DNA of 64,000 nt from a virus (IMGVR_UViG_3300020048_000007:64001-128000); one strand, 5' to 3'; positions 1 through 64,000 are shown, numbered from the stretch's first letter. Notes: a model not told the origin generated them from the sequence alone. A program made the numbers and translations.

Positions 1-850
1 ACTTATTAATTGTGGTGTTATCGCCAAGTTGCCCAACATCATTACTTCCCCAAGTCCACAATGTACCATCAGTCTTTATAGCTGCAGTCGATTCAACACC
101 AAGTCCACTTATTCCACTAGTCTTTGTGACTTTACTCCAATTTGTCCCGCCTGTTGTAATCTGAACCGGAGATGATCTCGATATTATAGTGTTATCACCA
201 ACAGCCCCAGTACTATTATAACCCCAAGCCCAAAGTGTCCCATCAGTTTTAATAGCTGCAGAAGAATTATAACCACAACTTATTTCTGTCCAAGTATTTC
301 CGCCAGTTATGGTCTGGACCGGCGAGGACTTAGAAACAGTTGTATTATCTCCTAACGCACCGTGAGTTCCAAGACCCCAAGACCACAATGTGCCGTCAGT
401 CTTTATAGCACCAATATGATTAACACCACAAGATACCTTACTCCAGTTCGTGCTTCCAGCTATAGTCTGAATCGGGGAGCTTTTTTTAACAACTGTGTTG
501 TCACCTAACTGACCGGCACCATTAAAGCCCCAGGTCCATAATGTCCCGTCAGTCTTAACAGCAGCAGTATGTTTATATCCACACGAAACTTGCTTCCAAT
601 TGGTACCGCCAGTTATGGTCTGGACCGGCGAAGATTTTGCAACAATGGTATTATCACCGAGCTGACCATCATTGTTTAAGCCCCAGGTCCATAATGTACC
701 ATCTTGTTTAATACCGGCAGAAAACTGTTCGCCAGAAGCAACATTCGACCAATTTGTTCTAGAAGTGATTAGCTGTACCGGAGAAGATTTATTAACACTC
801 GTTCCATCTCCAAGCGTACCACTATTATTTTGTCCCCAACCATAAACAAT
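1..850 (-). repeat. RCC1/BLIP-II-like beta-propeller repeats (~51 aa), about 6 in window
   Basis: Recurrent AxIKTDGTLWxWGxNxxGQLGDNTxxxKSSPVQTIxGGTNW motif. Confidence 0.85.
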
Positions 851-3800
851 TCCAATTCCTGACGTCAAATCCAAGAAATTATTTCCCAGAGTGCTTAAAA
901 AACCTAACCCGTCAGAAAGAGTTTTATTACTTAAAGACTCAATACCGGCTAACGTTGCTAGGGTCCCAGTGGTAGGAAGTGTTACACTAGTATTAGCTGT
1001 GGACGTTAAGGTCGTGGTGAAAGCACCACTAGTAGTAAGATTGCCACCAATAGTAATCGTTTTCCCAGTGTTCGCAATCCCAGTCCCACCGTACTGCCCT
1101 GCTACTACAGTTCCGGTCCAAGTTCCTGTCATCGCACTATCCAGGTAAGCGTTAACTTTCCTAGCACCGGCCACCGAAAAATAAAAATTTGTATTATCGA
1201 ATTCTATAGAACCATTCGCAACAGCAGTGGTGTTAGATCCTGAAGTGAGTACTAAACCTGCAACGGTAGTATTTCCAGCGCCTGTGGTGATATACTTGTT
1301 ACTTAGTGATTCAGTGCCAGCTAATGTGGACAAAGTCCCAGTTGTGGGTAACGTTATTGAAGTGTTAGCAGTAGATGTTAAAGTAGTAGTAAAAGCACCA
1401 CTAGTAGTAAGATTCCCGCCAATAGTAATTGTTTTACCAGTGTTCGCGATCCCAGTACCGCCATACTGTCCGCTAATAACGTTACCGTTATAATCGACAT
1501 TAGTTGATAGTGTCTTATTCGTTAATATTTCGGACCCAGCTAATGTGGCTAAAGTACCGGTCGTAGGCAGTGTGATTGAAGTGGTGCCAGTAGCGGTCAA
1601 TGTAGTAGCGAAAGCACCACTAGTTATGAGATTTCCGCCTATAGTGATTGTTTTACCTGTATTAGCTATCCCAGTTCCGCCATACTGGCCTGTTATAACG
1701 TTGCCATTATAATCAACATTAGTCGAGAGCGTTTTATTACTGAGCGTTTCGGAACCAGCTAGTGTCGCTAGAGTCCCAGTGACTGGTAGCGTTACACTAG
1801 TGTTAGCGGTGGCAGTTAAAGTAGTAGTAAACGCACCACTAGTGGTAAGATTCCCGCCGATAGTGATTGTTTTACCAGTGTTCGCGATCCCAGTACCGCC
1901 GTATTGACCTGTTACTATATTTCCATTATAATCAACATTAGTCGAAAGTGTTTTGTTAGTTAATGTTTCTGATCCCGCTAACGTCGCGAGAGTCCCAGCC
2001 GTAGGCAAGGTGACTGATGTGGTGCCAGTAGCAGTCAGAGTAGTAGCAAAAGCACCGCTGGTAGTAAAATTTCCACCTATAGTAATTGTCCTGCCAGTAT
2101 TCGCCACACCAGTTCCACCGTATTGCCCAGCTATTACAGCCCCCGCCCAAGTACCGGTCAACGTGCTGTCTGTGTAGGCATTGACCTTCCTGGCACCAGC
2201 AAAAGAAAAATAGAAATTAGTGTTATCAAATTCTATAGAACCATTCGCTACCGCAGTAGTATTAGAGCCAGAAGTTAACACCAACCCAGCAACAGTTGTG
2301 TTGCCCGCACCAGTGGTAATGTACTTGTTGCTTAAGGATTCAGTACCAGCAAGCGTAGCCAGAGTCCCAGTTACTGGCAAAGTGACCGTGGTATTAGCAG
2401 TAGAAGTTAAAGTAGTGGTAAAAGAGCCTGACGTGGTAAGATTACCGCCAATCGTTATGGTTCTACCAGTGTTAGCGACTCCAGTACCACCGTATTGCCC
2501 TGCTATAACATTTCCATTCCAAGTCGTATTAGTTGATAATGTCTTATTAGTGAATGATTCTATACCAGCCAGCGTCGCTAAAGTCCCAGCGATAGGCAAA
2601 GTCACACTGGTGGCTGCGGTGGCAGTTAAAGTCACATCGAAAGCACCAGAAGTCGTTAAATTCCCACCTATAGTAATAGTCTTACCAGTGTTAGCGACTC
2701 CAGTGCCGCCATATAGTCCAGCTATAACATTACCATTCCAAGTCGTGTTGGTCGACAATGTCTTATTAGTGAAGGATTCTATGCCAGCTAGCGTTGCTAA
2801 TGTACCAGTAGTTGGAAGTGTGACGCTAGTATTAGCTGTGGACGTTAAAGTCGTGGTAAAAGCACCAGATGTCGTGAGATTACCACCAATAGTGATCGTC
2901 CTGCCGGTATTAGCGACTCCAGTTCCTCCGTACTGCCCAGCTATCACAGCACCACTCCAAGTACCAGTTAAAGTACTATCTGTGTAGGCATTGACTTTTC
3001 TAGCACCAGCCACTGAGAAATAAAAATTCGTGTTATCAAACTCGATAGAACCATTCGCCACCGCAGTAGTATTGGAACCAGAGGTTAAGACTAACCCAGC
3101 GACTGTAGTGTTACCAGCACCTGTGGTGATATACTTGTTACTTAAGGATTCAATACCAGCCAGTGTTGCTAACGTTCCGGTCGTTGGTAAGGTAACACTG
3201 GTATTAGCAGTAGAAGTTAAAGTAGTAGTGAAAGCCCCGGATGTCGTTAAATTCCCACCTATAGTAATAGTCTTACCAGTGTTAGCGACTCCAGTTCCAC
3301 CATACTGCCCTGTAATGACATTACCGTTCCACGTCGTATTAGTTGAAAATGTCTTGTTAGTTAAAGTCTCAGACCCAGCTAGCGTTGATAAAGTACCAGC
3401 CGTAGGTAACGTTACACTGGTGCTTGCAGTGGCTATCAAGGTAGTGTCGAAAGCGCCAGATGTCGTTAAATTCCCACCTATAGTGATAGTCTTGCCGGTA
3501 TTTGCTACCCCTGTTCCACCATATAGCCCTGCTATCACATTCCCATTCCAAGTCGTATTAGTGGATAGCGTTTTATTAGTAAAAGATTCTATACCAGCTA
3601 ACGTGGCGAGGGTCCCAGCAGTTGGTAACGTAACTGACGTAGTTCCAGTAGCTGTAAAAGTCTGGGCAAAAGCCCCAGCATGTGAAACGTTACCAGCCAT
3701 TGTTAGAGTGAAACCGGTGTTCGCTATGCCCGTGCCGCCGTATTGACCGGGGATGACATTGCCATTCCACGTCGTATTGGTCGACAATGTTTTATTGGTA

Positions 3801-5386
3801 AACGATTCAATACCAGCTAGAGTCGCCAAAGTGCCAGCGGTAGGCAATGTAACGCTAGTATTAGCAGTTGAAGTCAGCGTCGTGGTGAAAGCACCAGAAG
3901 TGGTGAGATTTCCACCGATAGTGATCGTTTTCCCAGTATTCGCTATCCCAGTCCCACCGTATTGCCCAGCTATGACAGCCCCAGTCCAAGTACCGGTCAG
4001 TGTGCTGTCTGTGTAAGCATTGACTTTACGAGCACCAGCGACTGAAAAGTAAAAATTAGTATTATCGAACTCGATAGAACCATTCGCTACGGCAGTTGTG
4101 TTAGTGCCTGATGTGAGTATTAATCCGGCGACAGTGGTATTCCCGGCACCTGTGGTAATATACTTATTGCTTAACGACTCAGTTCCAGCTAATGTGGCTA
4201 AAGTACCGGTCGTTGGTAACGTTATGCTAGTATTGGCCGTGGAAGTCAGAGTAGTAGTGAAAGAACCCGAGGTCGTTAAATTACCGCCAATAGTGATTGT
4301 CCTGCCGGTATTCGCGACTCCAGTACCTCCATACTGCCCCGCTATAACATTACCGTTCCAAGTAGTGTTGGTGGAAAATGTTTTATTAGTAAAAGTCTCT
4401 GAACCTGCAAGTGTCGCTAAAGTACCGGCTATCGGTAATGTTATGCTAGTGCCTGCCGTGACTGTTATGGTAGTGTCGAATGAGCCAGAAGTCGTTAAAT
4501 TTCCACCTATTGTGATAGTCTTACCAGTGTTGGCGACTCCAGTGCCGCCATACTGACCTGCTACGACATTACCATTCCACGTCGTGTTAGTCGATAAGGT
4601 TTTATTAGTGAATGTTTCAGAACCGGCAAGTGTTGCTAATGTACCGGTCGTTGGTAATGTGAGTGAAGTATTGGCAGTAGACGTTAAAGTCGTGGTGAAA
4701 GCGCCAGAGGTAGTGAGGTTACCGCCAATCGTAATTGTTTTACCAGTGTTAGCAATCCCCGTACCACCGTATTGCCCCAGCACAATATTCCCATTATAAT
4801 CAACATTGGTCGACAATGTCTTATTAGTAAAAGTCTCTGAACCTGCGAGTGTCGCTAGAGTACCAGTAGTTGGCAGTGTTACGCTAGTATTAGCAGTAGA
4901 AGTTAAAGTCGTGGTAAAGGCACCAGATGTCGTAAGATTACCACCTATCGTTATAGTCTTACCGGTATTTGCGACCCCAGTACCACCATATTGGCCAGAT
5001 ATCAAATTGCCATTGTAGTCTACGTTTGTTGATAATGTCTTGTTAGTGAGTGTCTGTACGTCCGTCAATGTGGCGTAGTTGACGATCTGATTCGCTGGCA
5101 GCGTTACAAAAACGTTTTTCGTGCCTGTGCTGAATGTTACGACAGTGTTGGAGTTACTGCTTTTTAATACTGTTGTTCTTGTGAAAGTCGTTGGAGCACT
5201 TAAAGTTCCTAGACCTATTTCCCACTCTGTTGTACCTGGGTTCTCGATAACGTAGTAGCAGGTATTGCCTACCCCTATGGTGGCGTTAAATGTTTGATAT
5301 CCAGTCGCGGCCCCGGCTAGCGTAATATTAGTTGCGCCTGTAGTCTCGCTAGTTTCTTTTACTCTATCAGCTATTACCAGGGGCAT
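1..5386 (-). CDS. Long Thr/Gly-rich tail fibre / adhesin with C-terminal RCC1-like repeats (3' end outside window)
   Basis: Not in the ORF track, presumably because no stop lies in the window. ATG at 5386 with AAGGAG RBS, MPLVIADRVKETSETTG.... The same frame at positions 2-70 reads DGTLWTWGSNDVGQLGDNTTINK (RCC1-like). The + strand ORFs listed over 891-5018 are antisense shadows. Confidence 0.85.
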   Translation of the reverse strand, partial: MPLVIADRVKETSETTGATNITLAGAATGYQTFNATIGVGNTCYYVIENPGTTEWEIGLGTLSAPTTFTRTTVLKSSNSNTVVTFSTGTKNVFVTLPANQIVNYATLTDVQTLTNKTLSTNVDYNGNLISGQYGGTGVANTGKTITIGGNLTTSGAFTTTLTSTANTSVTLPTTGTLATLAGSETFTNKTLSTNVDYNGNIVLGQYGGTGIANTGKTITIGGNLTTSGAFTTTLTSTANTSLTLPTTGTLATLAGSETFTNKTLSTNTTWNGNVVAGQYGGTGVANTGKTITIGGNLTTSGSFDTTITVTAGTSITLPIAGTLATLAGSETFTNKTFSTNTTWNGNVIAGQYGGTGVANTGRTITIGGNLTTSGSFTTTLTSTANTSITLPTTGTLATLAGTESLSNKYITTGAGNTTVAGLILTSGTNTTAVANGSIEFDNTNFYFSVAGARKVNAYTDSTLTGTWTGAVIAGQYGGTGIANTGKTITIGGNLTTSGAFTTTLTSTANTSVTLPTAGTLATLAGIESFTNKTLSTNTTWNGNVIPGQYGGTGIANTGFTLTMAGNVSHAGAFAQTFTATGTTSVTLPTAGTLATLAGIESFTNKTLSTNTTWNGNVIAGLYGGTGVANTGKTITIGGNLTTSGAFDTTLIATASTSVTLPTAGTLSTLAGSETLTNKTFSTNTTWNGNVITGQYGGTGVANTGKTITIGGNLTTSGAFTTTLTSTANTSVTLPTTGTLATLAGIESLSNKYITTGAGNTTVAGLVLTSGSNTTAVANGSIEFDNTNFYFSVAGARKVNAYTDSTLTGTWSGAVIAGQYGGTGVANTGRTITIGGNLTTSGAFTTTLTSTANTSVTLPTTGTLATLAGIESFTNKTLSTNTTWNGNVIAGLYGGTGVANTGKTITIGGNLTTSGAFDVTLTATAATSVTLPIAGTLATLAGIESFTNKTLSTNTTWNGNVIAGQYGGTGVANTGRTITIGGNLTTSGSFTTTLTSTANTTVTLPVTGTLATLAGTESLSNKYITTGAGNTTVAGLVLTSGSNTTAVANGSIEFDNTNFYFSFAGARKVNAYTDSTLTGTWAGAVIAGQYGGTGVANTGRTITIGGNFTTSGAFATTLTATGTTSVTLPTAGTLATLAGSETLTNKTLSTNVDYNGNIVTGQYGGTGIANTGKTITIGGNLTTSGAFTTTLTATANTSVTLPVTGTLATLAGSETLSNKTLSTNVDYNGNVITGQYGGTGIANTGKTITIGGNLITSGAFATTLTATGTTSITLPTTGTLATLAGSEILTNKTLSTNVDYNGNVISGQYGGTGIANTGKTITIGGNLTTSGAFTTTLTSTANTSITLPTTGTLSTLAGTESLSNKYITTGAGNTTVAGLVLTSGSNTTAVANGSIEFDNTNFYFSVAGARKVNAYLDSAMTGTWTGTVVAGQYGGTGIANTGKTITIGGNLTTSGAFTTTLTSTANTSVTLPTTGTLATLAGIESLSNKTLSDGLGFLSTLGNNFLDLTSGIGIVYGWGQNNSGTLGDGTSVNKSSPVQLITSRTNWSNVASGEQFSAGIKQDGTLWTWGLNNDGQLGDNTIVAKSSPVQTITGGTNWKQVSCGYKHTAAVKTDGTLWTWGFNGAGQLGDNTVVKKSSPIQTIAGSTNWSKVSCGVNHIGAIKTDGTLWSWGLGTHGALGDNTTVSKSSPVQTITGGNTWTEISCGYNSSAAIKTDGTLWAWGYNSTGAVGDNTIISRSSPVQITTGGTNWSKVTKTSGISGLGVESTAAIKTDGTLWTWGSNDVGQLGDNTTINK
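1084..5000 (-). repeat. Nested repeat array: 16 copies of a 73 aa (219 bp) unit in blocks 4-4-3-4-1, separated by four 51 aa (153 bp) spacer modules
   Basis: YGG-motif anchors at 4981,4762,4543,4324 | 3952,3733,3514,3295 | 2923,2704,2485 | 2113,1894,1675,1456 | 1084; spacings are exactly 219 or 372 bp. Confidence 0.9.
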
Positions 5387-5408
5387 AAAATCTCTCCTTA
5401 GGCTAAGA

Positions 5409-5431
5409 TATATTTGTTGCAAGTAAATATA
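5409..5431. promoter_or_regulatory. Back-to-back late-type promoter motifs (CAAATATA on minus, TAAATATA on plus)
   Basis: Sits between the divergent genes 5386(-) and 5486(+); resembles the T4 late promoter TATAAATA. Confidence 0.55.
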
Positions 5432-5485
5432 CGGTACCTAAAAATTATAGTCGCTAATGGCTATAGACACATAATAGGATAGAAT

Positions 5486-5794
5486 ATGTATAACCCAGAA
5501 AAACCGACATTTAACGTCTCCGAACCATTCCTAGGTGTCACGAGCGTACAGCTAAACAGACCTATGGTAGACCTACTAATAAACGTGCTGCAAGACCAAG
5601 AAGGCCAACTAGAAAAAGAAGTATGGGCATTAGTCAGAGCTTTAAACGACCCAGCTGGCTGTAGAGAAATGAGAGCCCAACGCAAACGCCTCATCAGACC
5701 AACAAGACCAAGATACAACACAAGATACAACCAATACGAAGAATACGAACAAGACACAGAGATAGACGAAACACAAGACCAACCAAACGAATAA
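5486..5794 (+). CDS. Hypothetical protein, acidic C-terminus
   Basis: ORF with upstream AGGA and promoter motif, followed by a terminator. Confidence 0.7.
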   Translation: MYNPEKPTFNVSEPFLGVTSVQLNRPMVDLLINVLQDQEGQLEKEVWALVRALNDPAGCREMRAQRKRLIRPTRPRYNTRYNQYEEYEQDTEIDETQDQPNE

Positions 5795-5798
5795 TCAC

Positions 5799-5824
5799 AA
5801 GGCACGGTGAAAACCGTGCCTTTT
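5799..5824 (+). terminator. Intrinsic terminator (possibly bidirectional)
   Basis: AAGGCACGGT-GAAA-ACCGTGCCTT followed by TT, between convergent genes. Confidence 0.8.
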
Positions 5825-6321
5825 CAATAGACCTTACAGTTATCAACTATAAAATCACCGATATTAGTCTTAATAATAACGTCATAAACATCAGACTCAA
5901 GAGCTATCACCTTCACACCATAATGTGCTGAGTGAATATGTTCAACAAGCTTCTTAATCTCACCATCGACAACGATCTGAGAATTACAGACCGGGCAAAT
6001 TAACTGAACAGTTTCCTCCCACAAATCGTCTAATAAAAAAAGAAACTCTAGATATTCATAAAATTTAGCTTTGTAAACCTCATCGTACGAGAAGCATACT
6101 TGGTCCATCACGACAGAAAAGTAATACCTCTCATCATCAAATCGTTTTATTTCGATAGAACCGAGCTTTACAGTATCATCGTTGATAATATGCACACACT
6201 CACCAGAAAGTCTAAAAGGACCATTCTTCCTTGTGCTAAAAGCTTCAGCTATCCTCTTGATGCGTCTGATCTTACCGCCAGTAGCGATACCCAAAACATC
6301 ATACATCATCATTGTCACCAT
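5824..6321 (-). CDS. Hypothetical protein with a possible C2H2-like Zn site
   Basis: CPVC...HIHSAH; start is probably slightly downstream (MMMYDV). Confidence 0.6.
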   Translation of the reverse strand: MVTMMMYDVLGIATGGKIRRIKRIAEAFSTRKNGPFRLSGECVHIINDDTVKLGSIEIKRFDDERYYFSVVMDQVCFSYDEVYKAKFYEYLEFLFLLDDLWEETVQLICPVCNSQIVVDGEIKKLVEHIHSAHYGVKVIALESDVYDVIIKTNIGDFIVDNCKVY

Positions 6322-7204
6322 ATTCCATAAAACGCAAGGACTTCTCTATCTTCCCACAAGCATCAATTAATAACTTGCGAGACTTACTCGATATTTTCTG
6401 CAACACCTTTTTATCCAAAGAGCCTAAAACCTTAACAACATCGGTCGCTTTTTTGTCGGAAGCAGCATCACCTATAAAATCGTCTGGCAAACCATTCTCT
6501 AACCATTGATGTAACCTCTTCCTAAAATCTTTCGCCCTATGGATCATAAACTCACCATCGTCCCTAAGATGGACAAGATATGAATCAGAAAGCTTAAAAT
6601 CGGTATTCTTCTCGATTATCAGACGATATAAGCTCAATTGTATGCTATAATAGTTCAACTCGCAATTATCAAGATCGTTAAATGGTTGAAGAAGCTTCTC
6701 GTAATGGTTATCTATTCGAAATTTACCGGTCTTCCAGTCGAATATGTGCTTTGATTCAGTGCCTTTTATAGTGCATCTAAATATAGCGTCAACTCGACCA
6801 GCGACACCGTATTGTGCATCTCCTACTACGCATTCTTGATACTCAAGTTTAGCTTTTAATTTAGAAGCTAGTCTTTCCCAGACTTTATCAAAAGCGTTCA
6901 TTGCTTCTATGCGGTTGTTTACGGCTCTTGTGATAGGGTCTATTTTATCGACCATTAGGTCTTCTATATATGTGTGCAATCTTGTGCCTCTGTCTCTGCC
7001 CTGTTCTCCTTTCTTTTCCCATTGTTGCAGCACCTCTTCTTGTGTTAACCCATCTCTTTCTGCTACTCTCTTGCTGACTCCTTCTTTGTCGAAGTCTGGT
7101 TTTAATCTTGATACAAGTGTGGTGGCCGAGATGAGGTTTTTATCATCTATTCTGTAGCCGTGGTTTTCAGTGTCTACTATAATGTGTTTGAATGCATTTT
7201 CCAT
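6299..7204 (-). CDS. PD-(D/E)XK (RecB/Cas4-like) phage exonuclease
   Basis: RGTRLHTYIE, AGRVD, DWKT and YxxQLSLY motifs. Confidence 0.8.
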   Translation of the reverse strand: MENAFKHIIVDTENHGYRIDDKNLISATTLVSRLKPDFDKEGVSKRVAERDGLTQEEVLQQWEKKGEQGRDRGTRLHTYIEDLMVDKIDPITRAVNNRIEAMNAFDKVWERLASKLKAKLEYQECVVGDAQYGVAGRVDAIFRCTIKGTESKHIFDWKTGKFRIDNHYEKLLQPFNDLDNCELNYYSIQLSLYRLIIEKNTDFKLSDSYLVHLRDDGEFMIHRAKDFRKRLHQWLENGLPDDFIGDAASDKKATDVVKVLGSLDKKVLQKISSKSRKLLIDACGKIEKSLRFMEYGDNDDV

Positions 7205-7229
7205 ATAGTTTAAATACTGTTAAGATCTT

Positions 7230-7556
7230 ATGAAGTTGCTTAAAATGACAGAATTAACCGTAAACCTCGCTGATGTATCTCAAAACATATCATGCACAAA
7301 GGAGGGCAAAATGCCTAAGCTACCAAGTCCGCATGTCATAGCAGCGATAGTCGTTCTTAGCTTCGCGGCAATTGCAAATACCGACGCTACTATAAAAGCA
7401 CTCGAACAAGAGCAGAAAATACTTGATGATAAAATATTCGATATTATGAGAAGAACATACATTAGACTCAAGATAGAAAATAAGTTACGAGGTCATCTCA
7501 AAAAAGAGTATGAGTCATTCATTGGGTATGACCTCGTGCTTAATCACCAATCATAG
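7230..7556 (+). CDS. Hypothetical protein with signal/TM segment and coiled coil
   Basis: Probable start MPKLPS after GGAGG; VIAAIVVLSFAAIA hydrophobic stretch. Confidence 0.55.
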   Translation: MKLLKMTELTVNLADVSQNISCTKEGKMPKLPSPHVIAAIVVLSFAAIANTDATIKALEQEQKILDDKIFDIMRRTYIRLKIENKLRGHLKKEYESFIGYDLVLNHQS

Positions 7557-8224
7557 CTCTCTAACATCATCTTCTTCAAAGATCTGCGAAAGCTTTCGGT
7601 TTTTGGAGAACGACCACGAACCCTATCAGCAAAGCTGCTAAATCTGGCTTGCGAATCGCCTCTCCTTGGTCTGAAAGAAGAAGCTGATGATTGAGCAGGT
7701 GCGGCAGCCAGCTCTGGTTCATCAGAATCATACTGGTCTATCATATCCCACATTGAGTCGTCGTATTCGACACCTTCTGGGTCTTGACCGTACAATTCAG
7801 GCATCGGCCCATATGCTCGTTCGCGTTCTGGGTCCGGCTCTGGCATTGGAGGACCTTGCGGCCATCTCCAACTTTTTGGTTTATCGTCCATCTTCATTTC
7901 TTCGCTACCACGAAGAAAATCAGTATCAGATTCACCTGGGGAGTGGTAGACAGTGCCGGGCACGTCGCGTGCAGTCCTCCATAAATGGGCATTGTTAGGA
8001 TCATCATGCAGATCCTGGATTACTTTACCAACTGCAGCCGGGCTAGCTCCGCCAATGAGCTCAGCAATTTCAGCGTTACTCCACTCACCCGGGTGGTGAA
8101 TAAGAATATCTAAAATCTTTTCCCGAACACCTTTCGTGATATTCTTTCTTGGACCAGCCTCATTTAGATCATAAGACATGGCTTCAGCGATTAAAGCAAT
8201 AATATACGGAGACATATTTGACAT
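7544..8224 (-). CDS. Hypothetical protein with winged-HTH-like segment; candidate head-internal protein
   Basis: ILDILIHHPGEWSNAEIAELIGGASPAAVGKVIQDL; LIAEA, LNEA and MLES motifs. Confidence 0.55.
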   Translation of the reverse strand: MSNMSPYIIALIAEAMSYDLNEAGPRKNITKGVREKILDILIHHPGEWSNAEIAELIGGASPAAVGKVIQDLHDDPNNAHLWRTARDVPGTVYHSPGESDTDFLRGSEEMKMDDKPKSWRWPQGPPMPEPDPERERAYGPMPELYGQDPEGVEYDDSMWDMIDQYDSDEPELAAAPAQSSASSFRPRRGDSQARFSSFADRVRGRSPKTESFRRSLKKMMLESYDW

Positions 8225-8240
8225 AGCTGACCTCTCTTTC

Positions 8241-8903
8241 TTAACTTATGTTTACGTCCACAAAGCCAAGTTCGTCCAGACAAATAAAAGTTGTGCCATC
8301 TATGGTATGTGACCAATCATTATGATAATGCCCAAAATACCAGAGCGAAGGCTTATGAATTTCAAACATCTTCTGGAGATATATTGAGGTCAAAGTCGCA
8401 AAAGACAGCGGATCAAAACCGAATCCTGTTAGAACCCTATCATCGCCTACCATAGAAGTCAGCATTTTAGGGCACTCGTGCGTTACCATTATATCTGGTT
8501 TAGCTGCTTTGTATGCTTCCAAAGCTTTTTCAAAAACATCTTCTTTTAGCTCTTCATTAAACCAGTAAGTCGGAGGACCACCCCAAGACATAGCCCTAAG
8601 CCTAGATCGTTTGTCTATGGAGAAGCCGCCACGCACAAAAAACAGCCTAACACCACCCAGAACAGCAGACCCGTAATCTTTTGAACCGTCTGAACTGGTT
8701 ATAGCGTGCGGCGTCTGGTAGTAGTCGTCATAGTTATCATGGTTTCCACCCACAAAGACGTGGTTAGATGATGCAAGAGGGGACAGAGGCTCATAATCGA
8801 ACCCCATGTCCCCAACTTGTAGCGAATATTCTGATTCAGATGCGATTTTCAGATATTCACTGTATTTGCCGTGCACATCACCAATAATTCTCAACATGTT
8901 CAC
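8241..8903 (-). CDS. Calcineurin-like metallophosphoesterase
   Basis: GDVHG, GDMG, GNHD, THECP and FGHYH motifs. Confidence 0.9.
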   Translation of the reverse strand: MNMLRIIGDVHGKYSEYLKIASESEYSLQVGDMGFDYEPLSPLASSNHVFVGGNHDNYDDYYQTPHAITSSDGSKDYGSAVLGGVRLFFVRGGFSIDKRSRLRAMSWGGPPTYWFNEELKEDVFEKALEAYKAAKPDIMVTHECPKMLTSMVGDDRVLTGFGFDPLSFATLTSIYLQKMFEIHKPSLWYFGHYHNDWSHTIDGTTFICLDELGFVDVNIS

Positions 8904-8934
8904 CTCAGAGTTATGTTACTCTCTGAAATACATG

Positions 8935-9150
8935 TTAGGCGTTGTAGGCTAGAAACTCCAAATACTTTGCGTTTTTGGGTATCGTCACTTCTTTGGTGAG
9001 GGTGTTGTCAATTGTGCCTATATTGGTTAATGTTGTGCCATATAGGTTTGAGCTCCCTACGATGTACTTTGTTCTATTCTCTTCGCTATTTGGTGGCACT
9101 TGCACGAAACCGTTAATAATTGGGTATTGTCTAAAGATTCTGATAGCCAT
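8935..9150 (-). CDS. Small hypothetical protein
   Basis: ORF with AAGGA RBS and an AAAATATA motif at 9190-9197. Confidence 0.55.
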   Translation of the reverse strand: MAIRIFRQYPIINGFVQVPPNSEENRTKYIVGSSNLYGTTLTNIGTIDNTLTKEVTIPKNAKYLEFLAYNA

Positions 9151-9221
9151 GGTTCACTATCCTTTCAAGATTTGGGTGAGCTGTTAATTTATATTTTATA
9201 AGCCACAGGCATACTATTCCA

Positions 9222-10742
9222 TCATATCAAGTCATTCCAATTCAGACTACCATAAACATCACCGCCGCCAGCCAAATGTCTCACAGCTAACGTAAGTGTA
9301 TCAGAAGTAGGTGTTTGGTCCCTTCCGATCTGCATATCAAAAATGTAGTCTAAATCCGTGTTAACTGAACCCCTAGCTTGTGTGCTGCTGGTAAAAAACC
9401 CAGATTCCTCAACAACACCACCACTCATTGATGTAGCATTAGCATTATAATCAACATTGCCACCGCTGGAGCTATGGTTAATCCATGAGCCACCGGTTAT
9501 AGTAGCATTGCGAATCAAAGAAAATTCATAGTAAGCACCATTTCCTGTGCCCGAAATATGTATCTGACCAGGTATAACCACCGCATCTTCTCTACCAGTA
9601 GCTAATCTAAGAGAAACAACCGGAGCCCACCCATCAGCAACAGCAGTGCTGGCTATGGCAGTCGTCCTAGTCACTGACCATTGCTTAGTCTTTTGATTAT
9701 ATCCACCTTCTGAAATCGCTGTAGAGCATATTTTTTTCAGTGTAGATGATGAGCCAGTGGTTCCAGTATTCTCAATCTCATATCGTAGTGGCAAGCAGGC
9801 TGTCGTCATGTATGTGGTCAGTTCTATATTATTATGCCTGAAAGTGTGCGCTAATACATATTGGCCATCTACTATGAACCCACATCTAACATTGCCCACC
9901 CCAAGCCATTCTATGTCTATCCAAAATATTTGAGTCTTGTTTATTACCAGGTCAGCTAGAACATCATTATTCCAACTATCCTGCCTAATTCTTCTTGTGA
10001 CGCCCAGACTTTGACTACGTAGCACAAGATAATTGTATTCACCGTCGTTTTCTAAGTATATTCCATTGTTTAGACCGAAGTATCCAACCCGCTGCCTTAA
10101 ATTAGTCTTAGGTGTGTTCATCGCGAAAGTCATGAGTAATAGCAGACTTTTACCGGGCTGGTATGGTATTACTCTTACAGACTCTTGTATCACCTTACTG
10201 CCAGTTGATCCTGTGACGTTTAGATTCACAGCACTCTCTGCGGCGACATAAGTGGCATTGCCACTGCTTGCAGTAACGGTGCTCCATTTGCTATCTTGTT
10301 TATACCTATTCTGGCTGTCGAATATGGTTAGTGGCTGTGATATTCTTTGTCTTCCAAATGAATCAGTAGTTCCAAATGCAGGGGTCGAAATTGCTGTTAT
10401 GCTATTGGTTACTTCTACGGCTATTGGGTCTGTTCCCCCATTTTGGACTATTACTGGGATGGGGTTATTATTATCATTGCTTACTTCTACTAGACCTTCT
10501 ACGGCTATTGGGTCTGTTCCCCCATTTTGGACTATTACTGGGATGGGGTTATTATTATCATTGCTTACTTCTACTAGACCTTCTACGGCTATTGGGTCTG
10601 TTCCCCCATTTTGGACTATTACTGGGATGGGGTTATTATTATCATTGCTTACTTCTACTAGACCTTCTACGGCTATTGGGTTATTGTCATCATTTGCTAT
10701 TTCGACCTCATTCACCACGTTAACATTTCGTAGAAGACTCAT
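9222..10742 (-). CDS. Probable virion structural protein with N-terminal 28 aa tandem repeats
   Basis: FGRQRISQPLTIFDSQNRY and YQPGKS...RQRVGYF domain resembles structural proteins of T4-like aquatic phages (from memory). Confidence 0.65.
   Translation of the reverse strand: MSLLRNVNVVNEVEIANDDNNPIAVEGLVEVSNDNNNPIPVIVQNGGTDPIAVEGLVEVSNDNNNPIPVIVQNGGTDPIAVEGLVEVSNDNNNPIPVIVQNGGTDPIAVEVTNSITAISTPAFGTTDSFGRQRISQPLTIFDSQNRYKQDSKWSTVTASSGNATYVAAESAVNLNVTGSTGSKVIQESVRVIPYQPGKSLLLLMTFAMNTPKTNLRQRVGYFGLNNGIYLENDGEYNYLVLRSQSLGVTRRIRQDSWNNDVLADLVINKTQIFWIDIEWLGVGNVRCGFIVDGQYVLAHTFRHNNIELTTYMTTACLPLRYEIENTGTTGSSSTLKKICSTAISEGGYNQKTKQWSVTRTTAIASTAVADGWAPVVSLRLATGREDAVVIPGQIHISGTGNGAYYEFSLIRNATITGGSWINHSSSGGNVDYNANATSMSGGVVEESGFFTSSTQARGSVNTDLDYIFDMQIGRDQTPTSDTLTLAVRHLAGGGDVYGSLNWNDLI
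10415..10680. repeat. Perfect 84 bp tandem repeat x3 plus a partial copy
   Basis: Copies start at 10415, 10499, 10583 and 10667 (partial); encode IAVEGLVEVSNDNNNPIPVIVQNGGTDP. Confidence 0.95.
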
Positions 10743-10757
10743 CTCTTTCCCATCCTA

Positions 10758-11321
10758 TCATATCAAAAAGTATGAACCTGATTTTTTCACTATTGTAAAA
10801 GACTCATAAGGAGTCACGATCGACGGGTTGCCCTCACCATCAATCTGAACATTGAATTGTACAGCGTTGCTAGTAGTGTCTATTTTTTTGACAGTTATAG
10901 TGTTAGAATCGAACATATCACCCAAGTTTATAGAAACACTGCCAGCCGCAGCATCTACTAATAATATAGTGTTATTCGGAAGAGCACTAGAAACCACGTA
11001 GTTTTGTACTACGCTGATAGTGCTACCGGTTTTTTGACCAATGAAGAGCCAGTCTCTGAATTGGTCTAGCTTCGGACCGAACGCTACCGTGGTCGTGATT
11101 TGGTCTAAACGAGCCTGGTCTATATCCAGTTCTAGTAGACCATCTTGAAAAATGGTTCTGAACTCTTCTGTATGATTGTCATTATAAGCCACCCGAACTA
11201 TAAATGAATGCAATATTATATCTTTAATAAAATTCGGTATGCCATAATCATCAGGCACCAATTGTGGCGTGAATTGTTCCTGGAAACCGCGACTATTTGG
11301 AATATCAAAGTTATATGGCAC
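10758..11321 (-). CDS. Probable virion structural protein
   Basis: C-terminal LLVDAAAGSVSINL...ITVKKIDTTSNAV beta module typical of phage fibre proteins; TAAATATA at 11348-11355. Confidence 0.6.
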   Translation of the reverse strand: MPYNFDIPNSRGFQEQFTPQLVPDDYGIPNFIKDIILHSFIVRVAYNDNHTEEFRTIFQDGLLELDIDQARLDQITTTVAFGPKLDQFRDWLFIGQKTGSTISVVQNYVVSSALPNNTILLVDAAAGSVSINLGDMFDSNTITVKKIDTTSNAVQFNVQIDGEGNPSIVTPYESFTIVKKSGSYFLI

Positions 11322-11324
11322 TTT

Positions 11325-11717
11325 TTAATCCTGTATAAAGTCACTGATATATTTAATTTGTTGCTCAGACAGCATTTTATGCTCATTGACTATTAGTATA
11401 GGCTTGCCATAAAAATTAGCATTTACATGATAATTTTTAATATTTGGCAATAATGATTCGTCTGAACAGTTTTCAACGACAAATTCTGAGATCATATCAA
11501 TCATTTTATCAGGAATGTACTCGTTGTCTCTTCCTTCAGCGAAAATATAATCATCAAAAATTCTGTCAGCGGTCATTTTACCATTCTTGATAACGCATAT
11601 AACCCTATTACCGTTGACCGTATTCGCGATACACAGACCGTACTGCAAGAATGACTCTTTTAACGAGTACAAGTCTCTCCATGTTATACATTTTCTTATG
11701 TATTGAACTATATCCAT
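11325..11717 (-). CDS. Hypothetical protein
   Basis: ORF packed in the minus-strand run. Confidence 0.6.
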   Translation of the reverse strand: MDIVQYIRKCITWRDLYSLKESFLQYGLCIANTVNGNRVICVIKNGKMTADRIFDDYIFAEGRDNEYIPDKMIDMISEFVVENCSDESLLPNIKNYHVNANFYGKPILIVNEHKMLSEQQIKYISDFIQD

Positions 11718-11796
11718 TTAACTATATCCACTATGGGCATGTTGATTTTACTCACACACTTAATATTTGATATAACACGGCAGACATGCGTGCCTT

Positions 11797-12018
11797 CTAT
11801 AGATTTTTCACATCTGCAACAGCCACATCAGTGAGTATACTGTTCAGAAGCACTTCATCTCTACAATAATCAACAAGCTCCATAGACGCGGAACCAGGGT
11901 GCTTCTCATCGTATTCCAAGATAAACTTTGGATCTTTTATAGCAATATCAATCAACCGCTTCCCAGAATAGATGCCGTCAGTGACTCTGATAAGGTCGTT
12001 CCTGTGTTTATTAGCCAT
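11797..12018 (-). CDS. Small protein, DUF3820/ExoX C-terminal-like
   Basis: GIYSGKRLIDIAIKDPKFI resembles FGKYKG..L..I...DP.Y. Confidence 0.4.
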   Translation of the reverse strand: MANKHRNDLIRVTDGIYSGKRLIDIAIKDPKFILEYDEKHPGSASMELVDYCRDEVLLNSILTDVAVADVKNL

Positions 12019-12067
12019 CTCTTAGACCCTTGAAGGTATTAGGTAATCACCAGATATCTATCACTGG

Positions 12068-13021
12068 TCAGTCTCCAGCTCTGTTCAATGCGGCTGGTGA
12101 GGGGTCACTGGTATTATACCAGGCAAGTATCTGATTAAACCCATCTTCACCAATATATGATATCATCTTTTCGACATAAATTCGTTTAGTATCTGTCTCT
12201 GGTAAGGCTTGCCAACCCGCCCCGACATTTTCTATAGTTGATTTTATAGTAGAAGATAGCTTTTCTGGAGCAGCCTTCAGTATCTCTACAGCGTCATCTG
12301 GATATGCCTTGAGCAAATTAATAAGAAGTTTAGGCGTTTCCTTGAAATTTGTTCTAGAGAATATCGGGCGGTATTTATTCCCCAGCTCCTCAGCGTCCTT
12401 ATAAACCTGACAAAAATTAGTCAACAACAGCTCAATGAATTTCTTTGTCAATAAAACGTTATAATAATAAGCCCTAGCCTTAGTAGAAAAAATACTGCGA
12501 CGAGCCTCATTAATAGTAAAAAAGAACAGATTGATGTCTTCTTGGACCTGCTTGCCTTCTTCGGCCTGAGCCTTGGCTGGGTCATTTCTAATCACCGAAA
12601 AATAGTATAGCCTCAATTGTTTGTTTGTGATATTATAGACCTCTTGCACTTTCGGCCCAGGCACCAATCTTTTGATTATCTCTTCTGTGATTTTAAACTC
12701 ATAATTGCTGGGGTCAGACGGCACTTGTGGAAAGCGGGTTAACCCGCTATCTTTGAATTCTTTAGCGTTCGCAAACTTTTTATAAAAATAATTCTTTATT
12801 AAATTTTGCATAGTCGCTTCACCCATTTTGGCGGATGGGTCTATGTTATTATATAATTCAACATAGTTTGATGGTATGCTAATCGGCTTATTTAGTTCAG
12901 AATGTATCTTACCGATATAATACTTAAAATGGCTGCGATCCAGATCAGCCAGGCCATAACCGGGCTCTGGTTTCCTATTAGGATATTCTACAATTGGTTC
13001 ATGTATTGAAGATAGTCTCAT
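12068..13021 (-). CDS. Hypothetical protein; candidate head-internal protein
   Basis: N-terminus MRLSSIHEPIVE; CAAATATA at 13057-13064. Confidence 0.65.
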   Translation of the reverse strand: MRLSSIHEPIVEYPNRKPEPGYGLADLDRSHFKYYIGKIHSELNKPISIPSNYVELYNNIDPSAKMGEATMQNLIKNYFYKKFANAKEFKDSGLTRFPQVPSDPSNYEFKITEEIIKRLVPGPKVQEVYNITNKQLRLYYFSVIRNDPAKAQAEEGKQVQEDINLFFFTINEARRSIFSTKARAYYYNVLLTKKFIELLLTNFCQVYKDAEELGNKYRPIFSRTNFKETPKLLINLLKAYPDDAVEILKAAPEKLSSTIKSTIENVGAGWQALPETDTKRIYVEKMISYIGEDGFNQILAWYNTSDPSPAALNRAGD

Positions 13022-13072
13022 TATTATCCCTATAACATCTAGCCGTTCTCATAAATTATATTTGGGACCAAA

Positions 13073-13765
13073 TCAGATTAAGCCATTTTTACGTTCGCGG
13101 TAACGCCTAGTTCTCTCCCGACTATCAGACTTACGACGTTCATATTCAGCTAGTTCTATCCAGACTTCTCTACCATAAGTATTATAATGCCAAAACACTT
13201 TACCATCTATAATAGTCCCACGCTTAACCTTATTATCGACCTTGAGCAGAATTCTGTCCCTCCGTATCCGACACTTCCTAACACATCTACCTGCGGTTTC
13301 TCTGCGAGCTTCGACATGTTTTTTTAAGCCTTCAGGGTCCTTCCAGCACGGTCTGTTGTGCGTATAATATGCAAAAAATAGTCCAGGCTTACTCGGATGT
13401 GGATCTCCAAAATTTAACGGCTCTTTTTTAAGCTTCGCGCACCTAGCTTTATGTCTCTTACGTATTCCGTCTCTTTTTTTCCTTATTAGAAGATATTCAT
13501 TGTAATCTACCCATCGTTCTTTAGAACTTGTCCTCCCAACATAATATAATTTCTTGTGAAAATCATAATACCAAAGGGGCGGGTGCTCCTTCGTATTAAA
13601 AAGCTCTTTGTCCCTAGTCTCATAATCTTTGCAAATCTTAACTTTCTCATTGAATCTCTTTTCATCATACCATAACTGTCTGCCGCCACTGTATGCGAAA
13701 AAGATTCTGCCATCAGCACCGACATCACCTCTCTTAAGAGGCCCATACTTGCTGAATCGTTCCAT
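13073..13765 (-). CDS. Basic protein of 3-4 repeated (K)RGD..dG..F..Y...grE.W modules
   Basis: KRGDVGADGRIFFAY, NFGDPHPSKPGLFFAY, KRGTIIDGKVFWHY; no nuclease motif visible. Confidence 0.6.
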   Translation of the reverse strand: MERFSKYGPLKRGDVGADGRIFFAYSGGRQLWYDEKRFNEKVKICKDYETRDKELFNTKEHPPLWYYDFHKKLYYVGRTSSKERWVDYNEYLLIRKKRDGIRKRHKARCAKLKKEPLNFGDPHPSKPGLFFAYYTHNRPCWKDPEGLKKHVEARRETAGRCVRKCRIRRDRILLKVDNKVKRGTIIDGKVFWHYNTYGREVWIELAEYERRKSDSRERTRRYRERKNGLI

Positions 13766-13767
13766 GA

Positions 13768-14007
13768 TTAAGCTCCGTAGTAAATGAACTCATTGCCGTC
13801 AATAATGCGGTCAGCAATATTCATCGCATTCGGGTTAGCATCATGCTTAGCCATAATACGGACCCCATTATTATTGATAAGCAAAGTTAGTTGCCCCTCA
13901 ACATCCGCTAGAGTACAACAATTCGCAGCGGACAACTCAGCCGCACATGCATCTGACACTGATGCTCCCTCCATTTCAAGAGCTAAAATGATCTGTGATT
14001 TAGTCAT
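13768..14007 (-). CDS. Small hypothetical protein
   Basis: Tightly packed ORF. Confidence 0.55.
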   Translation of the reverse strand: MTKSQIILALEMEGASVSDACAAELSAANCCTLADVEGQLTLLINNNGVRIMAKHDANPNAMNIADRIIDGNEFIYYGA

Positions 14008-14049
14008 TGATGCTTAGATTTCCTCTGATAATGGACTTTCTGAACCGAA

Positions 14050-14265
14050 TTATCGTGGTCTAGCAGGCGGATATTTTCGTTCTGGTTGATTAAAGCTATA
14101 AACCAAGCCATCTTTTATAGCCTGTGCCGCTTCCTCTATGGTAGGGTAATAAACAGGCGACATACCGGTTTTCACTACGTACCCATTACCTATTTTCTGA
14201 ATCCTGATTTGTACACTAACATCATTCGGCTCATTGCGCACTACGAATTCTAATTCTGGCATCAT
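14050..14265 (-). CDS. Small hypothetical protein
   Basis: Abuts the upstream ORF. Confidence 0.55.
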   Translation of the reverse strand: MMPELEFVVRNEPNDVSVQIRIQKIGNGYVVKTGMSPVYYPTIEEAAQAIKDGLVYSFNQPERKYPPARPR

Positions 14266-14736
14266 TCACTCATTCCTGCTAGAGATACCACCGTCTAAAG
14301 CCCACAGCTCAAGTTGTGGGCAATCACTCTGGTTTGCCCAAATCACAACACCATCCTCTTCTATCGAGACCGGCATGTATAAGTTGTCTTCAATGGCCCA
14401 GTAAGCAGCTGAAGCTGCACTCATGACTGATTCGTGATAAGACACATCTGCAGTGCCGCGCTCCATATAATTCAACCGAACATTCTTGGCGACTTCTTCT
14501 GCCTTCTCTATTGGCTTGTATTCATCGAGTACCTTGCCGCATATAGTGCAATAATCTTGTTCTACCGCATCGTCAAACTGCTTTTTAGATGCTACGAGCC
14601 CAAATCTTACTGCGGCATTCAGCCTACGAGCTATGAACTCAGGCCAATTATCACTAACGGAGTCATTCAGCCAATCATCTATCAGATCCTTGTGGATCAA
14701 ATCGGGTGTGATAGTATACTTGTCTTCTATGAGCAT
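14266..14736 (-). CDS. Hypothetical protein
   Basis: ORF with AAGGA RBS; CTIC motif. Confidence 0.6.
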   Translation of the reverse strand: MLIEDKYTITPDLIHKDLIDDWLNDSVSDNWPEFIARRLNAAVRFGLVASKKQFDDAVEQDYCTICGKVLDEYKPIEKAEEVAKNVRLNYMERGTADVSYHESVMSAASAAYWAIEDNLYMPVSIEEDGVVIWANQSDCPQLELWALDGGISSRNE

Positions 14737-14747
14737 ATCATATATCC

Positions 14748-15065
14748 TTATTCTGGGAAAAATGGCACGTATTCTCTATGATATAATTTGGTGGGCTTTG
14801 CCTTCCAAATTCTGCTTCTAAAATCATATGTGAGAGAGGCTTGTGGCTCATCATATTCAGAATTATGCGGAACGTACACGTAAATCCCAATTGCTTTTGG
14901 ATCGGTTTTTTCCGCAAAATTGACGATAGCCTCCAAATCAGAAGACTTAATCCCGCTAACTGAGTCAAGATAGACATCTAAAAACCCAGTACGGCTGATC
15001 CTATATCCCTCAAAGCCTTCAATAGTCATTTTGCTAGCCCTTTCCTGGCTTCTTCTAGTACCCAA
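14748..15065 (-). CDS. Hypothetical protein, paralog of 17612..17860
   Basis: GYRISRTGFLDVYL...DLEAIVNFAEKTDP aligns with GYRIQSHGSFEIYL...DLNDIINFADSADP. Confidence 0.6.
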   Translation of the reverse strand: MGTRRSQERASKMTIEGFEGYRISRTGFLDVYLDSVSGIKSSDLEAIVNFAEKTDPKAIGIYVYVPHNSEYDEPQASLTYDFRSRIWKAKPTKLYHREYVPFFPE

Positions 15066-15556
15066 TTCAAAAGCACAGGGCGATATCCAGTATGTTCAAC
15101 ACATACGTTCACATACCTAAAATCCCTGGCCCCATCACGCATCACATGATTGTGATGTGTATGACCATGGATGTTAAAGCTGAAACGACCAATACAATCA
15201 GGATGAATAGGGATATGTGACATTACGGCTCTCTCATGGACATGCACAGCCCTTATGTCTCTAAAGTATCTGCGATACAGCGATATCCTTTCTGTGTCGT
15301 GATTACCACGAATCAAGACTTTATCGCCATTTAGCTTTTCTAGAATGTGTAGATTCTTGGCTTTTATTGCTACGTCGCCTAGGTGATATACTTTGTCGCA
15401 TGGTCGTACCACACTGTTCCATTGTTCGACCATGAAGTCATCCATCTCTTTGGATGTTTTAAATTCTGGCCTGGCGGCTGAGCCGTCGGCTTTGAGATAT
15501 GTGAGCATTTTCTCATGCCCAAAATGCGTGTCGCTGGTGACGAATATCTGTTTCAT
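15026..15556 (-). CDS. Metallophosphoesterase (phage phosphohydrolase type)
   Basis: SDTHFGH, HLGDV, RGNHD and HGHTH motifs. Confidence 0.9.
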   Translation of the reverse strand: MKQIFVTSDTHFGHEKMLTYLKADGSAARPEFKTSKEMDDFMVEQWNSVVRPCDKVYHLGDVAIKAKNLHILEKLNGDKVLIRGNHDTERISLYRRYFRDIRAVHVHERAVMSHIPIHPDCIGRFSFNIHGHTHHNHVMRDGARDFRYVNVCVEHTGYRPVLLNWVLEEARKGLAK

Positions 15557-15648
15557 ACCACTCTATGGCAAGCACCTGGGTTGGCGTCAATTATATTATT
15601 TAGGCAATTAAATTTATATTATAAAACAATTCTGCAGGGAGCTACTAT

Positions 15649-17352
15649 ATGGCTGGCTTTAATAGACGCGATGTGATTAGACTTGAATCGCGTACCAAGG
15701 GTATTCATTGTTTTACTAAGGCTTATGAGTATTTGCTAGAGGCTAAGACTCCATCTATTTCTGAAGATTTTAAGGCTGCATGGCCGAAGGTCCTGGATGC
15801 TATTAAACAGGTTCAGAGGACTGGTCGTGCTCAGGAGCTTTTTATAACTGGTAAGTCTGTTAGCTATAAGAATTATGAGCCTCAGGGTGATATTAAGATG
15901 AAGGTGACAGTCAAGAAGCATGAAGGCGAAGATGAAGGCGCGGTGTATTCGAGAACGACTAGTAACGCACTCTCCGAGCCAGTCAATCACGGTATTATAA
16001 AGGTCGAGAGATTCATTAATCCTGACGCTATATTTCGGGATTTTTATGATAGGTTATCGAAGGCTATGGGCAATACGGAGAAGGTCAGCGCGCTTAAGAA
16101 GGGTTTGATGAATAAGTTGAAGAGGTATGGTGCTCCTGCGTCATGGCTAAAAATTGTACAGAGATATGTCGATACCTTGGTAGACAAGAGCGGATCGAAT
16201 GTGAGCTTTGTGGATATGATCATACGTACTATTGCTGGCTTTAGGATTGATGCGGATAATCTAGATGATGCGATAAGAATGTTAGATATAAAGCTGGCAC
16301 AGGAAGGTGTGTTGGCAAGAGGTGAGATTAAGATATACACGAGGCCAGGCATATCGGATACAGAATATAAATCAATCTTTATACATGAACTTACACATGC
16401 TTTTGATCCTAAAGCTCATTTGCCACATAGAACTCGTGATAAAAACGATAAAAAAGGCTCTGAATATTATTCAATCGACCCGTTGGAGTTAGACGCATCG
16501 TTGAATCAGTTCGGTACTATAGCTAAAGAACTTCCAGATGAGTTTAATTCTGCTGTTAAGAATATCATTAAGAGGGGCCAAATCGGCGACTATACGTCGA
16601 GAGAGTTTGATAAACTGATTTCAAAATATAAAGGTAGGGTTAATGAGTCGACACTATTGCTTTATCAGGAGAATCTGTATCATCTGTACACAAGAATCAA
16701 GAAGTTATCTGATGAAGCAAAGGTCGGCTTGAATCTTTTCAGGACTCGCGATGGTAGTATTGATAAGAGTCAGAATAAGTTCTTCCTAAAGCTAATGAAC
16801 ATTTTGGATGATCCTAAGGAAGCCATGAACAGGTCGCTACAGGATAGGCTCTCTTCTTATAAGGATTCTAAAAAGCGGAATGAGTCCCAGGGGTTTGGGA
16901 ATTCTCCAAATCCTCCTGCACCAGCTCCTCCAGCACCGGTTACTTCAGCACCAGCTCCATCTGCATCCGCCCCTTCGAATAAGGCTACGCCGGGCACTGT
17001 GGATGATTCGTTATTGCAAGAGGTGTTGCGTGACACTTTTGGGCCAACTGGTGGCGCGTATAATTTGGCTAGGATGTGGTATGGTGATAAGCGAATCACA
17101 TCTCAAAATAGGTATCTCAAGGGATATCCTGAAGTGGTAGCTATGTGCAAGAAAATAATTCAGCGTGGCGTTGCTGGTCTGTCTACTGCCGAAGCTAGTC
17201 AGGCCGTTTATCTTGTTGCGCTCCTAATCACTCAGAAGAGTTCTAGTTTTAGTCATAGCCTTAGCATATTGATGAATTCTAAGAATATAGTTATGATTGA
17301 TGATGGTCTGCTGGCAAGGCTCGTGAAGGTCGCTATTGAGATGGAATTTTAA
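15649..17352 (+). CDS. Large protein with HExxH zincin-like motif and Pro/Ala linker; candidate head-internal protein
   Basis: IFIHELTHAFD with a downstream LELDA; LLEA/ISED near the N-terminus; GGGAG RBS. Confidence 0.6.
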   Translation: MAGFNRRDVIRLESRTKGIHCFTKAYEYLLEAKTPSISEDFKAAWPKVLDAIKQVQRTGRAQELFITGKSVSYKNYEPQGDIKMKVTVKKHEGEDEGAVYSRTTSNALSEPVNHGIIKVERFINPDAIFRDFYDRLSKAMGNTEKVSALKKGLMNKLKRYGAPASWLKIVQRYVDTLVDKSGSNVSFVDMIIRTIAGFRIDADNLDDAIRMLDIKLAQEGVLARGEIKIYTRPGISDTEYKSIFIHELTHAFDPKAHLPHRTRDKNDKKGSEYYSIDPLELDASLNQFGTIAKELPDEFNSAVKNIIKRGQIGDYTSREFDKLISKYKGRVNESTLLLYQENLYHLYTRIKKLSDEAKVGLNLFRTRDGSIDKSQNKFFLKLMNILDDPKEAMNRSLQDRLSSYKDSKKRNESQGFGNSPNPPAPAPPAPVTSAPAPSASAPSNKATPGTVDDSLLQEVLRDTFGPTGGAYNLARMWYGDKRITSQNRYLKGYPEVVAMCKKIIQRGVAGLSTAEASQAVYLVALLITQKSSSFSHSLSILMNSKNIVMIDDGLLARLVKVAIEMEF

Positions 17353-17639
17353 TGGCCCTTGTCCATAAGTCTTAACAGTATCTCTCGTTGTTGAGGGGTT
17401 ATGTCATGGTCGTCTATAAATGTTTTTATCTCTTGTATGTGTTCATCCTCGCAGTATACCGTAGTGCTATCGGCTGATGAGGCTGCGTCAAAGAAGCCAA
17501 CTTCGAGCAGAAAGTTTCTTAGCTTGATTGATTTTAGGTTATCTCTTGGCGGGTGACTGAAAAATGTCCCGCTAAGGTCCATTTTGTCTTGGTAGGAGAG
17601 TATATGCTTTTTCAAAATCTTCGCCTGTGGTGTTGCCAT
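17349..17639 (-). CDS. Hypothetical protein
   Basis: ORF track. Confidence 0.5.
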   Translation of the reverse strand: MATPQAKILKKHILSYQDKMDLSGTFFSHPPRDNLKSIKLRNFLLEVGFFDAASSADSTTVYCEDEHIQEIKTFIDDHDITPQQREILLRLMDKGH

Positions 17640-17860
17640 CTGTTGACGGCGCGGTGGTATATGAGTTCTGGTTCGTCGCTGTCTGCAACGTATATGAAGA
17701 TTGCATACATTTCTGGGTCGGCGCTGTCAGCGAAGTTGATTATGTCGTTTAAGTCAGCTTCCATTATTCCTTGTATGCATCCTAGGTAAATCTCAAAGCT
17801 TCCGTGGCTTTGTATTCTATATCCTAGGAATTTTCCGCAGCTGAGTTTGGGCGTGTTCAT
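17612..17860 (-). CDS. Hypothetical protein, paralog of 14748..15065
   Basis: See 14748 entry. Confidence 0.6.
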   Translation of the reverse strand: MNTPKLSCGKFLGYRIQSHGSFEIYLGCIQGIMEADLNDIINFADSADPEMYAIFIYVADSDEPELIYHRAVNRWQHHRRRF

Positions 17861-17861
17861 A

Positions 17862-18473
17862 TTACATTCCGTTCATTGATTTATTGTAGCAGTAATCACA
17901 CTCGTTGCGTTTGATGGTTATGTCTCGTTTGCCGCATCTTCTGCAGGTTATCCAGTTGTCTTCTACGGCCTTGGGGAGTGCGTTTTCGTATACAAACATC
18001 GTTGGTGTTCTAAAGTATGCTGGTCCAGTGTACTTTATGTCGTCATTCTGGTCGATTTCTAGGGTGACGCTGAATGTGGTGATTGCTAGTTGGCTGTCGC
18101 TGTCTTGGTCGTATAGGGTTATTTCGAAGTGGTTCGTTTCATGTGATTGACCCAGCACTGTGTCGATGACTTTTCTAGTCCATGTGATTTCGTGTTTTAT
18201 CTTTAGTCCGGAGCCAGACATAGCCTGTTGGGGTGCTTCGTGGTTTTTGATTGTGTTGTCTAGGAATTCTAGTGTCGCTGTCCTGAGAGCGTGAAATTCT
18301 TTTATGTTTTTTACGAATTGTTTGTCTGCTTGGGTCCGTGCTGTTTTAACATCTTCTATAATTATCTCACCGTCTTTTAGCATTTTGCGAAAGTCGTTTT
18401 GCATAAACCCAGAGATGTTTTTAATCTGATGGGCAAGGTTTTGTATTGAATTGTATAGTTGCTTTTGGTTCAT
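17862..18473 (-). CDS. Hypothetical protein with C-terminal Zn ribbon
   Basis: CRRC...CDYC. Confidence 0.65.
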   Translation of the reverse strand: MNQKQLYNSIQNLAHQIKNISGFMQNDFRKMLKDGEIIIEDVKTARTQADKQFVKNIKEFHALRTATLEFLDNTIKNHEAPQQAMSGSGLKIKHEITWTRKVIDTVLGQSHETNHFEITLYDQDSDSQLAITTFSVTLEIDQNDDIKYTGPAYFRTPTMFVYENALPKAVEDNWITCRRCGKRDITIKRNECDYCYNKSMNGM

Positions 18474-18575
18474 TATTCGCTTCTTGTGTCAGATATGAGG
18501 CGGGGGGAAAGTTGGGGGAGTTGGTAGCTCGTTCTGGATTCTTGTTGTGTTCGTCATTAGTCATTGCCTTTGGTG

Positions 18576-19093
18576 TCAAGGTTCGATTATACTTCGTTGG
18601 ACTTCTATCCATTCTTGGAATTTGTAGTATTGGGTGTTTATAATGTTCATGGTTTCGGTGTGCCGTTGGTTTAACGTTTTTTTGGCTTCTTCCAGTGATT
18701 GTGTGAGTTGTTTGACGTTTTTGATTGCTTGCGCGTAGTCTAGGACGGCTTTCTGGAGTGCCAAGCTGGTTTGGAGTGGGTCGTGTGGGGGGTCTGGTTC
18801 ATGTTTGGGCATATAGGAATCGCATTTTGGTTGTGGGTCTGGCATTGCGGGCTCCATTGACGGACTCTCTACTTCTTGGTATCCGGTTTTATTGTGCATA
18901 CAGAAATCTATCCCTGCTTCCTTAAGATATTCTTTATTCTTGCCCCACCACACCATGACAGGGTTTGCTCCGTTTAGCTCTTTTCCAGCTTGTTCGGCTA
19001 GTCTTTTGGCTGAGACTTCTGCGGTCAGCTTGCGTTCTTGGTGGGCTCGTTCATCATTCGGACGGATGAACGACTGATTGTCGTTGTTTTCGG

Positions 19094-19097
<4 letters not shown>
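18576..19097 (-). CDS. Hypothetical protein with coiled coil
   Basis: ATGA overlap with the upstream gene. Confidence 0.6.
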
Positions 19098-19567
<470 letters not shown>

Positions 19568-19576
19568 GTAGTCTCC

Positions 19577-20182
19577 TCATAGCCCAATACCATTGTCGAG
19601 CCATCTCGCCTCCCCCTTATAAACCACAGCGCGCCATTCGAATGGATAAAGAAAGTTGGTGGGGATGTACTCCTCAACATCTTCCTTTGTTGGAAAGAGG
19701 ATCATTGCACCAAATCTTTTTACCAGTTTTTTATTTTCGATGCGCTCAATCGCCCAAACGATTGGCCTGCTCGCCAATTCGGCTTCAAGCTCGGCAATCT
19801 GCAATGTGCTGCAAATAGGTTTATCATTATCCACCCGAAGCTCATCGATCTCTGTTATGGCTGTGCCACGCTCCCAATGATCCCTTATGTGCTCCAAATA
19901 TTCCCTTATTTGCTCTTCGCATCCAGACATAGCTTTTTCAAGGCTATCATATTCGCTGGTTCCAATGTCGTGCTCGTCAGTCCATAGTTGAGCCCTGTAA
20001 GTAACGCAATCCGCCAAGATAGGCAGATCAGTATAAACACACGGAACATGCATGTTGATCATGGCTGTGATGGTTCCCGACCTCAAACGCCATTCTTCAT
20101 CTCCGTAATAATACCAACGATCAGGAAGTTCCATTATATCGGCCTCCAGTGTGTGACGGTTCCTGTGTGATTGCTGGCGCAC
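19577..20182 (-). CDS. Hypothetical protein
   Basis: ORF track; start probably MELPDRW. Confidence 0.55.
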   Translation of the reverse strand: MRQQSHRNRHTLEADIMELPDRWYYYGDEEWRLRSGTITAMINMHVPCVYTDLPILADCVTYRAQLWTDEHDIGTSEYDSLEKAMSGCEEQIREYLEHIRDHWERGTAITEIDELRVDNDKPICSTLQIAELEAELASRPIVWAIERIENKKLVKRFGAMILFPTKEDVEEYIPTNFLYPFEWRAVVYKGEARWLDNGIGL

Positions 20183-20511
20183 TCGTACTCAATATCATCT
20201 GCGATGTGTTCGTGGATGTTATGAGGGACCATCCAGGATATGCAACCTTTTGGATAGTCTGAATTTAATTCTTCCACACATAGTAGCTGTATCAGGTTAT
20301 AGGGGTGCTCGGTTTTAGCCAACACAACTACGCCAATCGGCGGCCAAGTATCTGGATTGGCGGCAAGCTCGATCCATTTCTGCATCAGATCGGACCCCAT
20401 TGAATCACTCTCGTTCTCATCAGGTTCTCCTGTTGGTGAGTCGGGAGGATCAACCCCCCCCCGACAGATTACTGTGGCATGATATTCAAGCGGTGTCAAT
20501 ATTAAAATCAA
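20134..20511 (-). CDS. Hypothetical protein
   Basis: ORF track; true start uncertain. Confidence 0.45.
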   Translation of the reverse strand: MILILTPLEYHATVICRGGVDPPDSPTGEPDENESDSMGSDLMQKWIELAANPDTWPPIGVVVLAKTEHPYNLIQLLCVEELNSDYPKGCISWMVPHNIHEHIADDIEYECASNHTGTVTHWRPI

Positions 20512-21074
20512 GCGGTGTCATTGTTCATCTCTATTTGCTGTAGTCGCTTGATCTCGGCTATTAACACAAGGATGGCTGTCGGATTAGCCATCATCAAAAA
20601 CCGATCTGTTGAACTGGATGTAGAATCCGCGACTAAGTCATCGTTTGCATCTCTTATTGTGTTACCGGCTCTCCAAGGGTGCGGGTGGTCTTGTAAAACA
20701 GCCCTGGCAGCTTTTTCGATTTCTTCCAGGTCGAAAGAGTCCATCCGGCAATCAGCCACCCAACGCCCAATCTTAAGGTTAAGCAACCCTTCTCTGAGGT
20801 TACATAGCCTCACTTGTAGATCGTGTTCTAGAGCATAGATGCGGTGCTTGAATGCGTCTGAAGGCGAATTTTGTCGGATTTTTGAGCAGTAGGCGATTTC
20901 GGAATGGGTCGCCTCGATTTGTGCGGCGTACTCCTCTTCAAATGGCATGGACGGATTTACTGGCTGGTACGGAGTGGTCATCTTATTGCCCCATTTCTGC
21001 TCGTTGCTTGGCTTCAAGAATATCTGATTTTCTATGGTCGTATATCGTACACGTGTTCCGATAATGCGTGGCAA
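20508..21074 (-). CDS. Hypothetical protein (phage PxPW...ANP family-like)
   Basis: HPHPWRAG...FLMMANPTAILVLIAEIKRL; start probably MTTPYQP. Confidence 0.55.
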   Translation of the reverse strand: MPRIIGTRVRYTTIENQIFLKPSNEQKWGNKMTTPYQPVNPSMPFEEEYAAQIEATHSEIAYCSKIRQNSPSDAFKHRIYALEHDLQVRLCNLREGLLNLKIGRWVADCRMDSFDLEEIEKAARAVLQDHPHPWRAGNTIRDANDDLVADSTSSSTDRFLMMANPTAILVLIAEIKRLQQIEMNNDTA

Positions 21075-21258
21075 GGGTTACTTCTACATCATAAGGGACT
21101 CCCCATATGCTACTCCATGTGGTACCTTCTGTCCATTCGTCTATTAGTTCCTGGCATTTGTCATAATGGCCTGGCGTATACGTGCAAATAAACACAGTAC
21201 CATTACGCCGTACAGGATGCGTTCTGAGAGGGTTATTTTTATCTGTCACTCTGAACAT
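20983..21258 (-). CDS. Small hypothetical protein
   Basis: ORF track. Confidence 0.45.
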   Translation of the reverse strand: MFRVTDKNNPLRTHPVRRNGTVFICTYTPGHYDKCQELIDEWTEGTTWSSIWGVPYDVEVTLATHYRNTCTIYDHRKSDILEAKQRAEMGQ

Positions 21259-21895
21259 CTCCCATCTTCTGGGTGCTTATGAAATCACCAGACTTCATCC
21301 ACTTACCGTGCTCTAAAGACAATACATCCTCAGCGGCCTGAATAATAACAAGCGAATGAGTCGCTATTATTATTTGACACTTGCTTTCACTAGCCCTTGT
21401 GACCTCATCCCAGACTTTAAACTGATTTCTTAACGATAAACCGGCCTCAGGCTCATCCAACAAGATCACACTATCCTTCACCTTTTTGAGACAGTCAACC
21501 GTATACATTTTTAAAACCTCACCATGAGACTTAAATCTAGACATGATTGACCCGACATAGCCAATACCAATATCCTCACCGTTAGCCTTAGAGTAAAGCG
21601 TCGGATCAGTGGTCCTGGGATTCATATGCTCTGAATCAAAATAAAATGAATTCACTCCCTTTAAACCAAGAGGAGTTAGCTGCAGATCTAAAAATTTAGC
21701 CTGGGCTTGTAACCCCTTCAATAATGTTGATTTACCACAGCCCTGATCACCGACTATGACCGTTATGTCTCTGAATCTGAATTTTTTACCCTTTTTGAAG
21801 CATCTGTGCTGGCTAGCGATTTTCGCCTGTTCAATGTACACTAGTGACTCCTCTTCTTGATTGTGTGACTCTAACCAGTCATTAATGGCAAGCAA
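21239..21895 (-). CDS. ABC/AAA_21-type ATPase
   Basis: Walker A GDQGCGKST, SHGE signature, LLDEPEAGLS, IATHS. Confidence 0.85.
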   Translation of the reverse strand: MLAINDWLESHNQEEESLVYIEQAKIASQHRCFKKGKKFRFRDITVIVGDQGCGKSTLLKGLQAQAKFLDLQLTPLGLKGVNSFYFDSEHMNPRTTDPTLYSKANGEDIGIGYVGSIMSRFKSHGEVLKMYTVDCLKKVKDSVILLDEPEAGLSLRNQFKVWDEVTRASESKCQIIIATHSLVIIQAAEDVLSLEHGKWMKSGDFISTQKMGDVQSDR

Positions 21896-21912
21896 TCAAG
21901 TCGGCGTCAATA

Positions 21913-23592
21913 TCAGACCTTTTCTAATCTGAAACCATAGACCACAATAGTTTCATTATACCCATCATGCTTAATATCACCAGCACCCTGCACTATATCA
22001 ACACCGTGCATATCTATTGACTTATCTAAGATAATATCATAATAAACCCCAGTGCCATCCCCAATAGTAACAAAAGTCATGTCCTTCATTTTCCTGTGGC
22101 AAGCCACGAGACCCCTAAAATCAAGCCAATCACCTTCCCTCCGAAAATGCAATCCATTCGGAATCACATCCTTAAACCACGACCCAAAACGGTCATATTG
22201 CTCCTTAATGTCCGGCTCAAATAGCCACATCTGATACTGAGGCTTCTTAAGAGACTGCTCATGAAGATACCACTTCGGCCTTCCCATGTCTATCTTGAGC
22301 CCGGCCTTCTTAGCTTCCTGAATATAAACCCACGGCCTGTACATCGATTTACAGTGATTCAACGTCGCCTTCCAAAATCTGTGCGGATTATACACCTTCT
22401 GATAAGCCAAAGCCCACACAAGATACGCATAACTTAACGCATGCGACTTGCAAAACGAATACATCTTTATCTGTAAAAGATCTGAGATAATAATATCCAC
22501 ATCTGGATGATGCGATATCTTCTGCTTGAACTCATCGATAATCTTAAAGTTATTCTTAGCAAACGCCCTCCTATAATAATCTGCCCGATCCTCTGAGCAC
22601 CCCAGCAGACCCTGTATCTGTTGTATCGCATCATCCTCAAACACTATCTGAGTTATCTTCCTCTCTTCATTCCACGTATCCAAAAAAGTCTTCTTTCTAC
22701 CTCTAGACGCAGCCGCAGGACGTATTAAAGCCAGAGCAACAGCCAATTCCTGGATATTCTTCGGCTTTACCGCCTTAGCTGCCTTCCTAAACGTCGGAGA
22801 CTCAGCGAATGTGATCCCAGTCACATCCCCTGAAGCAAATAATTCAGCTATCTTAGGATCATTATCAGGATATGAACTCAGAGCCCTCTGATCAATATCA
22901 AGCAGCTGGGCTAAAGCACGATTGCATAATAAGTCAATCTTTAAAATGCCTAGCTCATCCACATCATTTTTATCATAATAAATCTGGTTCCTGCCTATCA
23001 GCAAGTCTCTCGGCACTTCATCTTCAAAGAACACTAGACCACCACAGTGAAGGGAGAAATGAGAGTGCTGGTCCATAAGACACTCAGCTAGCTCTAAGAC
23101 TCTCTCTTCCTTCCCAGGCATTAAATCTTTTACGTTCGCTTTTCTGGGTATCTTAGACTTACATCCAAGTCTACGCATGGCTTCTCTAATAGCCCCGTCT
23201 TTCCTGTAGTGTATCCGGTTGCTTATCCTCGCTACTTTTTTAGGCCATTTATCAAATATTTTTTCTATTATCTCGTCTCTTCTATCGTATGGGAAGTCTA
23301 AATCTATGTCTGGATTATCTGGTCTATGGTCATTCATAAATCGAGCTAATGATATGTTATCTCTTATTGGGTCTATTTCGCTTATGCCCATTAGATAACT
23401 CACTAAGCTACATGACGCTGATCCTCGCGTTATATGGGGTATACCATCAGCGATTTTTATGATGTCGTCTACTTTTTCGAATATGCACGAGAACTTAAAT
23501 TTCTCAATCAGTTCGAATTCTCTACTCAACCTATCATGATATTGCTTTTGAGGAGGTATTGGCCTTTTGAATCGTTCTATGAGATTATGCAT
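21913..23592 (-). CDS. dnaE: DNA polymerase III alpha (DnaE) catalytic core lacking the PHP domain
   Basis: RGSASCSLVSYLMGI, PDIDLDF, HCGG, KIDLL, YSFCKSHA motifs; 559 aa; OB-like C-terminus. Confidence 0.85.
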   Translation of the reverse strand: MHNLIERFKRPIPPQKQYHDRLSREFELIEKFKFSCIFEKVDDIIKIADGIPHITRGSASCSLVSYLMGISEIDPIRDNISLARFMNDHRPDNPDIDLDFPYDRRDEIIEKIFDKWPKKVARISNRIHYRKDGAIREAMRRLGCKSKIPRKANVKDLMPGKEERVLELAECLMDQHSHFSLHCGGLVFFEDEVPRDLLIGRNQIYYDKNDVDELGILKIDLLCNRALAQLLDIDQRALSSYPDNDPKIAELFASGDVTGITFAESPTFRKAAKAVKPKNIQELAVALALIRPAAASRGRKKTFLDTWNEERKITQIVFEDDAIQQIQGLLGCSEDRADYYRRAFAKNNFKIIDEFKQKISHHPDVDIIISDLLQIKMYSFCKSHALSYAYLVWALAYQKVYNPHRFWKATLNHCKSMYRPWVYIQEAKKAGLKIDMGRPKWYLHEQSLKKPQYQMWLFEPDIKEQYDRFGSWFKDVIPNGLHFRREGDWLDFRGLVACHRKMKDMTFVTIGDGTGVYYDIILDKSIDMHGVDIVQGAGDIKHDGYNETIVVYGFRLEKV

Positions 23593-23655
23593 GTATTCTC
23601 AGTATTCATATATTTTTCAAGCACCTAAATATATATCTAACGGCAGTATAGTTCA

Positions 23656-23814
23656 CTACCTATTTAACGCAGCTATAAATTGTAATGCAAGTATGATAAT
23701 GAATACTATCGCTATTGGTTGGCCGTTTGATGCCATTGCTACCAATACTAGCACACCAAAAAGGCCAAAAATAGCATTGCCTACCGTCACACCATCTCTA
23801 TAATAGCTGCTCAT
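23656..23814 (-). CDS. Unlisted 52 aa two-TM membrane peptide
   Basis: Hand translation: MSSYYRDGVTVGNAIFGLFGVLVLVAMASNGQPIAIVFIIILALQFIAALNR*. Confidence 0.6.
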   Translation of the reverse strand: MSSYYRDGVTVGNAIFGLFGVLVLVAMASNGQPIAIVFIIILALQFIAALNR

Positions 23815-23865
23815 CGTATCTTCCTATCTATGGTTTTAGGATATTATAACCCAACGGTTTCATTG

Positions 23866-24102
23866 TCATCCATTTCTGTTCCCCATCGCATTGGGTGATA
23901 CCCTGTTAACAATTTTATGGAATTGTCTCCGAGCTTTCCAATGTTGTCCAAAAAAGCACGGGTCATCCCCAGTCATGATATTCGGCCTTGTGCGGAGAGT
24001 ATAGGGCAAGCCCAAGGGATCTTCGTCTTTTTCCTTGACCAACTCTATTGTGATACCATTCACTGTAACAGAGTTGATCATTATCAGGTCATCTTCAAGC
24101 AT
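23866..24102 (-). CDS. Small hypothetical protein
   Basis: GGAGG RBS. Confidence 0.55.
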   Translation of the reverse strand: MLEDDLIMINSVTVNGITIELVKEKDEDPLGLPYTLRTRPNIMTGDDPCFFGQHWKARRQFHKIVNRVSPNAMGNRNG

Positions 24103-24167
24103 GAAATTCCTCCCATATATCTTAATGTTCTTTATTTGATTTGTAAATGCTAGGTTGCCTTACCTTC

Positions 24168-24515
24168 CTAATAGTCTGGGCATTGTTTTGTCGCCGGAGA
24201 CCATTTTATACCACCAAGGCATATATGATCTGCCGGATAGGATATTACATACAAGATGCGAGTAGAACACGGTGTGATCACGATCCTTAGAGCCTCGTCA
24301 TCGACCGCCATTGCGGCTTTAATTAGAGATTTAGTCAACGCATTCGGCTCGGTTTTATGCCTTTCTACCTCGCTTCTCGCCGCCTGCTGCAGCTCCTCGA
24401 TTTCCAATAGCCTGTCTTCATCCAGCCCTGAGTGTCCGGACGCTAGCCATTGTAACGCATCGATTTTTAGCCTGCTAAACAGCTCTAATACATCCACTAT
24501 CTGATCTATAGTCAC
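24168..24515 (-). CDS. Hypothetical protein
   Basis: GTGA overlap with the upstream gene. Confidence 0.5.
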   Translation of the reverse strand: MTIDQIVDVLELFSRLKIDALQWLASGHSGLDEDRLLEIEELQQAARSEVERHKTEPNALTKSLIKAAMAVDDEALRIVITPCSTRILYVISYPADHICLGGIKWSPATKQCPDY

Positions 24516-24733
24516 GCTCCAGCCCCCATCATCATTTCTGCTCCCCCGTGTAATAGTTCACTTTTTGAATCGTAAACCATAATATGTCCCTCTTTGGTAT
24601 ATTGTAGGATCATGTAAGTCATGCATAATCCGAATTCTTGAAGACTGATAGCATAGATCTTGGCGTCTGCTATACTTCTAAATGTACCATGACAAGCGAT
24701 CTGGCTGGTGTCGTTAAGCGTATACATATCCAC
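24512..24733 (-). CDS. Small hypothetical protein
   Basis: GAGGAG RBS. Confidence 0.55.
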   Translation of the reverse strand: MDMYTLNDTSQIACHGTFRSIADAKIYAISLQEFGLCMTYMILQYTKEGHIMVYDSKSELLHGGAEMMMGAGA

Positions 24734-24927
24734 TGCTCCTCGAAATGAAATGTTGTGTTAGGGTGCTCATAGCTCATCTGGCACAGCGTCGATGTATACG
24801 ACGTTCTCAAGGGTATCATACCATACGGAGAGAGCCAGTTCTTCATGGATGGTCTCAAATTCGTACCGTAAAGAAACCGTGGCGCTTTGTTCTAATTGTA
24901 AGAGCTTTTCGATTAGCTCAGCGATAG

Positions 24928-25365
24928 TCATTGTCTTCTCATTTTGACTGGAGCAGAGATCGGCGGGTCATCATCTACTTCGATAAATTCTTCTTGAAGA
25001 ATTTCTTTAACAGTAGCTTCGTCGATCACGCTAGCCCAAATACGTATATCTTCGAGTGCCTCATCACTTGTGTTAAGATATTTTTTAGGTTTGTCATTTA
25101 TGTTAAAGCGAGGAATGTGTCTATCTGTGCCGTCTGTATACAGAATTGGAAATTCGCCTTCATTCATCTCTTCCACACAAGCCCTTTTAGCATTCTTGAT
25201 GCAGTCGAATTCGCCCAATCGGGTTAAAGTTGTGGGAATGTTGTTGATCTGCCAGACGCGAGCCCCGTAGAATACTTCGTCAATCAGCCAGACCGAAGCC
25301 ATCTTGTCGCCGATTGTAAGCGACCAGCTTCTACCGTCAATTGTTGTCCAGATCATACAATACAA
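24928..25365 (-). CDS. Hypothetical protein
   Basis: GGAGG RBS. Confidence 0.6.
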   Translation of the reverse strand: MYCMIWTTIDGRSWSLTIGDKMASVWLIDEVFYGARVWQINNIPTTLTRLGEFDCIKNAKRACVEEMNEGEFPILYTDGTDRHIPRFNINDKPKKYLNTSDEALEDIRIWASVIDEATVKEILQEEFIEVDDDPPISAPVKMRRQ

Positions 25366-25380
25366 TTCCTCCGCTCTAGA

Positions 25381-25641
25381 TTACCAGTTGTTTTTAGAAT
25401 CCTGAAGCACTATCAACTGCCGCACCAACGCAGGATTAGCCTTGCCGTCAAGAGCCATCATAATCTGAACTAACAAAAAATTCTTTACAGAGTCAGGATT
25501 TTTCTTGCCAGTCTTGAATTCTTCCATCACCTTGGAATTCAACTCTAAAACACCTCTAATCGCTTTTAATATCTGAATTTCATCATTAAGCCTTCCAGTT
25601 TGATTAGGACCGCTCAGATCGATATCCTTGATATCGCTCAT
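25381..25641 (-). CDS. Small hypothetical protein
   Basis: Tightly packed ORF with RBS. Confidence 0.6.
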   Translation of the reverse strand: MSDIKDIDLSGPNQTGRLNDEIQILKAIRGVLELNSKVMEEFKTGKKNPDSVKNFLLVQIMMALDGKANPALVRQLIVLQDSKNNW

Positions 25642-25643
25642 CC

Positions 25644-25853
25644 CTACTCCTCATTTAATTTAGACATAGGAATATAGGTGGTTTCGCACCCACCTTCCTC
25701 ATCGAAAGCCTCGACCGCTATGGCAGGAACACAGTCCCCCATGTAGTCCTCGCACGGCGCAAGATCGCCCAGCCCGCAACCACATTCACCATTGCACAGT
25801 CCGTCAGCACCTAACTGCCTGAGCTGAATTGCTATCATATCAAGAACTCTCAT
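25644..25853 (-). CDS. Small Cys-rich protein
   Basis: DGLCNGECGCGLGDLAPC...DCVP. Confidence 0.6.
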   Translation of the reverse strand: MRVLDMIAIQLRQLGADGLCNGECGCGLGDLAPCEDYMGDCVPAIAVEAFDEEGGCETTYIPMSKLNEE

Positions 25854-25856
25854 TGT

Positions 25857-26093
25857 TTAGTCCCTATCCCCATAGTTCTCAATATCATATTGCTCAGCCT
25901 CATAGTACATCGCCAACTCTATATTCTCCGCCTCTTCTTGGCACGCTAGCATCAATTCATGGCTGCATGGGACTGGTTTCACAGTATGATACATCCACAC
26001 AATATAATGCGGATCTATAATCGACACATCACCAGGCGTCATACCTCTATACTTGCCAAAAGTAAGACAAACCTCATCAATATCCTTAGACAT
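25857..26093 (-). CDS. Small protein, DUF3820/ExoX C-terminal-like
   Basis: LTFGKYRGMTPGDVSIIDPHYIVWM. Confidence 0.6.
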   Translation of the reverse strand: MSKDIDEVCLTFGKYRGMTPGDVSIIDPHYIVWMYHTVKPVPCSHELMLACQEEAENIELAMYYEAEQYDIENYGDRD

Positions 26094-26156
26094 CTATCAC
26101 TCCTATTCTATAACACATAAAATACAAAAGGGCTACTGAAGCAATAATAATAAAAG

Positions 26157-26164
26157 TAAATATA
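26157..26164 (+). promoter_or_regulatory. Late-type promoter motif TAAATATA upstream of the glycan-modification cluster
   Basis: About 30 nt upstream of the first gene; same octamer as before the portal gene. Confidence 0.55.
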
Positions 26165-26194
26165 GCGACATTCCATGCAATTCCATAGGACACT

Positions 26195-26929
26195 GTGATG
26201 ATAATCGCATACTATCCAATTCACTACGGCTCAGATTACTTAGGTTACAGTATCAAAAGCATATATGACCGAGTTGACCAGATCCATATTTTATATGCAC
26301 AGAACCCCTCACACGGGCATGGCACAAATCTTAAAAACCCAGACACATTCGGTAAATTACTAGAAGCTAGCTCGCAATTCGGAGACCCCCATAATAAAAT
26401 AGTATGGCATCACGGTGAATGGCCATACGAAGGTGCTCAACGAGACACTATTAATAAAATCGCTTCAAAAGTAAACGCAGACATGATATTGGCAGTCGAT
26501 GCAGATGAAATATGGGACGAAAACGTTCTAGACCAGGCAATAACAGACGCATTCCAAAATAACAAAAAATTTAACCTAATCAGAATGTTAACGTTCTGGC
26601 GATGCTTCAATAAAGTAGTAACAGATGAAATGTGCCCAAACAGGATAATTCTACCAAAAGCAGAAGAAGGTACAAATTATCTTACCGGCAGGGTCCACCA
26701 CTTCGGATACGCCAGAACAATCGAAAACATAGAATACAAAATGTCGATCCACGGCCACAAAAACGAATGGCGAAAAGAATGGATAGACATATACAAAAAT
26801 TGGCCCCACTCAAGAAACACAGACCTGCACCCAACATGCGAAAACATGTGGACCGTAGAAGATTTTGATAAAACCACCCTGCCAGATTTCATGCACCAAC
26901 ACCCATACTACGATTTAGAAATAATCTAA
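26195..26929 (+). CDS. GT-A fold (GT2-like) glycosyltransferase
   Basis: AVDADEIW DxD motif; HHFGYAR...YKMSIHGH. Confidence 0.75.
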   Translation: MMIIAYYPIHYGSDYLGYSIKSIYDRVDQIHILYAQNPSHGHGTNLKNPDTFGKLLEASSQFGDPHNKIVWHHGEWPYEGAQRDTINKIASKVNADMILAVDADEIWDENVLDQAITDAFQNNKKFNLIRMLTFWRCFNKVVTDEMCPNRIILPKAEEGTNYLTGRVHHFGYARTIENIEYKMSIHGHKNEWRKEWIDIYKNWPHSRNTDLHPTCENMWTVEDFDKTTLPDFMHQHPYYDLEII

Positions 26930-26938
26930 GAGGTAAAA

Positions 26939-27445
26939 ATGGGCGAGCTAATAATGGGCAAAGGATCATACGGAAGTATAGTGAGACGAGGAGTCCACAA
27001 TAGTATCACAGTTGGTAATTATTGCTCCATAGCAGAAGGATGCATCTGTGACGGCGGTTTCGGCCACAACACCAAATTTGTAACAACATATCCTTTAAAC
27101 GTCAACATGAGAGACTGCAGTCAACTTACCGGACACCCTGTCTGGAAAGGAGACATCATAATAGGTAATGATGTATGGATCGGTGAACATTGTATGCTCA
27201 TGAGCGGAATAAAAATTGGAGATGGAGCAGTAATCGGCGCTAGATCGATAGTCACCAAAGATATACCACCATACACAATAGCGGCAGGCTCCCCAGCCAG
27301 AGTAATCAAAAAACGATTCACCGATGATCAAATAGAAAAGTTGTTAAAAATAAAATGGTGGGACTGGGACGAACAAAAAATAGTCGACAATGCTCACCTG
27401 TTAATGAACACTAATATCGACAATTTCACATCTTTGCACCTCTGA
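26939..27445 (+). CDS. CatB/Vat-like hexapeptide-repeat O-acetyltransferase
   Basis: [10 protein letters not shown]...[41 protein letters not shown]. Confidence 0.9.
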
Positions 27446-27455
27446 AAGAAACCAA

Positions 27456-28016
27456 ATGCTAGATTCTGCTAGAAACCTGTCGACGACAACAAGAGAAACT
27501 GTAAGCCAAACAGACCTATCTAAAAACATACATAAAATAGAGAACACTTTTGCTCATTATTATACGGCTTCCCCAGGTGCTGAACATTATAGGCTATTAG
27601 CACATATCAGTTATTTCACTAACGGAACCAATATCCTAGACATCGGAACTTATCTAGGATATTCATCGATAGCATTAAGCCAAAACAATAACAATAAAAT
27701 TATTTCATACGACGTTAACAAACAACACAACCAAGAAGATCACGATAATGTTACTTATCGGATAGGTGATGCTAGAGACTTTGAGGATTTTGAAAACACA
27801 AAAGTGATATTGTTAGATACATATCACGACGGTGTATATGAAGAAAAATTCATAGAACATTTAAGATCGATAAAATGGCATGGGTTACTCATCATGGATG
27901 ATATCCATGAATACCCGCAGTTGAAAGAATTATACGACAAATTGCCAGAAGAAAAATACGACATTACAAATATTGGTCACTGGTCAGGGACTGGTATAGT
28001 ACTATTTCAAAGATAA
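27456..28016 (+). CDS. Class I SAM-dependent methyltransferase
   Basis: ILDIGTYLGYS, ILLDTYHDG, LIMDDI. Confidence 0.75.
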   Translation: MLDSARNLSTTTRETVSQTDLSKNIHKIENTFAHYYTASPGAEHYRLLAHISYFTNGTNILDIGTYLGYSSIALSQNNNNKIISYDVNKQHNQEDHDNVTYRIGDARDFEDFENTKVILLDTYHDGVYEEKFIEHLRSIKWHGLLIMDDIHEYPQLKELYDKLPEEKYDITNIGHWSGTGIVLFQR

Positions 28017-28053
28017 ACTAAAACTCCCTTAATCAATTGGATATCGCGATATA

Positions 28054-28692
28054 ATGATAAATCTTGATAGGATCACGGCTGTTTGCTGGGATGGACGGCC
28101 TTTGACACCGGAGCGCTCATCTAGATATCAAGCTATTTTTAAGCATATGTCAAACAAGTTCAAATTTGCTGCGATTAACTTATATATAAATGGTAGCTTT
28201 AACTATGAAGGAGTGAAAGTTACCAACATTAATGAATCTAGCATAAACGATTACAATATATGGTGCCAAACCAAATTAGCTGACTCTTTTAACACTGATT
28301 TTGTTTTAGTATTTCAAGACGATGGCTTCCCAATACATCCTGATAATTGGAAAAACGAGTTTTACGAATATGACTACATAGGTGCGCCATGGCCCTTATA
28401 TATAGGATGGCCAAAAGAAAATTTTCAGGTAGGTAATGGCGGTTTTAGTTTAAGATCGAAGAAAATATGCACAAGAGTACAAAAATTCCCTGTTACAACT
28501 AGCAATGAAGATGCAGTTCTCTGCTCAAATTATAAACCATTGCTGGAGAAAGAGGGCTTTAAATGGGCACCCATAGATGTGGCTAAAAGCTTTGCTATTG
28601 AATTCCCAATAGACGAAAAACATTCATTAGCCAGCGTATTTGGATATCATGGAAATGTGCATAATCATGATATATCTAAGATTATATTTTGA
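28054..28692 (+). CDS. DUF5672-like putative glycosyltransferase
   Basis: LVFQDDG...YDYIGAPW...VGNGGFSLRSKK. Confidence 0.8.
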   Translation: MINLDRITAVCWDGRPLTPERSSRYQAIFKHMSNKFKFAAINLYINGSFNYEGVKVTNINESSINDYNIWCQTKLADSFNTDFVLVFQDDGFPIHPDNWKNEFYEYDYIGAPWPLYIGWPKENFQVGNGGFSLRSKKICTRVQKFPVTTSNEDAVLCSNYKPLLEKEGFKWAPIDVAKSFAIEFPIDEKHSLASVFGYHGNVHNHDISKIIF

Positions 28693-28767
28693 AGCAGTGT
28701 TTTGATTCTACTAGGCCGAAAAACGTTGTAACAACGGACGATTAAAAATAATATGAGGAGCTAAATA

Positions 28768-29403
28768 ATGAGCATTATGATAGGCATACCTGTAATTTAT
28801 AATGAGACTTGTGTAAGAATATGCTTAGAACACTTAAAAAATCAAAACACCGAATTATTCATAATAGACAACAACTCAGAAGAATCGATCAAAAAACTAA
28901 TCGAACCATATAAAAAAATAGTAAACGCACAAAACGTATACGTGAACCCAGCATGGAACCAAATACTAGAGGAATTCCTTAAAACAGACCATGACCTATT
29001 AGTCATAATGAATAGCGATCTATACCTTAATCACGACGTGATAAAGAAACTAAGCGAACTAGACTTAGATAGAGATAAAACCATAGCATGTCTAAACCTA
29101 GTAGACCTCTTCTATGAATGCGAGAGGCAAATAACCTATGTTAATGGTGGCGTAGCAGGCGTCTTTATCCCTTTAACCCAAAAAATGGCAAGAGAAGTAT
29201 ACCCAATACCGCCAGAACTAAAAATCTGGTACGGTGATAACTGGATATATGAAAAACTCAAAAAAATAGGCTACCAGCTAACAATATTTAACGATTTACA
29301 AGCCCAACACATCTGGAGCAGTAGCGTTGGCGTACTGCCAGAAGCACACCAAGTTATAGAACAGGACCAACTAGCATGGCCGACAGTACAGACACGCATC
29401 TGA
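28768..29403 (+). CDS. GT2-family glycosyltransferase
   Basis: IIDNNS, VNPAWN, IMNSDL, IWYGDNW. Confidence 0.8.
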   Translation: MSIMIGIPVIYNETCVRICLEHLKNQNTELFIIDNNSEESIKKLIEPYKKIVNAQNVYVNPAWNQILEEFLKTDHDLLVIMNSDLYLNHDVIKKLSELDLDRDKTIACLNLVDLFYECERQITYVNGGVAGVFIPLTQKMAREVYPIPPELKIWYGDNWIYEKLKKIGYQLTIFNDLQAQHIWSSSVGVLPEAHQVIEQDQLAWPTVQTRI

Positions 29404-29972
29404 CCCGCGACATCATAATCAACAGACTTATCCAACAAAAAGAATACAAATCATACCTAGAAATAGGAATCCAATACAAAGTCAATTGGAACCTTATTAA
29501 ATGCCAAGACATGGTCGGCGTAGAACCGTCAGCAGATGAAATGCATGACGACAGAATAATCAAAGTCACAAGCGATCAATACTTCGCAAACCACACCAAA
29601 ACTTTTGACATTATATTCATAGACGGCGACCATAACGCACCAACCGTAAGCAGAGATCTCGAAAATTCATTCAAAGTTTTAAACGAAGGAGGAACAGTTG
29701 TTCTACATGACACATATCCTCCAGAAGAAGAATTTACACACCCGTACAGATGTGGAACAGTATACGAAGCTGTCTGGCAATTCAGACAAAACCCAGGCTT
29801 CGACATACTCACATACCAACATGACTTCGGAGTCTGCCTTATGAAGAGAGGACAGACTGACAAGACAATACATCCAAAGACAACATACTCGGACTACGTG
29901 AACAACGCTAGAGAAATTATCAACTTAAAAAGCACAAACGAGGAATTTTACAGAGCACTAAAAGAATGGTGA
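29376..29972 (+). CDS. Class I SAM-dependent methyltransferase (Methyltransf_24-like)
   Basis: YLEIG, FDIIFIDGDH, GGTVVLHD. Confidence 0.85.
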   Translation: MADSTDTHLTRDIIINRLIQQKEYKSYLEIGIQYKVNWNLIKCQDMVGVEPSADEMHDDRIIKVTSDQYFANHTKTFDIIFIDGDHNAPTVSRDLENSFKVLNEGGTVVLHDTYPPEEEFTHPYRCGTVYEAVWQFRQNPGFDILTYQHDFGVCLMKRGQTDKTIHPKTTYSDYVNNAREIINLKSTNEEFYRALKEW

Positions 29973-29994
29973 TCTTAGGCATCTAACACTCCTA

Positions 29995-30360
29995 TTATAC
30001 TGCATCAGACGCGCACGGTTTATCGCCAAGATATAATTCGTACCGAAAACGGCTAGAATGCGGTTGGTGCGGATACAAAGTATTGCTCATGACACTGAGA
30101 GTACTAAATGTTTCAACATATCCGTCGCTGTACTTTAGTAGCAGTCCCGTTTCAAGGTCGCGTTTGACCCAATATACATTGAACTCGCTTTTGTTAAGTT
30201 TATCGACTTCTCGTGCCGTTGGCCTGATCGTGCCGTTAGCTATATCTAAAATTCTACACATCTGGTAGACCACCATCGCAGCAATCTTAGCCTCGCCATT
30301 TGGCAGAGAGTCAATAAATTCAAGCGGCGTCTTGGCCCCCACAACGATCTTGTCACTCAT
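29995..30360 (-). CDS. Hypothetical protein (MSDKIVVG...)
   Basis: ATG at 30360 after GGAG; 5' end duplicated with the neighbouring gene. Confidence 0.6.
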   Translation of the reverse strand: MSDKIVVGAKTPLEFIDSLPNGEAKIAAMVVYQMCRILDIANGTIRPTAREVDKLNKSEFNVYWVKRDLETGLLLKYSDGYVETFSTLSVMSNTLYPHQPHSSRFRYELYLGDKPCASDAV

Positions 30361-30765
30361 CACATGCTCCATTATTAGCAAGCCTCATCAAATCGGGTTA
30401 GTATGATCTTGTGGGTCACCGCTTCTGTCGCATCTTTAGGTATCCACGTCGCTTCGGCCTCAGACGGCGAAACAAACTCGAAAGAGCGATAAAACCAAGG
30501 GAAATACCATTCGAACAATACCGTCTGATTCACAGTCGCTGAGACTCTATGAGGAGCCGGTACCAGGCCACTTTCAAATTGGGCGAAAAAGCGCGACGCC
30601 GCATCCACAAGCTCAGCAGGTGGAGCAATTGAATCTTCCCCATCAAAATTATTCTCATAATTTCGTATTCTAAGCAATTCAGAGTCAATAATTTCAAGTG
30701 ACGTCATCCTCTTGGCCTCCACAACGATCTTGTCACTCATCACACGCTCCATCATTAGCAAGCCT
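30331..30765. repeat. 55 bp direct repeat (3 mismatches) at 30331-30385 and 30711-30765, 380 bp apart
   Basis: Direct alignment; similarity extends about 25 bp further with a 6 bp indel. Confidence 0.9.
30375..30740 (-). CDS. Hypothetical protein (MSDKIVVE...)
   Basis: ATG at 30740 after GGAG. Confidence 0.6.
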   Translation of the reverse strand: MSDKIVVEAKRMTSLEIIDSELLRIRNYENNFDGEDSIAPPAELVDAASRFFAQFESGLVPAPHRVSATVNQTVLFEWYFPWFYRSFEFVSPSEAEATWIPKDATEAVTHKIILTRFDEAC

Positions 30766-31239
30766 AGCCTTACGAGAACGCTCAGAAATCCTCATACGAA
30801 CCTCATCCGACACATTCCTAGCCCTAACACTAGCCTCACAACGCATCTCCTCAGACCAAGCACCCACCAACTTAGAATTCAAACGCTCCCTCAACACACC
30901 ACCATCAAAAACAATATCATACTTCACACAAAGACGCTGAACAGACGCAACAGAGGAATCAAACATCAACGCCAACTCGCCAATAGAATGCTTATCCCTA
31001 TTCTCCCGAATATACCTAATAGTCTCCTCATTATCAAGCTTACTCCTCATCTTAAGAGCACTAGCCTCACTACGAGACCGCTTAAGCCCAAGATGCTTAC
31101 ACAATTTAGCTATAGTACGCTCAGGCTCATAATAATACTCACCAATCTCTGCATGTGTCCAGCCCTCATTAAACAGTTTAATCGTCAGCTGCTTAATCTC
31201 ATCACTGAACCGCTCATGAACTGGAACTGGCGCAGGCAT
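30733..31239 (-). CDS. HTH-repeat protein; possible nuclease-less homing endonuclease relic
   Basis: Two HTH-like segments and a NUMOD-like EEMR..S.....EVR.RISERSRK tail; no catalytic motif. Confidence 0.5.
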   Translation of the reverse strand: MPAPVPVHERFSDEIKQLTIKLFNEGWTHAEIGEYYYEPERTIAKLCKHLGLKRSRSEASALKMRSKLDNEETIRYIRENRDKHSIGELALMFDSSVASVQRLCVKYDIVFDGGVLRERLNSKLVGAWSEEMRCEASVRARNVSDEVRMRISERSRKARLANDGACDE

Positions 31240-31922
31240 TATATGCTCTCCTGACTCTTGCGAAGGTCGTAATACATATCCAATACCTTCTTCATATCAT
31301 CATTGGTGAACTTCTGCTTGGCTAAATTAGCCCACATGCATACTAATTGCACATTGCCCTCAATATATCCGCGCTTAGAATCAATACGGTCTATCGACAG
31401 AGCCATCAAATCCGACCACTTATGTGCCATTGTTAGCCCGCTAATAGCACATCTACCTTGATTTAATTCATAAAGTCTTCTGATGTATGAAAAAGAGACT
31501 TCAAATTCCACATCTCTCCTTCTTGCTCCTAATCTTTGTTTAGCTGTGCCTTTGCATCTTCGATAAACATAATTCAAAAATATGTCCATAGAAGATTGCC
31601 AATAGTCATTTGAATGCTTTCTAATTTTCTCCCTATTATCTTTATAATATTCTTTCTTGTATTTTAACAGCCTGGCGTTATTTTTGCTATAATAAACATT
31701 GGTATAGCCTTTTGCGCATTTTTTGCATATATTACAATCTTCTTTAAATTCAGAGTCCAGACGAGACACACCACAGCTCCTACAAAGATTCCTATCTATC
31801 AAAGGCTTTCGAGAAACCACAACTGTTTTACAATCCACACAGACCCATCTTTCGGGGGCTTTTTCTCTCAACATTCGTGAGGAACCGCATCGGCAAGTAT
31901 CAGGTCTCTTCAGAGTAGGCAT
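31239..31922 (-). CDS. Free-standing HNH-like homing endonuclease
   Basis: Zn ribbons plus CAISG...SIDRIDSKRGYIEGNVQLVCMWANLAK. Confidence 0.75.
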   Translation of the reverse strand: MPTLKRPDTCRCGSSRMLREKAPERWVCVDCKTVVVSRKPLIDRNLCRSCGVSRLDSEFKEDCNICKKCAKGYTNVYYSKNNARLLKYKKEYYKDNREKIRKHSNDYWQSSMDIFLNYVYRRCKGTAKQRLGARRRDVEFEVSFSYIRRLYELNQGRCAISGLTMAHKWSDLMALSIDRIDSKRGYIEGNVQLVCMWANLAKQKFTNDDMKKVLDMYYDLRKSQESI

Positions 31923-31993
31923 ATTTATCCTTCATATTGGCTTATTTGATCTATAACTGTCTGATCCTCTATGATATAAAATACATAGAAACG

Positions 31994-32025
31994 ACAATAC
32001 CCAAATCTTTCGATTTGGGTATTGT
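31994..32025 (-). terminator. Terminator hairpin downstream of the major capsid gene
   Basis: 14 bp perfect stem ACAATACCCAAATC / GATTTGGGTATTGT with a GAAA loop on minus. Confidence 0.8.
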
Positions 32026-32062
32026 GTTCTATTATGAAGCGAATCTCATAAGAGACGATCGC

Positions 32063-33649
32063 TTAGAGATTACTAACGTTAATTGTCGCATAGTACAGGC
32101 CACCATCTTCAATCAGCTTCTTCCCGTAGCGGCACATGATGCCCTTCGATGGGGAGTAGCTGTTGGGGTCGAGTACCGTTGGGGTGCTCAACAATGGGAT
32201 GTATGGAGCGTAGAAGTAACCAGCATCCAGAACGCTTGATCCCTTGAAGCCCATCAGGATTTTGCAGTTCGGGAACAGTGGGTCCTTGTAGAGGCGCATC
32301 TTGCCTTGGATTGTTCCAACGTTCATGATGCCGATGTCCACACCTTCGGTGTTCATGGCGTCTGAGGCGCGGAAGTCGTTGAGTTGCTCGAACTTCGATG
32401 CGATGTCGGCGCTCATGACCATCCAGTTAGCAGGGCCACGCAGGGTGGTTCTGTGGATGATGTTGGCAACTTCGAGTGACTTGTACATCAGGGCGATGTT
32501 ACGGTCGGTGAAGTTAACCGAGGCACCAGCGGCGGTGGCGAAGTTGTGATCGGCGCGGATAGCGGCAGCAATGATGAGGTCATTGATGATTTCCCGGTCG
32601 ATTTCGGCAACCATTTCGTCGGCCATGAGGTCGGTCAGGGTGCTCTCAGCGTCAATGTTGTGGACTGACTTGAGGTCTTGAGCGGCTTCCAGGCTCCAGG
32701 AGGTCTTCAGCTTACGGGTGATTGCGGAGACCGAATCACTGTCGATGCTGAGGGTGACTTCTGGTTGGAATGGGTTGGATTCCAGGTCGTACTCGTAGTT
32801 GATGCGAGCGATCGCGCCAACTGGGAAGATGCCTGCTGTGAGGCGGATGTTTACTTCGCCGGTGGCGTGGTTGAAGCTTGAAGAGGCTTCGTTGACTGCC
32901 AGATTAGCGGTGAAGCTACAGTCGCCGATGACAACCGTGTCGACTGCGCCGTCGGAGTCGAAGGTGACGCGGAGACATGGTGTTGGGTCGTTACAAGCTG
33001 GGCTTGCTCCGGCTTCGTCGGTGTAGACTTCTACGGCTACTGTACCGGCGAGTACTGGGCGGTGAGCCAGTGTTTGTTGGACGTGGTTGCGGTTCAGAAT
33101 CGTACCGGTTTCACCCACAACTTGTTGTGAGGAGTAGTATGGGTCGAGAGCCCAGCCGTTGTTACGGGCGTAACTTTGGGCTGTGTTTTGGCGCATGATC
33201 TGTGTTCCGGCTACCGTTTGTCCCTTGGAGAGGGCGTAGCGATAGCGGATGTAGAAGATGAGCGATGCTGGCTGGCTCATTGGCTGGACACCGACCAGGT
33301 TGTCGGCGATCAGCTTTGGATATGATTTGCGGATGAGGGGGAGGGCAAACCGTGTGAAGTCAGCGATGTTCGCTGTCGTGGTTTGGTCTTCCAGGATCAT
33401 GGAGCGGCGTTCTGGGTTCCAGGCGTTGAACTGGTTTTCCAGGATGCTTGCCATGAGGCCGAATTTGGCCTTAGGTACTTCTTTGCACTTGTTGAGGACT
33501 GAGGCCCATTTACCAACGAGTTGGTTTTTCTTGGACTCGTGGATGATGCTGGCCTTGTGGAGGTCCGTGGCGGCTCCAGCGATGGCTTGGCGGTTTTCGG
33601 TGAGGTGACGACGGCCTTGTGGGGCGCGTGATTGTGTTCTGGGTAGCAT
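32063..33649 (-). CDS. gp23: Major capsid protein (T4 gp23-like) with an insertion domain
   Basis: LIRKSYPKLIADNLVGVQPMSQP, TRKLKTSWSLEAAQDLKSVH, EIDREII, FYAPYIPL motifs. Confidence 0.95.
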   Translation of the reverse strand: MLPRTQSRAPQGRRHLTENRQAIAGAATDLHKASIIHESKKNQLVGKWASVLNKCKEVPKAKFGLMASILENQFNAWNPERRSMILEDQTTTANIADFTRFALPLIRKSYPKLIADNLVGVQPMSQPASLIFYIRYRYALSKGQTVAGTQIMRQNTAQSYARNNGWALDPYYSSQQVVGETGTILNRNHVQQTLAHRPVLAGTVAVEVYTDEAGASPACNDPTPCLRVTFDSDGAVDTVVIGDCSFTANLAVNEASSSFNHATGEVNIRLTAGIFPVGAIARINYEYDLESNPFQPEVTLSIDSDSVSAITRKLKTSWSLEAAQDLKSVHNIDAESTLTDLMADEMVAEIDREIINDLIIAAAIRADHNFATAAGASVNFTDRNIALMYKSLEVANIIHRTTLRGPANWMVMSADIASKFEQLNDFRASDAMNTEGVDIGIMNVGTIQGKMRLYKDPLFPNCKILMGFKGSSVLDAGYFYAPYIPLLSTPTVLDPNSYSPSKGIMCRYGKKLIEDGGLYYATINVSNL

Positions 33650-33701
33650 TTACTAACTCCGTACCTGTTCAGGAAAAAGTGTGTGAAATCGGTTTCTAGT
33701 G

Positions 33702-34412
33702 TCAGACGAGGTCCGTGTCCATGTTTGCCGCGATGTCCAGGACTGTAATGTTACTGGTCGGTCGGACAGTTACGTTACTTTGTCTTGGCTTCGAAGCTGG
33801 ACGGCGCTCTTGGCTTTCGAGAAGAGTGGCGCGAGTCGTTGTCGGCTTGCTTTGACGCACGGTTGGTTCCATTCGGCGGGGTGAGCGGTTTTCTACAACC
33901 GGTCTGCTCGCGTTTTGGAACTTAGCGTTTTCTGCGACTAGGGCTCGGTTTTGCTTCAGGGCTTTTTCGGCGATAGCTGTCTTGCGATTAGCTTCGGCGA
34001 CTGCTCTGTTGCGTTCTTCTGCAAGTTGCTGAGCTCGACGGTTGGCTTTTTCCAGAGCGGCGGCGGATTGTCCATTTGCAATACCATTCAGCTGTACGCC
34101 TTCGAGCAGTGCTCGAACGCTCTTGAGCTTGGTCATTGCTTGGGATTCGCTTAATGCCGACATTTTAGCCAGCTGGGTCTCGATCGCAGCGGATTTTGTC
34201 TCACAGAAAATCTGGAGACGACGGGCTAGCTCACGCTTGTGGGCTTCCGTTTCTTCGACGCAGACCTTCTTGGTTTTTTCAACTGTGCTATTAAAATTAG
34301 CAGCAAATTGCTCTTGAAGACCTGTCTTGTATCTGTCCAAAGATTCAGCAATCGCATTTACCAATTCAGGCTTGCAACCAGACTTGGAGAGCAACTCTTT
34401 GATCTTATCCAT
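33702..34412 (-). CDS. Prohead core scaffold protein (gp22-like)
   Basis: Coiled-coil protein directly upstream of the capsid gene; xxE motifs. Confidence 0.7.
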   Translation of the reverse strand: MDKIKELLSKSGCKPELVNAIAESLDRYKTGLQEQFAANFNSTVEKTKKVCVEETEAHKRELARRLQIFCETKSAAIETQLAKMSALSESQAMTKLKSVRALLEGVQLNGIANGQSAAALEKANRRAQQLAEERNRAVAEANRKTAIAEKALKQNRALVAENAKFQNASRPVVENRSPRRMEPTVRQSKPTTTRATLLESQERRPASKPRQSNVTVRPTSNITVLDIAANMDTDLV

Positions 34413-34504
34413 TATCAGCTCCTATAGGGACCAGTTTAGCTTATTTTTGCCGAAATCCCTAAAAATATTCATACTCGGCACAATAGTCATATAGTATTTT
34501 TTTC

Positions 34505-35419
34505 TCAATTATCATCGTCATCGTCATCGTCCTCAGCATAAGCAGCCTTCATATCCTGCAAAAGTTTACCAATCTCATCCACAGTATCAGCAACAGCATT
34601 ACGATCCTTTAACTTATCCAACATAACAGCCTTAAAAACCGCATATTCACGCCTCAACGCAGTCTTAGCAGGCTCAGAAGGCGAAATACCATACACACCA
34701 TCCAAAACACCAAGCATATCAACATACCCATCAGCCGACTCATCAGAACACCCCAAAGCCTTCTTGATAATCCTCTTCAAATTCTTTTGTAGACGGAAGA
34801 ATTTAAGTTGCTTCTCTTGTTGATAAGACTTTTTAACGACATTCTCCCGAACCTCCTTCACAAAATGCGATGCCAGACCAGACTCACCAGCCAAAATAGA
34901 ATCATAAACGCTCTTAGAAATATAATAATCAGCACGAAATGGGATATAAGCATATTTATGAAGAGCAGGCTCATCCAAAAACCGTTTCATAAACCTATCA
35001 TACACAATGTTCATATCATCAGTAAATCCAGAAAAATTCAAAAACGCCGGAGCGTCGCCGAGTCTATCAACATAATCAGTCAAGCAATTAATCATAACAC
35101 TGTAGACAAACACCTCATTCTTCAACCCAGTCTTGTCAAAATTCTCAATGCTACTAGGGTCATTACCCCAAGTCAACCCCGTCCCTACAGAGCCAGGATA
35201 CTTTTTCAAAATCGCTTTCATCACCTTAGACATTCCTAAAGGATCATTGGCTATATTAACATTATAGTAAGGACTCTTAGCCCCAAGCTTAGGATCTCTA
35301 AAAACATAATTAAATTCACCATCTTTGATAATTGGCTCTATACCCAGGCTTTTTAACTTCTGCGGATCTCGGTCAAACACTTCATTAAGAACAAGGCTTA
35401 CTTTTTCATTGAATCTCAT
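34505..35419 (-). CDS. Hypothetical protein; candidate head-internal protein
   Basis: Start MRFNEKVSLVLNEVFD; acidic tail. Confidence 0.6.
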   Translation of the reverse strand: MRFNEKVSLVLNEVFDRDPQKLKSLGIEPIIKDGEFNYVFRDPKLGAKSPYYNVNIANDPLGMSKVMKAILKKYPGSVGTGLTWGNDPSSIENFDKTGLKNEVFVYSVMINCLTDYVDRLGDAPAFLNFSGFTDDMNIVYDRFMKRFLDEPALHKYAYIPFRADYYISKSVYDSILAGESGLASHFVKEVRENVVKKSYQQEKQLKFFRLQKNLKRIIKKALGCSDESADGYVDMLGVLDGVYGISPSEPAKTALRREYAVFKAVMLDKLKDRNAVADTVDEIGKLLQDMKAAYAEDDDDDDDN

Positions 35420-35490
35420 AGCGCACCCCAACATGGTTCAAGTATAAAATATTTTCACAATCAAACCATAACGGCGACAAGACTACATCA

Positions 35491-35589
35491 TCAGCTCTTA
35501 TAAGATGAACACTTAATAGCAAACCCAACAACAAGTATACCCACAATGAACCAACCAATCAGCTCTACTATCAGCCTGATGCACAGCAT
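35491..35589 (-). CDS. Unlisted 32 aa single-TM peptide
   Basis: GAGGGG RBS; MLCIRLIVELIGWFIVGILVVGFAIKCSSYKS*. Confidence 0.5.
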   Translation of the reverse strand: MLCIRLIVELIGWFIVGILVVGFAIKCSSYKS

Positions 35590-35611
35590 AGATCACCCCT
35601 CGCAAAGCACA

Positions 35612-36316
35612 TCAAAATGTAACGTACTTGATATTTGAAAAGCAAAACTGGTGCCTCTGCCCAGAAGTCAAATGCCCCTGCCAACCATCAGGAATATAGC
35701 AAGTCGTGTCAGCCTTACCTAAAGCAGAAGCAAGAACAGCCTGACCACTAAATGAACACACAAAATGATGACAACTATGGATAACGTCAGCATAGTGCAT
35801 CAACGAATCAACATCAACATGTCCATTAACGGAGAACTCATTATTCACAACCGTGGTAACCTTGCGCTTAAAAACAGGGCTCACTACAAGCTTACCCGGG
35901 AACTGCTCCCGAATCATCTCGTTGAATCGCAACGGTATGCTTTTAGAACCACTCACACCACTAATATCTATGACTATTATATCCTTAAGCTCATCAATAA
36001 AATTGGGCTTGTAATATAACTTGCAAAGGTCATTCTTAGGGGCAAAACCATGAGCGATCTCTTGATTAAAAACAATGTTTTTATGAGGTACTAGCCTCTT
36101 ATCATACATGCAACTACCGATATTATGCGGTTCTTTCGATATGCCTTTAACAAATGGATTTGTCCCCCACACTAGGTCGTATATCTCCGGACTCCTATAG
36201 GCATTAGCTTCTGAGACGTAAAAATCCCATCCACGATCAGCGTATAACTCCGGCAATGTGCTGTATTGAAGATTATCTCCGAGGCCACCCCAAGGCTGAA
36301 ACAAGATTTTATTCAT
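35612..36316 (-). CDS. Putative glycosyltransferase (GT-B-like)
   Basis: N-terminal QPWGGLGDNLQYSTLP; C-terminal FVCSFSGQAVLASAL; TAAATACT upstream at 36349-36356. Confidence 0.55.
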   Translation of the reverse strand: MNKILFQPWGGLGDNLQYSTLPELYADRGWDFYVSEANAYRSPEIYDLVWGTNPFVKGISKEPHNIGSCMYDKRLVPHKNIVFNQEIAHGFAPKNDLCKLYYKPNFIDELKDIIVIDISGVSGSKSIPLRFNEMIREQFPGKLVVSPVFKRKVTTVVNNEFSVNGHVDVDSLMHYADVIHSCHHFVCSFSGQAVLASALGKADTTCYIPDGWQGHLTSGQRHQFCFSNIKYVTF

Positions 36317-36387
36317 ATATCCTTCTTTGGTCTTAGAGACATTCTAGTAGTATTTACATATAGCCGAACAACATAAGGAACCAAAAA

Positions 36388-37125
36388 ATGAACAATATAC
36401 CAGCTAATAAAGAGACCTGCGAAGTCTCTTTGAATATCCTAAAAAGAATGCAACCATGGGGGGTAAAAAACTCGCCATATGTTTATAACCATATAGTTCC
36501 TGCCTCTACACTAAGCCCTTGGTATAGCGATATAGAATTCATAGAAATCTATTCCAAAATAGGCATAAACTACACCCTCGTCGACCATTATAGGTGCTAT
36601 GAACTCTGGACGCTAGCAAAGCAGACCCACAAGATACCAGGTGTGATCCTTGAAGTTGGTGTATGGAGAGGAGGCTCCGGGGCTCTTCTAGCCAAAGCCG
36701 CACCCGACAAAAAAGTATACTTGGCAGATACGTTTAGTGGGGTCGTCAAGGCATCCAGTAAAGACTTAACTTATATTGGTGGAGAACATTCTGATACTTC
36801 TAGAGCGACAGTCCAGACAATACTGGACGAACTTGACATTACAAACGCGGATGTGCTAGTTGGCGTATTTCCAGACGACACTGGGCATATGATTTCAGAA
36901 AATATAGCGCTATTACATTGTGATGTAGACGTCTATGAGTCAGCAAGAGACATTACGCAATGGTGCCTGCCAAAGCTTTCAGTCGGTGGTATACTCGTAT
37001 TTGACGACTATGGGTTTGAACAATGCAATGGAATAAGCTTACTTTGTGATATGCTTAGAGAAGATGAGAATTTACTGTTTTTATATAATCTAAATGGGCA
37101 TGCGATATTTATTAAAATTAAATGA
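36388..37125 (+). CDS. TylF/MycF-family O-methyltransferase
   Basis: LEVGVWRGGS, ADTFSG, LLHCDVDVYES, LVFDDYG. Confidence 0.9.
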   Translation: MNNIPANKETCEVSLNILKRMQPWGVKNSPYVYNHIVPASTLSPWYSDIEFIEIYSKIGINYTLVDHYRCYELWTLAKQTHKIPGVILEVGVWRGGSGALLAKAAPDKKVYLADTFSGVVKASSKDLTYIGGEHSDTSRATVQTILDELDITNADVLVGVFPDDTGHMISENIALLHCDVDVYESARDITQWCLPKLSVGGILVFDDYGFEQCNGISLLCDMLREDENLLFLYNLNGHAIFIKIK

Positions 37126-38638
37126 TGCTCTTTATAAAACATAATTTCTTACCACCATACTTTTTAATATATCCGAACTGCTCTGCATAAGCGTTCTCAG
37201 TTGTGCTAAGCCTTTTAGCCCTAGAGTATAATGTCTTCTTATGCATCACCCATCCATTCTGATCCACATACCAATAATCAGAGTCAACTTCGTGGTGCAT
37301 TTTAAAACCCAAAGACTTATAGACAGCTCCAGTATGTCCAACTGTGGTGTCACAATAGCTCACTATATTATCACAGTCCAAATGCTTAAAAGTCTTTGAC
37401 AGAAAATAACTAGCCAGATTATGCTTTTGGTAACTGGGATGAATACACAACCTTGCCAATTCTAAACTCTTACCATCGAACTGATGACCAATATTCTGAC
37501 GGACCAAGTTAGAATAAACGGCACAAGCCACTAGCTCATCACCCAAAAAAGCTCCAAAGCATTTGCCTGACCTTCCTTTCCCAATGTAGTGATAAGCATC
37601 GAGGAAGCTATTCAAGGACTTCGCTGATACATCATCAGATATTTTAAGATCCTTAAAATCGAAATCGTTCACCTTAACATCAATGCCAAACTTGGACTTC
37701 AGCCTTCCGAGTACCTTATCCTTAGCATAAAACTCATGCTCCCAGATATACATTATCTCATATTCTGGAAAATACTTCTCGATATAGGTGAATTTAGCCT
37801 TATCTCTGGCAGGTGCTCTTTCTAGTGTGTGCCAATAGTCACCCTGGCATTCAATCAATAGTCTTTTATACCTCGTAGGGACCATACAATCGAAGACATA
37901 TGGCCCTATCACTGTCTTTGGACCCTCTTTGTGATATTCAATATTCAAATCATCTAGAAACTTGTAGAGTAACCTCTGAATATTACTCTCTCTAGGCTGA
38001 TTAGCCCTAGCAACAGCCATTTTGGACTTCACATCTTCAGTATATCCTGATGATTGCTTAGCTCTGTAGCCATCATTATTCCATAAAACTTTGCTCTGTC
38101 TACTCTTTAATTCAGAATAGTCTTCTCTTTGCCAAGCCAATTTTACTGATTCTGATAGCATCTTAATTCTCTGTGTATCAGACCATATCTTCTGTGATAT
38201 TTCCGATCTTCTGTCTTTGGATAACTCCTTTTTAGCAGCCATTTGGTCCCTATAACTGCTATCGGCCCATCTCTCTTTAGCTAATTCTGATAATTTCTTT
38301 TTACCCTCTTCGGATGGAGTATTGTGAACAATGATGAATTTTCCGTCCTTATGCCCCTGAACCATAGCACAATGATGGCATCTCCAATCTTTAAACCTTC
38401 CAGCCCTAAATAGCTGCTCCTGTGTCTTTCCACAATCAATACAAGTGTAGGTGACAATTTCGTTAGTCTTCATCTCATGCTTCTGCTTAACACATGACAT
38501 GCATATATGCTCTGGCTTTCTTTTAGCCACTTGATATAGCTGGCTTCTAGGCTTATTGCATTTTTCGCAGACGACAATAATTTTGTCTTTATTTTTCGCT
38601 ATTTCTGGCGATGATTTTGAAAGCTGCCAGTCTATCAT
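37118..38638 (-). CDS. Free-standing Hef-like homing endonuclease (Zn ribbons + Vsr/DUF559-like nuclease + GNAT-like domain)
   Basis: Start MIDWQLSK (AGGAG RBS); FD..V...LLIECQGDYWH; ELARLC...IVSYCDTTVGHTGAVYKSLGF. Confidence 0.8.
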   Translation of the reverse strand: MIDWQLSKSSPEIAKNKDKIIVVCEKCNKPRSQLYQVAKRKPEHICMSCVKQKHEMKTNEIVTYTCIDCGKTQEQLFRAGRFKDWRCHHCAMVQGHKDGKFIIVHNTPSEEGKKKLSELAKERWADSSYRDQMAAKKELSKDRRSEISQKIWSDTQRIKMLSESVKLAWQREDYSELKSRQSKVLWNNDGYRAKQSSGYTEDVKSKMAVARANQPRESNIQRLLYKFLDDLNIEYHKEGPKTVIGPYVFDCMVPTRYKRLLIECQGDYWHTLERAPARDKAKFTYIEKYFPEYEIMYIWEHEFYAKDKVLGRLKSKFGIDVKVNDFDFKDLKISDDVSAKSLNSFLDAYHYIGKGRSGKCFGAFLGDELVACAVYSNLVRQNIGHQFDGKSLELARLCIHPSYQKHNLASYFLSKTFKHLDCDNIVSYCDTTVGHTGAVYKSLGFKMHHEVDSDYWYVDQNGWVMHKKTLYSRAKRLSTTENAYAEQFGYIKKYGGKKLCFIKSII

Positions 38639-38698
38639 ATTGGTGCTCCTTATAATATTTATAATACAAGGAGCTGCCAAGCTACGGATTATATGAAA

Positions 38699-38724
38699 AA
38701 GGCCAACAGTTTCCTGTTGGCCTT
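38699..38724 (-). terminator. Intrinsic terminator after the prohead protease gene
   Basis: AAGGCCAACAG-GAAA-CTGTTGGCCTT plus U-tract on minus; second small hairpin at 38728-38746. Confidence 0.85.
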
Positions 38725-38753
38725 GGGCCTAGGATAAAACCCTAGGGGAGGAA

Positions 38754-39476
38754 TTATTTAACACCAAAATACTTGTTGATCTCTTTAACAAGCATGTCCT
38801 GGTATACTTCTGGTCTAAACATCGCCTTCTTCTCTTGAATAGGACGCACTCTTTTTTGCAGTCCTTCTGAGATGTTTAGAATAGCGCCAGTTACTGATGG
38901 TTCAGCGACAACATCCCACGTCACGAAAGAATACCCTGGCAGCACTCTGTAGATCTCTTTGCCATTGTGTTCGACAATTTCCATGTCGCCCACGCCGCGA
39001 GAGGAGATCCCGACTTGGATTTTGTGCTCAAACAGGCCCCGTAGGCATGCCCCCAGTGGTAGTTTGTGCAGCACTTCTGCCTCACCGTATACCTTTTTGC
39101 CTTCCATCCAGATTTTAGTCATGAGGTGACTAATGCGATCTAGGTGGATTTTGGCGTCTGCTGGGTGGTCGTATTCGCCCATCACTGATCTTCTTGAGAT
39201 ATCCTCTTGGATGTCTCTTACAGCTGGGCCTAGCACATCGTTAGAGCTGTATACTCTACCGTTGGCATTTTCGTTATCGCCCATTTGGATGAGCCCGGTG
39301 ATTTTCATCACTTGGTGCTCACGTCCATTTGAGTCTTCTGCCATCACTTTTTTCTGGTCAAGCACTTGGAATGGGTAAGTGTCTTGCATCAGGGAGTAAC
39401 CAGCAGGAATCATGCCGGTTTCGGCTATCAGCCGCCGATCAATTGATCGGCGGTTTGCGTTTCTTGAGCGGATCAT
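38754..39476 (-). CDS. gp21: Prohead core protease (T4 gp21-like)
   Basis: NGRVY, GEYDHP, GISSRGVG, WDVVAEPS. Confidence 0.92.
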   Translation of the reverse strand: MIRSRNANRRSIDRRLIAETGMIPAGYSLMQDTYPFQVLDQKKVMAEDSNGREHQVMKITGLIQMGDNENANGRVYSSNDVLGPAVRDIQEDISRRSVMGEYDHPADAKIHLDRISHLMTKIWMEGKKVYGEAEVLHKLPLGACLRGLFEHKIQVGISSRGVGDMEIVEHNGKEIYRVLPGYSFVTWDVVAEPSVTGAILNISEGLQKRVRPIQEKKAMFRPEVYQDMLVKEINKYFGVK

Positions 39477-42400
39477 TTTTTGCCACCTTTTCTTGCGAAT
39501 GGTGGGTTTGATCCTTTGCCATCATCGGTTTTAAGATCAGGACCCATGCCCTCTAGCTTGTTACCGTTACCTTTTTTGCCGATGGCGTGTTTTGGGACTT
39601 CACGGCGATCAGCGTTTGCGACTTTATTGTAGCCGCCTTCTGATGGAGCTGTGATGTCCATATCTTCGGCCAGACCTTCTTCATCGTCGTTATCAGACTC
39701 GTCGTCTTCGTCCGACTCTTCGTCTTCGTCTTCTTCGTCGTCAGACTCATCGTCTTTATCGAAATCAGGCATTTCGTCGCCATCGAGGTCTTTCTTGACT
39801 TCGATCGTGTCGTCAACCGGCTCGATCTCGACTGCGTCTACTGGCTTCATTTCGTCCATGTCTTCGTCATCAATATCTTCGTCATCGACGTCGATATCTC
39901 CAGACAATTCCACCTTCATTGAACCATTCTTGCCAGTAGTGATAACTGCCATAGCTTCGTTGAGAGCCTGATCTTCTTCAGAGCTCGCACCACGGAGCTG
40001 TTCGACCGATTCGGTTAACCATCTCGTGAAGGCAGAAGAGTCACCTTTAGCCAGACCAGCTGAAGCCAGAGCACCCTTGACGAGTTTGGCAGGAATCGGG
40101 ATTTCAGCACTGATACCATCTTCGCTCAGGATTACAGGTTGAATCGAGCTAGCTGAACCACCGTGATCAAGGATGAAGTTAACACCGTTGATCATGCCCA
40201 TGGCGGCATCTTCTTGCCGCTCAAGCCAGGTGATCTTGCCTTCTGAGGCGACACCCCTCTTGGACTTGCTAGCTGTCATGCCAGCTCTGCCGTAACCAGC
40301 CTTCTTCATACGGGCTGATTTGTACTGGTCTTCTGCGAAGCCATCATCTTCGTCACCTGGATGCACCGGAGGAGGCGTTCCATCTGCGCGACGGGCGAAC
40401 AAGTCTACCAAGTTACCAGTTTCCATGGCGTTATAAATGTCACGGGCAAGAACAATGTATCCACCCTTGACAATTTCATCCCAATCATAGCCATATTTTT
40501 GGGCTAACTGTCTGCCTGTCTTAGTACCGACTTTGACGTATTCCTTGTCGTACGAGTCTCTTTCGAAGACGTCATATTCTTCCATGTCATTTGAAAGCTG
40601 ATCGTCGCTTTCTTTAACCGTAGCGAAAGGATTGCCATCAGATTCTTCAGTTTCTTCGTCCGAATCTTCGTCGTCCTTGTGCTTCTTGGCGAACGGCTTG
40701 GCAGCACCTGGGAACGGAGCCTTGGCTTCTGAAATGAAAGTCTGGACAGCTTGCTCGATAGCAGCTTCCATTCTAGCTTCTGGAACTCTCAGGCCAACAG
40801 CTTCGATACTGGCTTCGGCCATGTCATCAAGATTTTCAGCAAGATCTCTGCCGGTAAGGTTGTGCTCAACAGCCAGACGTCGCATCAAGCCAACAACACG
40901 GTCGAGGTCAGCTTCATCTTTAATGACTGGCGAACCGTATTCCATCAGATAAGAAGACTTGCCCTTGCCTGAGAAGGCATATGGGTCATTCGACTCTTCG
41001 ATTTCGTGGTCTACTTCTTCTGTATCATCTGAAAGATCATCGTTTTCATCGTTCATCTCATAATGAAGCGGGCGCGATTCATTAAGTGAGCTGAAACGAT
41101 TTCGTGATTCGAATCGAGGTGGTGCTGGGGCTGCTGGAGCTGCTGGAGCGCCTGCTGCACCCGGGCCGGCTGGAGCTGGGGCCGGAGCCGGAGCTGGAGC
41201 TGGAGCTGGTGCGAATTCTTCTTCGCCGCCGAGCATAGAGTCGAGCTCATCGTCTTCTGACGGTGGCATTTCTGGATCGAGCTCTTCTTCCTCAGCACTA
41301 CCGCTTGATCCACCGATTTGGATCAGAGGGCTGTTGATATTAATGATTGGTTGGCCTTTTCCGCCACCATTCGAAATAGCATCAACTGGTGCGTTCATTC
41401 CACCACCTGCGCCGCCTATGTCGCCAGGCATTGAATCAAAGTCTTTGAGTGATTCTGATGCTGACAATTCTTCTTGAATTGTGGCGATCAGGTCTTCTGC
41501 TTCGTAGATCGCTGAATCATCAAAGTCTGATCTCTTCAAGCGTGAGATGAGGCTCATCAGCTTGCTTGAAAGGTCATGTGATTCTTTGATTTTTGGCGTT
41601 TTGTCGCGGAGGACTTGGAGCGTCGTGGCGAGTGATTCAGCAGCGACTTGGCGGTTGCTGATTGCTTCGAACACGAGATGGAGGAATTTATTGTATGAAG
41701 CTTCGAAGTTTTTTGATTCTGATAGAATCTGAACGTTTTCTGCGAGCACTGGGTGTTCGGCGTTTCTCGCGATTGCTTTCCACTCTTTTACAATCTTGTT
41801 CTTACTGACTTTTAAGTTAGTCTTGAAGAAGAGTGTTGATGTGTCGTCACAGAGTTGTTGGTTGAATACTCCTTGTGTTGCAAGAGTGTTCTCGATCAGT
41901 GTCGAGACTTGTTTCCTGTTTAACAGTGTGAATTCTTCCATTTCCATCAGGAATGGTGCGAGTGTCTTGATTGCGTTCTCAATTTTGTTTTCAGCAATCA
42001 TGTTGGACACTGCGAGGATTCTTTCTTGGAATCCTTGGCTTTGGTAGGCGGTGTTTGCTACGTCTCGCATCTTGCGAGCTACCAGTTTGCGGGTTGCCCA
42101 TTTGGTGACTGGAAGTCTAAAGCGTTGACCGTCGTTGAAGTATCCGGCAGTTACCTGACCGTTTTCGACGATAACTTTATCTTGCAGACTTTCTACGATA
42201 GTAGAAACGAGCTTGTCTTTAACTGATTCGTTAAATCCGTCTTGGCTTACACTGATATTACGGATAATACCGTCTCTTGTGCGGACCACACCCGAAGCTG
42301 GGACTGTTCGTCCGCTAAATCTTTGGGCTTTCATTCTGCCGAAGGCAGACGACATTTTGCTCTGATCGTTTTCTTCGATTGCATTGACTAAACGCAAGCA

Positions 42401-42739
42401 GGAGTCTTCGAATAATCCGGCTTTTTCACCTTCAACGACCTCAATAGAACGAATATTGCTGATAGCAATACGGCCTTGATCTTTTGTATGCGATGCTACA
42501 AAAAATTGATTGTCATTGACGTCTTCAATGAATAAATCTTTAGAGCGAAGAGCGGCTAATCGCCACTGTTTGCCCGCCAATTTACCCATCTCTTCGACCT
42601 TTTCGGAGAAGAATGAAACTCTTGCTTGAGCGCTATCGTTCAACGCACTCAGAAACTTTCGGCTATCCATTTTGATACTTGAACTAGCCATAGTATTCTG
42701 ATTTTGTGCCATGTTATGACCCCTTATGCTTGCATGCAT
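39473..42739 (-). CDS. Very large acidic prohead core / internal protein
   Basis: Lies between portal and protease (T4 gp67/68 position); many (L/I/V/F)xE motifs; probable start MAQNQ at 42712. Confidence 0.65.
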   Translation of the reverse strand: MHASIRGHNMAQNQNTMASSSIKMDSRKFLSALNDSAQARVSFFSEKVEEMGKLAGKQWRLAALRSKDLFIEDVNDNQFFVASHTKDQGRIAISNIRSIEVVEGEKAGLFEDSCLRLVNAIEENDQSKMSSAFGRMKAQRFSGRTVPASGVVRTRDGIIRNISVSQDGFNESVKDKLVSTIVESLQDKVIVENGQVTAGYFNDGQRFRLPVTKWATRKLVARKMRDVANTAYQSQGFQERILAVSNMIAENKIENAIKTLAPFLMEMEEFTLLNRKQVSTLIENTLATQGVFNQQLCDDTSTLFFKTNLKVSKNKIVKEWKAIARNAEHPVLAENVQILSESKNFEASYNKFLHLVFEAISNRQVAAESLATTLQVLRDKTPKIKESHDLSSKLMSLISRLKRSDFDDSAIYEAEDLIATIQEELSASESLKDFDSMPGDIGGAGGGMNAPVDAISNGGGKGQPIININSPLIQIGGSSGSAEEEELDPEMPPSEDDELDSMLGGEEEFAPAPAPAPAPAPAPAGPGAAGAPAAPAAPAPPRFESRNRFSSLNESRPLHYEMNDENDDLSDDTEEVDHEIEESNDPYAFSGKGKSSYLMEYGSPVIKDEADLDRVVGLMRRLAVEHNLTGRDLAENLDDMAEASIEAVGLRVPEARMEAAIEQAVQTFISEAKAPFPGAAKPFAKKHKDDEDSDEETEESDGNPFATVKESDDQLSNDMEEYDVFERDSYDKEYVKVGTKTGRQLAQKYGYDWDEIVKGGYIVLARDIYNAMETGNLVDLFARRADGTPPPVHPGDEDDGFAEDQYKSARMKKAGYGRAGMTASKSKRGVASEGKITWLERQEDAAMGMINGVNFILDHGGSASSIQPVILSEDGISAEIPIPAKLVKGALASAGLAKGDSSAFTRWLTESVEQLRGASSEEDQALNEAMAVITTGKNGSMKVELSGDIDVDDEDIDDEDMDEMKPVDAVEIEPVDDTIEVKKDLDGDEMPDFDKDDESDDEEDEDEESDEDDESDNDDEEGLAEDMDITAPSEGGYNKVANADRREVPKHAIGKKGNGNKLEGMGPDLKTDDGKGSNPPFARKGGKK

Positions 42740-42798
42740 ATTAAACTACTCATAAATTTGCCGAGAAACCAACCATATGTCTCTCCGGCCAGACCCGT

Positions 42799-44781
42799 TT
42801 ACCCAACTATCGCAGGTAGATCATCATCAGTAATATCGCCCTCTTCTACCTCAGGCTTAGCGACATTCTCCATTAAAACATCATAATTCTCCCTGATAGC
42901 GTCATTTCTCTCACCCTCATCAACAGACCAACGGACCAAACAACTCTCAGAACGACTAGGATCATAAATATCCAAACCATCATTCAGATACCTCTCCCTA
43001 GTCAAACCATCAAATTCCTTAGTATTCAGCATAAACTCATATGCATTATTAAAGGACTGCTCTTCATCCTTATAAACCTCTTTATTCTGACGCTTAGTCC
43101 AAGACTCCATGATTTTACGTCGCCTGTTACGATCCCTGGTCTTAGCCATCTCATTAATAAGACGACGATTAGCAGACTGATCAAGCCCATACAAGCCTTC
43201 AGGCAACCCACCCTCAGGAGGAGCACCACCTTCAGGAGCACCTGCCGCACCAGCCTCAGGAGGAGCACCACCAGCCTCACCACCCTCAGGAGGAGCACCC
43301 TCAGGACCACCCTCAATGCCACCCAAATCATCACCGCCCCCAAGATCAGCCATTCCGCCGCCCATCCCACCACCGCCGCCAAAGCCGCCACCACCACCGG
43401 CAGCCTCATCAGCCTCAACATCCTTAAGCTCTTCAATCTCATCTGGAGACAAATCAGTAAAATGAGTAACAATCCACTCCTTAGGAAACCAGCCTAAATC
43501 CTTTAAATCATTCATAACAGAAGCGCGAGTCTGCCAAGTCTCAATCCTATAAAGCTCTTCCAGAGCAGAGCCAGCAGAAAACATCAGCTCAAAGCCCTTC
43601 ATATCATCCACAGAATAACCGCGCAACGCAAGGTGAACAATAGCAACCTTGGTTAAACCATTAACACCCTCACGTTGCACCCATTGAACAGCCTTAGCAA
43701 ACTCAGAGCTGGACTGCGATAACGACTTATCGTTAGCCTCACCAGCACCATCGCCAATCCCGACTCTCGCAAACGGGATCTTCATGGGAGCAATCATCTT
43801 CTTCTTGAAATACTCGATATCCTTAATCTGATCAAGATTCTCAGCACCAGGCATCACCTCAATATCAGGGCCAGAGCCATCAGGACGACGTGGCAAAAAG
43901 AAATCATCCTCTTGGATCAACGGAGAATATCGTTCATCAAAAGCACCGGTGGTGGGATTATAGAACCGCTGCCTCTTAAACGTCCTAGCAACCATCTGCA
44001 TGTATTCAGGGACTTCCTTAGGAGGGATGTTACCGACAGGAATCACGAACTTCCTTTTCTCAGGAGCTCTAGTGATTCTATAAATCAAAGCAGCATCTTC
44101 CATTAACCTCAACTGCTTAAAAGCCTTTCTACCGCCATCAAGAAGGCTTCTGCCATAAGGGTGATAGATGTTTTCGAAGCTCGTAAGACGCAAATGCATA
44201 ACCTGCCAAGGATGCAGAAACTGTGGTTTTGGAAAGAGAGCATCCATAAAGAAGAAGCCGATTAGGTCGCCATACCTAGTCTCAATTCTTGTAAAATTGT
44301 AGACATTCATGAACCGCAGCGAGCTAACGCCACCACGGTTTTGGTCTAATACTATTTCAAACGGGGCGTCGCCATATTTGCATAGGTACCTCATAGTGGG
44401 ACGACAAAAATTATCCCATCTTAGTATGTTATAAAATAAGTCTTCTAATTCTTTTTTAAGCCTTTTATTTTTAGCTTTAATGACTAGCGTGTGCTTCCGT
44501 TCGCTATCGACTAGGGAAGCCTCATCGGCGTATAAGTCCAGGGCAAGACTCACTTCGCCGGTTTGATCCATCTGCTCGTAGTCTTTGTATCGTTCAAGCC
44601 TATTTATCTGGAGATTTGTCTGATCAAGGATAGCAGCTTGGGAACTGAAATCCAAGAACTCTCCGCCAGTAGTAAGCTTGTCTAAACTAGACTGATCCTG
44701 GAATATTTTATCTGCTCTGAAAACGTTCGCAGATTTGGTCAGCGCGCGTATTCTGTCAAAGACAAGCCAATTACTAGGCAT
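42799..44781 (-). CDS. gp20: Portal protein (T4 gp20-like) with Gly/Glu-rich C-terminal extension
   Basis: QLRLMEDAALIYRITRAPEKR, EDDFFLPRR, IEVMPGAENLDQIKDIEYFKKK. Confidence 0.95.
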   Translation of the reverse strand: MPSNWLVFDRIRALTKSANVFRADKIFQDQSSLDKLTTGGEFLDFSSQAAILDQTNLQINRLERYKDYEQMDQTGEVSLALDLYADEASLVDSERKHTLVIKAKNKRLKKELEDLFYNILRWDNFCRPTMRYLCKYGDAPFEIVLDQNRGGVSSLRFMNVYNFTRIETRYGDLIGFFFMDALFPKPQFLHPWQVMHLRLTSFENIYHPYGRSLLDGGRKAFKQLRLMEDAALIYRITRAPEKRKFVIPVGNIPPKEVPEYMQMVARTFKRQRFYNPTTGAFDERYSPLIQEDDFFLPRRPDGSGPDIEVMPGAENLDQIKDIEYFKKKMIAPMKIPFARVGIGDGAGEANDKSLSQSSSEFAKAVQWVQREGVNGLTKVAIVHLALRGYSVDDMKGFELMFSAGSALEELYRIETWQTRASVMNDLKDLGWFPKEWIVTHFTDLSPDEIEELKDVEADEAAGGGGGFGGGGGMGGGMADLGGGDDLGGIEGGPEGAPPEGGEAGGAPPEAGAAGAPEGGAPPEGGLPEGLYGLDQSANRRLINEMAKTRDRNRRRKIMESWTKRQNKEVYKDEEQSFNNAYEFMLNTKEFDGLTRERYLNDGLDIYDPSRSESCLVRWSVDEGERNDAIRENYDVLMENVAKPEVEEGDITDDDLPAIVG

Positions 44782-44809
44782 CGAAAAATCCCCGTATGTA
44801 TTGTTAATA

Positions 44810-44817
44810 TATATTTA
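44810..44817 (-). promoter_or_regulatory. Late-type promoter motif TAAATATA upstream of the portal gene
   Basis: 29 nt upstream of the portal ATG. Confidence 0.6.
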
Positions 44818-44833
44818 CAAGGAGTCGCTGAAT

Positions 44834-46195
44834 ATGATCAATTGGAACAAGACCCATCATAAATTTGGATACAGGTCCCTAATAGACCTAAAAGGAATCA
44901 AGCGACCATTAGTAGTATGTGAATGCGTACGGTGCAAAAAAGAAAAAGATATCCAGCTACGATCAAAACAAGGCTTTGTATGGACCTGCCCAGCCTGCAT
45001 ATCACTATCCAGAAGCGACAAAATATCAGAACAATTAAAATCCAATTGGCAAGACAAAACATATCGAGCGAACCAGCTAACACAAAAGAATCAAGAAGAC
45101 TATAGAAAGAACCAGTCTGACCTGTCGAAGGAACGCTGGAAAACCGAAGAATACGCATCCAAGCTTAGGACTGGAATCGATCAGGAAAGACTAAAAGAAG
45201 ATAGATTTAAAATCTTAGAGTCCACCAATTGGCAACAGCAAATAACAGTGAGATGCCTTACCTGTGGCTTTGTAAATTCTTTAACGCCACAAAGGCACTT
45301 CGATAATCAATACTGTCCAAAATGCCATATAAGCAAGGGACAAAGAGAAATATCAGAATGGCTGACTTCTTTAGAAATACCACATACCATAAACGACTGG
45401 AATATATTAAAACACAAAGAACTAGATATATTCTTACCAAATCACAATATAGCAATAGAGTATCACGGATTATACTGGCATTCCGAAAGTATAAATGGCT
45501 CTAAAAACATTAAAGAGAGCCACCAGTCAAAAGCAATCGCCTGCAGGGATAAAAACATCAGATTATATCAAATATTCGAACATGAATGGTCAAAACAAAA
45601 AGATCTAGTAAAATCGATGATATTGTTAAACATTTTATCACCACAAAAGATAGATGCACGTAAAACCACATTCAAAAAATTACAGAATAACGAAGCAAAA
45701 CGATTCTTCGAAGCCAATCATTTGCAGGGTCACAGAAACGCTAAACATATATATGGGTTGATTTACGATAAAGAATTAGTGATTGCTATATCATTTAACG
45801 AAATCAAGAGAGCTGAATATGAAATCATACGCCTAGCCAGCAAGCAAGGCCATATGATCAGAGGTGGTGCTAGTAAACTTATCGCTAATTTCGATAAGCT
45901 TTTTAACAGTCCGATAATCCATACATTTGCTGATTTAAGGCACTCGCAAGGCACAGTGTATAAGACTCTGGGATTTTTGGAATTATCTGTAACGCCGCCT
46001 GGGTATTTCTATTATCATCCGAACGGTAACGTAATCTTATCACGCCAACAATGTCAGAAGCATAAACTTCATAAATTATTAAAGAATTTTAATAACGCTG
46101 CTTCTGAAACTCAGAATATGTTCAACAACGGGTTCAGACGAGTTTGGACAGCGGGAAATATTAAATTCATTAGACCTAAACTCATCTCATCCTAA
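44834..46195 (+). CDS. Free-standing Hef-like homing endonuclease, divergent from portal
   Basis: Start MINWNK (AAGGAG RBS); ELDIFLP..IAIEYHGLYWHS; NHLQG...EIIRLAS...GGASKL...ADLRHSQGTVYKTLGF. Confidence 0.8.
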   Translation: MINWNKTHHKFGYRSLIDLKGIKRPLVVCECVRCKKEKDIQLRSKQGFVWTCPACISLSRSDKISEQLKSNWQDKTYRANQLTQKNQEDYRKNQSDLSKERWKTEEYASKLRTGIDQERLKEDRFKILESTNWQQQITVRCLTCGFVNSLTPQRHFDNQYCPKCHISKGQREISEWLTSLEIPHTINDWNILKHKELDIFLPNHNIAIEYHGLYWHSESINGSKNIKESHQSKAIACRDKNIRLYQIFEHEWSKQKDLVKSMILLNILSPQKIDARKTTFKKLQNNEAKRFFEANHLQGHRNAKHIYGLIYDKELVIAISFNEIKRAEYEIIRLASKQGHMIRGGASKLIANFDKLFNSPIIHTFADLRHSQGTVYKTLGFLELSVTPPGYFYYHPNGNVILSRQQCQKHKLHKLLKNFNNAASETQNMFNNGFRRVWTAGNIKFIRPKLISS

Positions 46196-46556
46196 CCCAG
46201 ACGTTTTTATCAGTCGCCTTATTCTTCCTGTAGAGGACATTTTCGATCGCGTTGTAATAGTAGTCGCTTCTGTGGGTTTCTGGGTCTGGTTCGAATGCTG
46301 TGGGCTGAACTACGTGTGCGCCATGCTTTTCTAGAAACCATACACAGTCTCCTCGACTATAGTTCAATCTGCGGCGCCCTAGTAGATCTGTCAGGAAGTC
46401 ACTTTGTGTGATTATCTGAACTTCTGAGTCATCAGCAAAAGCACCCACGCCGAATGACTCACCAAACATACTACCTGTCAGGAAGTCATTTTGTACTACT
46501 ATCGGTACTTCTGCACCATCAGCAACAGAACCGACTCCAAGTGGTTCAGCGAACAT
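46182..46556 (-). CDS. Small hypothetical protein with a duplicated 29 aa N-terminal module
   Basis: MFAEPLGVGSVAD...QNDFLT followed by MFGESFGVGAFAD...QSDFLT. Confidence 0.6.
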   Translation of the reverse strand: MFAEPLGVGSVADGAEVPIVVQNDFLTGSMFGESFGVGAFADDSEVQIITQSDFLTDLLGRRRLNYSRGDCVWFLEKHGAHVVQPTAFEPDPETHRSDYYYNAIENVLYRKNKATDKNVWVRMR

Positions 46557-46631
46557 GTTGTGTCTCCATTACTCATAAGAATTATCGACCTTTCGCATGA
46601 CACACATCGTCTGCCTAGATCGTTAGCAAAA

Positions 46632-47159
46632 TCACCAAAGAGGCATAAGACTCATGAACCATTCATCCGCTGTGGGGGCATGGATCGTTCCGGACTGAAC
46701 ACCAGTGACCAGATCATTAAATGCTTGCCAGATCTGATCGCGGTAAGCAATTGCCTGCTCCGCTTCACCCTTGTATATCTCGATATTGGATAGGTTCCAG
46801 CTAGCCGCTGATATGATGGAATCATATTGCTTGACTGCTACTTGGCTGTCCAAATATGATTGAATCCTCTGGCCTATTTCAGTAAGACGAGCTACGACTT
46901 GTGCCTGCTGTTCTTCTGGTGACAGATTTATTATCGTCCAACTTTGGATTACGGATGTGCCTGTAAGTTGCAATTGCTGCTCTACACGCTGGGTCAATTC
47001 ATCATATATTGGTTGAGCTGATGGTATGAATGGGTAAAACCCATAAGATGGAAAAATCTCACCATCGAGCGCATCGAAGTTTGACACATTCTCAAATGTG
47101 CTTGGCAATGCCCTTGGTGATTCTATCTGACCGTTTTGTGAGACTCGACAGTATTGCAT
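46632..47159 (-). CDS. Tail fibre assembly/chaperone-like protein (DUF4376-like C-terminus)
   Basis: IQSYLDSQVAVKQYDSIISAASW...EAEQAIAYRDQIW; lies downstream of the adhesin. Confidence 0.6.
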   Translation of the reverse strand: MQYCRVSQNGQIESPRALPSTFENVSNFDALDGEIFPSYGFYPFIPSAQPIYDELTQRVEQQLQLTGTSVIQSWTIINLSPEEQQAQVVARLTEIGQRIQSYLDSQVAVKQYDSIISAASWNLSNIEIYKGEAEQAIAYRDQIWQAFNDLVTGVQSGTIHAPTADEWFMSLMPLW

Positions 47160-47192
47160 TAAAGTGTTTCCTCATGGTAACAGTAGTTCATA

Positions 47193-49466
47193 TCACACAA
47201 GACCCCCGTCGGAAATTGCCCAGCCACGGGATACCAATGCAGACCGCGCAGCAGTTGCAGTTGAATCGTACTTGGAGCTGCCTGCGCCAAACCCACAGTT
47301 GCTCTGAGTTAGATAGGTATTTAGCGAGATTAGCAGGTTACTATATGCCGTAGCATCTAGCGTGACACCATAGAACATCAATTGAGCTGTAGAGGTCCCT
47401 GCAAGGCTGGTGCAATATCGTAATAGATCTGCATCGATTGAGAACCCATTAAGGCCAGTACAATCTCGAAATGTACTATCAAAAGCGCTAGTTGTAACTC
47501 CAGTGTTATAGCGGAATAGGTCAGTCGGTAGACTACTCAAACCAGTGCAATTTTGAAAAGTATTAGCAAAAGCACCAGTTGTAACTCCCGTGTTATAACG
47601 GAAGAGATCACTCGGAATACTGGTTAGACCAGTACAACCATAGAATGTGGTACTAAAAGCACCAGAAGTAACTCCAGTATTATACTGAAATAAACCAGCT
47701 GGTATGCTGGTCAAACCAGTACAACCAAAGAATGTGTTAGGAAAAGCATTATATGTAACTCCAGTATTGTAGCGAAATTGGTCAGTCGGTAGGCTAGTTA
47801 AACCAGTGCAATTTTGAAACGTACCAGAAAAAGCACCATATGAAACACCCGTGTTATAACGGAAAAGGTCAGCAGGTATACTGCTCAAACCAGTACAGTT
47901 TAAAAAAGTATTAATAAAGGCGTCATTTGTAGCTCCAGTGTTATATTGAAAGAGACCAGCTGGAATGCTGGTCAAACCAGTACAACCATTGAATGTGGTA
48001 CTAAAAACCTGTTGTGATACTAAGGTATTATATTGGAAGAGACCACCAGGAATACTAGTTAAACCAGTACAGCCTGTGAATGTGCTACTAAAAGCAAGAG
48101 TAGTAACTCCAGTATTGTATTGAAAGAGACTACCTGGAATACTAGTCAAACCAGTACAAGAATTAAACGTACCAGAAAAAGCACTCGTAGTAACTGCAGT
48201 GTTATACTGAAATAGTCCCGCTGGAATACTAGTTAGACCACCACATTCACGAAACGTATTGGAAAAAGCAGTAGTTGATACTAGAGTGTTATAACGGAAA
48301 ATATCATCTGGAATACTAGCCAAACCAGAACAACCTTGGAATGTGCCAGAAAAAGCACTCGTAGTAACTGCTATATTATACTGAAATAGACTTGCTGGTA
48401 TGCTGGACAAACCAATGCAATTAAGAAACGTATTGGTAAACGCATCCGTTGAGACTAAGGTGTTATACCGGAAAAGATCATCTGGAATACTAGTTAAACC
48501 AGTACAGCCTCGGAATGTGCCACTAAAAGCAAGAGTCGAAATTTCTGTATTATATCGAAAGAGATCGGATGGAATGCTAGTAAAACCAGTGCAATTATAA
48601 AACGTGCTACCAAAAGCATTGGTAGTAACTGCTGTATTATACTGAAAAAGACTTGCTGGAATACTGGTCAAACCAGTGCATCCAAAAAACGTGTTACCAA
48701 AAGCACTAGTTGTAGCTCCCGTGTTATACCGAAAAAGATCATTCGGAATACTTGCTAGACTAGTGCAACCATAGAATGTAGTGCTAAAAGCACTAGTTGT
48801 AACTCCCGTGTTAAAACGGAAAAGATCAGCCGGAATGCTAGTTAGTCCAGTGCAGCCTCGAAACGTAGTGCTAAAAGCAGTAGCTGAGACTAAGGTATTA
48901 TGGCGGAAAAGGCCATCTGGAATTCGAGTTAGACTACTACAATCACGAAATGTGCTACCAAAAGCACTAGTTGTCACTCCCGTGTTATAACGGAAAAGAT
49001 CATTTGGAACACTTGCTAGACTAGTGCAACCACGAAATGTATTAGTGAAAGCGCTAGCTGTGGCTCCCGTGTTATAACGGAAAAGATCAGCAGGAACGCG
49101 AGTTAAGCCAGTACAACCATTGAAAGTGCTATTCCAACTGGTCGAAGCGAGCGCCGCGCTTGCTGGAAAAGCGGACGTCGCTCTAACCAAAGATGGATTG
49201 GTCGCGGCTACAGCTAAGCTTAATGCTACACCACTGATTATAGACACAGTTACCGTATAAGTCCCAACCACAGCGTAAGAATGAGTTTTAGTACCTGTAG
49301 TCGAATATGTGTCAGTCGTGCCGTCGCCCCAGTCAACGGTCGCGCTGACTGAAGTGCCTGAAAAACTGACGCCAAATGCTTGGCTGATCGCTGTGGTTTG
49401 AATAGTCAGCGTCCAAGCGGTTGGTGCAGTTAAGGTGGTTTGGTTACGATTCAGTGTAGCTAGCAT
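47193..49466 (-). CDS. PKD-like domain plus BspA-like leucine-rich-repeat adhesin
   Basis: TAATG-coupled start at 49466; VDWGDGT...HSY..GTYTV; 20 repeats of CTGLTSIPxxLFxYNTxVxxxAFxxTFxx. Confidence 0.85.
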   Translation of the reverse strand: MLATLNRNQTTLTAPTAWTLTIQTTAISQAFGVSFSGTSVSATVDWGDGTTDTYSTTGTKTHSYAVVGTYTVTVSIISGVALSLAVAATNPSLVRATSAFPASAALASTSWNSTFNGCTGLTRVPADLFRYNTGATASAFTNTFRGCTSLASVPNDLFRYNTGVTTSAFGSTFRDCSSLTRIPDGLFRHNTLVSATAFSTTFRGCTGLTSIPADLFRFNTGVTTSAFSTTFYGCTSLASIPNDLFRYNTGATTSAFGNTFFGCTGLTSIPASLFQYNTAVTTNAFGSTFYNCTGFTSIPSDLFRYNTEISTLAFSGTFRGCTGLTSIPDDLFRYNTLVSTDAFTNTFLNCIGLSSIPASLFQYNIAVTTSAFSGTFQGCSGLASIPDDIFRYNTLVSTTAFSNTFRECGGLTSIPAGLFQYNTAVTTSAFSGTFNSCTGLTSIPGSLFQYNTGVTTLAFSSTFTGCTGLTSIPGGLFQYNTLVSQQVFSTTFNGCTGLTSIPAGLFQYNTGATNDAFINTFLNCTGLSSIPADLFRYNTGVSYGAFSGTFQNCTGLTSLPTDQFRYNTGVTYNAFPNTFFGCTGLTSIPAGLFQYNTGVTSGAFSTTFYGCTGLTSIPSDLFRYNTGVTTGAFANTFQNCTGLSSLPTDLFRYNTGVTTSAFDSTFRDCTGLNGFSIDADLLRYCTSLAGTSTAQLMFYGVTLDATAYSNLLISLNTYLTQSNCGFGAGSSKYDSTATAARSALVSRGWAISDGGLV
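47400..49140 (-). repeat. 20 x 29 aa (87 bp) LRR units
   Basis: Cys anchors counted; 87 bp spacing checked at 49024/49111. Confidence 0.85.
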
Positions 49467-51097
49467 TAGAAATTCTGGCCCCCGGCGAATCCAAGCCAAC
49501 TTGTCCCGCCGTCAGATGAAAAGAAAGAGAATACGTCAATCTTGCCTAGAGTCGATGTGAGCGTTGGGACAGCACCGCCTGCCCACTTGATCGCCGCACC
49601 CCAATCTATAGCACGATATGTACCATCAGCTGTGAATATTAAAGTGAATGAACCACCAGAGCCACTAGCAGGTGGATTACTGATGGTCAGAGTCGTTATT
49701 GACGCATTGAGCGAAACCGTAAAAATATTCGATGTTTGAAGATTAAGCGTAAGTGTGTTCGATGAGATTGTTGGGGATGAGACAGTTTCACTGTAATCCC
49801 GAATCTTCGCACGAATCAGCTCGTTGTCCTGAAGATCTTGCGAGCCAGTAAAAACATTAGCCCCAGTGGCCGCAGGTATATCGAGATCTCTTATGAACAG
49901 CTCTCTATTACCAGCAGCGTTTAGAACACAGGTAATATCCCAACCAGTGCCTTTTAAAGACTTTAAAAGAGGGGTAGATGTGGAGTAGAGCCTGACTGTG
50001 CCGTTTTGTATCAAAATAATTCGAATTCGACTACCCAATGGCCATTCATCTATCTGAGGGGTAGCTCCACTGCCGATGGAAAAGGTAAAGTCGACATTTC
50101 CATTTGCAAGATACAATACATTAGAGGGAGTATCGCCAGCCGGATCAAGAAGAAATCCCATAGAAACAGTTGGCCCATTAGCCAGAATAGTGTGTTCTCT
50201 TAAATTTTTTATCTCTGCTTCTTGCATATCTAAATAGTTAGATAGAAAAACACTGCCCACGGTGGAATTCCCATACGTACTAGGATCTGGATTAGGGGCC
50301 CCACTGACCACTTTTACCGACTTCGAAGTCGGATAAAACTCATTTGAAAATTCAAAACCTGAACTAAGTGTAGCCAAAAGACCGTTATATCGAAGTGTCA
50401 CACCATTTAAATAGTCCAATTCGATAGACTGATCGGTAACCCCCCCCGCAGAATCCAAATAATTATATAATCCAGACGAAAATTTCGTGTTGTCTGGGTC
50501 GTTAACAGTTTTAAAATATGTCCAAACATCGATATCTTCCACATTAACGTAAGAGCCTGAAACGTATGTGGTCGGAGAGTTGCCTAGGTCATATATTAAG
50601 CCTCTGTAGAATTTGAGCAAGTGCCCAGAGACGTTACTATTTGTAGTCTCACCTATAAGGTAAACCGAATCACCCGGAAAATTTAATGAAATGTTAGACC
50701 CGACTGTCGAGTTAGAAAATATTGGATAGTACTGGTCATCTACCAAAGAAGTTATATCACTCTGAGTAAGTGTAGAAGACACCAAGTTAACAAACTGATC
50801 AGAAGTCAGAGCAAGAGAAACGATTTTATTACCATCAGTAAAAGACACTTTGTTATCGTTGTTACTGCTGGTCTTAACAGTGGTTCTCTCTAATGAGTTA
50901 GCACTTATAAGAGTACCAATACCTGTTTCCCAATAACCAGATCTTGTATCGACAATGCTATAATAGCATGTGTCTCCAATATCCATAACTGTAGAAAAAG
51001 TCTTAAACCCAGACGGGCTGCCGGTCAAGATAGCAGTATTAAGGCCAATAACTCTCGTGTTTTCTTTGACTCTATCAGTTGTGATCAGTGCCATCAT
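49466..51097 (-). CDS. Tail fibre-like protein sharing its N-terminal module with the fibre at 5386
   Basis: MALITTDRVKE...CYY....WETGIGT; C-terminal FTLIFTADGT..IDW...IKWAGG..PTLT. Confidence 0.75.
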   Translation of the reverse strand: MMALITTDRVKENTRVIGLNTAILTGSPSGFKTFSTVMDIGDTCYYSIVDTRSGYWETGIGTLISANSLERTTVKTSSNNDNKVSFTDGNKIVSLALTSDQFVNLVSSTLTQSDITSLVDDQYYPIFSNSTVGSNISLNFPGDSVYLIGETTNSNVSGHLLKFYRGLIYDLGNSPTTYVSGSYVNVEDIDVWTYFKTVNDPDNTKFSSGLYNYLDSAGGVTDQSIELDYLNGVTLRYNGLLATLSSGFEFSNEFYPTSKSVKVVSGAPNPDPSTYGNSTVGSVFLSNYLDMQEAEIKNLREHTILANGPTVSMGFLLDPAGDTPSNVLYLANGNVDFTFSIGSGATPQIDEWPLGSRIRIILIQNGTVRLYSTSTPLLKSLKGTGWDITCVLNAAGNRELFIRDLDIPAATGANVFTGSQDLQDNELIRAKIRDYSETVSSPTISSNTLTLNLQTSNIFTVSLNASITTLTISNPPASGSGGSFTLIFTADGTYRAIDWGAAIKWAGGAVPTLTSTLGKIDVFSFFSSDGGTSWLGFAGGQNF

Positions 51098-51124
51098 ACT
51101 CTCCAAATGTTAGATACTGTATGT

Positions 51125-53113
51125 TTATTTATTATTCTTAGGAGCTTTAGTGTAGAAGTAGTCTCTTGGGGTGACAATCGGCTTACCCTGGCTTATAGGA
51201 ATAGCTCCAAGCTGCAACGTATAAGCATCGATAACTCTAGAAGCCACAGTCTCAGGAAGCTCTTCTGGGCTAAGTGCCATCGGCATCAAAGTCATTTGAC
51301 CACCCTTCTCAATAAAGCTCTTCTGGTAATCAATCATAGCGCTATCACCGTACAGCATCGGACCGGTCATGCTGGTGAAATCAATGCTGCCATTGGTAGG
51401 CATCATGTTGCCAGCATCAAGCACAAAACCGTCACTTGTGCCAACAAGCGCTAAAGCTGTGCTCATCACAAGGTCATCGAAGTTGCCAGCGCCGTCTTCT
51501 GCCTCTGTCCTGCCGGTGTCTCTGCCAGACCTATCTCTTTTCCTGACGTAGATCTGCAGCTGTTTATACAATCTCTTGCTGTAGATCTTCCATGTTTCTT
51601 CTGGATTAGCTCGAATACAATCAGTCAAGTACTTGTTTAGAATAGCCTTACTGGCATTGCTAGTGTTATAACCGTAATGCGATACTTTTAACGCTCGTTG
51701 CTTTCTTCTAGTGCCGCTTTGGGGTACAGGTTTATCATTTATGTCTTTTTTCCTCCAAAGCTTGGGGTAGTTCACATCATATCTTAAACTATCAATGACA
51801 ATGTCTCCGCCGTTGTTACGTTCCACAACAGCCACCGCGTTATTATAATAGCGTCCGATTCTGTCGACATATTTAACCAATTCTCTTGGTAGGACACGAG
51901 CCATAAATTCAGCTACTTGTTCCTGCTCCTCCAAGTCGAACACCTCTATTGCGCTATAGTCACGGCCTTTGCCTGTGGAAATATCGACACCCATCACGTA
52001 AGTGTGGGCGCCTTGGCCTGGGTCTACTATCTTGCCATTTATTCGTTTTTCTGGCAGAGCTATAACCGGTTTCTTAAAGATCCAGAGCCCCTGATCTGCG
52101 TCATCAAATTCGAAATCCTGCGCTTCGGATTGGCCTGTGACAGGGTGAATATATACCTGGGTTCCTTTAACTCGTGTCTCTGGGTCTCGAACAGTCGTCG
52201 ATATAAGCGACAGGACTTCTTTATCTAAAACGGTATTACCGCTACCAACAAAGGACGCGAGGATTTCCTGCTCGAATTTCCAGGCTTCGCCTTCTGAGAC
52301 AAGATTTTGATACTGGTGCTCTAACCATGGAGACCAATAAGGGCCATATTTCTTAATTTCATCTGGGTTTTTACATGGGCGAATTCCGTCTATCGGACAG
52401 ATCCTCACATCTTTTTTGCTTAACGGGTCAACATAATTAATGACCCAGTCCATATCCCACCAATTAATAACAATTGGGTTCCAACTATTTAAGCCAGCTT
52501 CCGCATCAACCCATGTATTCCAATACCATCCACCGATACCAGCAGTGGTGCTGATTGCTATAACACTACCACCCATGTTTAATGTGGGAGCTGCTGACGC
52601 CCACATTTCATCCATGCCTTGGATGAACGCTGCTTCGTCTATGATGTTTAACGAGGAGCTGTTAGAACGCATAACGTCAGGATGGCTTGTCAGACTGCTT
52701 ATTCTTGACCCGTTTGGGAAGATCACTTCGTGTTCTGTTTGCTTTACCGGCTTCCAGTTTTCCTTCATCCATTCGGGTAAATGGTTGAATGGGAACATAA
52801 TCTGCTCTCGTAAAAAACCCATTGCATCTTCGTTTCGGCGAGAGACTATAAGAATGGTTTTATTATTTTGAAACATCGCGTACCATAACGCAAAACCACC
52901 AGCGATTTTTGACGCGCCTACTTGTCTACATTTTTTGAAAATGTTAAATCTATTTGTTCTGAAGCATTTTAAAGCATGCTTTTGATAGTTAAAAACATTG
53001 AATGGAATTATACCAGCCATTGGGTGTTTGATCTTGCCGAAGTTTCTAAGAAACCATGAACATGATTTCTGGCACCGCTTGACAGCTTCTAACTGGTGTT
53101 TATCTAGTGCCAT
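51125..53113 (-). CDS. terL: Terminase large subunit (T4 gp17-like)
   Basis: KCRQVGAS (Walker A), IIDEAAF, ISTTAG, GVDISTG, FDDLVMS. Confidence 0.93.
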   Translation of the reverse strand: MALDKHQLEAVKRCQKSCSWFLRNFGKIKHPMAGIIPFNVFNYQKHALKCFRTNRFNIFKKCRQVGASKIAGGFALWYAMFQNNKTILIVSRRNEDAMGFLREQIMFPFNHLPEWMKENWKPVKQTEHEVIFPNGSRISSLTSHPDVMRSNSSSLNIIDEAAFIQGMDEMWASAAPTLNMGGSVIAISTTAGIGGWYWNTWVDAEAGLNSWNPIVINWWDMDWVINYVDPLSKKDVRICPIDGIRPCKNPDEIKKYGPYWSPWLEHQYQNLVSEGEAWKFEQEILASFVGSGNTVLDKEVLSLISTTVRDPETRVKGTQVYIHPVTGQSEAQDFEFDDADQGLWIFKKPVIALPEKRINGKIVDPGQGAHTYVMGVDISTGKGRDYSAIEVFDLEEQEQVAEFMARVLPRELVKYVDRIGRYYNNAVAVVERNNGGDIVIDSLRYDVNYPKLWRKKDINDKPVPQSGTRRKQRALKVSHYGYNTSNASKAILNKYLTDCIRANPEETWKIYSKRLYKQLQIYVRKRDRSGRDTGRTEAEDGAGNFDDLVMSTALALVGTSDGFVLDAGNMMPTNGSIDFTSMTGPMLYGDSAMIDYQKSFIEKGGQMTLMPMALSPEELPETVASRVIDAYTLQLGAIPISQGKPIVTPRDYFYTKAPKNNK

Positions 53114-53120
53114 TCATTCC

Positions 53121-53621
53121 TCAATATTCGTCATCCATCGGATTTGCTAGAATGTCTTTAAGGTAATCGTCGCCTGTAGCGATGTTCAAATTATTATTAT
53201 TAACGGTTAATGAACCTGCCTTTGTTGCAGCCAGCATCTTCGCATTGACTTCCATTATCTTGACAGCCATCATATTCACATTAGCTTTAGTTTCCAAAAG
53301 CTTGGTCAGATTATCCGTGTACCCACGTGAGGGGATTCGTCCGTTATCCCTGTCTTCTCGTATTTCGTCGAACATTAAGTTCACGACTTCTTGGATTTCT
53401 GCTCTGTCTTGCTTGCAGGCTGTCAGCACTTCTTCTGTTACGATGTCTAGTTTTGCATGATATTTTATGACGTCAACTGGCGGGCTCTGCGGCTCTGCCT
53501 TCAATATAATTGGTTGCTCTGGAGCTTTTTTTTCTGACGCTTCTGGTATATTCAAAGCGTCATTGGGCTCGTCTGACTCATCATCAAGTTCTTGAAATAA
53601 TGCGTCTAATTCTTCACTCAT
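53121..53621 (-). CDS. Probable terminase small subunit
   Basis: Directly upstream of TerL; helical core and gp16-like ...VNNNNLNIATG tail. Confidence 0.55.
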   Translation of the reverse strand: MSEELDALFQELDDESDEPNDALNIPEASEKKAPEQPIILKAEPQSPPVDVIKYHAKLDIVTEEVLTACKQDRAEIQEVVNLMFDEIREDRDNGRIPSRGYTDNLTKLLETKANVNMMAVKIMEVNAKMLAATKAGSLTVNNNNLNIATGDDYLKDILANPMDDEY

Positions 53622-54102
53622 GTTCTTTTTTGCTGTCCGGCTCAGGGTTTTTGTCTAGCTCTTTTAAAATAGCATATGCGAAATTCGAATCGATTAATCG
53701 GTGCTCGATCAGATCGAGAATTATCTTTTTGTCTTTAATCAGCTCCGATATATTTTTCGCTTTTTCAAAGTACAAGGTGTCTGCTTTGGCCTCTGGCTCT
53801 TTTTTGTCTTCATGCATGGCTTGGATAGTCTTGGAACTATGTTTCCTGCCTAGCTTACCTCTGCCATGATTTTGTTTATTCTTTGGTTTTCGCTTTGGCT
53901 TTACCCGGCTATCAAAGGTCGGGGTACGTAATGGCTGGTGGCCATCTCGATCGATATGGGATTTGGTAGCATTAACTTGTGTACGCCGTCTTATTCTTTC
54001 TTGTACAGAAGAAGCTACACTATCATTTATAAGGGCATCAAAATCCTCAACGGTAACTGTCATATTTTCGATTTTGCTCAATATCTCTTCAAATATGTTC
54101 AT
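53614..54102 (-). CDS. Hypothetical basic protein
   Basis: Coupled ORF in the packaging operon. Confidence 0.6.
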   Translation of the reverse strand: MNIFEEILSKIENMTVTVEDFDALINDSVASSVQERIRRRTQVNATKSHIDRDGHQPLRTPTFDSRVKPKRKPKNKQNHGRGKLGRKHSSKTIQAMHEDKKEPEAKADTLYFEKAKNISELIKDKKIILDLIEHRLIDSNFAYAILKELDKNPEPDSKKEHE

Positions 54103-55055
54103 TATCCAAAATCCTCATCATCAACGACATTCTTCCTTTTATCATATTTAAATTCACTATAAGTGCGGTTGAGAGGACTATCTGTAAATTCAAAGCTTCT
54201 CAATTTCACCATCTTGAGAAAATTGGTGACAATAGCCCTAGATAACCCAGATTCGTCTACCAATTTTCCTATTAGCCCGTCGTGGGGCCGATCATCAGTC
54301 ATCACTATTTTTTCTAAAGCATCTAAGATACTCAAATGGTCTGAACTATATTGGGATAATTGTCTGGCTTCTTGTAAAAATCTATCAACGATATTATTAT
54401 TGTTGCGTTGCCTTGTTCCTAGATGATTCATATAGTTATGACCATTCTTTCTGTCTCTGCCTTCTTTTTTAATATATGCTAAGATAACCGTTCTCGAAAT
54501 CTGGGACCACATATTAAAAACTTTACTCATGCCTCTGTAGATTATTGTCTCTGTACCCCCGAAGCATCCTTGTCTTGGTAAGATGTATGGATATGATTCT
54601 AATTTAGTGTTACAGTGCGGGCAGGTTGGATGATTTAATATTACCTGATCTATCTGAATGATACCATATTCTCTAACATCTGGCAAATAAAGAACTGAAT
54701 CGGCTGGTCTATCTGGGTTAAAGCACGTGCGGCAGTGTGGTCTTGATCGGTATTTGTACAGGGTGCGTTCTAGTTGGCACCACGCTGTTTGTAATAGATC
54801 TCCGAATGCCGATTCTTCTTGACCAGGGTATATCGTGTGCAAGCCTTGTTTTCTTATTATCTGCCTTATTAGCTCTGCTGCGTGGCTCATTATACTATCA
54901 CGTAACTCTATCCTTGTGCAGCCTGTCCAGATATATTGGGTCAGGTCCCATTCTACTTTTTCATTTATAAAATATAACTTTCTAAGCGGGGGCTCAACCT
55001 TTGTTGAGGTATCTACTGGTAATTTTCCAACGGTTTCTGATGAGTTCTGTTCCAT
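54102..55055 (-). CDS. gp55-like late sigma factor with Cys4 insertion
   Basis: KLYFINE, DLLQTAW..L.R.L.KY and KVFNMWSQI.R..IL.YIKKE resemble gp55 (HYVNN, DMI.D.., NPFAYFTQI...FLRRI.KE). Confidence 0.65.
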   Translation of the reverse strand: MEQNSSETVGKLPVDTSTKVEPPLRKLYFINEKVEWDLTQYIWTGCTRIELRDSIMSHAAELIRQIIRKQGLHTIYPGQEESAFGDLLQTAWCQLERTLYKYRSRPHCRTCFNPDRPADSVLYLPDVREYGIIQIDQVILNHPTCPHCNTKLESYPYILPRQGCFGGTETIIYRGMSKVFNMWSQISRTVILAYIKKEGRDRKNGHNYMNHLGTRQRNNNNIVDRFLQEARQLSQYSSDHLSILDALEKIVMTDDRPHDGLIGKLVDESGLSRAIVTNFLKMVKLRSFEFTDSPLNRTYSEFKYDKRKNVVDDEDFG

Positions 55056-56589
55056 CCATTAATCCACCAGGTAAGACAATTTTGACGGGATAGCCAGCCT
55101 CAATGATCGTTTGCATCCTTGCTTTTGAGTGCTGATAGAGATATTTATTACATCTGAAGTAGAAGTCGAATATGCGACTTTTACCATACTTGTTTCGGCG
55201 CAAAGCTCTACCTATTTTCTGAAGGAACTCAGATTGAAGCTTTCCACCGGACGCAATAATAAGTGTCTCACACCCGCCAGCAAGATCAAGGCCCCGATTA
55301 ATTATTTTACCACCAATGAGTACCTGCAACTCTCTACGCTCAAAAGAACGCAACGCTTCGTTTCGTTGCTTCAAAGGAGTCTTACCGTAGATGAATTCAG
55401 CTTTGATACCCGCCAGCAGCAAAGTCTCTTTAAGCCTTAACCCCAAAGCCTCTCTATCTACGATAATTAAAGTCCCATCATCATTCACACAATATTTCTT
55501 ACATAAATTTTTAATGATATTTGAATACTTCACACTATTTGTGATATGTTCATCATATGCCTCATCATACGCGGTAGACTCTTGAATACTACCATCAAGA
55601 CCGTAGGCAATCATAAAATATTCACAAGGAATAATCCGACCAAGCTCCGTCAACCTAGCACGAGTCTCCTTAAAAATTATAGACCCTAAATGCTCCTGTA
55701 ACACCAAAGCCTCTACAGGCTTTGACTTATCAAAAGGAGTGCCAGTTACACCATACCTTCTGCGACCCTTAAAATGATACCTAAATAAGGCTTTCCACTG
55801 CTCAGAAGTGGCTTTATCCGCTTCATCCACGATAAGCATCTCAGCTTCATGGACGTACTTCTGTAAAATCTTGGCGTTCTTCTTTCTGGTTTTAAAAGCC
55901 TGTACTTTCTTGTCCCAAATGTCGTATCTCTTTGAATAAGCCTTATCAGTTTCATTATGCTTCTGAATGGGCATCTCAGGGAACTTTGTGGGAGGAGATA
56001 TAGACTGTATAGAACCTACCACTATAAGCTGTCCATTGGGTTTTTTTCCAGCATAAAATAATCCAACTTCGTCAATAACATCACGCAGTTCTAATCTTTG
56101 CTTGATCTGGTCAATGATAACTGTCTGATCTGCCAGGATGATTGTCGGGCACTGTATTGCTTTGCATATTCCGCTTATGACTTCGGTTTTGCCGCCGCCT
56201 GTTGGAACGTCAACAATGCCACATTCGTTTAGGCACGCTTGCTTTATGGCATCTATTTGGTAGTCTTCGAGTTTTATGCCCGGTAAAAAGTCTTCATTAA
56301 TCAGCTCTGGGTCTATAATCTCATAGCCCCAAGCGTCGCGCTTGTCTACGACACGAATAGGAACATTATGCTTCTCACATGCTTTTTCTAAGAATTTTAA
56401 AAGAGGTCTTGCAAACCTCTTCTTAAGACGGTTGTATTTTCTGAATATCCCGTCCCAATTTCCTAGTTGCGTTGGGTCCACATATCTGTTTGGCTTGCTG
56501 ACACTGAATTCTACCCACACCATTTGGTCTTCAGCATCAGTTATATGGGTAAGGTATACATGCTGATTGTCGTGTATTTCGGCTATCAT
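54994..56589 (-). CDS. uvsW: SF2 DNA helicase (UvsW-like)
   Basis: VPTGGGKT, IVDEAD, VTGTP, RGLD, QKIGRALR. Confidence 0.85.
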   Translation of the reverse strand: MIAEIHDNQHVYLTHITDAEDQMVWVEFSVSKPNRYVDPTQLGNWDGIFRKYNRLKKRFARPLLKFLEKACEKHNVPIRVVDKRDAWGYEIIDPELINEDFLPGIKLEDYQIDAIKQACLNECGIVDVPTGGGKTEVISGICKAIQCPTIILADQTVIIDQIKQRLELRDVIDEVGLFYAGKKPNGQLIVVGSIQSISPPTKFPEMPIQKHNETDKAYSKRYDIWDKKVQAFKTRKKNAKILQKYVHEAEMLIVDEADKATSEQWKALFRYHFKGRRRYGVTGTPFDKSKPVEALVLQEHLGSIIFKETRARLTELGRIIPCEYFMIAYGLDGSIQESTAYDEAYDEHITNSVKYSNIIKNLCKKYCVNDDGTLIIVDREALGLRLKETLLLAGIKAEFIYGKTPLKQRNEALRSFERRELQVLIGGKIINRGLDLAGGCETLIIASGGKLQSEFLQKIGRALRRNKYGKSRIFDFYFRCNKYLYQHSKARMQTIIEAGYPVKIVLPGGLMDGTELIRNRWKITSRYLNKG

Positions 56590-57023
56590 AGTGCTTTCGA
56601 ACTTGAATATATGTCTAGTACTTGGCTCACTTTATTACCGTCTTCGCTGACTATTCCTACACGTTTATCATCTCTGAATATAGCGTATCCGCCAACAGGG
56701 TACATCGATAGCCTACTTGATTCAATTGGACTTAAAACTTCCCATTTGCTCTCCGGTCCGAGAGCGACAAGAAGGCTAAAGGTCTCATCTTTGAATCGCT
56801 TTTGTGATTCGTATTTGTCGCAGTTATCCATTGTATTGCTCCTCAGATATTCTATGAGTCTTGTGTGCTCATCCAAGATGACATGGATTTTGCTGAATAG
56901 TCTTTCATGATTCTCTTCTGCGATTAACAGCTCGTTGATCACGTTGTCAAAGTCGTTGCATATTGTTGCTGCTATGGCGGCGATAACTATCATAGCAGCT
57001 ACAATCAGTATGATGTCTGGCAT
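56586..57023 (-). CDS. Membrane-anchored hypothetical protein
   Basis: N-terminal IILIVAAMIVIAAIAA. Confidence 0.6.
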   Translation of the reverse strand: MPDIILIVAAMIVIAAIAATICNDFDNVINELLIAEENHERLFSKIHVILDEHTRLIEYLRSNTMDNCDKYESQKRFKDETFSLLVALGPESKWEVLSPIESSRLSMYPVGGYAIFRDDKRVGIVSEDGNKVSQVLDIYSSSKAL

Positions 57024-57055
57024 TTTGTGTCCTTATCTTTCAAATACTTTGAAGA

Positions 57056-57154
57056 TCATTGTTCTTCGTATGGGAACATTATTATTGCTATTTGGACGGC
57101 TAGTACGAGTATGACTAGCCATCCTAGATATTCGATTGATCTGAATGGGTTCAT
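57056..57154 (-). CDS. Unlisted 32 aa single-TM peptide
   Basis: ATGA-coupled to the upstream stop; MNPFRSIEYLGWLVILVLAVQIAIIMFPYEEQ*. Confidence 0.55.
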   Translation of the reverse strand: MNPFRSIEYLGWLVILVLAVQIAIIMFPYEEQ

Positions 57155-59028
57155 GGGAAGTTTATTTTTATTCTTTTTTCGGAAGGACTGTATTTCATTA
57201 AATCGCCTTCGATTCCGAAGTTCTTTTTGGCCCATTCGTTAATGTTTTTTAAGCCTCTGAGGTATACTGCTTTCATCGACGGGTTGGCAAAATCTGATGG
57301 TTCTGGTGTTTGGTAACTACCGTCTCGTTGTTTAGCAGCTTTCTTTATGAGGTTGTTGAGCTTCGCTTGATCGGGTTTGGCTAGGTCTGTTATATAGTTC
57401 TGTGCTTTTTCAGCGAAGTTTTGCTTTTTGGTGTCTGATGATTCTGTGTCTAATTGTATTGGCTTTTCTGGAGCTGCTGGTGGCTTTGGTGCTGGTGGCT
57501 TTGGTGCTGGTGGCTTTGGTGCTGGTGGCTTTGGTGCTGGTGCTGCTGGTTCTTGAGCAGTCGGTTCAGGCTCAGGCTTTGATTTATCAGCTGGGGCTAC
57601 CGGAGGATTTGGAACATAGTATTTCTTCGTACGGTGCAGAAAAGCCTGTAGTGTGTATAAATCCTCAAATTGGTTGCTTATTGACTCGCTAGAAGCTTCT
57701 GAATTAGCACGCCTAAAATCCTGAATCATAAAATAGCGTGGGGGACCTTCCCTCAGGCGTGCGATAGGTGATTCGGCACGCCCCATCGGATATCCGTAGC
57801 CAATCTTATTATGCATGCGTCCATGCTCGTAATAGTAGTTCACTAACGGAATCCCGAGATAACTCAATGGAGTATAGCCAACACTCTCCAACCACTCTAC
57901 GCTTTCTGACGGTATAGCTGATAGTTGGATCTTCCCACCAGAGGTCTGCTTTAAGCTTTTACCGTACTGTGTATTATCGTATACCTCTTCTTCTGATTTA
58001 ACATTGATATCGATCGCTTTACCTTGAGAAATCTTTTGCTTTAGCTCATCCCGTGCTTCTGAGAGACTTCCGGTGATGTCGTCTTTTTGATATTCTGGTA
58101 TATCACTGAATTCGTCTGGATCTTGGGTAGCTGAGTCTATTTTATCAGACAATTGTTGTGCTGCCGGTTCTTCTTGATCAGTCTGTCCTGCCATGGAAGG
58201 CATAGCAACAGGGTCAATGGGCTCGTCTATTGCTGGCTCATCTTCTGCTGGCTCATCTTCTGCTGGTGGTTCATCGCTTCTTGTTGGCTTATCGTCTATT
58301 GTTGGCTCATCGTCTATTGTTGGCTCATCGTCTATTGTTGGCTCATCATCTGCTGGCGGCTCATCGCCTACCGGTGGCTCATCAGCAGAAGGACCATCCC
58401 AAAAACCATTTGATTCATCATCAGATGGTCTATCTCCTGAGCCAGTTGTATCATCCGGTGATTGAGAAGAGTCAGGCTGAACCGGAGATCCCTGTTGCTC
58501 AGGTGTCTCAGGTGTCTCAGGTGTCTCAGGTGTCTCAGGTGTCTCAGGTGTCTCAGGTGTCTCAGCCTGTGGTTTACTGAGCTTACCCTTTATGTAAGAA
58601 AAAACATTATCAATTTGCTCTGGTCTACCTGCAGTTAGAGTACCATCTTTAAGCTTCTTGGCCAAATACTCCTTTAAAATCTGCTCTCTCTCTTTAGAAA
58701 TCTTGCCAGCCAACGGTTTTTGCTGCTGATCAGGGTCATTCAGATCCCAAACCCAAGCCTTACGCACATTAAATAACACACCAGAGATCTGGAATTTCTT
58801 ATCAGCCAATTTCTTAACATAAACTCTAGCGGATATACCACCAACGAATTTTGATTCTGCTGGCAATCTAGTCCCGACATCAGAAAAAGTGAAGACAGTC
58901 TGATCACCTTCTTGTACAATGTGATCATAAAACTTTGTCTCTTCATTTATAGGAATGTCGCCTATAAACAAGTTCTCAGAGAACGTCAGAATAATATCGA
59001 TGGCGGAGTGCAGATTCGAAAGCTTCAT
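57151..59028 (-). CDS. Pro/Glu/Asp-rich protein with several VNTRs; candidate head-internal protein
   Basis: Start MKLSNLH at 59028 (GAGGG RBS, TAAATATA at 59047-59054). Confidence 0.65.
   Translation of the reverse strand: MKLSNLHSAIDIILTFSENLFIGDIPINEETKFYDHIVQEGDQTVFTFSDVGTRLPAESKFVGGISARVYVKKLADKKFQISGVLFNVRKAWVWDLNDPDQQQKPLAGKISKEREQILKEYLAKKLKDGTLTAGRPEQIDNVFSYIKGKLSKPQAETPETPETPETPETPETPETPEQQGSPVQPDSSQSPDDTTGSGDRPSDDESNGFWDGPSADEPPVGDEPPADDEPTIDDEPTIDDEPTIDDKPTRSDEPPAEDEPAEDEPAIDEPIDPVAMPSMAGQTDQEEPAAQQLSDKIDSATQDPDEFSDIPEYQKDDITGSLSEARDELKQKISQGKAIDINVKSEEEVYDNTQYGKSLKQTSGGKIQLSAIPSESVEWLESVGYTPLSYLGIPLVNYYYEHGRMHNKIGYGYPMGRAESPIARLREGPPRYFMIQDFRRANSEASSESISNQFEDLYTLQAFLHRTKKYYVPNPPVAPADKSKPEPEPTAQEPAAPAPKPPAPKPPAPKPPAPKPPAAPEKPIQLDTESSDTKKQNFAEKAQNYITDLAKPDQAKLNNLIKKAAKQRDGSYQTPEPSDFANPSMKAVYLRGLKNINEWAKKNFGIEGDLMKYSPSEKRIKINFP
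57479..57538. repeat. Perfect 15 bp x4 (APKPP)
   Basis: GGTGGCTTTGGTGCT x4. Confidence 0.9.
58499..58561. repeat. Perfect 9 bp x7 (ETP)
   Basis: TCAGGTGTC x7. Confidence 0.95.
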
Positions 59029-59056
59029 AGTATTCCCTCTATAATTTATATTTATG

Positions 59057-59923
59057 TCACATCCGGGCTTCATCAATTAATTGTCTGTAGCTGTTAGTGA
59101 AGCAATGGATGTTTTTGGATTCAAACACTCTGTCCTTAGAGTAACCACCACTCTGGCCCGGCTCATAACCACCATGGGTCGTCGCCATCCAATCATCATC
59201 GCTCATCCCGCCATCGTTTGATTTATCATCCGTCTTTATATCAGGTTCTCCAGTATGGCGTTGATTTGATTTTGTGACTTTGAAGTCGACACCTCGCTTT
59301 TTGAAATACTTTTGGATTTTCTCAAAATGTGTCTTATCATTAACACTCCTATCAAAATCTCTAAGTGTTTCTAAATCACCAATATTGAAAATCTTCTCCA
59401 TAATATTAGAGAAGTTACCAACTTCTTGAAGAGCGCATAATCCATACTCTACATCATAATCGCAATATTCAATAATTTTCACGGCTAATTGCTGAGGACC
59501 CATATAGTTAGCAGCGTTTGTGAATAATTTAGAAAATACCCCGCCAAAAGCCTCATCCATACCATACAGACCTTCACCACCGACGGTACTTTCTATTAAC
59601 TTATCGAAATCATTCTTAAAGTATTTAGCTATATTAGCACCAATATCATTTACATCTAGATAAACGATTTCGTCGCTATCGTAATCTTTATGCTCTAATA
59701 CACCATTGGTCACTGGAATTTTAAAGCCGCCATATATATGAGCTTCTAAGATACTAGGAATCATATCCGGAGTACATTTTGTGATGTTCCTATTAACCAT
59801 CACTTTAGTAGCTAGCTCTTTAGCCGTCGCAACCGCTGCCTTTTGAAACAATCCTAGCGGATTGCCCATCGCAGCACCAATACCTTTTAGAATAGAACGA
59901 CGGCCAATGTTTTCACGAATCAT
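59057..59923 (-). CDS. Hypothetical protein with an N-terminal twin-arginine-like motif
   Basis: ATG at 59923 after AGGAG; MIRENIGRRSILKGIGAAMG. Confidence 0.65.
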   Translation of the reverse strand: MIRENIGRRSILKGIGAAMGNPLGLFQKAAVATAKELATKVMVNRNITKCTPDMIPSILEAHIYGGFKIPVTNGVLEHKDYDSDEIVYLDVNDIGANIAKYFKNDFDKLIESTVGGEGLYGMDEAFGGVFSKLFTNAANYMGPQQLAVKIIEYCDYDVEYGLCALQEVGNFSNIMEKIFNIGDLETLRDFDRSVNDKTHFEKIQKYFKKRGVDFKVTKSNQRHTGEPDIKTDDKSNDGGMSDDDWMATTHGGYEPGQSGGYSKDRVFESKNIHCFTNSYRQLIDEARM

Positions 59924-59956
59924 ATTATAGTCTCCTAAGTTATTTTTGTATACTAG

Positions 59957-59982
59957 AGTGGCCAAGAATACTCTTGGCCACT
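59957..59982. terminator. Stem-loop after nrdJ (no clear U-tract)
   Basis: AGTGGCCAAGA-ATAC-TCTTGGCCACT. Confidence 0.55.
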
Positions 59983-60002
59983 TCCTCCATCCTCACATTA
60001 AA

Positions 60003-62246
60003 TCAGACAGCACAAGAATCGCTATCGCAAAACTTAGATCCCTCTTCCTTACCATAGTAAGTAGAAAAATCTAAATCTTTCAATTGAGCATTGTAGTCCA
60101 AAACCTCTTGCTCAGAACACGGCTCATACGGAGCCTGAGCATAACCATGATTAGAATGAGGCAAAAAGCTAATGCTCTTCAACTGATCCTCATAGACCTC
60201 TAAAACACTAGCTATATCCTTAGCCTCATCAGCCTTAAACTTGACTGTCACAGACACTTGATTGTCTGCCCAATATCTCTGATAATCCACAGTATTTGCC
60301 ACCTGCTCCCAAATAGAAACCTCATTAGTAGGCTTCACTCTAGGATCAGACACAGCAAACTTAATGACCACAGTATTCACAGGATCAGTCACAGATGGCT
60401 CAACATGATAACCAGCATCCTTAAGAATCTGCACCAAAGGACTGTCGCTCTTCACACGAACACGACGCCAATAATGCTGAGCCTCAGGATAATGAATACC
60501 AGGAGTACAGCCAGTCAGCAAACTCACAGTGCCAGAAGGCTTCACACTCGTAATCTTGATGCTCTGCGGAATGCACAACCACTTGCTATAAACCTTATCC
60601 CACTGCTTAATAACGTTATAGCCCTCATCACAGAACTTGTTAAGCACTTCACGACGACCGAACTGCGCAAAAGCCTGAACAATACCACTCTGACTAAGAC
60701 CAATGCGGCGATTACGAAGCATAACCGCATTAGTGCGAGCAGAGTGAGTAGGAAGAAGAGTCACAGTCTTGGCGTAGAGGAAAGCGAACTTCAAAGTGCG
60801 CTTATAATCTTCATCGTCTTGATGCAAATTGGGGAACGACTCCACCAAACAGCAAAGCTCTGAGTCCTCTAACGATTGTTCTGCGCATGGATTACTCCCC
60901 ACTACCTCCCCGTCGATACCCTCTTTATAACCATCAATCATCCTACCAAAATTCCTACAATTTTCAAGCCATAGGAAGCCAGGCTCGCCATTAGTGGCAA
61001 TGTCCTTCTCATATTGCTTGTAAGGCATGCCGACCTTAGCAAAAACACTGTTATTGCTCGCCCAACGATGATTATTGAGCGCCGACCACTGTATAGTGCC
61101 TTGAGTAAGCAATTCGATTTCTTCTGTGGTAAGACTAGAAGTATCGAAATCGGAAACGTGCAAGTAAGCCACAGAATTGGTGGCTCTACCCCAAGCCATA
61201 CCCTCTTTTTCTTGGATCATTGACTTAATATTGTCTGGCATGAAAGCATAAGGATTTTTCAATGATGAGTACTCCTCATCACCAGCTTCTCCAAAAGCTA
61301 TCTGCGCTGTTCTACGAACATTGCCCGCCACAACGCACTTCCCGATATAATTCATAAGATCAACAATATCACCACTGCTTAATGTCTTGCCAATCTTCCT
61401 ATCCAAGTGGCTTCTAAACATTTGATGCATATCAGATAGAATGTTAGCTCCAGCAGCAGTACCACCAAACCCGCCGATTTGTGAACCAGCTGGTCTGATC
61501 TTCTCATAATTAAAGACCACTTCACCATTCCCAGCTTTTTTGGTGTACGAATGGAGCAAGGTCCTAAGTGAGTCAACCCAGCCTTCCCGGCTATCGTGAA
61601 CTTCGTATTCGACATATTTCGCTGAGTTTGGCCGTTGAATCTCTACTTGACCAGCACCTTTGGTGTCGAAACCGATACCGACTCCCAGCATACTCATATC
61701 CATCATGAAGCAGTACGGTTCGGCTGGGTCTGTATGGCGTTTCATGTCTGTGGATGTCATCCCACAGTTGTTCAAGGCGGCTGAACCTCTGGCGAACATG
61801 AAATCTGTGCCCATCATCCACAGACCGCGACCAGGTGGAAGGAATTTGAATGACCAAATTCTTTCGAACATTTCTTGGGCACTATCTTGTGCTCGCTCAT
61901 AGTCCCATGGGATGTGTATTGAGAGGCAGTGTCGTCGCTGGATTTCGTAGCATCCTTCTACTACTCTTTTTGCTACGTCTAGGAAGGATTCTTTCCCGCC
62001 TTCTGCTTTATCTCTGGAGTATGTGCGGTAGAATACGAATTCACCTAATCCGTTGAATCCGAAGTTTGGTTTCTTGTTATTATATTGTTCTAAAAATGTG
62101 CTTGTGAGCTTGAATGGTTTGCATTCTTTGTGGGCTGAACCAAAGTATGTTTCACCTATGTTGACTATTTTAGGCGTTGGTTTTAGTAGTTTACTGCGGG
62201 TGCTTGATTTTGATTCTGGCATGTTGGGTTCAACCACTATCGACAT
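60003..62246 (-). CDS. nrdJ: Class II (adenosylcobalamin-dependent) ribonucleotide reductase
   Basis: RTYSR, FLPPGRGLW, ALNNC, NPCAEQSL...CCLVE, TSVKPSGTVS. Confidence 0.93.
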   Translation of the reverse strand: MSIVVEPNMPESKSSTRSKLLKPTPKIVNIGETYFGSAHKECKPFKLTSTFLEQYNNKKPNFGFNGLGEFVFYRTYSRDKAEGGKESFLDVAKRVVEGCYEIQRRHCLSIHIPWDYERAQDSAQEMFERIWSFKFLPPGRGLWMMGTDFMFARGSAALNNCGMTSTDMKRHTDPAEPYCFMMDMSMLGVGIGFDTKGAGQVEIQRPNSAKYVEYEVHDSREGWVDSLRTLLHSYTKKAGNGEVVFNYEKIRPAGSQIGGFGGTAAGANILSDMHQMFRSHLDRKIGKTLSSGDIVDLMNYIGKCVVAGNVRRTAQIAFGEAGDEEYSSLKNPYAFMPDNIKSMIQEKEGMAWGRATNSVAYLHVSDFDTSSLTTEEIELLTQGTIQWSALNNHRWASNNSVFAKVGMPYKQYEKDIATNGEPGFLWLENCRNFGRMIDGYKEGIDGEVVGSNPCAEQSLEDSELCCLVESFPNLHQDDEDYKRTLKFAFLYAKTVTLLPTHSARTNAVMLRNRRIGLSQSGIVQAFAQFGRREVLNKFCDEGYNVIKQWDKVYSKWLCIPQSIKITSVKPSGTVSLLTGCTPGIHYPEAQHYWRRVRVKSDSPLVQILKDAGYHVEPSVTDPVNTVVIKFAVSDPRVKPTNEVSIWEQVANTVDYQRYWADNQVSVTVKFKADEAKDIASVLEVYEDQLKSISFLPHSNHGYAQAPYEPCSEQEVLDYNAQLKDLDFSTYYGKEEGSKFCDSDSCAV

Positions 62247-62397
62247 AGAACTGCTCCTGACCAGTCTCAGACTGGTTTTCTTGTTTGTACTCTAGGATAC
62301 CATCCTGGGATGCTTGAAAGCATCGACAGTGTAGCTACTGGGCCAGCGCCAATTAAAATTTTGAGGAGAATCGTAATATGCGACAACATAATTCCTA

Positions 62398-63105
62398 TCA
62401 TCCCTCGAGCGCTCTGATCACTACCTCTGAGCTATTATATAGCTCGAATATCCGTCTCCGACACAAATACATCGCAGCATCCGTAGGAAGCATGTCTCGC
62501 TCATGCGGGTGAGTGATCTCTAATGTATTCAAAATCGAAATAGCCGACTTATTTATGGATAGGAATTCTAATGATATTTTCTTCGCAAAAAATAGGGACG
62601 TCAAATTTGTAAAAGCCTGTTTAGTTGGCCTCTTTAAGAGATAGACCCTAACATCCGTAAGATTCAATGAATCCAAAAATTCAATAGTCGACTCAAGTCT
62701 TTTAATCATATGAATACTATTATCTGCTTCAGTCTTCAGTTTCTTATAACATATGGTCATCATATTTTGTTGGTGAAGGACTGCTAAACCTTTATTAATC
62801 ACTCCTAGTTCTTTAGCATGATTTATCGCGATATCGATAAATCTTTGGCATGTGTCTGGGTCGAAGTCCCATTCTTTGAATTTTTTGGTTATTGATTTTA
62901 TGAATCTCCATTGGTATGTCTTTGTGTGGTCTTTTGCATTTGGCAGCTTTAGCTTTATGCCTTGCCGTAGATATGATTCGAAACAGTATTGCCATACTTC
63001 CTGTTCTGACAGAACAATTTCGCATATCATTGGGCACCACCTATGTCTGAAAATCCTGAAGAATCGACAGTTCAACAACACACTGGCATTTTTGATGAAA
63101 ATCAT
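62398..63105 (-). CDS. Hypothetical protein
   Basis: ORF track; start probably MICEIV. Confidence 0.55.
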   Translation of the reverse strand: MIFIKNASVLLNCRFFRIFRHRWCPMICEIVLSEQEVWQYCFESYLRQGIKLKLPNAKDHTKTYQWRFIKSITKKFKEWDFDPDTCQRFIDIAINHAKELGVINKGLAVLHQQNMMTICYKKLKTEADNSIHMIKRLESTIEFLDSLNLTDVRVYLLKRPTKQAFTNLTSLFFAKKISLEFLSINKSAISILNTLEITHPHERDMLPTDAAMYLCRRRIFELYNSSEVVIRALEG

Positions 63106-63327
63106 CCAGATGTCTTAGAGGTATTTGGCAGCATGTGCGAACAAGTTAACATCAACACATCAATAGCCATTATACAAGACCCAACAGATGGCAAACCTAA
63201 GGTTTTTATACGAGGCCATCTATATGACGTCGGGCATTTAGTGACAAAAGTCGCAAACCAGATCAAAAAAGAGCTGATGCAGGGATTATCACTTCTCGTA
63301 ATAGTAATTGGTCTCTCTGGAATCTAA
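63043..63327 (+). CDS. Small hypothetical protein
   Basis: ORF track; 3' end overlaps the convergent baseplate gene. Confidence 0.45.
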   Translation: MSENPEESTVQQHTGIFDENHPDVLEVFGSMCEQVNINTSIAIIQDPTDGKPKVFIRGHLYDVGHLVTKVANQIKKELMQGLSLLVIVIGLSGI

Positions 63328-64000
63328 AACCACGATCTCATTGGTGCCAATTCTATTAACAGCAGTAGGACTACTTTCCGAAGCTATGGTAGGCTCCGAC
63401 AAGATATTATTGGCCGGACTAAACACATCTACATACAACACACCGTCCACACTCTGAATAGCCTCAACCAAGCTACTAATATAAAATGACTGGCCCATCT
63501 CCCAATTAGCGATATCGAAATACGCAGTAATCATCGCCTCTGTTTTTTCCTTCACTACAGACGCCTCAGCGCCTCTATTTAAAATGACATTAGCTTTCAA
63601 AGACACTTTTTTCATGCTACCATCATGAATAACAACAGTATCAGTCATCACATTCAGAGTATTCACATAGGTCTCAAGACCCTTCTTAAGACCAGCACTG
63701 GGGCTTGATAAGCCATTTGAACCCAGAGCCAGAATATAAAGATCAACAATGCTAGCTCTCAAACCAATCCTGGCTCCAGCAACAGCTTTAGCAACCGTTC
63801 CAAAAGCAGGATGTGAAAAAGACTTGGCAGCTTGAGCGTAATCAGCAGCTGTCACGATAGATCTTTGTAAAGCATAGTCTTTTGGTGCCCTTCTCTTTGC
63901 GTCCGCTAAACTCTCGCGATCAGTACCACCGACAGCAGCGGTAATGTTCCTGAATCTTACGGATACCGGCGCGCTAGCTGGAGGATTAGCTCTCATCTGC
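63289..64000 (-). CDS. Baseplate wedge protein (T4 gp6 / baseplate J-like), C-terminal part
   Basis: GGTDRESLADAKRRAP...IVTAADY; FDIANWEMGQSFYISSL; 5' end outside window. Confidence 0.8.
   Translation of the reverse strand, partial: QMRANPPASAPVSVRFRNITAAVGGTDRESLADAKRRAPKDYALQRSIVTAADYAQAAKSFSHPAFGTVAKAVAGARIGLRASIVDLYILALGSNGLSSPSAGLKKGLETYVNTLNVMTDTVVIHDGSMKKVSLKANVILNRGAEASVVKEKTEAMITAYFDIANWEMGQSFYISSLVEAIQSVDGVLYVDVFSPANNILSEPTIASESSPTAVNRIGTNEIVVLDSRETNYYYEK

Follow-up and report, generated by a model that had tools for sequence, protein, structure and literature searches.

Kilobase tracts of this giant freshwater T4-like phage are rich in G+T on one strand and in A+C on the other, in a pattern that looks like the record of repeated base deamination on a single strand, though the cause is unsettled. 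Skews between strands usually span whole genomes and serve to locate origins, whereas here the scale is kilobases and the amplitude very large. Within the window (the whole 64,000-nucleotide stretch analysed), the G+T (keto) share runs from 0.36 to 0.67 per 500 nt and, gene by gene at four-fold degenerate sites, from 0.17 to 0.87. A sequence-only reading had proposed the skew, and the observation is confirmed as real and strong. Its counts were reproduced both for four lines of sequence (G+T 12/60, 14/60, 46/60, and 45/60) and for wobble positions (G/T 16/20 at 15721-15780; A/C in 15 of 16 non-Trp codons at 26762-26818). A recount gave the claimed polarity for every listed A+C or G+T patch, but the list was incomplete, as the G+T patch with the strongest skew, that of the major capsid gene at 32.0-34.2 kb, was omitted. 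That reading would have been refuted by loss of the skew at four-fold sites; the opposite was found, and the signal peaks there. Per-gene four-fold keto content is heterogeneous genome-wide (chi-square 2103, 240 df), and the keto variance of 30-site four-fold chunks is 3.9 times binomial at positions 5000-64000 and 3.1 times genome-wide. By axis, the over-dispersion of such chunks falls from keto (3.1×) to purine (1.85) to G+C (1.26), and GC skew and TA skew vary together (r=0.41, p=2e-22).

The bias works on nucleotides, not on codon choice. As had been claimed, its axis is that of deamination, with T over C and G over A climbing jointly on one strand: genes with more T at four-fold sites also favour T over C at two-fold sites (r=0.74) and G over A (r=0.69). 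A translational bias would affect synonymous choice only and be specific to codon families, whereas the shift is uniform over families, involving all nine two-fold amino acids (by 0.28-0.37) and, alike, all eight four-fold boxes. Along the skew axis, the share of Leu codons with a first-position T rises from 0.40 to 0.69 and the AGG share from 0.16 to 0.56, while the ATA share falls from 0.51 to 0.30. Amino-acid usage tracks the local skew, within single genes, too, the first two codon positions move with the third, and intergenic DNA carries the local skew too (r=0.66, p=2e-10). Hydrolytic deamination acts on exactly the two amino bases, C and A, and makes them pair as keto bases. The composition of neutral sites shows the joint C>T and A>G shift of single-strand deamination; current substitution rates show it only partly.

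The skew is largely independent of gene orientation, as the sequence-only reading held. In + strand terms, four-fold A is.375 in + genes and.383 in - genes and T is.256 in both, and site autocorrelation, with a decay length of about 0.5-1.5 kb, is alike within genes, between same-strand genes, and between opposite-strand genes. When only confident genes are used, the cross-strand neighbour correlation is weaker yet persists (near halves r=0.41, p=0.015). An excess on the same strand whatever the gene orientation is the mark of replication-type asymmetry, and the patches ride on a genome-wide asymmetry of this type: the coding-strand keto mean is 0.40 in + genes and 0.54 in - genes, and the sign of A/T skew in coding terms is opposite in + and - genes in all giant-phage relatives examined. 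A transcription-type asymmetry would take its sign from the coding strand, whereas the sign here changes along genes. Neither gene direction nor codon selection explains a skew shared by all codon families, Leu first positions, and intergenic DNA. Some of the earlier orientation calls are nevertheless unsafe, because extreme tracts open spurious antisense ORFs; the stretch at 5.5-5.8 kb, for example, is probably a + gene.

The sign of the patches changes on a scale of about 0.5-2 kb, and gene junctions anchor it. Over 232 kb the sharp drops from G+T to A+C number 28 and the sharp rises 13, an excess of drops (p=0.028), with flips also inside genes, a pattern other than switching at an origin and terminus only. 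A gene boundary is no more than 100 nt away from 18 of the 28 drops, compared with 25% for random points (p=1.6e-5), and from one of the 13 rises; gradual rises sit inside genes and sharp drops at gene junctions. Many drop junctions carry AAATATA, a promoter-like (late-promoter-like) motif, and a drop accompanies 21 of its 23 promoter-placed copies (Wilcoxon p=1.7e-6). The mean dip downstream of the promoter is roughly double the upstream bump, and profiles around drops fade over 400-800 nt. On either side of a junction the keto-rich strand is the one whose 3' end points at it. Keto content rises from 5' to 3' in 93 of 128 genes, operon-internal ones included, and the drop that gene-level ramps would give at convergent junctions was not seen there; the junction-type test left site-centred and gene-centred models unseparated. 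The sharp switches noticed earlier therefore exist, some of them at divergent AAATATA pairs (5409-5431, 23609-23633), with the fixed site and outward fade of a break and resection model. They are not independent of gene boundaries, however, and such tracking had been named beforehand as a refuting outcome.

In the window, the AAATATA pair at 5409..5431 lies at a sharp drop (d=-0.44), and the + strand is A+C-rich over 5461..6500 (four-fold keto 0.15-0.33), which on re-evaluation of the ORFs takes in the 3' end of a - operon as well as a probable + gene (5486-5794). In the - gene 6299-7204 the 5' end is G+T-rich (6750..7204; four-fold keto 0.62-0.71, then 0.36), and this patch closes at the divergent junction 7204/7230 with a sharp drop. 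A full ramp occupies the single - gene 9222..10742, where coding keto climbs from 0.22 over the 5' third to 0.70 over the 3' third, and a sharp drop adjoins it at 10742/10758. The clearest orientation-independent block is the long G+T-rich patch 15250..19097, where four-fold keto on the + strand is 0.57-0.88 throughout the + gene 15649-17352 and flanking - genes. The stand-alone DnaE core gene (21913..23592, - strand; Pfam DNA_pol3_alpha 1.2e-39) lies beside the pair at 23609-23633 and flips internally, being A+C-rich on the + strand at 22.0-23.0 kb and G+T-rich at 23.25-23.6 kb (a ramp from 0.52 to 0.84 in coding terms). An A+C-rich patch with an AAATATA copy at 26158 extends across a divergent junction (25381..27445; - genes 25381-26093, + genes 26195-27445; four-fold keto on the + strand 0.12-0.37), and the + genes at 28768..29972 are also A+C-rich (k4 0.24-0.26).

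The - strand gp23-like major capsid gene and its neighbour (32063..34250; Pfam Gp23 2.8e-77) are G+T-rich on the + strand, so that the coding strand is A+C-rich and C-ending (k4 0.30, C4 0.48, local G+C 0.55); this bias occurs only in some lineages. A junction with a sharp drop (34412..34505, d=-0.47) adjoins an A+C-rich patch of - strand coding (34505..36000), whose 3' end reaches a coding keto share of 0.87-1.0. The 5' part of a - strand gene for 1088 amino acids is G+T-rich (41000..42739; four-fold keto 0.52-0.70), with a gradient matched in orthologues at 62-64% identity. The sharp drop at 42739..42799 (d=-0.42) separates it from the A+C-rich 3' two-thirds (42799..44200) of the - strand gp20-like portal gene (Pfam Portal_T4 1.2e-68), whose ramp runs from 0.55 to 0.79 in coding terms. 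Several - genes at 56600..58400 are G+T-rich (four-fold keto 0.53-0.79). The steepest ramp is that of the - strand class II ribonucleotide reductase (RNR) gene (60003..62246; Pfam RNR_Alpha 4e-31; r=0.44, thirds from 0.33 to 0.85), which on the + strand is A+C-rich at 60.0-60.9 kb and G+T-rich at 61.7-62.25 kb and is followed by a sharp drop at 62246 (d=-0.44).

The skew depends on lineage. It is strong in the phage's own clade and in two other lineages (G005 and G010), graded in other relatives, and weak or near-absent in the relative G009 and in T4. In comparisons of disjoint codons, orthologous positions share the pattern among skewed lineages (G005 r=0.53, p=9e-8), and switch positions recur in diverged relatives that are themselves skewed, in keeping with the sequence-only reading; positional recurrence is absent in unskewed lineages. 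Sharp drops are not in excess in G010 (17, with 20 rises).

Recent substitutions, polarised with three close relatives, erode the skew in all three lineages. The A+C patches show 67 keto gains versus 25 losses (p=1e-5) and the G+T patches 72 gains versus 104 losses (p=0.02). As a neutral mutational equilibrium predicts that gains and losses balance, the erosion counts against a simple equilibrium of this kind. On the + strand, G>A per site is 19% in A+C versus 8% in G+T patches and A>G is 8% versus 11.5%, whereas C>T is not increased in G+T patches and C>T/T>C are not patch-specific. The patch-specific G>A and A>G speak for an ongoing asymmetry. In keto-rich 3' parts, non-template C>T remains elevated. 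Strand-coordinated mutation clusters were not seen among dense substitution tracts; these contain all substitution types and are therefore recombination imports.

We suggest that one strand has been recurrently exposed beside junctions, leaving an imprint of C>T plus A>G, and would give this reading a probability of about 45%. The strand whose 3' end points toward the junction would be repeatedly single-stranded there, and its deamination (C>T with A>G) would make it keto-rich. The exposed strand could be the lagging-strand template behind a fork pausing at promoter complexes, the leading-strand template ahead of an uncoupled fork, or the 3' tail after 5' resection from breaks at junction sites; the fixed break sites proposed earlier are a possible source. 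Fixed Okazaki priming sites are not supported, since by derivation they would give the opposite of the polarity seen. PurZ was rejected as a cause, and the missing phage UDG gene is a weak lead. We are doubtful of a more elaborate scheme in which a fixed exposure programme at promoter junctions (fork pausing or uncoupling, or site-specific breaks with resection) would write a deamination sawtooth whose amplitude is set by lineage-specific repair or DNA chemistry, such as loss of a UDG-family gene.

Orthologous positions are conserved over the long term despite saturated synonymous sites, and the short term shows erosion in three of three lineages; this combination is the classical sign of fixation bias. 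A serious, if on balance unlikely, explanation is therefore selection or fixation bias (e.g. strand-biased gene conversion) on the nucleotide composition of DNA or transcript, in which starts of transcription units or cistrons are kept A+C-rich (no self-pairing), distal parts are G+U-rich, and mutation erodes the pattern. The 5' to 3' rise within genes, including operon-internal ones, and the excess of the post-promoter dip over the pre-promoter bump would follow, but the predicted drop at convergent junctions does not appear, and the genome-wide component and neighbour correlation follow the DNA strand rather than the transcript. Substitution rates are themselves patch-dependent, the axis coincides exactly with that of deamination, for which we know of no selective reason, and we know of no benefit that only some lineages would need. 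The patches might instead be a mosaic of horizontally exchanged cassettes that brought along the composition of donors whose genomes are inverted or skewed in another way. Close relatives are indeed highly mosaic (segments at 66-98% identity), and the many small indels at 17-32 kb include skewed cassettes: 17677-18529, part of the patch 15250..19097, and the DnaE gene are missing in the relative G001, and the whole + block 26088-29974 in the relative G003. G001 carries gene 34505-35434 as an imported allele, yet this allele is skewed like the resident one (0.84 versus 0.87). Core genes (portal, capsid, the 1088-aa gene, RNR, and terminase) carry ramps, with sign flips within genes; inverting the genome-wide bias (0.44 to 0.56) cannot yield 0.1-0.9; G+C is nearly even (1.26×); and lineages whose proteins are 58% identical repeat the pattern at orthologous positions. 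We consider such a mosaic improbable as the explanation.

Another candidate cause is translational selection on codon usage, set by expression class or by the supply of tRNAs, in which Watson-Crick pairing would serve the codons that end in A or C. The major capsid gene speaks for it, being strongly C-ending (T share 0.13 at two-fold pyrimidine-ending codons), and such selection may add to the patch there. A uniform preference for A/C-ending codons would suit a minimal tRNA set, and the window has no tRNA genes. As the main cause it is very improbable and refuted by the shifts described above (Leu first positions, ATA, amino-acid content, intergenic DNA, codon positions 1 and 2); moreover, + and - genes differ by DNA strand, and one late operon holds both extremes. 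The chance of an assembly or sequencing artefact, for which no support was found, is negligible: G001, G002, and G003 come from independent metagenomes and carry the same patches (variance ratio 3.1-3.5), which rules out assembly error, the stretch is present in runs of 17 studies (24 runs found, assembled contigs), and the record has no N.

The same places are skewed in diverged lineages, yet related phages lack the skew. A mutational origin would make it a sequence-only read-out of strand exposure during infection by uncultured giant phages, and a true exposure programme would make their replication-transcription architecture readable in the same way. Selection would instead imply that the balance of amino and keto bases in phage DNA or transcripts is under a constraint not recognised so far. 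In both cases, the skew alters protein composition and opens false ORFs that mislead gene callers, and a model of it is needed before any conclusion on codon usage, horizontal transfer, or selection is drawn from these genomes.

In kataegis at resected double-strand breaks, C>T falls on the 3'-ended strand on either side, with a polarity switch at the site. The predicted geometry is the same here, but kataegis is a single enzymatic burst, and no coordinated clusters were found in the phage. A deamination gradient along the heavy strand of vertebrate mitochondrial DNA was reportedly described by Reyes in 1998 and by Faith and Pollock in 2003. The phage resembles it in the two transitions, in the strength at four-fold sites, in linear-looking ramps, and in the effect on amino-acid content. 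On that strand C>T and A>G increase with single-stranded time (PMC4182315), as one genome-long gradient from one replication mechanism, whereas the phage has many short, sign-changing ramps and its recent substitutions are not at equilibrium. The leading strand of bacterial chromosomes is rich in G and T, a replication-associated skew attributed to deamination of the more exposed template (PMC3269016, PMC3269012). The phage shares the four-fold keto excess on one strand whatever the gene orientation, and its genome-wide component fits. The bacterial skew switches once at the origin and once at the terminus, whereas in the phage amplitudes are 0.1-0.9 and the sign flips dozens of times per 100 kb, inside genes as well as at junctions. 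GC skew and R-loops at promoters (PMC3787257) are likewise anchored at transcription starts, but there non-template exposure would make the coding strand keto-rich just past the promoter, where that of the phage is amino-rich. T4 belongs to the same phage group, and the raised non-template C>T in keto-rich 3' parts here is like a transcription-associated asymmetry. In T4 the coding strand is T-rich on whichever strand it lies, with a variance of 1.2-1.8× and neither ramps nor sharp switches, whereas here the sign is reversed in the 5' parts of genes, and + genes taken together are rich in A.

The window spans positions 64001-128000 of its source record (231,672 bases in IMG/VR, completeness estimate 64%), which belongs to a T4-like giant phage of freshwater; a megablast search against the phage collection gave no close record. 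The minus strand carries ~72% of the ORFs, including genes for a gp23-like major capsid protein (32063-33649), a gp20-like portal (42799-44781), the large terminase (51125-53113), a class II ribonucleotide reductase (60003-62246), an SF2 helicase (54994-56589) and a stand-alone DnaE core (21913-23592). At 37118-38680(-) lies a gene for a 520-aa protein in which a Mom-family/GNAT domain is joined to a restriction-endonuclease-like one; as the genome also carries purZ at another locus, this is a hint that the phage DNA may contain modified purines. The giant, repeat-rich fibre gene at 2-5422(-) contains many internal repeats, and matches among them link widely separated places in relatives at 72-86% identity (51-59 kb in the close relative G001).

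The hand counts of the sequence-only reading, which had described kilobase patches rich in either keto (G+T) or amino (A+C) bases on the + strand, were all reproduced on recount, and G+T per 500 nt ranges from 0.36 to 0.67. The skew persists at four-fold degenerate sites and is strongest there, where the keto share per gene runs from 0.17 to 0.87 in the window (chi-square 2103, 240 df, over the genome). Taken over consecutive chunks of 30 four-fold sites, the variance in keto share is 3.9 times binomial in 5000-64000 and 3.1 times over the genome; the corresponding genome values are 1.85 for purine/pyrimidine and 1.26 for G+C, and keto/amino is therefore the axis that varies. GC skew and TA skew vary together (r=0.41).

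The patches had been said to be independent of gene orientation, and this holds: the four-fold composition of the + strand is equal in + and - genes (A.37-.38, T.26). Site autocorrelation, expressed in + strand terms, is similar for sites within one gene, in two genes of like orientation and in two of opposite orientation, decaying over ~0.5-1.5 kb. When only confident genes are used, the adjacent halves of opposite-strand neighbours correlate with r=0.41 (p=0.015), compared to 0.35 for neighbours of like orientation and 0.56 inside single genes. Every stop codon contains both T and A, and so extreme tracts lacking A or lacking T have no stop codons and generate spurious antisense ORFs. We regard 5461-5805(-), 19192-19818(+) and 30712-31254(+) as such, the probable real genes being 5486-5794(+), 19577-20182(-) and 30733-31239(-), respectively.

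When genes are compared with one another, four-fold T correlates with two-fold T-over-C (r=0.74) and with G-over-A (r=0.69). Between patch classes, each of the nine two-fold amino acids moves by 0.28-0.37, with a similar change in every one of the eight four-fold boxes; T at the first position of Leu CTR/TTR codons moves from 0.40 to 0.69, the ATA share of Ile codons from 0.51 to 0.30, AGG from 0.16 to 0.56 and the amino acids with keto-rich codons from 0.174 to 0.220. Codon positions 1 and 2 track position 3, within single genes too, and the skew of intergenic spacers (n=72) correlates with that of the adjoining DNA (r=0.66, p=2e-10). As these shifts are also found where tRNA decoding is not involved, the strand asymmetry acts at the nucleotide level; translational selection as the main cause is ruled out by the family-wide, Leu first-position, amino-acid and intergenic shifts. 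The major capsid gene has a G+C of 0.55 and strongly C-ending codons here and in the relatives G003, G005 and L017, and its codon usage is unbiased in many relatives of similar protein identity. Its A+C wobble varies by lineage (0.20-0.32 versus 0.45-0.67).

The changes along the + strand are not symmetrical. Sharp drops from G+T to A+C outnumber sharp rises (28 versus 13, p=0.028), and 18 of the 28 drops have a gene boundary no more than 100 nt away, as against 25% of random points (p=1.6e-5), while the sharp rises fall within genes. Coding-strand keto content climbs from 5' to 3' in 93 of the 128 genes of at least 600 nt (29 significantly positive, 5 significantly negative). A ramp that crosses zero looks identical on either strand and thus cannot be attributed to gene direction; its phase relative to the junctions is the sole informative feature. 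The AAATATA motif occurs overall about as often as expected (20 copies versus 18) and is special by placement only: 23 of 75 copies in the genome precede a same-strand start by 5-120 nt, compared to 4.5 expected. The drop is seen at 21 of these 23, G+T being lower downstream of the motif (0.38-0.46) than upstream of it (0.58; p=1.7e-6). Intragenic copies (n=43) show no general drop (mean 0.00), the only one with a drop (genome position 32589, -0.31) being within chance. The divergent AAATATA pairs previously remarked upon are present at 5409-5431 and 23609-23633; no drop was found at convergent junctions. Setting gapped tandem, tight tandem, divergent and convergent junctions against one another did not tell a site-centred model from a gene-centred one.

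The skew runs along precisely the axis of hydrolytic deamination, which turns amino into keto bases, and the keto-rich strand is the one whose 3' end points at the junction. Several routes to single-stranded exposure would fit this polarity: 5' resection from a break, the model of the sequence-only reading, would leave 3' tails; a fork held up by a promoter complex could expose the lagging-strand template behind it; and an uncoupled fork could expose the leading-strand template ahead. Fixed Okazaki priming sites are predicted, on reasoning alone, to give the opposite polarity, and by our derivation so are strand displacement from nicks and promoter R-loops. The earlier interpretation is partly supported: the skew is deamination-type, orientation-independent and junction-anchored, and it may be mutational in nature, with the routes above as candidate sources of a putative exposure.

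The same patches occur in independent metagenomes and are therefore no artefact. At the portal-flank loci of ~60 related phages, the variance ratio is mostly 0.8-1.6, reaching 3.1-4.3 in the clade of the window (with G001-G003) and the G005 lineage. Over whole records it is 3.1 here, 3.5 in G001, 3.7 in the related phage G010, 1.9-2.6 in six other relatives, 1.4 in G019, 1.2 in G009 and 1.2-1.8 in T4. In skewed lineages, the local pattern, measured on disjoint codons, repeats at orthologous positions (r=0.53, p=9e-8 in G005 at 58% protein identity; r=0.45 in G003; r=0.52 in L017); unskewed lineages have no such pattern. Between 17 and 32 kb, the window is hyper-plastic when set against G001 (L106-L109), G002 and G003, with neighbouring segments ranging from 66% to 98% identity: G001 lacks 17677-18529, 19800-21238, 21959-23863 (the stand-alone DnaE piece) and 24121-25349, and G003 lacks a six-gene + block at 26088-29974. 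The protein of 34505-35434(-) is 76% identical in G001 within flanks of 97-100%, which marks it as an imported allele; its wobble skew is equally extreme (0.84 versus 0.87).

Recent substitutions were read from three-way alignments of our record with G001 and G002 (3-5% apart), singletons being polarised by majority. On the + strand, G>A affects 19% of G sites in A+C patches versus 8% in G+T patches, and A>G 8% versus 11.5%; C>T and T>C do not differ between patch types in these alignments. With recombinant tracts removed, keto gains exceed losses in A+C patches (67 versus 25, p=1e-5) and fall short of them in G+T patches (72 versus 104, p=0.02), so that net recent change wears the skew down in all three lineages. 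By our estimates, the ratios are too large for regression to the mean, parallel hits or rooting. Dense substitution tracts hold all substitution types and are therefore recombination imports; no hypermutation bursts were seen in them. Long-term recurrence with short-term erosion is contrary to the prediction of a neutral equilibrium, and selection, biased conversion or episodic events are possible explanations.

PurZ and 2-aminoadenine DNA are rejected as the factor behind the lineage differences, as purZ homologues also occur in relatives without patchiness, and our record contains neither a C5 cytosine methylase (PF00145) nor a dCMP/cytidine deaminase (PF00383). Outside the window, at genome positions 172202-172225, a UDG-family slot is empty, the UDG gene and a partner gene being precisely missing. 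The slot is conserved: in at least G006, G011 and G012 it is occupied by a UDG-family gene together with a partner gene for 244 aa (L118 9079-10535), and in other UDG-bearing relatives the UDG gene adjoins the same flanking genes. No UDG-family gene was found in the complete genome G010 or in G008. Our genome and G010, both UDG-less, have the top variance ratios (3.1 and 3.7), but the ratio is only 1.9 in G008, which also lacks the gene, and as high as 2.1-2.6 in genomes that carry it (p ~0.14, one-sided rank test by hand). The missing phage UDG-family gene is thus a weak lead as an amplitude factor.

We know of no description in phages of a kilobase, junction-anchored sawtooth, and our literature search found none. 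In T4, genes of both orientations have a T-rich coding strand, whereas the skew studied here is tied to the DNA strand. Across the giant-phage group (our genome and G006-G019), four-fold A/T skew has opposite signs in + and - genes and therefore follows the DNA strand; in T4 (L116, L117) its sign goes with the coding strand. Such a pattern suggests that fork direction in the group is fixed over long distances, rather than replication driven by recombination as in T4.
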